The translations under genes were made by a program, and so were the position numbers. This document shows positions 1 through 64,000 of a stretch of DNA of 64,000 bases, in pieces. Origin of the DNA: Ascidiella aspersa (Eukaryota). A model generated the notes under the pieces. The model did not search any database, was not told the DNA's origin, and worked only from the letters and a program-made list of their open reading frames with translations. How positions within the stretch are numbered: the stretch's first letter is position 1; each line of letters begins with the position of its first letter. The stretch spans positions 28,148,001 to 28,212,000 of the forward strand of contig OZ004612.1 of NCBI GenBank assembly GCA_963924565.1. The letters are read 5' to 3'.

Positions 1-2175
1 GGATTGTTATGAAATTCCCTGTTAACTGTCAACAATAAAAAAAATTGGAATATGGCGTTAAATGCCCAGACATTATCATTTAGTAGTTAATTGACGTGTG
101 AAAATTTCTTTGACCGTTTATAAATAAGTTTTGCATGAAGTTTAAGCTTTCAATTTTGTTCTAGGTCCCTAATTTTTTTTCTAAGTTAATTAAAGCAAAA
201 TGAGACTAATACTAATTTTAATCTGATTTGTTAATTGCTTGTGTGCTCTGATTGTAGCTCTAATCCAGGCTTCGTAAAAATGATACTTTGTCCAAAGGCA
301 TTTTTAGTCCCTCAGACAAAACAACAACAAATTTGAATTAATGCTCTTTGGCCGAAACTATTTGTATGTGATCGTATAACATCCCCATTCATCGATTCAC
401 GATCGACATTAACCCTTATATAAATAATGACGTAAAACATTTCAGTCAACCCTTCCAATGTTGCCCGGCAGACCAAGTCGATAAATCTTGGTTCTCTGTT
501 TGTTTTTCCTGTTAACTTAACGCAGCACTTCAGAATTTTCGGGGATAAAATTACAAGATGCTGCCTCCGTGTAAACATAATGAAACGCGAGACGGCTGTA
601 TGACGTAATAATACCGCCATTATTACAGCACTTCAACCGCGACGCGAGACATCGCCGCCCGCAATAAAGTTTACCTTCGCGCCGCGACCGACAATTTTCA
701 AACGTAAACAAAAGAACAATAACAACAAGGGCACTGGTGAGTCACAACCGGCCTGACAATGGGGCCATTCAGGGGGCAATTTACGCCTTTTTGTCGAGGG
801 GAGGCGGACCCTGTCTTCGAATAGAAATTCAGGGGACGGTTTACCGGTTCCAGCCGCCCTGAGAAATGGATTTGTTACGTCACCTCTTATTCCCCCCGAA
901 AATATGAACTGGTGACAATGGTGTGGCATTGTTGAAATGAACATTGGTCGAATTAAGCTGTTTAGGTTAAAGTGGTGTGAAAGGATATTTGATACTTGAC
1001 CATTTGTTCCGATAACGATATTTTGGTCACAGAGATTGCGGACCAATCCGTTCCAGTGATTTCATTACTGAAGTCAGATTTAAGGGCAAAACCTTAAAAC
1101 GGGCTATTGGAAATTATAATTTTATCGTTTATTTGTGTTGGGTTGAGAAGTTAAACGAACTAATATAAATATAGTTCAAATGCATCTAAAAAATATTATT
1201 AAACTAACCAGTATTTTTAGGTTTGGCTTTGGTAGGGGAAGTGAAATTTGGAGAAGCCGCAAATATTTCTTTTATTTATTTAACTGCTAATTCTTGGCGA
1301 TGGTTATACAAGTGGGCAATATTGAAAAAAAAGCGGTTGGAGAAATTTAAAATACAGTATAGGTGTCTCAAATCACATTTAAAAAGAACCCGAATATGGT
1401 ATTAGCTATAACGATTCGGTATTATAAATTAAGGATGATGATATAGTGCGATATAACACGTATCTAAGACCTTCAAAATCCGGTAGAACAACGGAAATCG
1501 GACATCCTAATCGGCAAATTTATCTTTCCAAAGAATAAGTTTCCGTTGCTTTGCAATTTGATTGATATAGGAAATCGCGCAAAACGGCAAATTTCGCTTC
1601 CTAAAGAATGACAAAATGTCCTGATTAAAAGTGACGAGGTAATCGCACAAAAGCGATGATTTTTAATCTCAATAGCAATTTGTTCGTCGCCAGGATTTAC
1701 ACAACACCTCCGAAGGCACGCGGAAATGCGCAGGTTGGTTAGTGGACAAACTTGATCGTGGCCAAATTTTCTCACGGGCCGACGGGAAATTGAATTACAC
1801 AGTCGAGCGGCGAATGGCACACAAAACAAGCTAAGTCGCACTCGTATAAACTAGACCCCTGTACTGTGGAAGCCGTAAGCTGCAAGAAAGCGTAACGTTT
1901 CGCAAACAAATCGAAAAGGACCGCAAGATCGGCCACTAACCGCCACCGTGAATAACCACAAACTGCCGCAAGTTCATTTCGCCATTTCGACTTTTTCCAG
2001 TCACGCCATGGAGCGGTCATTAACGCACGATTTGCTTTTATAAACGCACGAATTGTCGGGAGAAAAGCTGCCTTATCTAACTTTAAAATTCATTACTACA
2101 AGTTAATTGGCGATCCAATATATTCCAATAAAAGTTGTTGTTCGGTTAATCACCAATAAAGGCAATTGAATAACT

Positions 2176-2468
2176 CAGGGCTTCGCAAACATTTTATTCC
2201 GCGACCCTTTTTCTTTTATTAATTTTTTTCGCAAACGTTGGTTATTTGACGGTGTTAACGTATAACGTTTGTGTAGCTCCGGAACTCATGTACTGAAGTA
2301 AATGCCTACCTCAAAGATTATGATTTTTTGCTCAAGTTTGCCATTTTTGTATCGAAGGAAAAAATTTCAAAACATTTTGTCTAACGTTGGTGTAGTTTTT
2401 TATTTGGGACCCTAAAACACGTTGCGCGACAATCTGCAGTGTCGCGATCCCCAGTTTGGGAAACAGTG
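2176..2468. mobile_element. Degenerate hAT/Charlie-like MITE
   Basis: CAGGGCTTCGCAAAC...GTTTGGGAAACAGTG ends with CGCGACCC subterminal motifs; no TSD visible. Confidence 0.5.
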
Positions 2469-5400
2469 AAATTGATCACGTGATAGTCTAGTTCGGGGTC
2501 AAACAGAGGTCACAAAATCAAACAGAGGTGACCCCTAAACTTAGTAAAAAGCGCAAGCGAATCACAAGAATAAGAGAAACAGCAATGTTTAATGACTATG
2601 TACAATGTGGAGTATGTTTAATGTATTGCTATCGCCAAAATGTTGTGCAAAGCGAAATGTGTATGTTTTTGGAATAATGGTTGCAGGTTAACGTTAGTTA
2701 ACTGTAACAAAATAAGATAAATCGTCTCGTTACAAGTCATCTTACAAAGGCTGTCAAGTCAAATTATTGGCAAAATGACTAAAGTCCAAGTCAAGTGATT
2801 TTCAACATATAGGCTAACCAGGCAAATCCATGTCATTTCATTGTCATTAAAACCCATTGTACTCTTTGATATTTCGCATAGCAAACATTAAAAACGTAAG
2901 AAATATCTATAGTTGGCAATTTTACATTTAAATTGAGGTAAATAGCCCTATATAACAAAAATGCCTGTTAAAGAACTTAAATGTAAATCCAGTGTTTTTG
3001 TCCGCCAGGCCAAGTCATCTAAATCGGTGAAACTTAATTGAATTAGTTCATTATTAAGTCAAATGCAACAATGTCACTCACAATTTTGCTAAAAAATATC
3101 ACAACACCCACTATATTTAAAAAAGGTAATTTTCCCCGCTTTGCCATGATAAATTTCGAAGGCGAAATGAAAAACGTGCCGGAAAAACCAGGCATGTTTG
3201 CGCTGTAGCTGTTTGCTTAATCCTAGGCCTGTTTGCCGATCTATTGTGACACACTTGTGGTGGGATTAGGAAAAAAGTTATTTTTACTTGCCACTAACGC
3301 TGCTTTGAGCCTTAACTTGTGTGGTTAACCTGGCAAATAAAGCCACCCCGGATTGCCTTAGCGCTGTTGATTATCGTGGCGAGGATTTTTTAGGTATTTT
3401 TGTCCATTAACAATCGAACGCTGCAATAAGTTTTCGCATCGGAACTTCCGCGGCGGATTTTTTTCTCTCGTTCGTGATAAGGAGAGGTCGGGGGGACAAA
3501 ATTTCCGCCTTACAACGTCATCAGACCGCGACGCCCCTTGTTACGTCACACAGAAGAACAAAGCGTGCGCTTTTTTCGCGAGAAACAACGACTGAGTTCA
3601 CGCACCTTTGCAATCGAGGCCCTTGACTGACACATTTTGTGTTTCTTTACACAGAAACATCTTTCTTGGGTACACTTTATGCACGGATCTGTAATGTAAC
3701 TTAATAATTAATTGCAAAGCTAATAAGGTCGAGTAGATCGACATCATCTTCATTAAGACGTTGCGATACGAGCTTGTATTATATTTCAGTTAATGTCACG
3801 TTTTTTGCTTTGCAATTTAATAACATCCTTCTTAAGATTGAATTTTATTTGGTATATGTTTCGATTTGTTACAATCTGTTTGGACATCCCGATTTAGAGT
3901 TCTCTAAAACTCTACAATTATTCGATGCCGACCAGGACTTTTGCTTAGGCCCTGCTAGACTTTGATGTAAAATTGTTACTTTTTTACAGTTTTGTAATAT
4001 TGTAAATGTGTTATACCTTGATACTGTTGAGCTACTTTATTATATTGGTGTCACGACAAAAATGCATTTCTCCGGCGATCAAATCGTCATCAAATCAATG
4101 AATAAAAAAATAGTGTTGTTAAAACAGATCCATGTATAATAATGTAATGTAATCAGGCCACTTAAGGGAAGGGTAATTAAACTCAGGACTTCAGTGTGAT
4201 AGTCTCAAATGTACAGTGTGATCATTTTCTGAATCTGTCTTGTTTTGTGGTGACTCTGGTGATTTTACTGCCTAAAAAGCTGTTTGCAACTCTTCAACAA
4301 TGAGTCGAAATATACAGAACTGTGCAAACCTTTATGGATATAAGCTACAATTTAACGACCGTGTGGAAGTTTTCACAATAGGCTGAAATCATAAATTGCT
4401 CAAAACTTTATTTTAAAATAAAATGTCCTCCTCGTTAAAGCTTGTTTTAACCAATCCGTTTGCCATCTTTTTTCTTCGCTCAAATTTCCTATTTTATAAA
4501 AGCAAATGGATTGCCGCGGAAGTTTCCAGAACCTTGCAAACGACCGTGACGTCAGGTAAAAAATAACGTTTTGGAGCAGTCAGGGCGGAGAACTGCACAG
4601 TCTGCAATTCTGCTGTTTCGGTCTAAATACACCCAGGCGCAAGCAGTTTCGACCGCAAAGCAACGCATCGGGACAAAGACGTTTGCCATGCATAGCCCCT
4701 GTATCAGGTCAAGCGTAAAGCAGGCTAAAAATGCATCTGCGCGTTCTGTTGACATCTGTGAGCGGAAAAAATGAACGTCTTGATTTAGAAATTCCGTTGG
4801 GGCATTTGCATTTGCGCCGGGGTGGCGAGAGTTTATAAATAGAGCCAAAAATATTTGCCGTCTATTTTTGCGCCTTTGATAAACTCTATGCTGGATGAAA
4901 GTGATTGATTGCTTGTTTTTTGCAGTATACAACCTCTTTTCAGTAACCTAATTCAAACATAAATTCTTGTTTAAAATTGGCTGGACAAAAATATATGTTC
5001 GGGGATTGAAACTTTTAAAAACATCAAGCATAAAAAACATTATTCTGATGAAGATAGTAAATTGAATTGATTTTTACATTATTTTTTTTGGACCTCATAA
5101 ACGCGGGTGAGCTAATCTGCGGTTTGCGTTTGTTTAAAATATGCAACTTGGTAACATAGAAAAAATTATTATTTTTCCCCAGGACTATGCTATAAAAAAA
5201 CAAAAAAATTAAAAATCCAACAAAATATTAAAATTGACTGTAAAGTTCAACAACAAATGTTTTGTGCTCGATTTAAAGCAGCCAATCAAAAAGGTGAATA
5301 AAAAGACTGTTGAAAAATTATACAAACAGTTGCTCGAAACAAAAAATAAAAATCCGTAAACAGAATGCCGCACCGGAGTAAGTACGTTTTCTCCTTTATG

Positions 5401-8148
5401 AATCACAAGCTGAGGTACTCACAAGGGAGAAACAAACTTCTGTGGAGCACTCTAGGGCGAAAACAATAGCATCAACCAAGATATCTGATTTTATAAATGA
5501 CTGTAGGTGGTATACTTGTGGATATAGCAGGAAAATTTCCAAGATGCCGTGAGTTCAGATATCTATTAATAGTTAGTCGTTATGTTTTCTGTCTAAAATT
5601 GTGGCAGAATTGGCAAAGCGACCGTTTCAACAAAGCGCAACCAACCGTAGCGAAAAAAACGCCGACTAGACACGCATCGCTGAACAGTGAGAGATACAAA
5701 ATTCCCGATTCTTCGAATAGCATTTTGAATCGCGGTTGAACGAAAACTTATTTTAGGTCGCACGAAAACCAAAGTAAACATTTTTCTTTTCCTATTTTAG
5801 CTCGTTCAGTTAACCAGGCAATACGCCCACGCTTTATCTGGTTATTTTTGGTTCAAAAAAGCTTCCATTTCGCTTTAAGTTTGTTTACCGTTACAGAATA
5901 CAAAGATAGACCCCCTAAATTACTATCAACTGAAATGTGATACGTTACAATACGTGCACATATTTCGATGGGGACAAAAATCGTTATGCAAATGTCCACC
6001 GAATATAGAATTCTCTGACGTAAAATAATAATGATGGGGTGAAACAAAACAATCATGGTAGGTCAAGCAACAATTACCCATCTGGGTATTTTAGGATTTT
6101 TTTTGGTTTAGTTTTTGAGGTTGGTTACCCCTACTTAATAAAGCACCAAATCTTTCGCAGATTGTCATGCTTTTTGACTTATATGGATTTATACGATCAG
6201 AAGACAAAAGTCATTTTTTTAACTAATATATATATAATATATATATGATTATATATTAAGACCAACAGTATTACAAGCCCAGCGCCGTAAATCACCATTC
6301 CGCTAAATTAACGATTCTAGCATTAATGGCGTTATTTGCACCGATGTTAACAAGTGTTGGCTTTTTATCGTCATCCCGAAACCGTTATATCAAACGTTCA
6401 TAACCACACAGGTTATACAGCGTTAACGAATAGCATATGAAAACTTGTACTTGTCAGTAAAACCTTTTTTCTTTAAAATTTAGCAACGTGAAGCAAGTTA
6501 TTATTTTAAGTAAAAACGAATGGCAATATAGACTTACCCCCAAATGGTAGCACAACGTAACAGGGTTAAAAACAAGTCATTTTGAAAAATGCAGTTCGTG
6601 TCATTTGCGAATAATAATAAGTCAAGTCCCAGTCCACGTCATTGTCATAGCAACTCAATCCATTTACATAACAAAACTCGTAAAGTTGGTAAACTCGTCT
6701 GATCCTAAGCGATATTTTGATTAGCACACAAAAAAGCCTTACGTGGGCAAACGGTTTTGCAACCAAAAAATATTTCAAAACCCTCAGGTTAAGTAATTAC
6801 AGCAGGGCAACTTCCCCAAACGGTGTATTCTGCAGCACTTGCCCCACCTAGCAGCCAACAGATGCACGCTCATAGCTCCACACCAGCTATACAACAGTGC
6901 CTCATTTTTTTCTATAGGCGCGTTGAGTTTTGGCTTGCTGAACCGCTAAATGACTCATGTATGGAGTTGGCTAATTGACCTTTCGATAGAGTTGGTCAGC
7001 GAAGCATAGAATGAAAGGAAATGATATTAAGCCTATAAGTTGATTGTATTACTTTGCTATAGTCACGTAAGTCAACGGTTGTTAACCGTTTTGTATTAGT
7101 ACACAGAAAGCCATCGCAGACTTAACGAATCTGTCGATCAATGATGCAAGCAAGGCGAATATAACAATCCTAGAAAGATAAGATTGCAAAACATATCAAA
7201 TGGTAAACTATACACTTGGTAGTAATAATTTTACGAAATGACCCCTGCGATATGGTTAATACAGCTACCGAGAATCAAGGAAAAAAGCAAAAAACACTGT
7301 TTTAGGGGATCTGCCCCTGTCGGAAAATTTTCATCAACAACAATAAGATTACAGTACAACGCATTTTTAATATACAAGGGGCTTTTTCCACTGGGATTTA
7401 AACCTCGAATCGTTACAGCATCACAAAAACCATTACAGCATCTCAAAAACTACGTAACAACAAAAGGGCAATCACCCTGGGCTGAGTGTCTGGAAATATT
7501 TCAAGTATCCGCTTCTTGACTCAACTGGGAAAGTATGAAGCCGCCTTACCAATTTCTTGGCACAAATGGCGCAATATAAACCATATTAAATATAGATTGA
7601 TAAAAGAGCTCATCTTTATAGAATCCAAAACCAAAAGTTTGTTGGGCTTGCAAAGCACCAAGCGATAAGAATTCCAACAGTGTTCACCCCAAAGCCATTT
7701 TTGTTTCAAAAATTCATAATAATTAACAGCCGCAGTTTTTGCCTCGTAACAATATGCTTGAATACACATGTATGGTGATAATTTTATCTAAAAGCATTTA
7801 CTAGCGAAATTAAGTTTTGATACGAAACAGGATTATTGTGCAGCGCCCTTTAAAATTGAACGCTGCTTCAACAAAATACGTCATGTTACAATAAACCAAC
7901 TTATTACAACATCAAACGTAATCAACTGTCGCCCCTAGAAAAATTTTGGAAATCAGAAAATCCCTTAAAGGCTCTTAATTGAACACTTGTTGCAATAAGA
8001 GGGGAATCACCTATCTGGAGATATCTTAATCTTAGAAAGTTTAGAGCGGAAATCTTGGTGTATTACCCTGTGGGAATGCGTTGAAAAAATTGATAAAGCC
8101 TGTCGCTTAAGCGCTGTTCGTCATTTTGTAAATGTAATTAAGTGGAAG

Positions 8149-8221
8149 ATGATGATAATTTTCGAAGTACTTTTTCGCGCACTGCTTTGGATTACGCTTG
8201 CAAGCAACTCACAAGTACATG
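8149..8221 (+). CDS. Candidate signal-peptide first exon (MMIIFEVLFRALLWITLASNSQVH-), phase 1; possible alternative first exon of the galaxin-like gene
   Basis: ATG at 8149, hydrophobic core, ends CAT G|GTAAGG (strong donor). Same phase as the exon at 19039. No other coding exon recognised before 19 kb. Confidence 0.5.
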
Positions 8222-8539
8222 GTAAGGTTATAAACGATAATGTACCGTATTAAAATACGAAAATATCTAAAATACGAAAATATGCTTTATTTCTAATCAC
8301 CAGTATTTTGCTTTATGTTTGAAATCGCAAAATAGAAACACATTAATAGTAATTAAATTGTGATTACTGATTCAACCTGCTTTTATTCGGCGGCCATATC
8401 AGTGGTGACAGAATTTAACAATTTACAAGTTTTCAAATGTAGAATGGCATAACGCTATGGCAATCAAAATACTCACATTGTGCAAAAATTATAAGACAAA
8501 TGATATTTAAACCACAAAAATCAGGATTTAGTATACGGA

Positions 8540-8670
8540 ATGGTTATTTCTCGACATGCTCTTCACCGAGCCTGCAAAGCTCAGTTAGTAGAGCAAAGGT
8601 CACGCTGTGGCTAAAGGTCGTGAGTTCGAACCTCACTGCAGGCTAGTTGTTTTTCTAGCCTTGCCTTGCT
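8540..8670 (+). mobile_element. tRNA-like repeat (SINE-like), copy 1
   Basis: GCCTGCA...TGCAGGC acceptor stem, A-box-like AGCTCAGTTAG, B box GTTCGAACC, downstream TTTTT; homologous to 57367-57640. Confidence 0.75.
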
Positions 8671-11600
8671 TAAAATTAAATTCTTTAGCAGTCAACTACA
8701 GTAGTTACGGTTGGCCCCTCTAAATGGCTCTACGACATAGCTTGCGTTTAAAAAGCCTTTTTTAGTACTATACCACATGTTACACGCATGTTTATAGCTT
8801 ATAGCACATTCAATAACTTTGGGATAATTATGTGAGAATATTCATTTGCATACACACTTGTTAAGCTGACTGAGGTTAGGAATTGCAAAACCGGGTTCAA
8901 ACCGCTTAAATCAATGTAATCTAACAGTTACTTGCTGCACGAATAAACAGTATCACAACATAAACTCAGACAAACACATATATATATAACACTTATACGT
9001 GCTGTCGCGCATATTTTTAACGTTATAGGGCTCTTTTGGCAAGTTAATATCTAAAAAAAATGCACGATATACGTAGACAATCTATTAGCTTAATACGCTA
9101 GCGATAAGATTGAGAGTCGGCCTTGCGTAATACACGTCATTGCTTGCGTTGCGTCACTATCACTAAAGAGCATACCAATATAACCGGTGGCATTTAAACC
9201 GTCTAGTATATAGACGGATGTTTGTTCAAACTATGCTCAAAACAGAACTGGTAATTGAGTTTGTGCGTAAGAATTTTAAAGCGGACGAGAATAGGCCAGC
9301 TATATATGTGGTTTCATCGCCAATGTGATCGGATTAAGCGACATTATCGGGACCAGATCGGCACTCGATTAAGCTTCCCCGGCTAAGGCCGGCGAAGTTG
9401 TCATTTGGCAAGCGAATACGAGTGGCTTTGCGTTCAGTCATAGGTTTATCGAATTAAATATTTAGACGTTCCGGGGTGGCCGAGCCTGCGTCAGACAACT
9501 GCAACATGTTCGACGAGAATTATTAAATATTGCCGTTATCGTTGGCCAGTAGGAATTAAGAGATATATTGCATCTCTAGACACGTGTGTGTAACGGTTTT
9601 AGTCAACTCAAAGACTTAACCGTGTAAGGATATTTATTCCTAATCTGCATTTTTAACTGGCTGAGGTTACAAACTACTAAAACACGAGTAGTAAAACTAC
9701 CTTATTACGATGTGATCTAACTTTAATTACCACAGAAACATACAGGCACACTCATAAATAAATAAACCGAGACGCATTTTACAGCTATTACTTTAAAATA
9801 AGAAAAACTTTAAGACGTTTGTCTTCTAATTTTCATCATTTAAAATCTGGCATTAAGTGACTGATAAAGCAACAAACGAAACACCTTGCTTCGTTACTGG
9901 TTTTTGCCTTTTTGTGTAGCCTTAAAAAAACTTAAAAATCGTGAGATAAATGGTTTGTGTTAAGCGTAAATTACATACAGATCTAAAGCAGGATAATCAA
10001 ACACGATGAGTATTGAAACCAGAGCTGTAGAGTCCGTTAAAAACAACACGAGTTCAACTCCTGCGCATGCGCACGTCGCATTTGGGGTTTGTCTTACGTA
10101 TTCTTACTCAAGTCCGACTCAAGCAAGATAAATCGACCTAGTCGAGTCCTAACTCACAACCCTAATTCAAATACGAGCGCACTAACGCCGTTTGGTCATG
10201 ACGTCATCGATCTATGGTGCAATATAGCTGTTTGTTATGTCACGTATTGTTTTCCTGATGGCAGAGCACCGGGTTAAAAGGTCAGAACATTAAATTGCAA
10301 CACCGTTAAAATATAAGGACACGTAAATGAACAATGCAACTCCTAGGTTAGAGCTGTACTTGCTATTTTTTAGGCTTTGTTCTCAGCTACCACAAATCTC
10401 TATTTCATTTACCCAACAAATTTAACATAACCGTAATAACCTAGTATAAACTCAGTATAGGCATGAAGCAAGATAAGTTCAGTGAATTTAGCCGACTATT
10501 CACAACAAATGATGTGTTCTGAATGCATTTAGGTTGGTGCAAGTGTAGCAATGCGCACAAAATTTATAAATGCCGAAATCTGTTGGCTACCGCTACAAAC
10601 ATTTCATTAAACCTTAGGTGAACCATTCGCCAGAAACACTTGTTTACAAATAAAAAAGTGTCTAAAATTCGAAGATTTTCATTCAATTTTTCACTCTAAA
10701 TATGCACAATTTATAATAGAAAGCTCTCAGGTTAATGCGATAAGTATACGACATCCTGGTGTTTGGTTTGTTGTTATGGACAACAAACAAGAATAAACAT
10801 CGCGTCCTGCTGAACTCCCAAAAGGGTCACATGATGAACAAGTTCCAGCATAAAAACAACGCGACGTAATCTCCCTTTGCGTCAAAACGGGACTTTTTGC
10901 GTCGTTAAATGTCACGCAACAACGCCATACAATAACGCAATAAAAAGAAAGTGATAAAAGGCCTTGTTTGACCAAGAACGTAACGCTTAGTAAAGTAAGC
11001 TAGGCCTTTATCACTGTGTGAAAAGGAGCGCGTAATCCTATCTAATGGATAGCTAATTCCAACGCTTGAATAAAACGTGAACCCCTATTCATACAAGAGA
11101 AAACTGAAAGAGCAGACAATCCATAGAAACAGCTTGTGGTTCATAATATCGCAAATTTAACTGATATTGAACGCTTTAGCCTGTATAAATAAGGTCTCGT
11201 CAGCGCCACAATGATTTACGTCGACGGAATTGGGATTACGTTAGACTAGACGCAGCATACACGCTTTTATCCATATAAAGCCATGGTTGTGGGTTTGGAC
11301 AAAGAGAAATACTGTAATAGTGCCCTAATGAAAAAAGCCTGTTTCATAAACCTACTTGAATTTGACCCTTATACTACTGAAATAGTATATGATTTTCTAA
11401 CTCTTTTAAACACAAATGGACAGAGCCATGTCCAACCAAGATTAAAATGTTTGAAATAGGTTTCATAACGCACATCACTAATGCAGTGTTATAAAACTTT
11501 TTTTTATGTAATTTGATTAAAGGATTTAGCTTTGAAATAAATAGCCCAGAAGGTGGTAACTCCTCTGCTTCGACTTTTGTTGAGGTCATGTAAACAAAAC

Positions 11601-13649
11601 AAAGAAAAATATTTTTAAACTCTCGAAAGGGCTAAACGCCGTAGGAGAGGTTGAGTAAATTGCGGCGGAAAAAAGCGGTACGTCAAAGCGTTACGTAATC
11701 TTCACTGGCGCCAAATCGAGTATTTTTTGCGTGGCACAAAGGTCGCGCAAAAGCGACAGACAATAAAGTGATAAATCGTCTGGTTAGTTTAACCATAACG
11801 TAACATCCATAAAGCGATCAAATGAAATGCTTTAAAATCGACCGCACACTGAGTGTTTGGATTGGCGAAGAACGGAAAAGAACAACGTCGTTAGGGAAAC
11901 AGGAAAACAGTTAGGGCAAAACAAAAGCTTTTGAAAAAGCATAACACATTCGGTGGTCCTTCGTCCACAAGCAAATTCTTGTGTTGGCTGCAAACGTTGA
12001 TTTCGTTTTTGACTTTACGTATACGCATTCTCGAACATTCAATGGTGAATCTTTTAACGAAAATTTAAATTGAATCTAAATTAACCGAAAATTATCAGAT
12101 TCGAAAAATTGCGGCATTCCAAATTTAATGGAAATTTGAATGCAAACTATTACTTCATTGTCGTGTTGTTACTATTTAATAATTGCAGCATATGATTTGG
12201 TAAAAAGGTTAAAAAAACATTCAATCTTCGGTTTACGATAAAAAAAACAAGAACCATTGCTCGCACAGGCAACAGTTGTGTATAACAGGCTCGCTGTTGT
12301 TTTAAAGAGCTTTTTCTGGTTAGTATAATATAGCGATGTTCACTGTATTTGTATTGGTAGTAATGAATTTGCGTTTCGCTTCTGTTACTTGTTCGTTGAA
12401 GAAGTTTGCCTATCCCTGACTTAGCAGGTGTAAAGGTATAGGTACAAAATATCGATAAGACTCTTGCATTTAATGAAGTTGTGACATCAATAGTGGGGCA
12501 TACTCTCCTACGAACAACTGGTCATCAGGCTCAATTCGATACCAGAACAGTGTTTCTCAACCGTTTATCGTGGCGACACAAACACTCTGCGTAAGAATAA
12601 ATGCGGAGCTTTATGGCGACCATATTCTCTTCAATAAACCACTTACTTAAAAGCCTAACGTGAACAAAAAATAAATATGACAGTAGCATGATTAAAGTCA
12701 AACTTTTATAAATATGGGTCACAGCGTCGCATTGCTTTCGCAACTTTCGCAACTTTCGAAAAGTTTGACGAAAAATCTTACTCAGAGCCAATTTTAATAA
12801 ACTTAACCCTGTGAACTAAATGCAATCAAATCAAACGGCCACTCAATTGCGGGTCGCGACCCATGGGTGACAAAACACTAATACAGAACGAGAGAAAGCT
12901 AATCCACGTTAACAGAGCGCAACAAAACGACGCCAAAGCAGCGTAAGTGGATTGTTTGTTGTGGCAACGCAAGCCCGGTAGGGGATTCCCCTTGCGTCTG
13001 CACCACAAGAATTCCCTTTGTTCGTGGAATTGCAGCTGCGGCAACTGTTACGACATAATGAGGCGCTTTGAGTGAACGCGCGACACGGTACGTCGTGGTT
13101 AGGGCATCAGTGAACACTTGAGAGGTTTGCGAGCCCTCCTACTGTGCGTTGGGAAATACCCGTTGCGTCTGCGTCAAAACGTCCCAGTTTTTTGAGATGG
13201 TAATTACTTTACATAACCGTAGGGACGTGGGGTGAATGAGCCGAAAAATAAAGTACAAAATAAAACAAAAAAACATATGTTCTATAATTTAGGATATATT
13301 TCCAATAGCCTGTGGTGAACCCAAAAATGTTCCATGGCTAAGGAGCGCTGGCTTAGGCATTGCGCTTAGCCCACTACTGCAACAAGACCCACTTTAGCTA
13401 TAACTGTTGCGTGGCACTAAACGTTGATGTTTTGGGAAAAATAAAAACTATAGGAAGGTTACCAAAGTCCCTCGTACGTTGGAAATACCCTTGCGTGTTA
13501 ACCACATCTCTTCAACCGAGCATTACCGCATCGGCAGTAACAAAATTTGATGCAAACCAGTTTAAACAATCACGCACAGCATCAGATCGGTTGTATTTTG
13601 TAGGATCAATGAACAAAGGTTACAAAATTTCCGCCCTGCTGTGTGTCGG

Positions 13650-14110
13650 ATAAATTCCCTTGCGTCTGTGTCAATACGTCCCCTAGCTTCGTAATCGGCC
13701 CATGAAGCAATTATTACGCCACAATAAGACGCGAACTAAGTCATTTGAGATTGATAAACACGAGATAATAATCTCACGTACCAAGCGTCGAAATCCTGGG
13801 GAATAACCTTGCGTCTGCGTAAAAACGTCCCAACGGTTCGAAATCGGCCCATGAAGCAATTATTACGCCACAATAAGACGCAAACTAAGTCTTTTGAGAT
13901 TGATAAACAAGGGGAAACAGTCTCACGTACCAAGCGTCGAAATTCTGGGAAATAACCTTGCGTCTGCGTCAAAACGTCCCAGCGTTTTGAAAACGGTCCA
14001 TGAAGCAAATAATACATCAGAATAAGACGCAAATTAGGCCGGACAATTGCAATTCATAAACAACGGAAAAATGTCCACGTTACGGTGCGTCGAAATCCTG
14101 GGGAACAACT
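13650..14110. repeat. Tandem repeat, about 149-bp unit x3, with partial copies at 12981, 13151 and 13481
   Basis: TGCGTCTG anchors at 13661, 13810 and 13959. Confidence 0.9.
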
Positions 14111-17100
14111 TTGAGTCGTAAAAGAATGAACGTGACTACGTGCCTTGTGATGCACGAACATTTCGGAAAGGGGGCGGGGCGATTACCCTCCTGAATTTTT
14201 TGGGGGGCATGTCTTGCGTTTGATGCACGTACAACACGCGGGTAATTCCCACCATGCGTGGGTGTGTAAACACAGTTGTACAGCATTAAGAGGTCGTTAA
14301 ATACTTCGCGTGTTTAACCAAGGGGTCGTCGTTATGGTCCCTGTTCTAATTTGGGGTGTCCAATAAAATCAGATCGGCAGCCAAGAACCCGAAACTAATT
14401 CCCTAATATTTGTGTTTACCCTTTCGACACAGTGCTAAGTCGAACTAAACTTTAGGTCGCATTGGCCAACGACAACGACACACATAAAACACATCATGCC
14501 TTCAGAAAGGTTTCAACTTTTTCCGTCGCTCTGCCTGAACCCAGCACACCAGCAACCCTAAGTTTGTCGCAACTTTTTGCGGCCCTTCGATGCCCAAAGC
14601 ACCGCGGCATAGATGGCGTCCCTCGAACTTTGTCAAGCGTCAATTGTGTCAAGTGTTGCCAAATTAGCAAAACACTACAAGAGGTTTTGTTGTAACCACC
14701 ATAACCGATTGGTTTCGACAAGGCCAACATCAAAAAGCATCACAAAAGGTTCAGCTTATTTTGACCGTTATATTTAACTATATGGGTAATAAAACTATTT
14801 GAACAATTTCCATGAGGTCATCTAACTGAATACAAGGTGTTGATCTTAACAAACAAATTATGGTGTTTTTGTATTAGCTTATGGGCCACTAAAAGAAAGC
14901 GGGTATTTTTTAACACATCTGTTGTAGGGATTGGCCCACAAATAGGATCTGCACTTGAAAGTCCCTCACACAACGTTGTAAGGCATATATTGCCCACGCA
15001 AAAGCCATTAGTCTTATAGTTACATCACCCACGCACTAATGGGGGAACGTTAAACGATAAATGTACAAAAAAACATCAAGGTTAAAACGATTAAATTTTT
15101 TTTTTGTTTTTCCTAAAGAGAAAAAACTACATTAAAATATAAATTAAAGCGACTCTTACGCAACATTCATATTACAAAGCTAACGTGAAGCAAAAAGCTA
15201 TACGAATTCTGAAGATCCCCTTATTGATTGCGCGTATGCTGCAAATTACCCATTGGGTCTTTTCTCATTAATTGTTTATGCATCGCAAGTACAAAACGAA
15301 AAAATCACAAGTGGAAACCCAATACACAATGGTAGTTCGATCAAAAAAATTACTAGCGCAGGGAAAACCATAGCGCAACGGTAGTTGGCAGCTAAAGCGG
15401 AAATACCAAGTGAAACAGCTGGGCACACGCGTTGTATGTTAAGGGCGTGTTTTCAATGAAGCGTTGGGTGGAATTACCGCTAAGTTAGCAATTGAAGGGT
15501 GCTGACTGCAATCTGCAGCAATCTTGCACGACTGAGCTGTGCAATTGACTTGATTTTTACCCAATGTCCCGAGGTATAGGTAAACCTGTTGTGGTGCAAT
15601 CTTTGTAATAAGCACGACCGTCGAAATTTCCGACCGTCGAAATTTTCAAGTTTATCGGTTTTTAGGGATTGCAGTGAATACTTTCTACACCTTGTCTACA
15701 AATACAATAATTTTTGTGAAACGTTTATGTTGAATAGCGTCGTAATGTTTAAAAAATAATTAGCAGCAGACCGTTATTTCTACAATAAAGACCTTATATG
15801 TTACGACGACATAAATACTCGCCAAACACAATACTTTGTATTCAAATAAAATATCGGCAATAACATGTTACACCTGAATTAAGGATATCCAATGGTAATA
15901 AATCAAACTGTTGTGAACCAAAGCCTACGATTTTTACAGTTTCAATTGAGATTTTAATAAAATATTAAACACATGCTATTTGCAAAGATCTACACGTTTT
16001 TCACAAACACTAACGATGGCATGAGGTATTGCCGAAACGTTTGCGAACAACAAAATGGTGCTAATTTCGAAAATTATGGCTTCAGTATCTTTACTGAAAT
16101 TATTAAAAACCCGATGTACTGTGTCCCAAACTTTAAAGCATGTGAAAGTTGTTAGGTAATGCAGCACGGTCTTATAACCAACTAAACGTGTCCTACAGCG
16201 TATAAGCTTTACGCCGGCTTCGTGTACTTAAGGTTGCGTAATCAACAGCGATCAGCAGTTACACTAATTAATCAAGTTGCAACTTTGACTTTATGTTCGC
16301 CGAGCAAATTAACGCCGCAATCTAAACGCACCTTCAGCGACATTTTGGGGCTTCTGTGGAGAGGGAAGGTGACTTTTAGGGAAAGTACTAGAGCTCAATT
16401 TAACGCGGGTGGGTGGAAATTTCGTGCCGATAAACCCTGGCGAAATCTGGGTTGATCAAGACTACCGGGCGGTGATTACTTGTTTACTAAGTGGATGGAA
16501 ATTCCTAGGCATGTGGTTCCCAGCCTGGGGGTCGCAAAAGGTTGTCAAGGGGTGTACTATTTGACGAAGGAAAAATTAGCAAGAAATAAGTCATACAAAA
16601 AATGGTTGTGTAAGGAGTAAAGATGCACCCCAAAACTGTATTTAAGCCATGGTTTTAAACGATGCGATTCAATGTTAAACAGTAAACTTAAAAAAAAGAA
16701 TGTATGATAGCAACTATAGAAGTAACTAAACTCTTTTAACGCATTTTTGGTCGTTAGCTTGGTAAAATGGCAGTTGGACCTTTAAATGTCCCCTATTTTG
16801 CTGGCTTGATTACGGTAATGACGTCTTTTGGTATAGGGTCGCGATCCTCCAGTCCAAAACATCAGGTATTGGATTAAAAATGATCAAATATCGGACATCC
16901 ATATACTCACAACCCCGCGTGAACGCGACATCAGCTTAGCAATTACTATGCGTGTTACAACGCTATCGAAATAGGAACCAGTAGCATCATCACAGCGTTC
17001 ATACTGGAACCATACGCGTTTCTCACAAAGTAAACATTGCCGCATCGCCATGACAAACAAACGCTTCCGCGTGGTTTTGACTGTTTATCAATTGCACTTG

Positions 17101-18469
17101 CAACATTCAAGGCTGAAACAAGTCCGAGAAAAGAAAATCAAAGCCCATACAGAAGTAGGTATCATTTTGAAAGTTTCGAATAAGTCTTCAGGTAATTGTT
17201 GGAGGTTATAGTTGGACGAAGAATAAATATCAAAGCCCATACAGAAGCAATGAAAGAGACACACACGCATATAACATATGTGTTTATTACCAACTGAGAT
17301 CTAGTACTTCGAAAGTTGCTTTTAAATCCAACGATTACGGCTTCCGTAACATTCAATATTGATAAACGGATGTACTATACATAAGTAGTAGCATTTAACT
17401 TCTTAAACAAATTTTAAATATAATGACTGGAGGTTGTAGTTAGACGTAAAATGAATATCACAGCCCAAATGCTGTTGGGGTATAGGGAACCGCCAGACGC
17501 GTGGGTGAGATCACCTTGTAACTTTCTCCGTTCGAACCTTCCGATACGAAAGTCCCTGCTGTTGATCTTAGGGCATTTCTCATTCTACGTCGATCATAAA
17601 GTGGAAAGCTATACAGCTAGCGAAGTGGTTTATTTGCAAAACGGAAAAAATCAGTCGTTTTGTAAGTCGTCACGGTCTCTTGCAGGCAATGCGCAATATC
17701 ACTTAAATAATAATTCTACCGTTTAAAAGCAATGAATTACCTCCCTAGAAACTTTTTTTTTCTTAGAAGTGTGTTTATCTTGGAACATAATGGTTGGAGG
17801 TTGTGGTAAGACGTCGTAAGAATATCAAAGCCCATACAGAAGTATAGGTGGCACTGTTAACGTTTCAAATATCTTGTGTTTGTTTTTTACTTTTCGAGTT
17901 CGACAATCAAACAAAATAAATATATCTCACTACAGGGCCGCAAACATCGAAGATGCGCATCCAGCTAGAGTCATACACAAAAATTAATTTGCGGTGCTTT
18001 TCACAACTCGTTCACCGTGAGAACAAACACAAACGCTGCTTTCTTAAATTTGGGCATGGTTTACACATAGACAGACTACAACTATAAATCTTATACGGGC
18101 CAAAAACACTCATTCGGGCATGGGTTGCTAGGTTAGTCAGTACCGGATATGCCGCTGAATCATAGATGTCTGCGAGACAGCGGTCAATTAAAATTAGTAC
18201 TTTGCATTTTCGAACGTATATATGCGTACATCAGTGAACCCATCGATAGAAATTTTACTTATATATTTGTTAGTTTTTAAAAAAATATAAAAATAAATCG
18301 TTGTATTTAGTGTTCTAATCTAAAATTGGAAACATTTAGGCTTAGTGAATTCTAATAGCCACCATCGCATTATGACTGCCAAACGGCCTGATTTAAAATA
18401 GACGTGCTTAATAACAGGTTTAATGCGACTTTTACATTAGTTCTAAACACAATACAACACAACATCTTC

Positions 18470-19038
18470 CCAAAAGGACTTTTCGCGGGAAAGTTCAATG
18501 TGTGGGTGGAGCAAAAAGATTAAAAGCAAAAACGCGAAATTTCCATAGATTTACGCAAAAAAATATGTGCTTTCTAACCGTGGTCTAAACCCCAGAAAAG
18601 AGTCATTTTAACCTGGGGAATAACCATAGGGGAACAGATCGTGGTGGTGGCGTTACATACGGACGGAGTTTGGCGTGAAAATGAGAGCAAGAAAAAGGCA
18701 AAGCTGCAGTCAATGGCACTTAGAAAAAATCGGCTTTCTTCTTAAAATGCAAAGCGGAACCTAACTTGTAACGAAGGACCAGGTTTAAAACGTGATGGGC
18801 GAGAGAGAAAAAAGAGAAATGCAAAGAGAAAAAGGGGAGAAAAAGAGAACGATAAATGAGGTTAGCGCTAAGAAACACCTCAGACTCCGATACCTAACGC
18901 TTTTACCATAAGGGGATTCCCGTTTCAAACACGGCTACTCGCCAGGCATTTAAATCGAAAGCACGCCTGTTGAAAGCCATAGAACGAAACGAGACGCTCA
19001 CAACACTTTGTCTAACGCCGAAGAAACAGCTCACCGAA
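18470..19038 (+). promoter_or_regulatory. Putative promoter of the galaxin-like gene with Rel/NF-kB-like sites
   Basis: GGGAAAGTTC at 18487, GGGGAATAACC at 18615, GGGGATTCCC at 18912, TATA-like TTTAAA at about 18949, ATG at 19039. Confidence 0.5.
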
Positions 19039-19099
19039 ATGCAACTTTCAATAACACTTGGTCTTATCTACTGGATTGGCTTCTTCGGTTTAATCAAAG
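19039..19099 (+). CDS. Galaxin-like gene exon 1 (signal peptide)
   Basis: ATG CAA CTT...ATC AAA G|GTAAAA; hydrophobic 20-mer. TTTAAA and GGGGATTCCC lie 90-130 bp upstream. Confidence 0.7.
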
Positions 19100-22000
19100 G
19101 TAAAACAACTGCGAGTTAGCGCCAGCGCTGTAACCAGTCCGCATACAGAGCAGACAGCAGCTGAAAAGCGCACGCACTTGTCGAAATGCCGAGCGCCAAC
19201 TTACAATGGAGAGCGAGTCATAATAACGCGCGCCGCGATGAATTAAGGTGCGCGAAAGAGGGCTGAGGCGGCCGCCCTATGTTGAATGATTCACGGCCGG
19301 GCAATTTGAGCTGTTCAAATAGCAGCGCTGCGCTGTAAGCTGACGGCAACAGTCTAGCTGCGAAATACGGCGAATTGGCTGGATTTGTTTCAAGGCGAGC
19401 CGAGAATTAAGGTTTTAAAGTAGTGGTTACGCGTTAAGTGTCAGAAATTGTATTTTGAATGTAATACAACATTTTGTTAGCTTTAATGCGACTACAATCC
19501 TGCACTTAAATTTCGCCAGTATTTATAAATGTAGCTGCGAAATACGGCGAATTGCATGGATTTGATTTCACGGCGCGCCGAGGATTATCGGTTTAAAGCA
19601 AATTGGAAGCTATTGGGTCTGCGAATGCGTTTAGAATTGTCTGAAATTGTATTTTAAATGTAAGATAACAGTCCTCAATGTAATGTTTTATGTTTGAATG
19701 TAATGCGACTAAAATGCTGCCTCCAAATTTTGACAGTGTTTATAAATGTAGGCTTAATTTTTCCAAGTTATTGACCAGGGTCAGTGTAGAAATATCTAGG
19801 GGCTTAAAAGCTTCTTATATTCGACAAGTGTCACACAATTTTGGAGCCACAGTTATAAAATGTTGGTGAAATAGTAGCTTAAGAATATCTTGAACTACAC
19901 GTTGTTGACTTTGCGCAGTGGCGATATCGTAGCTGACGAGGTTTATCCGAGGCGCGATTATTGCTAGTTGAAAACTATACCCAATACCCCGCTCGATTGC
20001 TTTAAAAGCTTTCGCGGCGATATTTGATTGGCAAGAAAATCGCTGTGACACATTCGAGCGGTCGCAGTGTGCGGCCTGGTAGGCAACGTAGAGAGAGATA
20101 CGAACAGTCGAACATTTATATCGTCCTAACTTTAAATAGAAGTGCGAATTTACTTTGATTGGTAAAAAGGTAAAATCCGAACAGAATTCATAAATTTAAG
20201 TAGATTATTCAAGGGTCGTAATGTAGCTTGGTGAATAATTCATATTGATTGCGTAAATGGAACAGAAGGAGTCAAAATAATAAAGAATTAAAAATGTGTT
20301 GCTTATGCGTTTTAAAGATAGATTGCTTAAGTCGTATCAAGTGCTATGATCAGAGAGTCCGCCATATCAGTTTCAACTCAAGGCTGTTACTGTTGCCTTT
20401 GTTTATATATTTGTACAATAAAAAACAAGAAATTAATTAAGTTTTTAAAAGAAATATGATGCGCTGGCGTTTATACTCGGTCATTCAGAACCTAGTGTTG
20501 TTCTGTTAAGGCCATTCATAGGCTCAGACTGTGGTTTACTACAGGACGTTCCATTGTGAGGAAACAATGCGTGGCTTGCTATGAATGAAAGTCGGGGAAC
20601 CCCCATGTGTAGCTCAGTGAAAGACTAAAATACTTACTGAGATTCAAAAACATTTTAAGGATATCGATTATTTATTTGTACTTTAAACGCATTTGATACT
20701 TTTAATCTATGTTTGAGCTGCTATGAAACGTTTAACCGATGTCTTGTAACTAGGGATGTCCGATAATTTCGGATCGGGACTGATACTCGATACCGAGTGA
20801 TAGTATCGATAGTTGGTCGATACTAGGGTGGTATCGGTGGTCCGAAATTTACACACGCATTTTTGTTTTTGATCGAGAAATTTAAACCAAGTAAACTTAT
20901 CCAATTTATAGCTGGGTAACCTAAAATATATAATTTAAACCGTTATAATTTCATCAATTTGTATATACAGTGTGTATGTATCAGTTTCAGTATAGTAATA
21001 AAATGTCTAGTATAGGACGACCCTAATATTAAGTAGCGTCAATACAAATTAACATTGTATGGGTCAATAAAACAACGAATCTTCTATTTGCAGCAGCAGC
21101 AAGGCTCAAACTAAACACTTGTCAAGGCCCAGTATGCAACTACAAAGGTACAAGGGTGTTGTGCAAGCACATCAGCCCCCCGCAATTATGCTGTGACAAC
21201 CGAATCATTTACCCCAAAGACGGCAATACAGCATGCTGTGCAGGTAGGCAGTCGACAACTTTGTTTAGTCGAAAATTGAAACTGCATGTTTAAATCCATA
21301 TTAATAGCTGTTCGAAAACCTAAAAAACCTAATATAATTGGCAAACAAAACTGTATAAATACCATGGTCGACAAAATAGTTAACATTTTTTAAAGCACTT
21401 TTTTATTAAATGCAAAGACTATTTAAAATACTTTGCATAGGGTTTTTAGAGACCTTTTAATATGCAAAGCCATTTAAAGACATTGATAAACCTTGTGGCA
21501 ACCTTATATCTACAGAAGAATATTTTCACGTGTGCAAAAGTCCAAAAACGTTTCGTCTTGTTTTTGACAGGCAGCGAACGTGGTACTTATCGAAATGAAA
21601 GCGAACTTTGCAACAACGGAAGAATAATAGCCAAGACCGGGTCTCTAAAGCAATGCGGACTCGACATGATCTACGACTCAGCGACCGAAAACTGCCGCAG
21701 CGCTGAGCAAAACGACTCGTACGACAGAAGATACTGGATTGAAGCTAAGCCAACACACAGTAAGTAAAACCTAACACAGTCGCTAAATTGACCACTTGCT
21801 TGATTCACTCTTAACTTACTTAAACTCTAGCTGAATCATAATTAAACTATATTATATTGCTTCAAAATTGAACATTTTTTCTCTCCAGATCCCACTGTTA
21901 AACCCGACATTTCAAGAAGTCCCAACTCTGTTGCATCTACGGTTGGCTGCGAAGAGGGTGAACCCAACTGCTGTGCAGGAAAGCGCATTACCCAGGATTT

Positions 22001-23828
22001 CTTGTGCCATGATGGAAAGCTGCTTCCGAAACGAGACCACAGCCATGATCTGGTCTGTAGTGGGCAAAGCTACAGCTCAACAACACACGTAAGTTAAAGA
22101 ACAGCTTTTTTAAGTTAATATTGTTTGGAGTACAATGGTTGGCTTGGAGGTTTTAGTTAAAGGAATGAATATTAAAATGTGTTGTTGATGAATAATGAGG
22201 AATTCAACACGTTCAAATTGTGCTACTTTCTTCTGTATGGGCTACGGTGTTTAATCACAACAAAATATCTACTAAATATAATGAAAAAAATAAACTACTT
22301 AAAACACATAAACGTATATAATGTATATATATACATATAATATATAATATATAATACAACTAGTCTTCAAACCCAGTAACAACTAGTTTAAAAAACCCTT
22401 TTTATACCACAAACAAGTTACATGTATGTTGGAAGTTAACCTGAACAGACACTTACATGAAGATATATATATATATCACAACAAAATATCCACATAAAAC
22501 AAGAAAACGCAAAACCATATATACATAAAAAAACAAAACAAGAAAAGCATAATAAAATGACCTACATAAATCCAAAAAAACATCTACATAAAACAAGAAA
22601 GAAAACGAAAAAAAAATACCAAAAATAGCCGTTTTGGACGTTTTTAAATATAGAAACTCAAACCTTATTTTTTTTGCAGAGGTGCAACTCAGAGGGCAGA
22701 CTTGTCCAACTTGGGGATTGCGGGCGGCACAAGTACAACCCCGAGACCCACATATGCTGCCAGAAAATGCTGCACGAAAAAATTGAAGGGGCCAGCATGA
22801 GTTGCTGCGGCGCCAACGCGTTTAACGAGGACACACACACCTGTTGTCATCAGGTCAACGTACTCCAAAAGGAATCCTCGAGCGACTGCTGTAAGTTTTA
22901 TTTTCCTCTGAATGTCATTACTTCTCTTGGCCTTTACTTTTGTGAATCTGTAGTTGTTTTGCGTCGTTAGTTGTTTTGTAAATCTATGGGAAGGGGTTTC
23001 TTTAAATGGGGTCGTAGGACCCGCCTTACAAAACGATTAAGAACCACTGTCTTAGGCAAGTTTAAAATGAACTACACGAGAGTTAAAAAAGGACATATTT
23101 AATTTTCGAGTGGAAATATATTTAGTTGAAAATCAACACCCCGTTACGTTGTTTCAAACGTTTTATGTACGCCTCTATGACGAAATGGGGCTAAAATATA
23201 TTTACATATAGAGTTCGTTAATTATACTTGAAGAGCATAATGGTCGGAGGTTTTAGTTTGACGAATGTAGGGAGATCCAAGCCAATGTCGACTTGCTCTA
23301 CCTATTTGGCCTTGATATTTATATTCAAGCTACATTAAAAATCGGTGCATTGTTTACCCAACGCATATAAACATGTGAAAATCACACATTTTAATCAAAC
23401 ATCGCGTTCTAATCACTAACTGAAGCTTCCCTTTGTATTCAACAGGTCGCAAAACCAAGAAAGAGCTCCATTTACTGTTGGTACGAGCGAACAACGTCAG
23501 CTGCAAACGAAAGTGGTGCAAGCTCAAAGGCCCGGGGATGGAGCTGATGAACGGCGGGTCAGAGCTTGACGAATCCTCGCCAAAGATCCACGATTTATTC
23601 GATCTCAAGCTTTCGACCAAGATCCTAAAGGATGTTGCCGAGTGGCGCGGCCCGGAGAAATTGCGCGGCCGGTGGGTGCTGGTCGTTGTGACGCAACAAT
23701 GGAAGCGACGTAGGCTCACGGTGCGAAAGAACAACTGGCACGCAGTCGAAATCTTGCCAAAGGTCGTGGGCAGAACTTATACGGAGATATATCGGCTACA
23801 TCTTTCAAAGAACAGCGATGTCCGATAA
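19039..23828 (+). CDS. Secreted galaxin-like cysteine-rich protein, 6 exons, about 365 aa: join(19039-19099,21094-21147,21571-21759,21889-22088,22680-22890,23446-23828)
   Basis: All junctions are GT-AG with matching phases (1,1,1,0,1). Total 1098 nt, open. N-terminal signal peptide MQLSITLGLIYWIGFFGLIK. Galaxin/usherin-type repeats such as CGRHKYNPETHICC and CCGANAFNEDTHTCC. Confidence 0.8.
19355..19752. repeat. Diverged tandem duplication (about 180-220 bp) in intron 1 of the galaxin-like gene
   Basis: TAGCTGCGAAATACGGCGAATT at about 19355 and 19532; both units end TTTATAAATGTAG. Confidence 0.8.
20751..21025. mobile_element. MITE family B (TAGGGATGTCCGAT...GGACGACCCTA)
   Basis: TAGGG/CCCTA-type termini. 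Related ends at about 1498-1509, 16890, 23813-24177, 30481, 50120 and 57680. Confidence 0.7.
21094..21147 (+). CDS. Galaxin-like gene exon 2 (AAARLKLNTCQGPVCNYK)
   Basis: ttctatttgCAG acceptor, AAG|GTACAA donor, phase 1-1, open frame. Confidence 0.65.
21571..21759 (+). CDS. Galaxin-like gene exon 3 (GSERGTYRNESELCNNG...EAKPTH)
   Basis: tttttgacAG acceptor, A|GTAAGT donor, Cys-containing open frame. Confidence 0.85.
21889..22088 (+). CDS. Galaxin-like gene exon 4 (NPTVKPDISR...CEEGEPNCCAGK...CSGQSYSSTTH)
   Basis: tttttctctccAG acceptor, CAC|GTAAGT donor; frame continues from exon 3. Confidence 0.85.
22680..22890 (+). CDS. Galaxin-like gene exon 5 (galaxin repeats RCNSEG...YNPETHICC...CCGANAFNEDTHTCC...)
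   Basis: ttttttgcAG acceptor, T|GTAAGT donor; typical C(C)G-x-x-Y/F-x-x-x-T-x-x-CC repeats. Confidence 0.9.
23446..23828 (+). CDS. Galaxin-like gene last coding exon (basic C-terminal domain, about 127 aa)
   Basis: gtattcaacAG acceptor, phase 1 completes a TGT codon. GC-rich open frame to TAA at 23826-23828. AATAAA downstream at 24194 and 24849. Confidence 0.8.
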
Positions 23829-24177
23829 TATCGGATCGGGGCCGAGAACCGATGCAAAGCTGTAGTATCGGTTCTCGTCCGATTCTAGGGTGGTATCGGT
23901 GCCGATCCGATACCAAATTAATAAGAATTTCAGCCAGGATTTGCCATCCAACCAGCGATTTTTATCTTTAAATTTATCAAATAATATCAAGTTAACAACT
24001 AGAGGTAACTAACCTAATAACACTAAAGAAAATTTTGACATATTGACCTAAAACACATTACATTTAAACGATTTAATTTCTTCTATGTTGCTTGTATAAT
24101 AATGACGTCATTAAGTTTCGGATCGGAATGCTTTTGTCCAAAATCGGGTAACGGATTAAAAGTATTGGACAACCCTA
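23813..24177. mobile_element. MITE family B copy overlapping the stop codon and 3' UTR of the galaxin-like gene
   Basis: First ~95 nt align with 20751-20845; right end TTGGACAACCCTA. Confidence 0.75.
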
Positions 24178-25449
24178 TTCACCAGTTTAACTTAATAAAC
24201 CCCTCACAAATGGTTCTTAACTTAAGGGTAATTGCCAAACTGGGAAATTTTGGAAAAGACACGAAATACTTTCTTCGAATGCTGCCTCTGAATTTTGGGT
24301 CGTGTAGGAAGTGTTTTTTAATACTGATCGCAGGTCATAACGTTCTAAAATTCGTAAGGGCAATTAAAAATATTTAAGTTCGTCTCGGGCTTACACACAA
24401 ATAGTTAAGAACCACTTTGCTAAACGCCATAACCATGTTTTAATTGCACAGTAGCCAAGGTGAATCGGGCGATTTCCGAAAAGGTGTTTAAAACCGACGT
24501 TTATAATCAAACAGCATAGAACTTTTATACAACCTTTCCAATGTAACCCTCAGCAAATTCCTAAATTTAATTGGTATCGGACAGGTATCGATAGTGCCAC
24601 TTGGAATCCAATGTAACCCTCAGCAAAAATATTTTCAATCTCGTATTTACTCCTATTTGTGCTACGCAGGTGCATTTTAGCATCGACTATTTATTGCTAG
24701 CTGAACGCTTTTTTAAGATCGCTTTGCCTGTTTTTTCCCTCGTTGTTTTGCTATTGCGATTCTATACCTTTCTGTACCAAATCTTGAATTGCAAACCAAA
24801 TAATATATCTATAAAGCATTGCGGTTTTGCGCAATGGTTTTAGGAATCAATAAATATATACAGTTGCTGGCAGGCATTGTATCAATTAAAATAATTCTTC
24901 CCTGGCCAAGAATCAATGCGATATTTTGAAAATCACATAAATTCATTTTTAGCGCCTTATAGTATAATCGCGTATTTCTTTATATTTTTCGTATCGTGTT
25001 TAACTTGGGGCTGGCCCTTCTAAGTTACTTTGTTTGATTTCGTCCGTCTGCGATTTCTTCACGACTATCAAACATGTATTTGCTGTAAAATCGCCGATTT
25101 TGTTTCGTGTTTGTTTGCTTTTTGTACGTTTGGGTCAAAATATTCACATCACTAAAATATTAAGTTCAAAAACAGTTCACAAAATTTGCGTGGAATTCAA
25201 TCCGAAATCTGTGTCCACTGTTGCGTCATAAACGCACAGTCAAAATATGATGTTGTCGCTTTCATACGATTTACTTTCATTGTGCTTTAACTGTGCTTTT
25301 TTATACGCTATTTATTCTATTTTTGTATCGTGCGTATCAGTTACACGAAAAATGTAAAAAGGAATAAATTTTTTAAAAAAAGATAAAATAGTGGTTAACT
25401 CAAGGCAACCGCTTTGTAGAGTTTAAAAGGCAAGATTACCGCTATACGC

Positions 25450-25959
25450 TTTATTCAGGTGAAAGTTTGGGCGAACAAATATACAGTTACTGAAAAGAAA
25501 CAAAAGACAAAAAAGTAAATGTACATTCGAAAAAATAGTGATAAATCAATCAAACAGTTTAGGGGTGTAATGTGGAGTTAATGTGGATAACATAAAATTC
25601 AAAGCGAAAAAGAAATAATGAATAAAACACCAAAGTTGAACATTGGTGTACTGAATTTCGTTTTTTTAAGTGTTCAAAAAATTAAAGCACAAAAAAAAAA
25701 CGTTTCCCAAACATGCAAATATAATAAATCAATGAAAAGAAACAAGTTTCAACAGAAATGAACGAATTGGAAATCATTTGAAAACAAAAAAACAAAAGAC
25801 TTGGACTCTGCGTGAAAAGTAAACGAAAATGAATGAAAAAATTGAAAATTTGTGTAATTTGAAGTTACCATAACGCCCTTTCCTGAATTTATCGTCTTCT
25901 TTGAGGTGTAAGACCAGTGGCTTGGTGTCTTCTGGCTGGAATGCGACCGCCTCGGCCCT
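25450..25959 (-). CDS. Probable terminal exon plus 3' UTR of a minus-strand gene, most simply WDR64-like; reading frame unresolved (phase 0 gives GRGGRIPARRHQATGLTPQRRR*)
   Basis: gttttgttacttAG acceptor, about 90 nt GC-richer coding-like segment, then a T-rich UTR-like tract and AATAAA (minus strand) at 25450-25455. Confidence 0.45.
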
Positions 25960-26245
25960 AAGTAACAAAACAATAATCGTCAGTTTTCGTATATAGTTAG
26001 CGCCAATGCGTACAAATTCAATCACAAATCTGAAATGCGACCGCCTCGGCCCTAAATAACAAAACAATAATCGTCAGTTTTCGTATATAGTTAGCGCCAA
26101 TGCGTACAAATTCAATCATAAATCTGAAATGCGACCGTCTCGGCCCTAAGTAACAAAACAATAATCGTCAGTTTTCGTATATAGTTAGCGCCAATGCGTA
26201 CAAATTCAATCATAAATCTGAAATGCGACCGCCCTAAATAACAAA
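25940..26245. repeat. 94-bp tandem repeat, about 3.2 copies, spanning a 3' splice site
   Basis: ATGCGACCG at 25941, 26035, 26129 and 26223; units nearly identical. Confidence 0.95.
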
Positions 26246-29200
26246 AGAGGAACCCTCAGTATTTCTTATAATAAGAGCTTATCAAATTGAATTGTTTATT
26301 ATTATTTGTTTACGCTTGAAGAAAAATAAAACTAGATTCTTGCATTTTATGTTGAATAGGCATATAACATAATAATCAACATTGCTTGTGTATACTGAAA
26401 TTACAAACACCAGAGGAGCTGCTTTTGATTATGCCTGGTAGCAACAGTTTATATATAGGTGTTCAGGTTTTCAAGTAAAACCATGCAGGCTGTCCTATTT
26501 TTTCTCACTATTTCCTATAGTTAGCACCAATGCGTACAAATTGAATTATAGCTTGTGAAGCTTCTTAAGCTATTAAACGACATTATGTATTAGGTTGAAG
26601 GACAAGATTCTGTTGTTGGAACACATACTAAGTCTAAATTGAAATGTTTAATAATATTTATTTTAAAACGGAATAAAAATAAACAGGCGAATTTTTTGTT
26701 GAATATTTATATAACATGTTCAGTTTTTAAGTAAAACAATATAAGATGTTCCTATTTTTTCACTTGGCAATTTTGAATTTATGTTTCAAACTGTTTAAAT
26801 AAATTTTTCACTCTAAAAATATGGCAACTTGTACATTTAAATCTCACGGCATTGTAACTCATGTGCATTGTTTTGTGGAAAAAGGCAAACTTAAGAGGAA
26901 TGGGTATTTTTTTTGCCTACCGTCAAGTTTACAATATTTATGTTAAAGAACAGTTTACCCATTTTGCACATTAACCTTTTATCTACGAAGGTAACTGCAA
27001 GTATTGTTCGCTTTACCTGAATAGCATCAAAATAAAAAGTTGGAAAGTTTTATCTTTTGTATGACTGATCTCGAAAATTTGAACAACGGTAAATCGCCTT
27101 CAATAGAGCTCATAATACCACGCAGAGTTCAATTTACCACGTGTTTTGAAGCCAATTGGGTGTGTGGGAAAGCATTCGCAGATTAGGAGTTTATTCAAAA
27201 CAGCGCTAATTGCTAATTGAACACTCTCTTCAAATCGAAGAAGAATCCTACAGGAAACTAACGCAAGGAAAAAACACGTTGTTTACTAATGTTTAGGTTG
27301 TAAAAGGGCGCCTAATCTAGCAATACCGTAGTACACAGTAATTAGATTTAATGTGAGAAAGCAAGGGGGCGGGGTTGTGGGCGTCAACATGAAACAAATA
27401 ACACTGTGTCGGCACAAATTGCCACCCACATACTACTGCGGCGTCTAATCACGATGACATATGCAAAGGCACAAAAGCTACTAAAACAGCGCTGTACGGG
27501 ACCCCTGCCCGAGCGGACAATGGTATATTTTGAGGAAAGCTAAAAGGGACTGGCCCGGTTTTTGTAAGTTGCTTGATTCGTTAACGAGGGAAACAAATAC
27601 CGAAAAACAAAATCGCGACATCATCGTGATTACTCGTTTTTATTGATAACAAACTTCTGCACAAAGGTTAAGTTCGTGGCAAACAATATGCTGTATATTC
27701 AAGTAGAATCAACGCAGCGATTTGCACACGTGGGTGGTATAGGCAACTACATCTTGGTAAAATTTGCGAGGTCATCGTGAAACACGATATTTTGCATCCT
27801 TTTTTTCGAAAAGCTACGCGGGGTAAATTTGAAGCAGGAAAAAAATTAGGGAATGTCTTTTTTTCTTCCGTTGATTGTCAAATCCGAATCTTGGTCGCGA
27901 AAAAACCTTTCGAGTTTTACCTAATGAATCATAACGATAAAAAGGAAAACGGACCTCTAAAGTTAAGCTTTCTTGGCCTAAGTAAACTAAATTGAACTAG
28001 ATGTAGCTCTTGTTAAGAGGTCGACTGAATTGTTACAGACAACATATTTATAATGCAATGAAAACGGGAATACCTATTGCAGGATAAACAATCAGATTCA
28101 ATAATATGTTTATGACTGGGTTTTAGACGGAAATGTTAAATATATATTTTAACTATGGCTAGATCTGAGACTGGAATTGTAATATAATTAATGCCAGTAA
28201 TCCGGTAATGATTTCGTTCGACACCGGAATTTTGATGTATATTTTAAAATTGGCGTGGTTAAACTTTAGGTCTAAGACTGAAATTAGGATTGAATTCATG
28301 CGCAAATGGCAATTCGACATAGAACTATAAATAAGCTAAAGATTAGAGGCATTTCAAGGTAATCTACATGTAGTAGCACTTTGTTAAAATGATAACGGAA
28401 TTGCAACAGGCAGTATACTATAACAGACACATATAACTCTAGCCATTTAAAACCATCAGTAGGATGATCACTTGACACATTTGGTCAACTGTATGGAAAC
28501 TATTACGTCACAATATAGCGCCGTGAAATAAACAGGAAGCTTTTCTAGAAGTTGTGCAACAAGGTATTATGACGTCATCTTCAAACAATGCTGCATTAAA
28601 AGGAAGGACACTTTGGGAGTTCGCCGTATTTTAATAAATGCTGATTAGACAAGACATTTGTAAAATGTCAAAATAGGAAAGACGCCAATAGAAAAACATC
28701 CCGATGAATGTTGTGCCCCTCTATTGTTAGTTACCAGTTAGAGTTAAGAGTATCCGGTTGGTGCATTGAATAGTATGCTGACGAATTCCATTGTTGCCCA
28801 ATTTTAGAGGTGGAAGTATTTCAGGTAGAAAGGGTTAACAAACTATTATATTTAGGGCGAGATTTAAAAACACGGAAGGAAGGCACGGTTAGACAGCTTT
28901 CCAATAAAAATGGTCCAAACCAGACCTAATAAACTAGATAACTAATTTGAAGACTTTCAACGAAAAGCTGATAATTAATTCGAAGCTTGTAAGAATGTTT
29001 TTTTTTGCTTTAATGTAATTTAATTGTGTACTTTAGTTTCACTCTAATTTCCTAAATCCCAACTTGCCCAAAGGCATTGGTTATAGGTCTTTTAGTCGGC
29101 ACGAGTTTTTAGCCGTGTGAATTTTCCAGCACGTAGCCAAAAGCATGTCAATTTTTGCCATTCATATTCTTTTGAGAATAAATTAAGATATAAACGGGAA

Positions 29201-29344
29201 GAATTAACTAAATGTAATGCTAGTTCGGTTTTGATTTGTAGGTATCGCGATGCCAACAATTCTAATCAAAAAGAATTCTACGCAGGAAAACTGAACCGTT
29301 GCAATCTTAATTATAATCTAATTGAGGAGGTTAAAAAATCTATT

Positions 29345-29447
29345 AATGGCTGGAGGTTTTAGTTAGACGTAGAATGAATATCAAAGCCCATACAGATGTA
29401 GGTAGCTTTACTAACGTTCGAAGATATCCTTATTCATTTTCAACAGA
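29345..29447 (+). repeat. Dispersed repeat family E (AATGGYTGGAGGTTNTAGTTAGACGT...AAAGCCCATACAGAAGTAGG), representative copy
   Basis: Further copies at about 17138-17250, 17422-17480, 17789-17870, 22134-22245, 23238-23335, 58166-58290 and 62740-62820 (reverse). Confidence 0.75.
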
Positions 29448-30929
29448 TTTGGAAACCACTGATTTATAGTTTGGCCCTAATGGAAATAAAAACAAATGTC
29501 CAATTATTATCCACAATACGTTTTATATTATATTAGTATCGTCACATACCAATTATTATCAAGTCACCCGTTCCATAAAACCAAACGGAACAACGAGTTT
29601 GAAAATAAACAAAACTTAATAAAACAAGATAAGTACGTCATAGTGCAGTTAGTACCATTGTAGCGTTGCTGATCTAGCTCCGAGCCACAAAGATATTCTA
29701 CCATGACGAAAGACAATGCTAGCATGACGCAATTGACGTCATTGGTATAACCGTGACGTCATTTTTTGTGAAAAAGTGCGCCAGCTCTTATTGTGATGGC
29801 GGAACCCTTTTGAACGCTTCCTTTGTTATACCGAGTCGGAATGCGAACGACACTGTATGTGTCATTCTAAGTCCGAAAATACAAGTTTGACTTTGATAGT
29901 TAGTCCCTCTTTTGCAACAGAGCGAACCACTAAAAATCCATCAAAGGATTTAACAAAAGACCAAATGTTTGGGGTTGGTCTTTTTTTAAATTGAAAAGGA
30001 TTTGCGTAAAAGCGTGCTTTCTATCAGTTGCAAGTTAAACATATCATATAACAGTGGTGGTCAAACTGTTAAGCTTTTTCTATACACTGTTATACCACTA
30101 CTATCAATTTTGTGAAGCGGTTTACTGAATGTCACTATAACAAACGCAATCCAATCCAATACCTAAAAATGTTTTTTTTCATTTTATAACAACAGGTTTG
30201 AAGTTAATGAAAATTTGCCCTCGTCAGTCGTCGGGGCGAGTGTATAACTGTCTGCTCTCGCTATAGGACGTACCACTTCCCGAAAATGTCGGTACACTTC
30301 AAATCCCAGACCTAATTGTGTTTTTTTCAAGTTTCAAGTTTTATTTTTTATCCCCATCACACGCAAAATAAGAGATCAAGCATTGGACCACAAGTGGTTA
30401 TACAAAGAGACTGGTCGTTTTACTTTTGGCCAATATCTTGCCATCACTGAATTAACCTGCCTTCCTATTTCGGTGCTTACAGGGATGACCGATACTTCAA
30501 TTTAGCCCGATACCGATAGCCGATATTTTGAGGCAAAAACTATCGCGATGCGATACAAAACGACATCATTCATCGTCTGATTAAAGCAAATATATGTAAT
30601 TGAAACCCTTAAAAGGCATTTTTTGGCGGCAAACATTTCGTCAAAAATTCCTTAAAAATTAATGGCAAGCGTTACGCTACAGTTGAGAATCACTATATTA
30701 TAGACAAGGGGTAACTTATACATAAAATGCAAAAATGGGTTTCTCTTGTTATAAACCAAATATATTAAACGACCTTAAAGCATTCCCGTCTATTAGCACA
30801 CGTCATTTACTGTCATCTATTTGTCAACGTTTCCGTTATCCATTCTAGTCTCTATTGTGAGTGAAACGCTTCGCTAAATACTTTTAGCAAACAAGTCACT
30901 TACGGGCTTAGGCGCACTATGACTTATGA

Positions 30930-32505
30930 AATCAGTTACGGAAATTAAACTAAGAATTGGATCAACGAAAGGCGTTTAAAAAGAGGTTACCGGTTTTTCC
31001 TCCAGTTACAAAAGTCAATTACCGGCGTGTATTTAAAGTTGGTTTCAATATGACAACGTTAAATCCTTGCCCTTTATACTTTACATAGGAAACTATACGT
31101 AAGCAAAACTGCAAATCAAATAACGACAAGCGATTGAAAGAGATTATTAAATTTTCGTCCGGTCTTAAAAGACAATTTACCGGCGTAGATTTTAAAGTTG
31201 GTGTTAATACAACAAGCAGAATCCGGTCCCCTTACATCGCAAAAGCAAGCACGACAACAATTAAATTGATCTCTATTATTCAAAGTTATAAAAAAACTTT
31301 TTTTAAAACTATAGGCAACGTAAAACCTAGATCGAGGCTTCACACAATAAAGAATACCGAAGGAAGCGAAACAGCTAATCAAATTGATCACCTGCAATTG
31401 AAAAGTGATTACCTTATGCTCTTGTCAATTTTTTTGCAGTTTCTTAAGCACAATTACAGCTGTCTAGACTTTTTAACTTTACGTTTAAAGAACAAACGGC
31501 GTATATTTTAAACTTGAACAGTGTTGTTACCTGTCGCCTTACTTTAAAAACGAAAAAAAAAACAGCAAATTAAACTGACGAAAAGTAATTGAATAGATAT
31601 TACCGGATTTCATGTTGCTATTAGTCAAAGTTACAAAAAAAGTCAGCAACAGGTGTAGATTTTAAACTTGAACATCGTTATATTCAGTCCATGGCTTTAC
31701 GCAATAAGAAATAACGCAAGAAGCGAATCGGCAAATCAAATCAAAGACCAGCGATTGAAAATATATTACCGGATTTTGGGTTGTTCTTTGTCAATATTTT
31801 CAGTTTCTAAAGCACAACTACGCTTATCTAAATTTTTTTCAATTTACTTTCAAAGAATAACCGGTGTATATTTTAAACTTGGAAACGTCACATCCGTTAG
31901 CCGCACATTTAAAAAGAAATTAAAAGCGGAAAAGAAACAGCAAATTAAACTGACGAAAAGTAATTGAATAGATATTACCGGATTTCATGTCTTTATTAGT
32001 CAAAGTTACAAAAAAAGTCAGCAACAGGTATAGATTTTAAACTTGAACATTGTATTGGATTCACACAATAAAGAATAACGACGCAAGCGAAACAGCAAAT
32101 TAAATTAACGACCAGCGATTGAAAAGTGATTACCGGATTTGTAGTTGCTTTCTGTCAAGATTTTTTCCAGTTTCTAAAGCCCTTTTACCCCGGTCTAGGC
32201 TATTGAAATATAATTACAAGGAATTACCAGTGTATATTTTAAACTTGGACCACGTTATATCCGCTGGCCTTGCATTTAAAACAAAATTTACAGGCGGAAA
32301 CGAAACAGCAAATTAAACTGACGAAAAGTCATTAAAAAGATATTACCGGATTTTATGTCGCTATTAATAAAACAAAGTTAAAAAGCAGGAACATTTTAAA
32401 CATGGAGAACGTGAAATCCTGTCCTCGGCTTTATACAATAAAGAATAACGACGGAAGCGGAACAGCAAATCAAATTAACGACCAACGATTGAAAGGGAAT
32501 TACAG
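30930..32505. repeat. Degenerate higher-order tandem array (about 370-bp period with shorter subunits)
   Basis: AACAGCAAATTAAACTGACGAAAAG at 31561, 31936 and 32304; recurrent TTACCGG...TTTTAAACTTG blocks. Confidence 0.85.
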
Positions 32506-35500
32506 TTGTTTAAGCAAAGCAAACATTGTCCAAATCCCACGGAACATTGATTCTGTGACACTCGGTAGCTTCGATTAACCATTACGTCACGCTTTCGTTG
32601 GCACAACGCGATCTTTCCGGACCTTATTAGGTGAAAAAAACGACAAAGACGGTTCCGGAAAATTCCGGCCACCGGGACACCTGAGGTAATTTGTTACGCG
32701 CGAGTTGGCATTGTTACGTCACATACACGCCCACGCGAAAGCCGTATCGCGGTGGCGAAGTGACAACCGTGGGCTGCTGACAGGGCTAACGAAGTCCGTG
32801 TAAATAGCAGTAAATCAAACGCAAAGTCGTCACAGTTAAGTTTCTGGTCGGTCTGTGTGAGGAAAACCTAAGACCCTATCTAAATAAATGTTTTTCAACT
32901 TCTTCACCTTATGCATCTTTAAAATAACGGCGGGCCCCATTAGGTTTCGAATGTTTTTAAATCGCCTTACTATCCTTGTTTTAACATTCAAATCAGGACT
33001 CATATACAGTATTTATGGTATATACAAAGACCTATATAAAAAGTTGTCGACTTACCTAAATAAAAGGGGTCCCTAAAACATTTTTTATTTCGTTAATTAT
33101 TTCGTTTGTAAAGTATACCCAGAGCACACCGATCACATTACATTTTATTGGCATTTAGGCATTTCAAAACTTATATACAGGAAGTAGTATATACAAGTCC
33201 TGTTCTGGCGGAACCCTTTTGGATCTCTAAAATAATGGCGGGCCCCATTAGGATTTTTTTAGATCGCCCTACCATCATTACTTAACATTAAAATCAGGAC
33301 TTATATACTACTGATTATAAGAACTAAAACTCCTAAATGCCATTAAAATGCAATGAGGTTGGAGTGCTCCAGCTAGCATAATTTACAAACGAAAGAATTA
33401 AATAAAAAATTAGGGACATCTTGAAACACACCAAGTTTAAAAACCACTGGGCGCTGGAATATAATATAAGCGCACAATTAGTCGTTTTACTAAACTGCAA
33501 TAATTTTTTTATCGAAATCGTGAAAAGTTCTGTTCCAGTTTACACGCCTCGTGTCATAAAGATGCAAAACCAAAAAATTGTTTTTATTTCTGGTGTACAG
33601 CTACTAAAACGTCAATGATGGACTTTATTTAACTGCAGTATGAAAATAGGGTGTTATTAGACAACAAATACGGGTTTGACAGACCAATTATTACAATTTT
33701 ATAAAATGTGTTTTGGAAGAAAACCACTTATAGTCAAGGAAAAAAAACTCCACCAGCGATTTTACACACTGGTGCCGCATAATTTCCCCAACCTTATACA
33801 AAATAAAAAACGAATGGTTTTCCAACAGTAGTCCGCCTAAGTTTGAACACAATGCAAGAGGGGAGTGTCAAACAATACAAACAAGACCACGAAACCCCGA
33901 CAACAAATCCTACAGCAGCTGACAGTAAAGCCTCTCGATTGCCGAGCCCGTGCAAAAGGCCAAGTAGTGCTGGCGTTTTGAGGCCATTGAACAATGCTGA
34001 AAACTTTCCGGCCAAACACACGAGCCATAGGTTCAAGGGCGCAAAAACTCCGAATCTATAGAGTTGGTTGCAGCAACGATTTGCCCCACGCTGCGTAACT
34101 ATTAAGAAAATACCAATAGGAAAAAATTGTCTCGGAAAATCTTCAGACAAAAAAACTTAAGTTGGGTACACTATGCCCGGAACTGTAATGTAGCTTGATA
34201 ATGAATTACAAAAAGGTCGAGAAGATCTTACTTATTAAGAAAAAGCGACCAAGTATGTCAAAGAAAAACAAAACAAAACAACTTTTAAGAAATGGCGACT
34301 GATTGTGCATCGTAAAACCCATTTCCACAGTTGACCCTTCAGAAACCCACCTCGCATTCAAGGTAATTTTGCGGAAAAAAATATGTTTGGAAGCCTTTTG
34401 TTAGTGCTTCCTGACTTTTTGTTGTGTGGCCATTATCAATATACGTGACATAAACGTTTTGCTAAGATTAATTGATCTATTCTATGGAGTATTTTTAGGT
34501 TTTCGCCGTATTATTGCGATGTTTTCCGCCCGAGAGAATTTTCTGGGGTAATTAGTTGCTCAGTTTGATATATTTACTTACCCTAACAAAAAAGGCAAAC
34601 AAAACCATTAAACAGTCTCATTTTTACTGCTTTTATCGCCGAAGTTGAAATATAACCACAATACTAAAACCACTTCTAAATGAAATCATTTTCACGCTCA
34701 GGAGGTAGGCACTTAAATAACCGATTGTAAGAGAGCATCGAAAAACGAAGAGAATCTAAACCAAAGGAGAATTAGGCGTGAAATTTGCAAACAACTTTTA
34801 TTGGTCCGGCGCTTACACGATTGACTAATAAGCAGTAACAAATCTCATCGGTGTTTGGTAAACCCAGGCGTTGATGAAAAGTGGGTGGGGACATACGGAT
34901 ATGAGCCTGAAAGAAATATGAAGTTGGGAGAAGATTTGTTTGGTCAAACAATGTGGACAAAAGAAAGCAAACGTTACTTAGCTTCAATGAAGAGCGAAAG
35001 TTTATCGTTGAGGTTGGTGACCTCATCTTGGGTCCCCTTGGAACAAAAATTGCAAAATCGGAACTAATACGTGGGAGAAAGATTGAAAGCACACACAGAA
35101 GTATCGGTAATTAAGTCCTACGCTTACCGTAATTACTGTGAATAGCAAAATATTGGAACACACACAAATACATATTAAGCAACAATATCTAAAGCAGAAC
35201 AATCCATAATAAAATTACCATGTATTAAGAATTCAAGACCAACGACAAAATAAAGCCAAATACGCACTAATATCCAGTACAGCATAAGATCAAAAAACGT
35301 CTGAATAAAACCCAAACCTGTGGGAATAAGTCTTAAATTAACATGACCAGCATAAAACAAGCATGTGGTACCGTATATAGTGTATTGTTAAATTGCATTT
35401 TCTCGACGAACTGAATGGGCATTTAAGAGCAGGTATATAATACTATGGTGACATTACATAGAGTTTCATGTTGCACGTTTTCAACATATTTGACAGGTAT

Positions 35501-36331
35501 GAGCATTACAGTAGGCCTATAGCAAGAAAGAGACACATAAGTGGATGCTTCCGTTGTCAAATATCGACTTACAAAACACAACAAATCCTCAACAGAACCC
35601 AGACATAAACCATGGGTTGGAAAGGGCTTGAAAACTTTCCATTGCAGAGAGTGTTTCAGCTATTGTAATTGCAAAGAGAGCGCATCAAAAGCCAAGCTAC
35701 CCTTCAAAATAAACCTGAAATTCTGCGAATGACGAGAAAAAGGCAGCAGCAGTCACGAGACGGTTACGTCAGGGGAAAACCCCACTCGGTAAATCCCCGC
35801 CCGGTACGGCAGTTCAACTCGACAACATTGGAGCGCCTTGAGCGCGAATGAATCATCTTTTAAAATGAATCACCTAAATTTGTTGCATCAGAGTTAAGCG
35901 GTGATGAAACAAAGGTGTTTAAACGGCCTTCACGGGCATCGCACACACACATTAGAAAAATGCACAGACGCGCGTGCAAAAATGCTGCGCCTTATCTTAA
36001 AAGAAACGTGGCGCATTTCAGGCGAGGATGACAAATTGACGCGATTTGAAAAGGCACGAGAAACTTATTAGGATGGTGCAAGCGTTTTGCTGAAGATAAA
36101 GACTACTCAAACACGAAAAACGTGATCTGTTTTCCACTCAGAGTTCAAACCGCGGTTGAAGTGTTCGCCACAACACAGTTTATTATTTTGTCAACAGAAA
36201 TCCATATGACATTGCACTTGATTAACAGCAACATTAATGACAATCTTGACAGCTTTACAGAATCCTGAAAAAAATTGGTACCTCATTCGTGCTTCAAACT
36301 ATGGTTAGCCAATAGCCAGGTCAATTTACAC

Positions 36332-36670
36332 CAGGGGTTCTTAAACTTTTTTTTACCGCGGACACCTAAAATTTTTTTTTGCTTTGCATGGACCCCGGTA
36401 GACAAGAAATCCTCCAAAATGGCGTCATAAATTGATGTCACAATACAAATAGACTTCAGGACTCTGATATTTCGGTCCGAAAAATTTGTAAGTTAAATGG
36501 AGTCTAACTATACATTCAGTCCAAAACCGTTTAATTTTTAATTAAAGTGTTTTCTTTTAAACATTAATTACTTTTAAGTATACACTAGTTTTTAATTATG
36601 CTTTCAAGGACCCCCAAAACTAGTTCACGGACCACCAGGGGGTCCATGGACCCTAGTTTAAGAACCCCTG
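36332..36670. mobile_element. Non-autonomous hAT MITE, family A, copy 1
   Basis: TIR CAGGGGTTCTTAAACT / AGTTTAAGAACCCCTG; full-length similarity to the copies at 47064 and 58948; TSD degenerate. Confidence 0.85.
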
Positions 36671-39600
36671 GTTTAGGCTCAATATACAACGAAAAAATAT
36701 ATGAAAAGAATTGCGGCGCATTTTTGTTTTTGTGCTTCCAACTAAATTCGAATGAAAAGAAACGGACTTTTTCCATGCTTTGCAAAGCATAGCGCGTGAA
36801 GTCACTAACAGGGGCCCCATAGAACGAAACACACCCAATCAATAGAATATTCCACTATAAACGAAAACTGAATCTGAATTATTCTCGCAATGTATTTTAT
36901 TTTTGAAAAATTGATTAGTATAAGTCAAGATTTAATACCAAGCACATACAGTGGTAATAAAAAAATAAGACTCACTTGGTGGCTAATAGGTTGGTGACCG
37001 TACATATAGATACGAACGATAAACAATCAAGTTACACCTGTACACCTGTAGAAGTCTATTTTACATCTTAATATGGACTGATAACCAGGTTGCAACAATT
37101 AATGTTTACGCCAACAAAATCTCGCGACTCTCTCAGTGATAACACAACACTACACCAAATAAACCCTGGTGTCTGAAAGGTGTATTTTGCCTTCGGTTTG
37201 TTTGGATAGTCGACAAATTTGATGTACGGCAACGCTAATCGATTTCCAATGTGAACACGTTAATGCGGTGAAGAACGGCAGATTATTTGTGGACTGCTAT
37301 AAAGGCTTTCGGTAGCGCAAACTGTTTCATATGATAGCCACAGCCGAGTACGAATTACTTTGCCTGCAGAAATAACTGCAACATGAACGAATACAGTTTT
37401 ATCACAGTTAGAAGAATATGTGTTTCAAAACTTCACTTTCGGATGCCATTTATTTTTCTAAAATCACAAAAGCTTGTCATTTTTATAAGCACGGTTTGCC
37501 AACGAAGTTGTTTTACTAGCAATTCACTACCTTGTTAAACGAGCAAACCAGACTATTTCCACTTGAGTGAGACATAAATGAAATAATGATAATAACACTG
37601 TAAAGACCCGGTTTGAATTAGGATTCAAAATGTTGCAGTTTTATTTAACAAAATTCCGGATTGGAGGCCGGACAAAGGTCAAGAGTTTATACACTACATT
37701 GTTGTAGAAACGTGCTTTCGATTTTCGTTGACGTTAAGAGATTCAAAATGTCAACAAACCAATGCGGTTACAAAGGGCAGTTATTAGTGGTCAGCTATAA
37801 AGGCTTTTGACAAAGCAAACGCAGTCATTTGGCTGCTGCAACTGTTGGTGAGTACGTGTTGCTTTAGCTGCAAACGGAACGCAGAGTTGTACGATTGAAT
37901 CTAACGGTTATATGAGATGCCTACTAAGTTTTGCCAATTCTAAAACAGCGAACTCTATTTGACACTAATACTAATGAAAGGAATGTGTTTAATTTAGTCA
38001 AATTCCAACTTATTGCACCTTAAGTTTGTTTATTAATTATGCTTTTATTCTTAGGCTGATTTCATACCAACATTACTGAATAAAAAGTAGTCGATTTTGG
38101 GAATACAATTTGCCAACATTGGGAACAAATTGACATATTTGTTTTAAACTTATCTACCTTGCCAAATAACAAACCCTTTGATACAAACGCAAGGTTTAAA
38201 CGCCTATTGCATATATATTTTAATCGCCGTAATGTGCAGGTGAATTGACCAAGTGGAGAACACGCTTTTAATTAGCAAAAATCCTGCTATGAAGCCTCTG
38301 TTCCATTGCGTCAAACGAAGAGTACATATTGCAAACTACATTCACGGAAAGAGGGCCACTTTCCTTATCGGCAAACTACATTGTCAAGATCGGACAAGAT
38401 TCCCAAACTTCTACGTCATTCGAGTTCACTAATAGGAACGAACATAAACCATGTTTACTTGCCGGGTCAAAAATAAACCCGTAATCCCCAAACACGTTAC
38501 TCAGAGCATGGCAAGAATAATCTCCCAGCCGCTAAATATATCACGATTTATTGGTTGAAGTCCAACAAGTGTTTTCCTTTCAAACTTTGTGACGATTTTG
38601 AGAGCTCCGCGCCGGCAACTGTTATTGACTGACACCCCCCACCGAGCATTTTATGAGGGGGCATAAATAGAAATCAAACAAGTGGGCGTGTGTTTTGTGA
38701 CGTCAAAGTACGTCACGGGGGCGACAAGGAATGACTAAAAAAGGGGGTAGGGGAGGAAAAGTTGATTAAAATCGCTACAAAGGTGCTCAAACAGCGTCAT
38801 TGGGTGTTTGTTTAAGGAATCAATACATTTGAGATTAATATAGATTGCGATCGTCGGCCTCATCGGCTCTGTATACATTGAGTAAACAATGGTGCTCGAA
38901 TAGCAAGAATTGACACCCGAAATAGACGGGTTTGACTTTGCAAAGCCGCCCGCTGCAATGCAATAACCCACTACGTTCATTGGGAGGTTTAAAATAGCGT
39001 CCTAAACGCAAAAGTTACTGAACTTTTTATCTGTGTGACATTAGCGTGTTTAAATCGTAGTTCCAAGCGGGGTAAAATGCACCAATTTCGGAAGAGTTTG
39101 TATAACATATGAAGTCATGTAACCGGCTGGCTTTACACGCGGCCCATATGTACTGTGTTTAAATCAGGGCAGAAACAAAACTAAAAATCGTATATCACTA
39201 AGCGTAGCGATAAGGATGGTGACGTCATAAAGATTTAAATTCGAGATTAATATAGATTGCCGTCCTCGGCTCTGCGCACATTGAGTAAACATTGCTGCTA
39301 GATTAGCAAGAATTGGCACCACAAATAGATGGGTTTGACTTTGCAAAGCTACAGTACAATGCAATAACGCACGGTGGGGCGTAAAAGGTTTGTGATGCTT
39401 TGATTTACTTCTTCGCCACATCAACTGATGATGATACGAGTTCATTTTTTTCGACAAGAGTAATAATTAAAACTTCACGTTTGTTTTTTTGTCCCAGCCT
39501 ACTTTGGCATCACACCTAAATTTCAATGCTCGAGGCAAGCGCACACTTTAGCGTTTTAGGAGTAGAATCCATTACAAAGATGGCCGCTGCAATGCAATAG

Positions 39601-39969
39601 AGGTCGGTGTAACTCTGAGGTTTAAACTAAAACTTGCGGAGTCGGGCTCGGGACTCGATGAAGTCGGTTTGTTTTGCTGGAGTCGGACTAAGGACTCGAG
39701 TAAGACTACGTAAGGCTACCCGAGTACGAGTCCGGCGTGTACCGATTTTCAAACTAGCAACTCTAAAAAGTACCGATTTTCAACCAGTACCAATTTTCAA
39801 ACTAACAACCCCGAAAAATGTAAACTGTAAAGATGGAATAACCTGTGGCAGAGCGCTAGGACATTTGCCAACCACGTATCGTGGGGGAATAAATTATTAG
39901 AAACCTATAGAAGTGTTTTCCTGCATATCCAATATCCATTTTATTTAAGTTACATAAATGAGTAAAATA

Positions 39970-40079
39970 CAAGCTGTAGAGTCGGACCCGATTTGGGACT
40001 CGGCGAATTAGTCACATTTGACAGGAGTCGGACTCGGGATTCGGATTCGGGTTACTTTTAAACCGACTCTGCAGCGCTG
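39970..40079. mobile_element. MITE family C (CAGGCTGTAGAGTCGG...CCGACTCTGCAGCCCTG type, GAGTCG-rich)
   Basis: Terminal inverted repeats; related copies at about 10020-10150, 39600-39735, 43604-43752 and 60630-60711. Confidence 0.65.
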
Positions 40080-43000
40080 GTTTAAAGTAGAAACTTACAC
40101 GCAAATTCAGACACACGATCGTTGCAGTTATGTTTGTAGCAATAAAAGCGACCACCCGCTATTCAGGAAACAGCAGATAACAACATTCTTAAACAACATT
40201 TTCTTCCAAACAGCGGCGAACGAAGTGAAATTGACAATTCATTGACAGTAGTTTGTTTTTCTAATAACAATAAAGTGGCAAAAAAGGTTTTATTGCAAAG
40301 CCGAATTCATACTGGGTTTAGATATGACCTACCTGCCTTACTAAAAGAGGAAAGGATTTTGCGTTGTGATGATGTTTTAAACTTCCGTTATTCGCGCCTT
40401 GTTTCCTTTTTTCGCCTCGTTTTGTCACCCTGTTTTTTGTCTTTTGCCTTATTACAAGTATTTTTGCCCTGAAGAAGATTACCCACATAGGTAATCGAAA
40501 CGTCGGCGCCAAACACATATTTGTCAGAAGAACCCTCTATATAATTATATAATGCCTGGCAGCAACAATATATTCATTGATTTTTTAAACATTCTTAAAT
40601 AACATTTTCCTACAAACAGCGTCGAACGAAGTTAAATTGACAGTACATTGACGGTATGTTTGTTTGTACACTGACATTAAAGGACAATAAAGGTTTTCTG
40701 AGAAATAAAAAAGCCGAATTCACACAGGGTTTCGACATGGAATAGCTGGTCCTTTACTAAAGAAGTAAAGGAATTTCATTTGTGTTGTTCTTTAAACCAA
40801 CACAACGCGGCTGTAAAAATTACGTCAGTTCCTAAACACAACATAGTACATGGTTGGTTTATAAGTCCCTTTGTTTCCCAAAGGCACAACTTTAAAATTG
40901 TTTAAAAAAGGCAGCTTACTCTGCAACGAACGGATGTATCAGAGTCCGCGGTCAAATGTCGCGTGTCGCGCCATTGTTGTGCCACGCGCGACAAAAGTGT
41001 GTTTCGCGACACGCCGTGTCATTTTAGACGCACCGAAATAAACAAAAGATTATACCGGGGCATCGTTGTTGGTATGAAAGGGGTGGTGTAACGACGGGGG
41101 GTATTATTTACATAACGTAGGTGATTTGATATTTTTTTAGGAAGAAGCTAAAAATAAACATAATCATCGTGATTATGTTGAACACTCTCGGAATTTTTAT
41201 TCCTTTGCGAAGAAAATATAAAACGACGTGGAATTGAATGGGTTGATATGCACCGCACGTACTTAAATGATGTCGATATAATTACACACCAGTAAGTAAT
41301 GTTTATTTTCCGTTATACTTCAAGTATAACAAGAAACAGAATCATGTGCCATTCGGCCGAAGTAGCGATAGGTCTATTGGACCTTTCAGTCAGCTGCACG
41401 GTAAAAAAATATTTGCACTGTACAACATAAAGTCAAAAGTACTTTGGAATCGAAACTTTGATCAAGTTGGTATTTTTAAGCAACTCGAAATAAGTCTACA
41501 AAGAAGCCAATAGTCTAAATGGCGGTACATTGGATTCATCAGAAACGGAAACAAGATTTATTTGCGGCAAACATTGCAATCAAAAACAAGCAACCGGAAA
41601 GTGAAATCAAAAATCAAATCCGGTCAAAAAAGGTCAACCTAATCACGCTCACTGTAAACCAGAAACCGTGACCTGTAGTAGCTTAATGTTGGAAAGTAAT
41701 TGACTTGTGGTTGCCTGATACGCAACCGGCAACTAGCCCACGGTTTAACTGTAAACTGCAGTCAGGTTTCGGCCAGCTATAGGCAAATTCTCCTAGATTT
41801 GAACTTGCTTTTCTAATTGCGCCAACTAAAAAAACAGGGATCGAATTTGTTAGTTGCGACGCAGAAACGAGTTTCTCGTTCAATATTTACCAATTCAAGT
41901 AAATAGCCTTTGGTGATATTGGAACTCACTATAACTCATATTGCAATCATTTAGAAAGAGTATAGGTGCGAACAATTTTGTCATAATTTTAAGGCGGTTT
42001 CAGTGAACAATTTACTTGGTGCAGGAACGTTTCATAATCAACGCAGCGAAAGCAACCATCAAATATTGACTGACATAAAACACCTACATGTATTCATTCA
42101 GGGTTGAAAAAAAAACGCAAACTAAAACGTCATTGTAAACATAAATGTCATTGTTAACACAATACCAAATGGCGACAAAATAAGTTTAGAATAAGAATTT
42201 CTTAAAACAATAATTTAAGCTGGACATAAAGTAAAACAAATTTAAAGACAATTAAAAGACTTACGAAAAAACATAGTTTTTAGGAATTTTGCAATACAAA
42301 GACTTTTAAAGCCTCAAGGACATGGGACAACCCTGTAATTTCACTGGTATTTTGAGCCCTGCTAACAAGCATCGGTGTATGAGCAATAATTTCGGGCTTA
42401 CAGCGTTTTATTGATTGCCTTAGCCGGGCTCTGTGACGCAACAGACCGCAGCGCGCAAGGCAACCGAACGGCGATGAACTTCGGTTGCGTTTGTGACGTC
42501 ACAATAATCGGGCGCGGTGTCAACAAAGCGAGAAACGAGGGTGGCGTGGGCTCGAGTATTTCGCCAAGTCGATGTTCCACCGTCGATATTAGCAAATTTA
42601 GAAATATACTTAAAAACGTATTAAAGAAAAACAAACGTCAGAAAAATTTAAATTATGAAGCAATTAAACAAAAACTAAAACTAAAATACAGTAAAGGCTT
42701 ACGAGAAATTTCAAAAATATTGAGAAAACCGGCAACCTAAATATTAAGCATCGACCATATTTAATACAGCCGTAACATTTTTTCTCAAATTGTTGTGTGC
42801 TCTAGAACGTTTTTTAGGCACCCCAAATACTACAAGTGTAAATTAATAGCCAAGAATTGTCTACCCTAATTTAAAGAAATTGAAAACACAAACAGACAAC
42901 ACTAAAATCTAAAACGTTTATTGTGAACTAAGTCAAAATGCGAGCAAATTTTTTCATGATCATCCACAACCAACTTTCGTCACCCTTGAGTTAAGAAATG

Positions 43001-43603
43001 AAATATGAATATGTTTTCCGAACAAAAGGCTATCTATAGACCCTAAATCTTTGAAGTCCGACACGACGCAATTAAAGCAAATAAAAAACAGGGTTTGGTT
43101 GGTGGACGAACAAAAAAGCGCCTTAAATTGTTTCAACTCGCTTCGACACTAATTTTAACACCTGCAAACACACCAGTCTAATCGTAATACGAGGGGCCAC
43201 CAGATTGGCTGGGTGACTAACAGCTTCACTTCCAAGCGTGCGTGACTCACAAGCCCAATTGTGTGACGTCACTATGAGCTCTTGGCAATTCGAACGCATG
43301 TGAATCACGATTTGTGCGCGGCTTTTGCAAACGAACGCTGCACGATGGAGTTGCTCAACTGCGGCAATCGTCAAATGACGTCACACAACAACCTAATAGC
43401 GTCGAACAACCTAAACAAATAGCGTAAGGCACTTTGATGCTAATTAAATACTTTTGTAGCCATTTTAAATCAACCAGTGTTGAAGTTCACAACGTCACAA
43501 TCATAACACTATACAAAAGAATATGAGGTGGGTGAGTTGTATGAGACCCCTACGAGTGGATTGCTGAACATCCACCATATTTAGTTATTTAATAGGTGAA
43601 ATA

Positions 43604-43752
43604 CAGGCTGTAGAGTCCGAGCCAGACTCGGGACTTGACGGAATCAGCAAATTTGGCCGGTCTTGACTCAGAATACGGACCCGACTTTTTTTCGGCCGGA
43701 GTAAAATTCGAAAGTCGAACTCGGGTTGTTTTTAACCAACTCCGCAGCCCTG
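43604..43752. mobile_element. MITE family C copy
   Basis: CAGGCTGTAGAGTCCG...CAACTCCGCAGCCCTG termini. Confidence 0.65.
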
Positions 43753-44364
43753 CACCACACACAAGCCGTACACAAGTAAATGTACCAATAGAACAGAAAA
43801 CTTAAACTAAATAAAGTCCACTTTTGGGACGCTTCATTATTAGAAACGACACCCCGGATTTGGACTGATTTAGAGCAATACACACGGTTTCAATTCTAAA
43901 TAGATTGGTTCCACGTATAAGATGGTTGCGCCCCAATATATCATTTCGAAGTGCTTTTCAACAAACCCTTCTCAAACAGTCTCGTGTCTCAGCAGCATCA
44001 ATAACAAACGCTACTATTGGCGAGAAAGAGAGAGAAAAAAAGGGCACAATCGTCGATTGTTGCAAAACAAACGCCTGTTTGGATTCAAATCTGGGCGGAA
44101 AACTACAGGCACCCTTCCTACTTTAGCACGTGCTTTTGGAATGCCTTGCAGATACATCGATAAGAAAAACAGTCGGCAGAATATCGGCAATGTAACTCGA
44201 GAAACAGTACGCTTGGGTGGTTCTATTGATTTGGAGTTATATTAGGCGTATTACACAAGGCGGAACCACGTTGTTTTTGTTTTGAATATGAGGCCTAGTG
44301 GAAATTTACCAAAGTGTCTTCCAATGCCGGTGGAATAGTTTGACACTTGCTCCATGTGGTTCAT

Positions 44365-46555
44365 GGACGTTTTCCACCTACCCCTTTTTCACATTTGCAA
44401 ATCAATCGCTATTGCCCAAGTTTGATAGTTCGGTTCGGTTTAACGGTAGATAATGTAAGCAGCATTCACACTAAAAAAAGTACCTATAGGAGATATATTA
44501 CAGTACACCTCGCTTACACCGATGTAGAATGTTGGAAACCATTCCAACAGTTTGCCTTCGATCTCTGACAACATTTGGACTTTAGACATACCAGAAATAA
44601 GTCAGATGTTTTCCAATTATGGGTTTGGCTTCGCGTTATCTGTTTTTTTCCGTGTTTTACAGTTGTATTATCCAAGGTTGCGGAACGCATGATAAATTTT
44701 CAGGGATGAGGTCACAAAAGTTACGTCATAACAAGACGTCTAAACCTTTTCCACATTTGCAAACCAGTCGCTATCGCCCAAGTTTGATTTCGTCCAGTTT
44801 GGTTTAACGGTAGATAATGTAGCCGCATTTACACTGGAAAAAGTACCTCGCAGATATAGTGAAGTACAACTCGCTTACACCGATGTAGAATGTTGAAAAG
44901 CCTTCCAACAGTTTGCCTACGATTTCTGACAACATTTGGACTTTAGACATACCAGAAATAAGTCCGGTGATCTCAAATTGGCGGTTCGGGTGCGCGTTAT
45001 CTGGCTTTTTCGTCAGCGTGTTTTTATGCACTATTTCTGAAACCTAACACAACAAGTATACAACGATTACGGAAGCAAAACATTTTTCAAAAGCATTATG
45101 TAATTTCTGAATTTAGCTGTTATAAAAAGGTAACACAACGAACTCCAATGCGTCAGTTGTCTAAAGTGATTCAGTGTTTAGCTTCAGTGCAATTATACTA
45201 CATCTTAGAAGTCAAAACCCAAACCCCACAAATGAACAAGATAAAATACAGGAATCGTAACAACATAGAAACACTGCAGACAAAACAAAAACAATCTATT
45301 TAAATAACAGACTAAAGATTTTTATTGGGCAAATATATTTCTCTTTTACATCTTATAAAATAATCTTTACATCTTAAAATTGAATTAGACTTTAATTACG
45401 ACAGAAAAGCTCACAAAATCGTCACAGACAATATTTGCTATTTACGTTTATTCTGTTATATGCGCAAACAGCTGACTTTTAACAAGTTAAAACATTTTCA
45501 CCCGAAATATTCCGCAGTTGAACAAGAGGTCGTGTTTTACCATTGTACTATCCAGGGTTGACAGTAGAACAATTTTACTGGAACGCATGTGAATTTTCAG
45601 AGATCACGTCGCAAAAGCTACGTCATAACAAGACGTCTAAACCTTTTCCACATTTGCAAACCAGTCGCTATCGCCCAAGTTTTATTTAGTCCAGTTTGGT
45701 TTAACGGTAGATTATGTAGCCGCATTTACACTGGAAAAAGTACCTCGCAGATATAGTGAAGTACACCTCGCTTACAACGCATTAGAATGTTAAAAACATT
45801 GCAACAGTTTGCCTACAATATCTGACAACATTTGGACTTTAAAACCTAAAACGCCAAGTGTACATCCAATAAGGAAGCACAACATTTATCGGAAACACTA
45901 TGTAATTCCCGATTATAGCTGCTATAAAAAGGTAACACAACGAATTGCAATGCGTCATTTGACTGACGCGAAAAAAGTACCTCCAACATATAGTGAAGTA
46001 CAACTCGCTTACACCGATGTAAAATGTTGAAAACCCTTTCAACAGTTTGCCCACGATTTCTGACAACATTTGGACTTTAAAATCTAACACAGCAAGCATA
46101 AACGTTTATTGCGTCAGTTGTCTAACGTGAGAACACGATTTTACGTTTCGTTACATCTAAAAGTCAAAACATAAAGAATGAACAAGATGAAATACATAGA
46201 AATCGTAACATCATAGAAACACTGCAGACAAAACAAAGGCATTCAGTTTAAATAAAAGACATAAAGATCCCTTTTTGGCCAAACGTATTTCTTTTTTTCA
46301 TCCTATAAAATGATTGACTTTAAATTACGACAGAAAAGTTAAAAAGACAATAACAACAGACAATTTCGCTTTTTACCTCCGTTGTGTAACTTGCTTAAGC
46401 AGCTAAATTGTAACGGGAGTATTTCGCAGTTAAACAAGACTCCGTGATTCGCTATTGTATTATCCTGGGGTGGAAGTACAACAATTTTCTTACAGAACAA
46501 TGATAAATTTTCGGAAATGACGTCACAAAAGTTACGTCATACCTGCACGTCTAAA
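44365..46555. repeat. Complex local tandem duplication (about 370-bp and 900-bp blocks)
   Basis: CACATTTGCAAA..CGCTAT.GCCCAAGTTT at about 44390, 44752 and 45648; CTCGCTTACACCGATGTA recurs; 45110-45560 parallels about 45880-46500. Confidence 0.85.
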
Positions 46556-46802
46556 ACAACTAACCTTGGGAAACCTGAGGTAACCGTTCAACGTCGTGCA
46601 CAGATGTGCAACTGAAATCTTAGTCTAAAAACATTCAAGGATCTGACGGAATGGCTTCGTGTAAAAAGGGACTTTATCAGGTGAAAACAGGAATCTTAGT
46701 CTTTTACCGGAAAGAACGCCGTTACTGTCCGTACTTTCACCACTGGTAACATCAATTAAGCTATCAGGAGACAACCACCACTGACAAATTTAATATTTTT
46801 AC

Positions 46803-46925
46803 CTTGGCGGCTCCAGTTTTTCCACCCTGAGCCGTCTTGCCGCTTTCATTTCCCTCATCACCCCACCCACTCATGTAACCCATGTCGGGTTTGGGTTGGA
46901 GGGGCGGGGTAGTCACCCGGTAAAC
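46803..46925 (-). CDS. WDR64: WDR64-like exon (VYRVTTPPLQPKPDMGY...GAAK)
   Basis: ctttttgtccAG acceptor, AAG|GTAAAA donor; LP|VYRV continuity with the previous exon. Confidence 0.8.
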
Positions 46926-49900
46926 CTGGACAAAAAGTCGACAGTCAATATTTTAAATTTCGGCGTAAAAACAAAAAACCTTTAATATGAAGTTGTTTGT
47001 AATAATAAAATTCAAGTGATCGTGCTTTGGGTGTTTTCCACATGTGGGTCGTTTGATTTAGTTCAGGGTTTTTTTAACTTTTTTTACCGCGGACCACTAA
47101 AATTTTTCTTGGCCTCGCGTGGACCACAATAGGCAATTTGTTTTAAATGACGTCATGAATTTACGTCACAATACAAATAGACTTCATAAGTCTGCTGATT
47201 TCGGTCCAAAAATGTGAAACTGAAATGGAGTCTTAATGCATTCAGTGCAATACCTTATTTTTTATTAAACTGTTGTGTTTGATAAATTGATTACTTCTTA
47301 ATTATACACTAATATTTCAATTAGGCCTTCATGGACCGCCTAAAACTAAGTGACGGACCCCTAAGGGGTCCATGGACCCCAGTTTAAGAACCCCTGATTT
47401 AGTTGGTCGCCGACTACAGTAGTTCACGTGGTTAGATATACTGAAATGGTTCGCAAAGTTTGTCCAAAATTTTAAAAAAATGTGTAACAATTATTGATAT
47501 GTCAAGTTTATTTTCTGAAATTAAGTCCTTCCGTCGCTTTGTCTTAACCAAGTAGCACATGCATGGAACCAAAATAAAAAAAGAGATTAATTGGCGCTCT
47601 TATTGCATCCGATTGACGTAGACGAATTTCCAAACAAGGTGATTGGAGTATGCATTACATGATTAACTGATCAAAAGTGTTTGTGTATGCCAGGTATATA
47701 AAATATCGTCGGTATCAGCCAATAAAGTAGTGATATCGGTTGATCTCTGATTGAAACGCCTAGCATAATATTTGCAAATTATATGGATTTGTGTTCTCAG
47801 GGCTTCACATGGTGAATGGGGCGTGATTTGCGTGATTTTCGTGATTTTCTAAAGGAAACAGCTATTTAACCGGATCGCCATTTTACGATTGCAGCATTAC
47901 GTGATTATTAATTGATTTGGGCTAGGGTTGACGCTCGCCTTTGGGTTTGAGTGGTGGTAGTATTAGATTGAATTTTCCGAGCTTTGCATAAGTTCAATTC
48001 TTTTTTCCGAAATTGATTTAAATTATACTTTGTTAGCCGGGTAAATAGCCTCAGAAGGTGTATATATGCTATTTGACCGGATCGCTCTTTAACCTTTGCA
48101 CCCGTTGGTGGTTATGTGGATTTGTACTACTTTGGCGTCCGGGTGAATAGCCTCTTTCTCTAAATCGGGTGTGGCTTTCAGTAAAGTTTTAGATCAACTA
48201 TGAAGTCATTTACAGCGCCAACAGAAGGTTGGGTAACAATAATTGAAAACCGCAAAATACACCTTGACTTTACGTAGTGTCATAAGGTAATCATGTTACC
48301 GTCTGTTTGCTATGACAACAATTATACATTTCTTCGTATTCTGCCAAACTTTAAACAGGAGTGTTTAAACAGCGGATTGGTAAATATCTTTGTCAAACAG
48401 CTCTTAGATCGCAAAGAACAACAAGTGACGCTAAGCGTAATATTTACGTGATTGAGAAATGTTTGGCACCTGGTCACATCGATCAGTGCAGTATTTCTTA
48501 ACCTTTTTTCGCGGTGACCTAAATATTAAGCATTAGTGCAACAGCGCCTCGTTTAAACTGATGTTTTTTATTGTTTTTTTTTTAAGTAATATATTTTAAG
48601 TTTATGACATGTATGTATTATTTATTGCTAAGTGCGTAGCTGTGTTCAATTTACTTCATTTTCTCTTCAAAAAACTTTTGTAAGCGAGCAAAACGTAAGA
48701 CCGTATCATTAAGATGTTTCAATTTATTTAATATTAGCTATATATTCGTATTGATTCCGCAATTCTCTCAAATTTCGGGAAAATCATTTTCAGAACGAAT
48801 CTCAATAAATCGAACTATGTGAAGAAATGAATTCGGCGACCCATAGGTAGAGAAACGCTGGTTTATGGTAGAAATTTTGTTCTTTTAATTACAGGCTTTA
48901 AAAGAGAAGTGTGGTATGGTTAAGGAAGTAGCAGAGAATTTTTTTTCCTTATTTCAAAAATGTTCAGATTTAAAACTATAATTATAACTTTTGTCTTTTT
49001 AAGGATATTTGTTGTGACGACACTCAATTTTCAAGCTTGGATGCAAGAAAATTACAAAACAAAAAGTCGATTTCTCACCGGCAAATGATGGAATATGGCT
49101 CCCGTGTCCGAGTCCACTGGTTTGTCGCTCTCCAGAGCGCTTTTATCCGCCTATGACGTCACAAATAGTGTTTGTTATTTGCAATGCTTTAAAATGTAGA
49201 CATGGTTTACTGGTTTAATGCGCAAATGATACGGTCGTCGCACCCTTCGTGCCTCTAATTGCGACAAACAACAATGATGATATTTTTAAATGAATAGGTT
49301 CGACTTTTGGCTTGGTTTAAAGGCGACAATAATATGCCAAAACGTTTTACTTACAACTTTATGGTTTCAAAGCACAACAGTGAATTGTCTTTTGTAAAAC
49401 GAAAGATAGTCAGAATAGTTTAATGTGTTCGGATAGTCTTGCAACTTTTTACGGATAAATAAAGTGGGTCGGTCTTAATACCTGTATGATCTTTCCTTAT
49501 GAAGCCGTAAAACGATAGGGGCAAAAGACAGTATAAATGTCATGGTCATTGGTCAACACAATTAAAACCATTTTTTCTTTGCTCTTTGAGGCTTAAAACA
49601 CGGTAACTTAATCTGGGCATAAAGCGAAATACTAAAAAACATAACTTTTTCAAAGATTTCCAATATGTACATGAAATTATAACTTTCAAAGACTTTAAAA
49701 ATTTGTGGTAAACCTGTTATGTATCGGCTCTGATTTGAAATTATCTGACATCGCTATAGTTACACTTGCGTAAGAATGCTTAAGTTTCCTACCTTAGGTT
49801 TGACCAAAGCACTGAAGAACTTCTTATTTCTGATCTCGATAATGTTCAGTGAGCTCTGCTGATTGGCTGGCACCGTGTGACGTTGTGCTACGTCACGTGT

Positions 49901-52900
49901 GTAGGCAGATCGTCTAAAAGGGCGCCACCTGGCGTGTAAAATAAGGGTAAATTTTTAGGCAACATAAGACAACAGAAGTGGGTTGGTACATTTAATAAGT
50001 TGTCCTATCTCGAATGGTTTTTGCATACAAACAAAACAAAAACAAAAAAAGTTGCATAAAAAATTAAAGGGATTATTGAGAAAGTGTTTCATGAAAATAA
50101 AATGCGTTCAATATATGTTTAGGGATGTCCGATTGAATCGAAACCGAATTTCAGCTATAAATTGCAATCAAAAGCAGATATTCGGATGCTAAGTTTATCA
50201 AAAAAATTGTCATGGTTAAAAAATTCGTGGTAGCTAAACTTATTAACGCAAAGTTATTTGAGGTATTATACCGTGAAATAAATACCTCTTCGACGTTTAT
50301 TTTGTTGCTTGTTTGACCACGGTAATGACGTCATTTGCTATGATATCGCATCAAAACGCTAAATTTTGTCTAACATATCGGTATCGGAATAAAAAGTTAA
50401 GCATCAAACCCCAAAATATGTGAACAATTTTTTTCAAAGAACCAATCCCTATACTATCAGGGTTGGGCTTAAGCACTCGCCCGCTCGCCAATGCGAGTGC
50501 AAATCGCTCCGGGCGAGTGCTGATTGACACCCACTCGCCCGACTGGCGAGTGGCTCAGGCGAGAAATTTAATTAGTTGGTGCAGGAGAGCTTGCGTTAAG
50601 CGCCAATATTATGCGAACCATTACTTGATCCACTTATTTCCTTAAACACTAAGACGCAAATACATTCAACACTACACAAATAATAAGGTTAATCGAGGTC
50701 ACGAAGGAAATTATAAGCAATTGCTGCAGTTTTCGGGCAACAATAAGTGCGAATGCAAATGTCTTATATTATTTGTAAGCAGTGTTTTTTAAGATGTTTT
50801 GAGGGACCGAAACGGCCCACTGAACACTACGGTATTTCAAAATACCGCCTATTGTGCAACTACAGCCGAGAATTAGTAATTAGTCTACAGTATGTAAGTA
50901 TGTTGTTGCGATCTCTTAAGTTCATAGCGGTCAACCAAGCCAAAGCTTAAAAAATAAATGACTGTCTGTAACATTTTATATGCCAATTATGTTAAGATAC
51001 GACTCAAAACTATTGCGGACGCCCATTGAAAACTGTAACGACCCACTATAGGGCGTCGTGCAGCACAGAACCTCTGGTGCATGTGGTTGTTAACTGTGCG
51101 AAAGAATGGTTTGGTTCGGTGAAACAAACGCCTTTCAAGCACAGAAAAACCACAATAGAAAAAAAGCTAGAGCGATGTCGTTTTTAAAAAACTGGAAAAC
51201 AGGCAGGCTACTAAATTGTCAGTGCTATTTTTTCACTAAAAATTGTAACAAATATTTCGGATAAAAAACATTCCTAAGCGTAACCTGCTTTGTGTGTCCT
51301 TAATTCGTTCATCCATGCATGGAAATAAACGACCAGACTTTTATAAAACTAATGTTTACGTATAGAAACCATAAGAAAGGGTAACGATAACACAAGAAAT
51401 GACCGCGCTATGACGTAAATGGGCAGACTGCGTGCCAACAAATTTGGCGAGTGTTATTTCGTCCGGGCGAGTGCAGATTGATAGCTGTAAATTTTAGCTT
51501 AGGAATAACCCTGACTATAAAGCCTTCGTGACAGTAAATAAGCTTTTTTAATATGTCGTCGGCATATTAAAGAAAAACATATATAAACATCAGGAATGTG
51601 TAACCGGAGTATATATTTACGAAAATACCGCACATGTGAATAATTAATAATTGTACATTACGCACGGATTTTTAATGTAGCTTGATAATAACAATAAATC
51701 CCAAAGCCCTAAAGTTCGGGTAAATCGACATCATCTTGATAAACTGTGTCCCGTATTTTATAAGTGAGGTTATTATATTTCAGTCACATTTAACTGAATG
51801 ATGATACAAGTGTGTATCGAAACGTCTTTATCAAGATGACGTCGATTTACTCGACCTTTTTGGCTTGGAGAGTGATAAACTTGCTCTTTCAAAAAGGCTC
51901 TTGATGTATAGCTATGTGTCATAGAAGCCTACTTAATACATCACGAGTTAGTTATAAAGCATTTTGTCACATAAAAAGGAAATCTCTCAAGGACGTATTT
52001 CGACACTTGGTTATTTCAAGGCGCTCTCTACGTCACAATAGCGCTCTATGTATTACGTCAAATGCGGCTTAAAGTCGTTGCGACATACACAAGCTACAAA
52101 ACACCGGATGGGAAAGTCCGAGTTCTTTGACGAACCAGCGATCGTCACATTTTTAACACACCGGTGCTATGGGAAAACTGATATCAATGTAACTAGGGTC
52201 CGATGGAAGATAATACTATTTTTTTGACAAATCTATTTTTTGACAGCTTTTACTATTTAGGCAAAAAATGTTAACATCTTGTGATTTTCACTATGTTTTC
52301 ATCCTTTGAAAGGAATTTATTTTAAATTAGACAACTAGCCGATATTCTGGGCAATATGCTTTTTATTGGCCTTTTAATGCGTCACGTAAAGTCTCTTAAA
52401 TTTGAAGTTTAACCCATTTTAACCGAACAAACGCATTTTTCCGCTCCTATACATTTCGCAAACGAGTTATCTTAAAAACAACACGTTTTTATAGATTAAT
52501 TTTTATGATGTAACTTTGTGATGCCATGCCTGAAAAATGTCGCTTAGGAAATATGTGAATAATTCAATTTAAGCTGATTGATAATAATTAACCAAACTCA
52601 CTAAAAATTGTAATGTACCAGTGGGTCCGTCCAGTGGTGTATGGATTTGTTCGCGAGATGCTCACAAAACTCAAATTTGGGTGGCGCTTAAAAAAGGTAG
52701 GTAACCACTGCTTTGGATGAACAGGGGAAAAAGTACCACCACGTTCAGTTCATAAAAAAGAGACTTAATCTAAAAAACATATCAGGCCATTTGTATTAAC
52801 CTTGCTCCAGATGGAGAGGTAAAATGTTACGGAGCCAGTTATTGAAGGGTAGAACTGCAGACCTAGTGAGTGCATTGGCCAGAAACAATAGCAGGTTGCC

Positions 52901-55900
52901 GTCGTATTGACTTGCCGCATTCCGCAGCCAGGACGTAATTGTGCGACCACGTGTTGCAAAGTACCCCGCCGTTGTTCAAGCGCGCGCTTGTGAGTGGGAG
53001 GGGGGACGTTTCGGGGTTTCTGCGGCGCTAAAAATACATTGTCGTCACTCGCTACGTCACAATGGCGCCGGGTCGTGAACTCTTGACTGTTTGGAACATA
53101 TTAGGTTTAGGAGAGTGGAATATTTTAAAATATTTCAAAGCCTTTATGCCATTGTGAAGTCGTGTTTGAAATTGTTGTTTATACGCTTTGTAAAAAAATG
53201 TTTATTTCAAAGCCTTTATGCCTTTAAGCTAAAACTCTTTCTGAAATAACGAATCTCCCACAGATAATAAAATGTAAAAGATAGATTCTTGCTTTCGTGT
53301 CAGACAATCTTAAGATCGGTAAAGTCGTGTTTGAATTTATTGTATAAACATTAAACACTTTGCATCAACTTGGAAGTAAAATTGTCGAAGGTTGTTGTTA
53401 ATCTGAAGTACAGAACAATATATTATAAAAAATGTTCATTTCAAGTCATGCTTATACCTGCATTTGTATGGGTTTTGATAGTTGTCGAAAAAATGTTCAT
53501 ATTAAATTTGTCAATTCTTTACACAAAACAAATACCCAAGTGCCAAGTCCATACAGAAAAAGCACACATTTCTAAAGAATCATTTATAATTTAACAAAAC
53601 CATTTCTACCAATGCATTGTATTTTTTAATGTTTCGTCTAGGTTTTTGGAAAACTCTATAACCAAATCCTACGTAAACCGGTATTGCAAACGATTAATTC
53701 TAACTAATAGGAATGTACTATTATGGCACGAAAATATCAAGCCGTCTGCCAAAGATAATCCACTTTATCTGACAACACTTTCGTGATTCTTAGCACATTT
53801 TTTTCCTAGATTACGAGATTGCGCATTTTTCATTAAACTGTTAGCCAACTCTGTCCGAAAATGCTCCCTTTGGCATTTCAATTAGTGTTAATTAGTGTTT
53901 TTTCTAAACATACACATTTTGTCACCAGTTTTGCAAAGGTCGTATCCATTTATAGGAAGTTATACTTTCACAGATGAATCCTAACAAAGGACCATCAGAT
54001 ACTATAACGCAAACAGTATATCGAGTGTCACTTGGAAATTCCAGCGTGTTTGTTCAAGATCATAATTCAAAAAAAAGTAACCAAGCACGGCCCATTGTCT
54101 GTGACTGTGACGTCGACAGTACCATTGTGTAACCTCGAACGGGAAAACAAAGGACTTTCAAACCTTAATATAAACTCACCTGTCAGCGTCAAAAACCAGC
54201 GGGTAGTCGTATTTCTTGAGCTGGGGCTTGCGCCGATTGGATCGGACATTTACGGGGTTGAGGGGTCCCTCTGTGATGTCATAGGGGAGCACGGGGCTCG
54301 AGGGGAGAGAGGGGTTGCTGGAAACGTGCCAGATGCGGTGCTGGCCGAAGTAGCCGACGTAGTGGCCGCGATGGGGGTACCAAAGCCTGGGTAAGGGGTC
54401 AATTGTTAGATTTCCAATACACTGAATTATGTAGACCTGTTAGTAATTGGTTACTTTGAAAAGAGCAACTTGACAATTTTCTGGGTTTTTGTTAAATGAT
54501 ACGAAGTGCTATCTTTCAACGCTGATTAGCAAAATGTAGTCTTCAAATAATTAAGTTTTTATGTTCACTTTAAAGCAAATTTTAGTCAACTCGAGATCTG
54601 ATTATCCATCAATTGATCAAAACTTTATTATTTTTTAAAGGAATAATCCGATACCGACTTAATATACGCATTTTAACAAAAATAGTTTGCGATATTCAAG
54701 TTAAATTCCTAACATAGAAGTAAGTTAACAACTTAGGTAACCAAACTTTTTAGCGCTAAAGCTAATTTCAGTTTGTTAACCTCAAAAATAACCCTTAGAG
54801 ATTGAAATGTAATCCAGTTTGGCTATTTGACCATAGTAATAACGCAACATGGTATCTAACCTACGCACATACGTACGTATACGCACCTTACGGATTTGTC
54901 CGTGGAAAATAAATCAAGTAAGATACAACCGTAGTACGTACAGTACGTACGTATACGGACCTTAGAATTCCGTCGGTGTAAAAAGTATCAAATTATATAC
55001 ATACATAAAGTTCTAACCTACGCACATACGTACGTATACGCACATTACGGATCCATCGATGGGAAAAACTTAAATACATCCGTAGTACAAAGCAACACGC
55101 ACAAACGTACGTATACGCACCTTACTGAACGGTCAGTGGAAAACTATAAAGCTAAACACCTTCTTAGTACAAAGCACCACGTATATACGTACGTACGAAT
55201 CCGTCGGTAAAAAAATCAAGTTTTTAGAAACCAAAATCAAGCTATATTCATCCGTAAAGTTTTAACCTACGCACATACGTACGTATACGCACCTTACGGA
55301 TCCGTCAGTGGATGCGGTGATGAGCGTACGTGTTGCGTTTACGTACGTAACGTCGACCACCTTGGTGAGGTGCGCCCTCCAGCACACGATTTGCTTGACC
55401 AGTTCGGACCGCGCCTGGGGGGCCAATGCCGCTGGGGGGCGCTGCAGGAACTCGGACACGTCCCAAACTGTGACGTAACCCTCTGGAAACGTGACGTAAA
55501 GTATTTTGAACCTGACGTTGTTGTTTGTGCCGATCATAACAAATGTTTAAGGAAATTTGAGGTTAGAATAAGACACATTTGGGTAATCTACATATTTAGC
55601 ATGATTGTATCGTTTATTTCGTTTGGTGGCATTTTGGTGGCTCCCTCAGTCAGATAAAAGAAAAAAATAATTCAGTAGCGCCACCTAGTGATGGCAACAA
55701 TTCCGACTGGATTTAGATTTCATATTCGAATTTTTTTTTAACTCTAAGTCACAGGTCGGGAACCTTTAGCATTGAAAGAGCCATTTGGTCTCGTTTGCCT
55801 AAAAATAAAACCTACTCGGAGTCACAACACGAAATTGTCTGTAAGTTAACATAGACTTATTTATTTATTTATTTATTCACAATATGTTTTTCAAATGAGC

Positions 55901-58900
55901 TGTCTTTCTCAGAATCACGGGAGCCAGTGCACACAGACGAAGGAGGAGCCTGAGGTTGCAATGCAATGCATTATGCTTTTCAGAAATCGCCTCGGGTGAT
56001 AACAACGATACGTATTGGCCATTTAAACGAAATCATACCAAAATAAGTGGACTATTATTTTTAAATAGTAGTACTCTTAGGTTATTTACGAACGTATTGG
56101 GGGATTTAAGTTCATTTCAAAACGAGTCACGTACGCTACAGTAATGACACTGCCTTGAAAACAAAGCAACGCGAAACGAAAAACGTCAATCCGCAAAAAA
56201 GTTTATTGAACACTTTCGCTGTTAAGCGACCTGGATGGGACGTCGAGACTAAAACACAATAGCCGTATTTGTTTCGATTGATATCACTCCTGGCGGCAAA
56301 AGTTTGAATATATTCGAACTACTTACTGGTATCAGCCACGATCAGTTGACATGCGAGCTCATCACAACATACGGAAGTTACGGGAGATAACACTCGTGTC
56401 ATCGGATTTAGGCTGCACAGAAGTTCGCCTGATGTCGACCACAATCTGTGTGAAAATTAGCGAAATCGGAGTAAATGTATAAGGAAAAATGTGGAAGTTA
56501 AACAGCTAAAAATTGTAACACAAACAGGGAAGATATATAATACGAATTTTGTTCCGACACCATAGAAGAAAATCAAAGTCAAAACAGAAGTAAACTTTCT
56601 CTTTATTTAACATAAATATTTAGTCCAAGTCTAACTACAGCTTTTATTCATTATGCTTTTTTTACAAAAAGTTTTTAACAAAATGCAAAATACTTAATTC
56701 ACAAACCACAATTTTCAGATAAAAATAAAACATATATTTCGCCAAACAGACATCCTCATTTTTTCGACAGCATAACAAAGGCTTAATCAAATAGTTAACG
56801 TATAAGTGATAAAACAACCAAATGTAGTCTTAACAACAAACCCGTAGAAAAAAATGATGTTTGATAATGTTTAGAACGTAAAGCAAGATAAATTATAAAA
56901 TATTATTTATCGAAATTATTTATAGTGTGAAACATTTAGGGCAAAAATACGTCATCACTACCTGACGAAGGTGTCTTGATGACAAGAGGCGATCACAGGT
57001 GGAAACCTCACTTCCACCATCTTGATTGGTTCGCTGTCGATTCCGTAATCCACCTTTCGCTCATCGGAACCCGAGCCCTCATCCGACGAGCCGTCGTGCG
57101 AACCCTGTGACGTCATAAGGAGTTTTTTTGTAAAATGCGAACATGAAAGTCAATAAATGATAAAAAAAATAGACACCAAAAGCATACTACAAAAATATCC
57201 TTGCTATATACAAAAATTAATTTCCAAAAGTTTAAACGTTCTACAAACCCAGCTGTGCGCTACGCAAAAGAGGTGGACAAGTCGAAAATCAATCAAAACC
57301 GATTTGCCTCATCATAAACTTGAACTATATTCACACAACACAGACAGATTGAGCAAGCATTGTCGTATGGTTGTTTCTCGACTCGCTCCTCTCTGAGCCT
57401 ATGTAGCTCAGTTGGTAGAGCGACGGTCCCGGCTTGGCCAGAGGTATAAGTTCGAACCTTACTGCAGGCTAGTTGTTTTCCTAGTCTGGCCTGTTTGCAT
57501 CATTGACCGACGATTACGGCTTTCCGTATCATTAGTACACGGTCCCGGCTTGACCGAAGGTCGTGAGTTCGAACCTCACTGCAGGCTAGTTGTTTTTCTA
57601 GCCTGCCCTGCTTGCATCATAGATCAACAGATTCGGTGAAGAGTCTGCACTGGCTTTCGGTGTACTATATTCACACAACTAAGGATGTCCAATACTTGAC
57701 ATTTTATTCTGACACCCGATATTCTGGACAAAAAGTAGCGAGATCAGATACCAAATGACGTCATGACTTCAACTATGATAGAACTTAATCAATGTTAAGA
57801 GCTTGACACGTTTGCATCGGCAAGTGCTTGCGCCATCTACTCACCTCGAAGTCAAGATCAACTTCTTCCGACGGATCGTCCTCCTCTTTAGCCCCTCCAT
57901 TGTCCCCCGTTTCTGCTGCTGCTGCTCCCACTTCCTCCTTGGCATCTTTATCGTTTTCTTCTTCCTATATGTTAAAGACGCACCAATTTTTAGTGTTGAG
58001 ATGCCAATGCATCAGTGAAACTTCTAGCTTAATTTATTAAACGGTAGCTTCACACGTTTCAAAATCGGCCCGTTTAGCGTATCCCGGAGCCCAGGGGTAG
58101 CCAAACTCATTACATAAAGTGACAGACACCTGTAAGCAGACATGGACAACTAGATTTATTTTATTGAATCCCATATAGAAGTAGGGAGCAGTTTGAACGT
58201 TTCGAAAACCTTTTTATTCAATTTCAATTCTGTTGAAAATGAAGAACATTTTTACTACGTCTTGCTAGTACTACAGCCTCCAACCATTAGTTCTGCTTTA
58301 TTTTAGCTTTTCAAAATGTAATTATGATTTTAAATTCCAGTTTAGATTCTGTTTTCTAAGAATTCAGTAATTCTAATTCTAATATAATTTGGAAAAACTA
58401 AAAAGAATTTAATTTTAAAAAGCTAATATAAATCTAGCTGTTTAAGTCTTTTCCCGATCTTCATAAAACCAAGGCAAACAACTTCAAACCTTATCTGCTC
58501 CCGACTCCAAATCCTCTTCCTCAGGGTCGATGAGTCCCTCCTCGATCATCCTTTTCCTCTTCAGCTTCCTTCTTCTCTTAACCTCCTCCGGATCGGGCCG
58601 GAAGATTCGGTGAGCGAGGAGAGCGACGTCGTTAATACGATGAGGGAAGAGCTCCTTGGATCGGTGACGATGGCTGTCGTAGCTACTCGCCAACTCCGAT
58701 TTGGACAACTCGAATCTGAAAGACGTATTGGATGTCTTTATGTTTTATGTTGTTTTTCTATTCAATCGAATAGTCAACTTTGTTAAGGCTTTGGTAGCTA
58801 CTCGCCGACTCTGATTTCGACAACTCGAACCTGTAAAAACATAAGACAATGTTTTTGTTTGTCGACTACTGCCAGAAACGAGTTTTTTCTTAAATGTGCA

Positions 58901-60999
58901 GAGTCGAGTAGCTATGGGAATTACAGTACAAAGCATAGGTTTTAGGCCAGGGTTCTTAAACTGGGGTCCATGGACCCCTTGGGGTCCGTGAACTAGTTTT
59001 AGGGGGTCCGTGAAGGTCTATTTGAAATATTAATGCCTATTTAAAAAGTAATCAATTTTTCTAAGAAAATAGTTTAATTAAAAATAAAACGTTTTTGCAC
59101 TGAATGTATTTAGACCCTATTTTCCTTTCACATTTTGTGGCCCAAAACTGTACATTTCTAAAGTCTATTTGTATTGTGACGTCATTTTTAAAAAATTCTT
59201 GCTTACCGTGGTCCATGCGAAGCAAAAAAAGTTTTTAGGGGTCCGCGGTGAAAACAGTTTAAGAACCCCTGTTTTAGGCAAATAACACGTCAACTGGGAT
59301 TTTAACAATTCGTATCTGCGAACCTAGATTGATATTTATTTACTTTATGATTTAAACGGGCCAAACAAGTGTTCAAACTTTTATTGTTACATTTTTTTGG
59401 TTTTATAGGATGTCGTAGCTAATGGCAGACTCGAACTGGGACAACTGAAAGCTTCCAGCAACCACTAACGATAGGAATTTTAATTGTTTAGCTAAGGTTT
59501 TTGTTAGGATATTTTTTTAATCGTATGACTTGTTCAAACAAGGACAACAACAAAAACGTTCAATTAGTTTTAAATGCTACACGTGACTTAACTTGTATTA
59601 CAAGACTTACTCGAAACAAATCATTCCTGATAATTGCTGATTCAGACTTGTGTAATATCAGAACAGTGCATCCCTTTAGTCTAAAATCTCAATTGAACAA
59701 GGAACGGAAACTTTGTAATTAACTTATGGGCAACTCAAACTTTCTAACTCTAGAAACAGACAAAGGATAAAAACAGCGAAAGACTTACACGTCTTTTACA
59801 ACGCATTGGTCGCGATCCCACAAGATGATATTTCCGTTCGAGCATCCAGTTATGACGCAACAAGGCAGTTCCGCTTCGTTGCACAGCGTGCAGCACGTGA
59901 TCTCGTTGCGTAGCAACACGTCTTCCTATAAAAACGAGATTGCGGAGTCACTTAATGTGCAGTGGGTGTTTTTTATTGATTTTCAAACTTATGATCATAT
60001 AATATGGAAGGGCGAAGTAGAAAATATCAAACAATAAGATAAAAGCCAGATTTAATGTGTCCAGTTTACTACACTTTTAATTTTTCCCTCATTTATTTTA
60101 TCGTTTGTCTGATCGATTTTATTTTAACGCTTCATTAGTCTATTATATGTCAATGGTTGGCACATAAAGTCAAAAGTGAATGCTTTAAATACTTTAAAAT
60201 CACAATTTTGGTCAAGGCGAATTAAGAAAAACACAATGCGGAGTTATCACAATGCAATAGCCCTTGGGTTAAATTTCTACTGAAGTGATTTTGAAAATTG
60301 AAGAAGTACTTTTTTAATTTTTGAGTTGCTAATTAAACCACTGACAAGATGGCCAGAAAATATAGTGAATTGTGTAGAGGGATTCGAAACCACAAGAACA
60401 GAACTAGCGTATAAACACCAAGAAAACATGAAAAATTAAAGAAAAATAGGTGTGGTTCAAACCTTTAACCTAGGAAAACTAACTATAAAACTTAGTTGTA
60501 GATTTGTGCATCTTAAAGAGTGGATTGTGTTGTACATCGTAAAAGTGTCAGTAACTTGGTTATGCTCTTAAAAGTAAGTGAACATATGCCACTGGTCGGA
60601 ATGTAATCGTCTGGCAATTGTTACTTATACCAGCGTGGTTCACCATGACCGACTTCAGCTAAACTTGCCAATTTCGTCGAATCCGCGAGTCCATCTCCGA
60701 CTCTACAGCTTACAGTATATTCCACCCATTTATTGATCAGTCAATCGATTTTAAACCAAACTGTATTATAAACATCCACCAGTTTTTGCAAGTTGCTAAA
60801 CACTTGCCAAGAATATCGGTGCGTTCCATACATCCAAGCAACACATTCGCCAAACGCGCAAAATGAAGTTTCAACTACAACTATATGCTCCAGCTGTGCT
60901 CACCTTGCGTGGTATGACGTCATCACCGTCGTCATCAACGAGAGTTTTCCCGCTTTGCTCTTCCCTGTCACCGGCTTCACTCCCCACCGGGCTGTAAAT
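46803..60999 (-). CDS. WDR64: WD repeat-containing protein 64-like, 3' portion; 11 exons: 60999-60904, 59925-59789, 58715-58490, 57964-57845, 57104-56962, 56445-56327, 55482-55293, 54386-54180, 49928-49793, 49150-49079, 46925-46803 (5' exons not found in the window; 3' end unresolved)
   Basis: GT-AG junctions with consistent phases. WD40 motifs (VITGCSNGNIILWD, GYVTVWD, WRAHLTKVVDV..LITASTDGSVRLW). The C-terminal series GHYVGYFGQ / LPYDITE / KYDYPLVFD..RW / KFFSALVKPK / GAIFHHLPVY matches my recollection of vertebrate WDR64. Confidence 0.8.
47064..47396. mobile_element. Non-autonomous hAT MITE, family A, copy 2
   Basis: Same TIRs (left one diverged); perfect 8-bp TSD ATTTAGTT. Confidence 0.9.
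47850..48160. repeat. Nested inverted-repeat (foldback) element
   Basis: GCTATTT(A/G)ACCGGATCGC twice forward and CCGGGT(A/G)AATAGCCTC twice in inverted orientation. Confidence 0.55.
48489..48860. mobile_element. Degenerate hAT-like MITE
   Basis: CAGTATTTCTTAACC...GGTAGAGAAACGCTG imperfect TIRs with GGCGACCC subterminal motif. Confidence 0.45.
49079..49150 (-). CDS. WDR64: WDR64-like exon (ADKSALESDKPVDSDTGAIFHHLP)
   Basis: tgacgtcatAG acceptor, CCG|GTGAGA donor, 72 nt. Confidence 0.85.
49793..49928 (-). CDS. WDR64: WDR64-like exon (WRPFRRSAY...KKFFSALVKPK)
   Basis: ttttacacgccAG acceptor, AAG|GTAGGA donor, phase 2-0. Confidence 0.85.
50458..51513. mobile_element. About 1.05-kb non-autonomous hAT-like element with 5-bp TSD
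   Basis: Imperfect TIR CAGGGTTnnnCYTAAGC at both ends, subterminal CTCGCC/GGCGAG repeats, ACTAT duplicated at both flanks. Confidence 0.7.
51700..51868. mobile_element. Palindromic MITE-like element (family D)
   Basis: Long inverted arms GGGTAAATCGACATCATCTTGATAAA / TTTATCAAGATGACGTCGATTTACTCG; related copy at about 3724-3800. Confidence 0.65.
54180..54386 (-). CDS. WDR64: WDR64-like exon (LWYPHRGHYVGYFGQ...KYDYPLVFDADR)
   Basis: cttacccAG acceptor, AG|GTGAGT donor; WDR64-type C-terminal motifs. Confidence 0.9.
54857..55310. repeat. Degenerate tandem repeat (about 75-90 bp, about 6 copies) derived from a 5' splice junction
   Basis: Repeats of CCTACGCACATACGTACGTATACGCACCTTACGGATCCGTCAGTGGA. 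Confidence 0.9.
55293..55482 (-). CDS. WDR64: WDR64-like exon (KGYVTVWDVSEF...LITASTDGSVR)
   Basis: tttccAG acceptor, AG|GTGCGT donor; classic WD40 text. Confidence 0.92.
56327..56445 (-). CDS. WDR64: WDR64-like exon (LWSTSGELLC...QLIVADT)
   Basis: cacacAG acceptor, A|GTAAGT donor; continues a WD repeat. Confidence 0.85.
56962..57104 (-). CDS. WDR64: WDR64-like exon (GSHDGSSDEG...PPVIASCHQDTFVR)
   Basis: tgacgtcacAG acceptor, AG|GTAGTG donor. Confidence 0.85.
57340..57663 (+). mobile_element. Dimeric tRNA-like (SINE-like) insertion flanked by the 16-bp direct repeat ACTATATTCACACAAC
   Basis: Two tRNA-like units (about 57397-57470 and 57531-57587). A box TAGCTCAGTTGG in the first unit, B boxes GTTCGAACC in both. 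Identical 16-mers at 57324-57339 and 57664-57679. Confidence 0.75.
57845..57964 (-). CDS. WDR64: WDR64-like acidic exon (EEENDKDAKEE...VDLDFE)
   Basis: atatAG acceptor, GAG|GTGAGT donor, 120 nt. Confidence 0.8.
58490..58715 (-). CDS. WDR64: WDR64-like exon (FELSKSELASSY...EEDLESGADK)
   Basis: tctttcAG acceptor, AAG|GTTTGA donor; phases fit both neighbours. Confidence 0.85.
58948..59271. mobile_element. Non-autonomous hAT MITE, family A, copy 3 (opposite orientation)
   Basis: Same TIRs; perfect 8-bp TSD TTTTAGGC. Confidence 0.9.
59789..59925 (-). CDS. WDR64: WDR64-like exon (WD40: EITCCTLC...VITGCSNGNIILWDRD)
   Basis: tttttatAG acceptor, GT|GTAAGT donor, WD dipeptide. Confidence 0.9.
60904..60999 (-). 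CDS. WDR64: WDR64-like exon (IYSPVGSEAGDREEQSGKTLVDDDGDDVIPRK)
   Basis: ctcacAG acceptor, AAG|GTGAGC donor, 96 nt, phase 0-0. Confidence 0.75.
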
Positions 61000-61061
61000 C
61001 TGTGAGAAAACTCAATGTAAAGTTGCAATATATAAAAATAAAACATTGCGACAATACAAAA

Positions 61062-61143
61062 GTTGAGACGAAAAAAAATTGAGACGAAAAAAATTGAGAC
61101 AACAAAAAAATTGAGACAACAAAAAAATTGAGACAACAAAAAA
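61062..61143. repeat. Minisatellite TTGAGAC(G/A)A-rich, 5 copies
   Basis: Directly visible units of 15-17 bp. Confidence 0.9.
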
Positions 61144-62359
61144 GTTTTTATAAAAAGTTCGACACAAATGCTTAGAGGTCACGTCATCTAGCTTAAAGTT
61201 TGTGTCGATTGATGACGCATTAAAAAGGGGATTTATGGAGTGAGGGGAAAATTAACGGGTGACTGCAGAGACTAAGTGAATTAATCGATGATATTGATGT
61301 GAAAGATAAACCAGAAGAAAATAAATGCAGCTCGGTACTACAAGTGCTATCAAGCAGTTATTTATTGTTTGCAAAACGTCTGATCCTGTTTTTACTCATG
61401 TTTTCAACTATGAGTTTTACTTGTTATTTTTTGTAGTATATGTTGGTAAAAATGGGTGGTGAAATTGATACAAAGACGAGACTAAATTTTGTAAAATTAA
61501 TCCGAAGGCGGTTTTTGTGTTATTAATCTCAAGAAAATGGATTTTTTTATCAAAAACTTGTTTATAACAATTTATAGCTTGCAGCGACAAAGATAATATC
61601 TCATAATAGCATTATGATAACACGCAACAACATCTCTCATTATTCCATTTGTTAAAAGCCACGCTTAAGAACCATCGACAAATCCTAAATAATTCAACCA
61701 TTAACGATTGCTCGTAAGGGTTTCCTTGTGCTCTGTGAAGTGGAAATCTAATCATTCCGGCAATGCTCACTTTGCATTTACCAAGAACCCGAAGCAAAAA
61801 GACTATAGCAAAGGCCGTGTTTGCAAGTCATACAGCAAATGCCCAAAGGTTCGGGCGCTAGACTTTAAGTAGCAATCTATTTTTACTATGGTTAGGTGGG
61901 CGGGCGTGTTAAATAGCGCTCAGCAGATTACCATTACACGGGGGCGGATTGCAGGAGAAAAAATACATTGTTTTCAGTTCTGCGTTGCTCGCAATTTAAA
62001 ATCCCCAACTGGTGAAACGCTACACTTTATGTATCGCTCTATTTTTAACTTGCGGCCTTAAGAAAAAAAATCGTTAACCCTATGTTGGAAAAGACAGTTT
62101 TAAATTTAGCATCGGCCCCGGCTTATAACAGAGCGGCCATCTTGGGTGACGCAAGGTCCCCGCAAACTTTCTTCTAGTTGCAACAGAACCTTCTGGAACT
62201 CGTCAAAGTCAAGCAAGGAATCTATGGCGGCTGGGTCAAGGTAAAGTCGAATTCGAATAACAAGCTTCGTAAACCCCCGGGAGTTTAGCTTTTTTAGGCG
62301 TTCCAGCATTCTCCTAAACCTAAACTATTGATTATTACGGCATTTGCATGGGCATGTTA

Positions 62360-62612
62360 AATACCGACGATATTTTATTGCACACAATTATTACGCCTTG
62401 CCCATTCGCAGCAGTGTGCTATTTAGGTTCAAATTAAAATCTTAGTCTTTTTTATTTCATTTTAGTTATTTCCTAGCTGTAAGAAATCTAAACGTTTGAT
62501 CGTAAGTTATGAACATTTGAAACACCGACGATACTCTACTGCACACAATTATTACGCCTTGCCCATTCGCAGCAGCGTGTTATTTAGGTTCAAATTAATA
62601 TCTTAGTCTTTT
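62360..62612. repeat. About 160-bp tandem duplication
   Basis: TGCACACAATTATTACGCCTTGCCCATTCGCAGCAG occurs twice. Confidence 0.85.
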
Positions 62613-64000
62613 CCAATATTAAACAGATTTTTCCAATATGAAATAGCAATAAACCAAGAATTATGATGAAGCCAAACAAACGTTTTCTTACTATAGCAGA
62701 CTACGGTCCAAAGTGGAAATATTTTCACAAGGCTGCGTAATTGAAAATGAATAAAGAAATATTCGAAACTTTCAAATTGCTACCTACTTCTGTGTGGGCT
62801 TTGGTATTTCTTACCACGTCTTTACGTAATGTTTTGTGGATTACTCAGCAGTTGAGTCATATATAGTATGAGTCAATTGGGCTGTGAACTATATCAAGCT
62901 CTTGCTAAAAGGGGAAAATCAAAAAATCTGAGATTGCAGCTGCAAAAAACAGGTCTTCGACTTTACAGTTTTTAATTTGCAATCGTGTTAACTGTTGACA
63001 ATGCGACAAATTCTTGGCAACGAAAAAACAACTTAGAAAGCAACATAAATTGTTTGTGGTTTCATGGAAATGTATTTAAATAATTGCAACATACTATCAG
63101 AATAGCAAAAAGCTGAAAACGCAATATTTCAAGTCAAAAAAATAACTCAAAAACAGACACTTTGCCCAAAATACTGCAAAGTATTAAAAACCACAATTCC
63201 GCGCAAGAGGGTTAAAAATGCAGTGCGTAATGGGCACTAAAATTAGCCCTGCGCGTCTTTATAAACGCCCAGCACACTTAGCCTTCTTTCCCGGCCTCAC
63301 GTAACCTCAGTTCATTAAGGAGCACGCAAGAACGGCGCAACCTTGTCACCAAGTGCAATATGATGGGCATTTAAGGGAGAAAAAAGAACGGAATTTTCCG
63401 TCCATTTTGGTTGCGCTTTATAAAGCCGGTTGCGTGAGTAGCGTGTTACATCATTTCTCTGCAGTCCTCATAGGCCACGTTTTAAGGCCGATCAAACTGG
63501 GCCTGGCCTCGCGTTTTACCTGCAGACTGGCCAGTTAATGCAAAAAAGGTGTTTAAGAGGACCCTTTGTGCGTTTTAAACGAACAAATTGATTTTTCATA
63601 TAAAAAATTGATATTTATAATACTTCAAAGCAGTTGATCAGGTTTAACACACACCAAAATATTGTTTTTTTCATCTAACCAAATTCAAAAATATCCAAGA
63701 TCTCCTTTTTAATGTTTTCAGATCACCGCTTTTAAAATTGAAAACGCAGAACACACCGTAAAAACACGGCATACTAGTTTTGTGGTTGCAAAATGCACGA
63801 GAAAAAAGGGAAAACTCGGTGCTTGGGAACAAAGTTGCAGCGAACAACTAAGTATTGCATCATGCAGGGTTACGTTCAAAACGATTCCCAAGGGGTCACC
63901 AAACTACGGGCCACGTTTATAATTTGATTATGCCCAGTTTCAGCTGCTTAAAGGAAGAAACTAATACTGAGCGAAAATTTGGGGTTCGGCGAACGCTTGC

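What the first reader, a model, noticed from the sequence alone, without database searches (positions are those of the whole stretch)
25940..59455. Recurrent tandem amplification of exon-intron junctions on the minus strand
At three places (25.9-26.2, 54.9-55.3 and 58.7-59.5 kb) the repeated unit is centred on a splice junction. Each unit carries 20-40 nt of exon plus the adjacent intron signal, and the copies are pushed into the intron. The introns therefore hold arrays of near-authentic decoy splice sites. Where the frame is known, using a decoy leads to a stop or frameshift. The duplications are seen directly. Whether this reflects a junction-biased duplication mechanism, a poison/decoy regulatory system or raw material for intron gain is inference, since the region is generally duplication-prone.
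Basis: partly seen in the sequence, partly recalled or inferred. Interest (0 to 1): 0.7.

Follow-up and report, generated by a model that had tools for sequence, protein, structure and literature searches.

The report
Mirage splice-junction repeats in ascidian WDR64
A sea-squirt WD40-repeat gene has three exon borders copied in tandem into the neighbouring introns, a repeat type known from lancelets as a "mirage"; the one RNA-like data set examined splices at the real borders, so the copies are likely harmless leftovers, although duplications in this genome do end unusually often near exon edges.

Summary
The three arrays are real (4, 6 and 4 copies). All lie in one minus-strand WDR64-like gene of an ascidian, and a fourth lies upstream in the same gene. 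They are "mirages", described in amphioxus, and match the human F7 VNTR; the scan found this kind before in other animals. Spliced contigs of one run use the exon-proximal site at all three places; contigs cannot exclude rare decoy use. The poison idea is not supported. About 96% of random intron extensions also break the frame, site 1 is the last exon, and decoys diverge as neutral copies of a frozen exon (third codon positions 18%, first and second 8%). In 1.98 Mb of the own genome, 11 of 710 predicted junctions carry a partial mirage (1.5%), no more than the intronic background (2.1%). However, duplication ends pile up 2.6-fold (bootstrap 1.8-3.6) from 65 nt inside the exon to 50 nt into the intron, and none lies deeper in exons. 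The pile-up is as strong for copies with little or no exon sequence, so it is not splice-site specific. Slower turnover near exons probably explains it; a mutational bias is not excluded.

The parts
25936..26270 (-). Site 1: acceptor mirage, 94-bp unit, three decoy acceptors (exon-like starts 26233, 26145, 26051) plus the used one
   Evidence: present in runs X1-X4
25440..25957 (-). Last exon of the WDR64-like gene: 22 codons, stop at 25891-25889, 3' UTR with AATAAA at 25455 (3' end approximate)
   Evidence: X3 loose end at 25959 equals the end of exon 46925-46803; 11 of 22 residues identical to the C-terminus of P0001
25958..46802 (-). 20.8-kb last intron, holding several purely intronic local duplications
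46803..46925 (-). Coding exon, donor partner of site 1
49079..49150 (-). Coding exon
49793..49928 (-). Coding exon
54180..54386 (-). Coding exon
   Evidence: X3 contig 23
54855..55312 (-). Site 2: donor mirage, used donor after 55293 plus five copies (55193 with donor deleted, 55121, 55044, 54961, 54887)
55293..55482 (-). Coding exon (WD40 repeat) whose donor is copied
   Evidence: length fits X3 contig 23
56327..56445 (-). Coding exon
56962..57104 (-). Coding exon
57845..57964 (-). Coding exon
58490..58715 (-). Coding exon whose acceptor is copied
   Evidence: X3 contig 23 piece begins at 58715
58672..59530 (-). Site 3: old acceptor mirage, period about 115-145 bp, decoys at 58830, 59315 and about 59450, each with about 30-45 nt of exon-like sequence
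58948..59271 (.). Dispersed 324-bp element with an 8-bp target duplication, inserted into the site 3 array (hAT-type MITE by recalled criteria)
59789..59925 (-). Coding exon, donor partner of site 3
60904..60999 (-). Coding exon; the gene continues beyond the window in L002 and L003

Best explanation
These are mirage repeats: ordinary local tandem duplications that took in a splice junction and likely persist as neutral leftovers, because splicing keeps using the site next to the intact exon. Shown: the copies, the use of the exon-proximal site in one run's contigs, and a genome rich in 100-300 bp local duplications. Inferred: slippage or unequal crossing-over makes them; selection removes those that take more than about 65 nt of exon; exon definition picks the site nearest the exon; copies near exon edges last longer because one partner is frozen by selection and the flank is shielded from insertions, which would give the pile-up near exon edges.
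For: Used sites are the last acceptor copy (sites 1, 3) and the first donor copy (site 2). At site 3 the decoy outscores the used site (8.1 against 4.1). Partial mirages at 11 of 710 predicted junctions outside the window, 1.5%, against 2.1% for intronic positions. Divergence in those 11: codon positions 1+2 17 of 213, position 3 19 of 105, ratio 2.3, close to the 2 expected when only the exon copy is constrained. No array end deeper than 65 nt in exons, 0 in 41.6 kb. Dispersed repeats cover 2.8% of intron positions 6-50 against 16-19% beyond 100. Decay seen: donor deleted in one copy, transposon inside site 3. The gene's span is 17% locally duplicated; 7% of 176 random loci reach that.
Against: The pile-up is 2.6-fold (1.8-3.6) and exceeds 2-fold in 91.5% of bootstraps, so a two-fold survival effect may not explain all of it. 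Near-junction duplications are not older than deep ones (33 against 46 events, p 0.81). Copies with at most 45 nt of exon: 7 of 273 top junctions against 1.9 expected (p 0.003). This gene has 4 in 55 junctions against about 1 expected (p 0.013-0.018 before correcting for having been picked). GT/AG is kept in 11 of 11 nearest decoys against 67-69% for controls; about 83% each is my expectation with one copy frozen, p about 0.13. RNA support is one run of contigs, which drop rare isoforms.
Confidence: 0.72

Rival explanations
1. Duplications arise more often near exon edges (a mutational bias, for example from chromatin or co-transcriptional events at exon borders); the products are still non-functional.
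For: Array ends per kb: 0.41 at -65..-12, 0.66 at -11..+50, 0.21 at +51..+800; ratio 2.59, seen for acceptors (2.4) and donors (2.8) and in random loci alone (2.76); absent for low-score exons (0.88, 1.4) and shifted pseudo-junctions (0.28-1.43). No age difference.
Against: Among duplications at least 94% identical, 2 of 33 are near junctions and 5 of 46 deep, about 1.4-fold per kb, too few to decide. The whole exon side is not enriched (1.03, 0.49-1.73). Bins were chosen partly after seeing the data; exons are self-predicted. In introns under 1 kb the exon-edge ratio is 1.04.
Confidence: 0.2
2. The decoys form a regulated poison system that lowers gene output through NMD or swaps the C-terminal tail.
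For: Several decoys score as well as or better than the used site. Use of those at sites 2 and 3 would give premature stops. Use at site 1 would replace a conserved 16-residue tail. A VNTR donor is used at ABCA7 (PMC5954066, passages).
Against: Only 4.2% of 20,229 random extensions stay open and in frame; 2 of 11 independent decoys do, so no excess of poison. Site 1 stops lie in the last exon, where junction-dependent NMD would not act (established knowledge). Neutral divergence, lost donor, no decoy joint in X3.
Confidence: 0.04
3. The arrays are intermediates of intron gain or junction sliding.
For: Model proposed for amphioxus mirages (PMC3087553, passages); tandem duplication is a recognised route (PMC3443670, passages).
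Against: The exons match the Phallusia protein through all three sites with no added piece; intron parts of the units carry stops. Intron positions in relatives were not compared.
Confidence: 0.04

Closest known systems
Amphioxus 'mirages' (globins BflGb6 and BflGb9, Adh3, troponin C, PGBD5); PMC3087553 and PMC3902484, passages read; the original Adh3 paper was not held
   Same: Tandem copies spanning an exon-intron border, at both acceptors and donors, units of tens to about 160 bp, many but not all with AG/GT, no disturbance of normal splicing seen.
   Different: Here a tunicate; four in one gene; oldest copies down to about 70% identity; background rate measured. Length instability between haplotypes was not shown here.
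Human F7 intron 7 37-bp VNTR (PMC1557585, abstract and Discussion read)
   Same: First unit spans the donor; downstream pseudo-sites stay silent and the most upstream is used, as at site 2.
   Different: F7 units are identical and tested by mutation; site 2 units are diverged and untested. Sites 1 and 3 are acceptors.
Human ABCA7 intron 18 VNTR (PMC5954066, passages)
   Same: Repeat includes the donor; use of a copy gives a frameshift.
   Different: Decoy use was measured there; none was seen here. The ABCA7 unit starts at the GT and holds no exon.
Internal tandem repeats at exon-intron boundaries in human segmental duplications (PMC2812944, first part of Results read)
   Same: Minisatellite-like units at boundaries that lengthen introns.
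   Different: Found between paralogues; this gene is single-copy at the tested exon.

Membership tests
Mirage repeats | Tandem unit spans an exon-intron boundary of a real gene | tested here: met
Mirage repeats | Many but not all copies keep AG/GT | tested here: met
   site 1 3 of 3; site 2 4 of 5; site 3 AG clear in 2 of 3
Mirage repeats | Regular splicing is kept | tested here: met
   one run of contigs, X3; rare forms invisible
Mirage repeats | Copy number varies between haplotypes or cells | tested here: inconclusive
   short-read contigs collapse the array
Regulated poison splicing (AS-NMD) | Measured use of the unproductive site, rising on NMD block | not testable with these tools
   no raw RNA reads listed
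Regulated poison splicing (AS-NMD) | Premature stop upstream of a later junction | tested here: inconclusive
   met at sites 2 and 3, not at site 1; also the default for about 96% of random extensions
Regulated poison splicing (AS-NMD) | Purifying selection on the alternative segment | tested here: not met
   divergence fits a free copy; deletions and an insertion; no cross-species DNA comparison
Intron gain by tandem duplication | A new spliced intron between duplicated sites | tested here: not met
   transcript and protein are colinear with P0001 at the three sites
WDR64-like WD40 proteins | Colinear homology to a protein so named | tested here: met
   76% identity in the tested exon, name as given by UniRef; exon-by-exon match; orthology not tested by a tree

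The most novel reading that the evidence does not exclude
Short local duplications in this genome are generated preferentially within about 50 nt of exon edges, so the splicing architecture itself steers where DNA is duplicated and seeds decoy splice sites at 2-3% of junctions.
Probability: 0.15. Interest if true: 0.65.

Novelty: new member of a known kind. Interest (0 to 1): 0.3.

Why it matters
As a locus it is ordinary. It extends mirages to tunicates (no tunicate report found) and gives natural pairs in which a stronger-looking decoy loses to the exon-proximal site, a ready test of exon definition on the acceptor side. The more useful result is the first rough background: about 1.5-3% of junctions carry a mirage, the copied exon piece never exceeds 65 nt, and duplication ends crowd near exon edges. 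If that crowding is mutational it would link splicing architecture to where genomes duplicate; if it is survival it measures how far exon constraint shields flanking DNA.

Tried and rejected
No RNA holder was listed as such; X3 is treated as RNA only because its contigs join exons. One search was swamped by dispersed repeats, so joints at sites 2 and 3 were inferred from piece coordinates and exon lengths. Contig depths at site 1 (20.6 at the boundary, 8-12 in the intron) cannot measure decoy use or copy number and were not used. A strict ungapped test missed site 3, so gapped alignment was used. A site 1 frame suggested by my exon finder was rejected. Pfam scans of single exons did not run, so predicted exons have no Pfam check. 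One of 12 flagged junctions (L142) was a whole-exon repeat and was dropped; loci L142, L162, L002, L063 were left out of the end-density counts (710 to 672 junctions). The Adh3 mirage paper and Gao and Lynch 2009 were not held. Searches for a published enrichment test found none.

Full report
Gene. The minus strand from beyond 64000 to about 25440 is one WD40 gene. Its exons chain into an open frame and match, exon by exon, a protein that UniRef names WD repeat-containing protein 64-like of Phallusia mammillata, so the organism is an ascidian by inference. Run X3 holds a 1728-nt contig whose pieces begin at 58715 and, 572 letters later, at 54385; 572 equals the four exons between them. This fixes the used acceptor of site 3 and the used donor of site 2. 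At site 1 an X3 contig carries, behind 25959, the end of exon 46925-46803. Site 1 is thus the acceptor of the last exon after a 20.8-kb intron; its 22 codons match the Phallusia C-terminus (11 of 22).

Observation. Site 1 has three copies of a 94-bp unit at 97% and an older, partly deleted fourth. Site 2 has the used donor and five copies, one of which lost the donor. Site 3 has one 86% copy and two old ones, each above 500 of 500 shuffles, split by a dispersed element with an 8-bp target duplication. The site 2 stretch and the site 1 unit have no listed match elsewhere in the genome. The site 1 array is in all four runs laid, from two studies. A fourth case lies upstream in the same gene (L003:758).

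Consequences of use. Site 2 extensions meet a stop within ten intron codons; decoys 58830 and 59315 lead to stops; site 1 decoys give a stop after 7-9 codons. This carries little information: 4.2% of 20,229 random extensions of 72-300 nt are open and in frame, and 2 of 11 independent decoys are. Site 1 stops are in the last exon, so junction-dependent NMD would not act (established knowledge). No contig joins to a decoy at site 1, but contigs drop rare forms.

Background test. I took 200 stretches of 9.9 kb from the own genome (180 evenly spread on nine large contigs, 20 beside the window), masked dispersed repeats and built a self-trained exon finder. Checks: consecutive exons agree in phase in 197 of 285 pairs against 14 of 41 on reversed DNA; linked exons at score 16 or more number 558 against 165 on reversed DNA, at 20 or more 390 against 74; 9 of 11 seed exons were recovered exactly, one miss being my 1-nt seed error, and these seeds began the training. 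The set is therefore imperfect. With the window left out, 12 of 710 junctions had a copy on the intron side, 11 after removing a whole-exon repeat, against 2.14% of intronic and 1.32% of non-exonic positions (p 0.52 and 0.41 for 12 of 710). Mirages are thus a routine feature here, with three in L121 alone. The window is itself duplication-rich: 12% covered, 17% over the gene, against a median of 1.1% and mean of 5.8% in 176 of 180 usable random loci.

A real excess remains. The copied exon part was 12-65 nt in all 11 cases; parts of at most 45 nt occurred at 9 of 710 junctions (4.8 expected, p 0.057) and 7 of 273 top-scoring ones (1.9 expected, p 0.003). Counting array ends at 672 junctions, with weighting for room in the intron, gives 0 in 41.6 kb deeper than 65 nt in exons, 12 in 29.1 kb at -65..-12, 21 in 31.9 kb at -11..+50 and 46 in 220.3 kb at +51..+800; ratio 2.59, locus bootstrap 1.76-3.62. 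Low-score exons and shifted pseudo-junctions show no excess. The peak is highest on the intron side, where little or no exon sequence is copied, so it concerns exon edges and not splice sites as such. Bins were partly chosen after seeing the data.

Mechanism. In the 11 independent cases divergence is 8.0% at codon positions 1+2, 18.1% at position 3, 10.5% in the splice core and 13.4% deeper. A ratio near 2 is what a frozen exon and a free copy give. The first 50 intron bases are also poor in dispersed repeats (2.8% against 16-19%), so turnover there is likely slower. I read the pile-up mainly as longer survival plus removal of copies with long exon parts. Against this, near and deep events do not differ in identity (p 0.81) and the ratio exceeds 2 in 91.5% of bootstraps, so a mutational bias stays open. 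Four cases in 55 junctions of this gene is p 0.013-0.018 for a gene chosen blind; it was chosen for this feature.

Known systems. PMC3087553 (passages) and PMC3902484 (passage) describe the same structure in amphioxus as mirages, at both borders, without disturbed splicing, and propose them as a route to intron gain. PMC1557585 (abstract and Discussion) shows for human F7 that the most upstream of identical donors wins. PMC5954066 (passages) shows use of a repeat donor at ABCA7. PMC2812944 (first part of Results) and PMC3443670 (passages) give context. I found no tunicate report and no enrichment test; the two most relevant older papers were not held, and no supplements were read. Earlier notes of this scan list mirages in urchins, annelids and vertebrates; I did not check them.

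Verdict. Real, a new member of a known kind, most likely neutral. The one lead worth following is the crowding of duplication ends at exon edges. Interest 0.3.

Noticed in passing
L003:701-1254 (minus): Fourth mirage in the same gene: acceptor plus 58 nt of exon copied 480 nt upstream; 7 of 9 differences are at third codon positions, perhaps a remnant of a once-used duplicate exon.
   Followed up: partly
L121:4252, 7418, 9169: Three mirages within 5 kb of another gene (two donors, one acceptor).
   Followed up: partly
L166:3976, L178:7060, L196:1932, L019:8825, L023:6186, L145:3389, L199:8015: Further mirages; L196 is a 100% identical 188-bp duplication; decoys at L178 and L145 would be open and in frame.
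   Followed up: partly
L142:1600-2900: Tandem array of 69-nt predicted exons with their introns, period 150 bp, 93-96% identical; L162 has a whole-exon duplicate 617 bp apart.
   Followed up: no
window 58948-59271, 47056-47402, 36321-36677: Three copies of a high-copy element of about 330 bp; the first has an 8-bp target duplication (hAT-type MITE, label recalled).
   Followed up: partly
window 30964-32503 and 44383-46555: Large, nested, purely intronic tandem duplications in the last intron.
   Followed up: partly
window 21094-25382 (plus): Cysteine-rich gene converging tail to tail; X3 contigs of the two 3' ends approach within about 50 bases near 25382-25435.
   Followed up: no
window 25930-25980: An X3 contig across the unspliced last acceptor has depth 20.6, near that of the spliced contig; last-intron retention or decoy use cannot be told from contigs.
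   Followed up: no
window 55240-55300: The site 2 unit contains a self-complementary TACGTA run at the donor; the 11-nt deletion in one copy lies between CGTA repeats.
   Followed up: no
window 57893-57932: Dense differences between samples (10 listed in 40 nt) in the acidic low-complexity exon 57964-57845.
   Followed up: no
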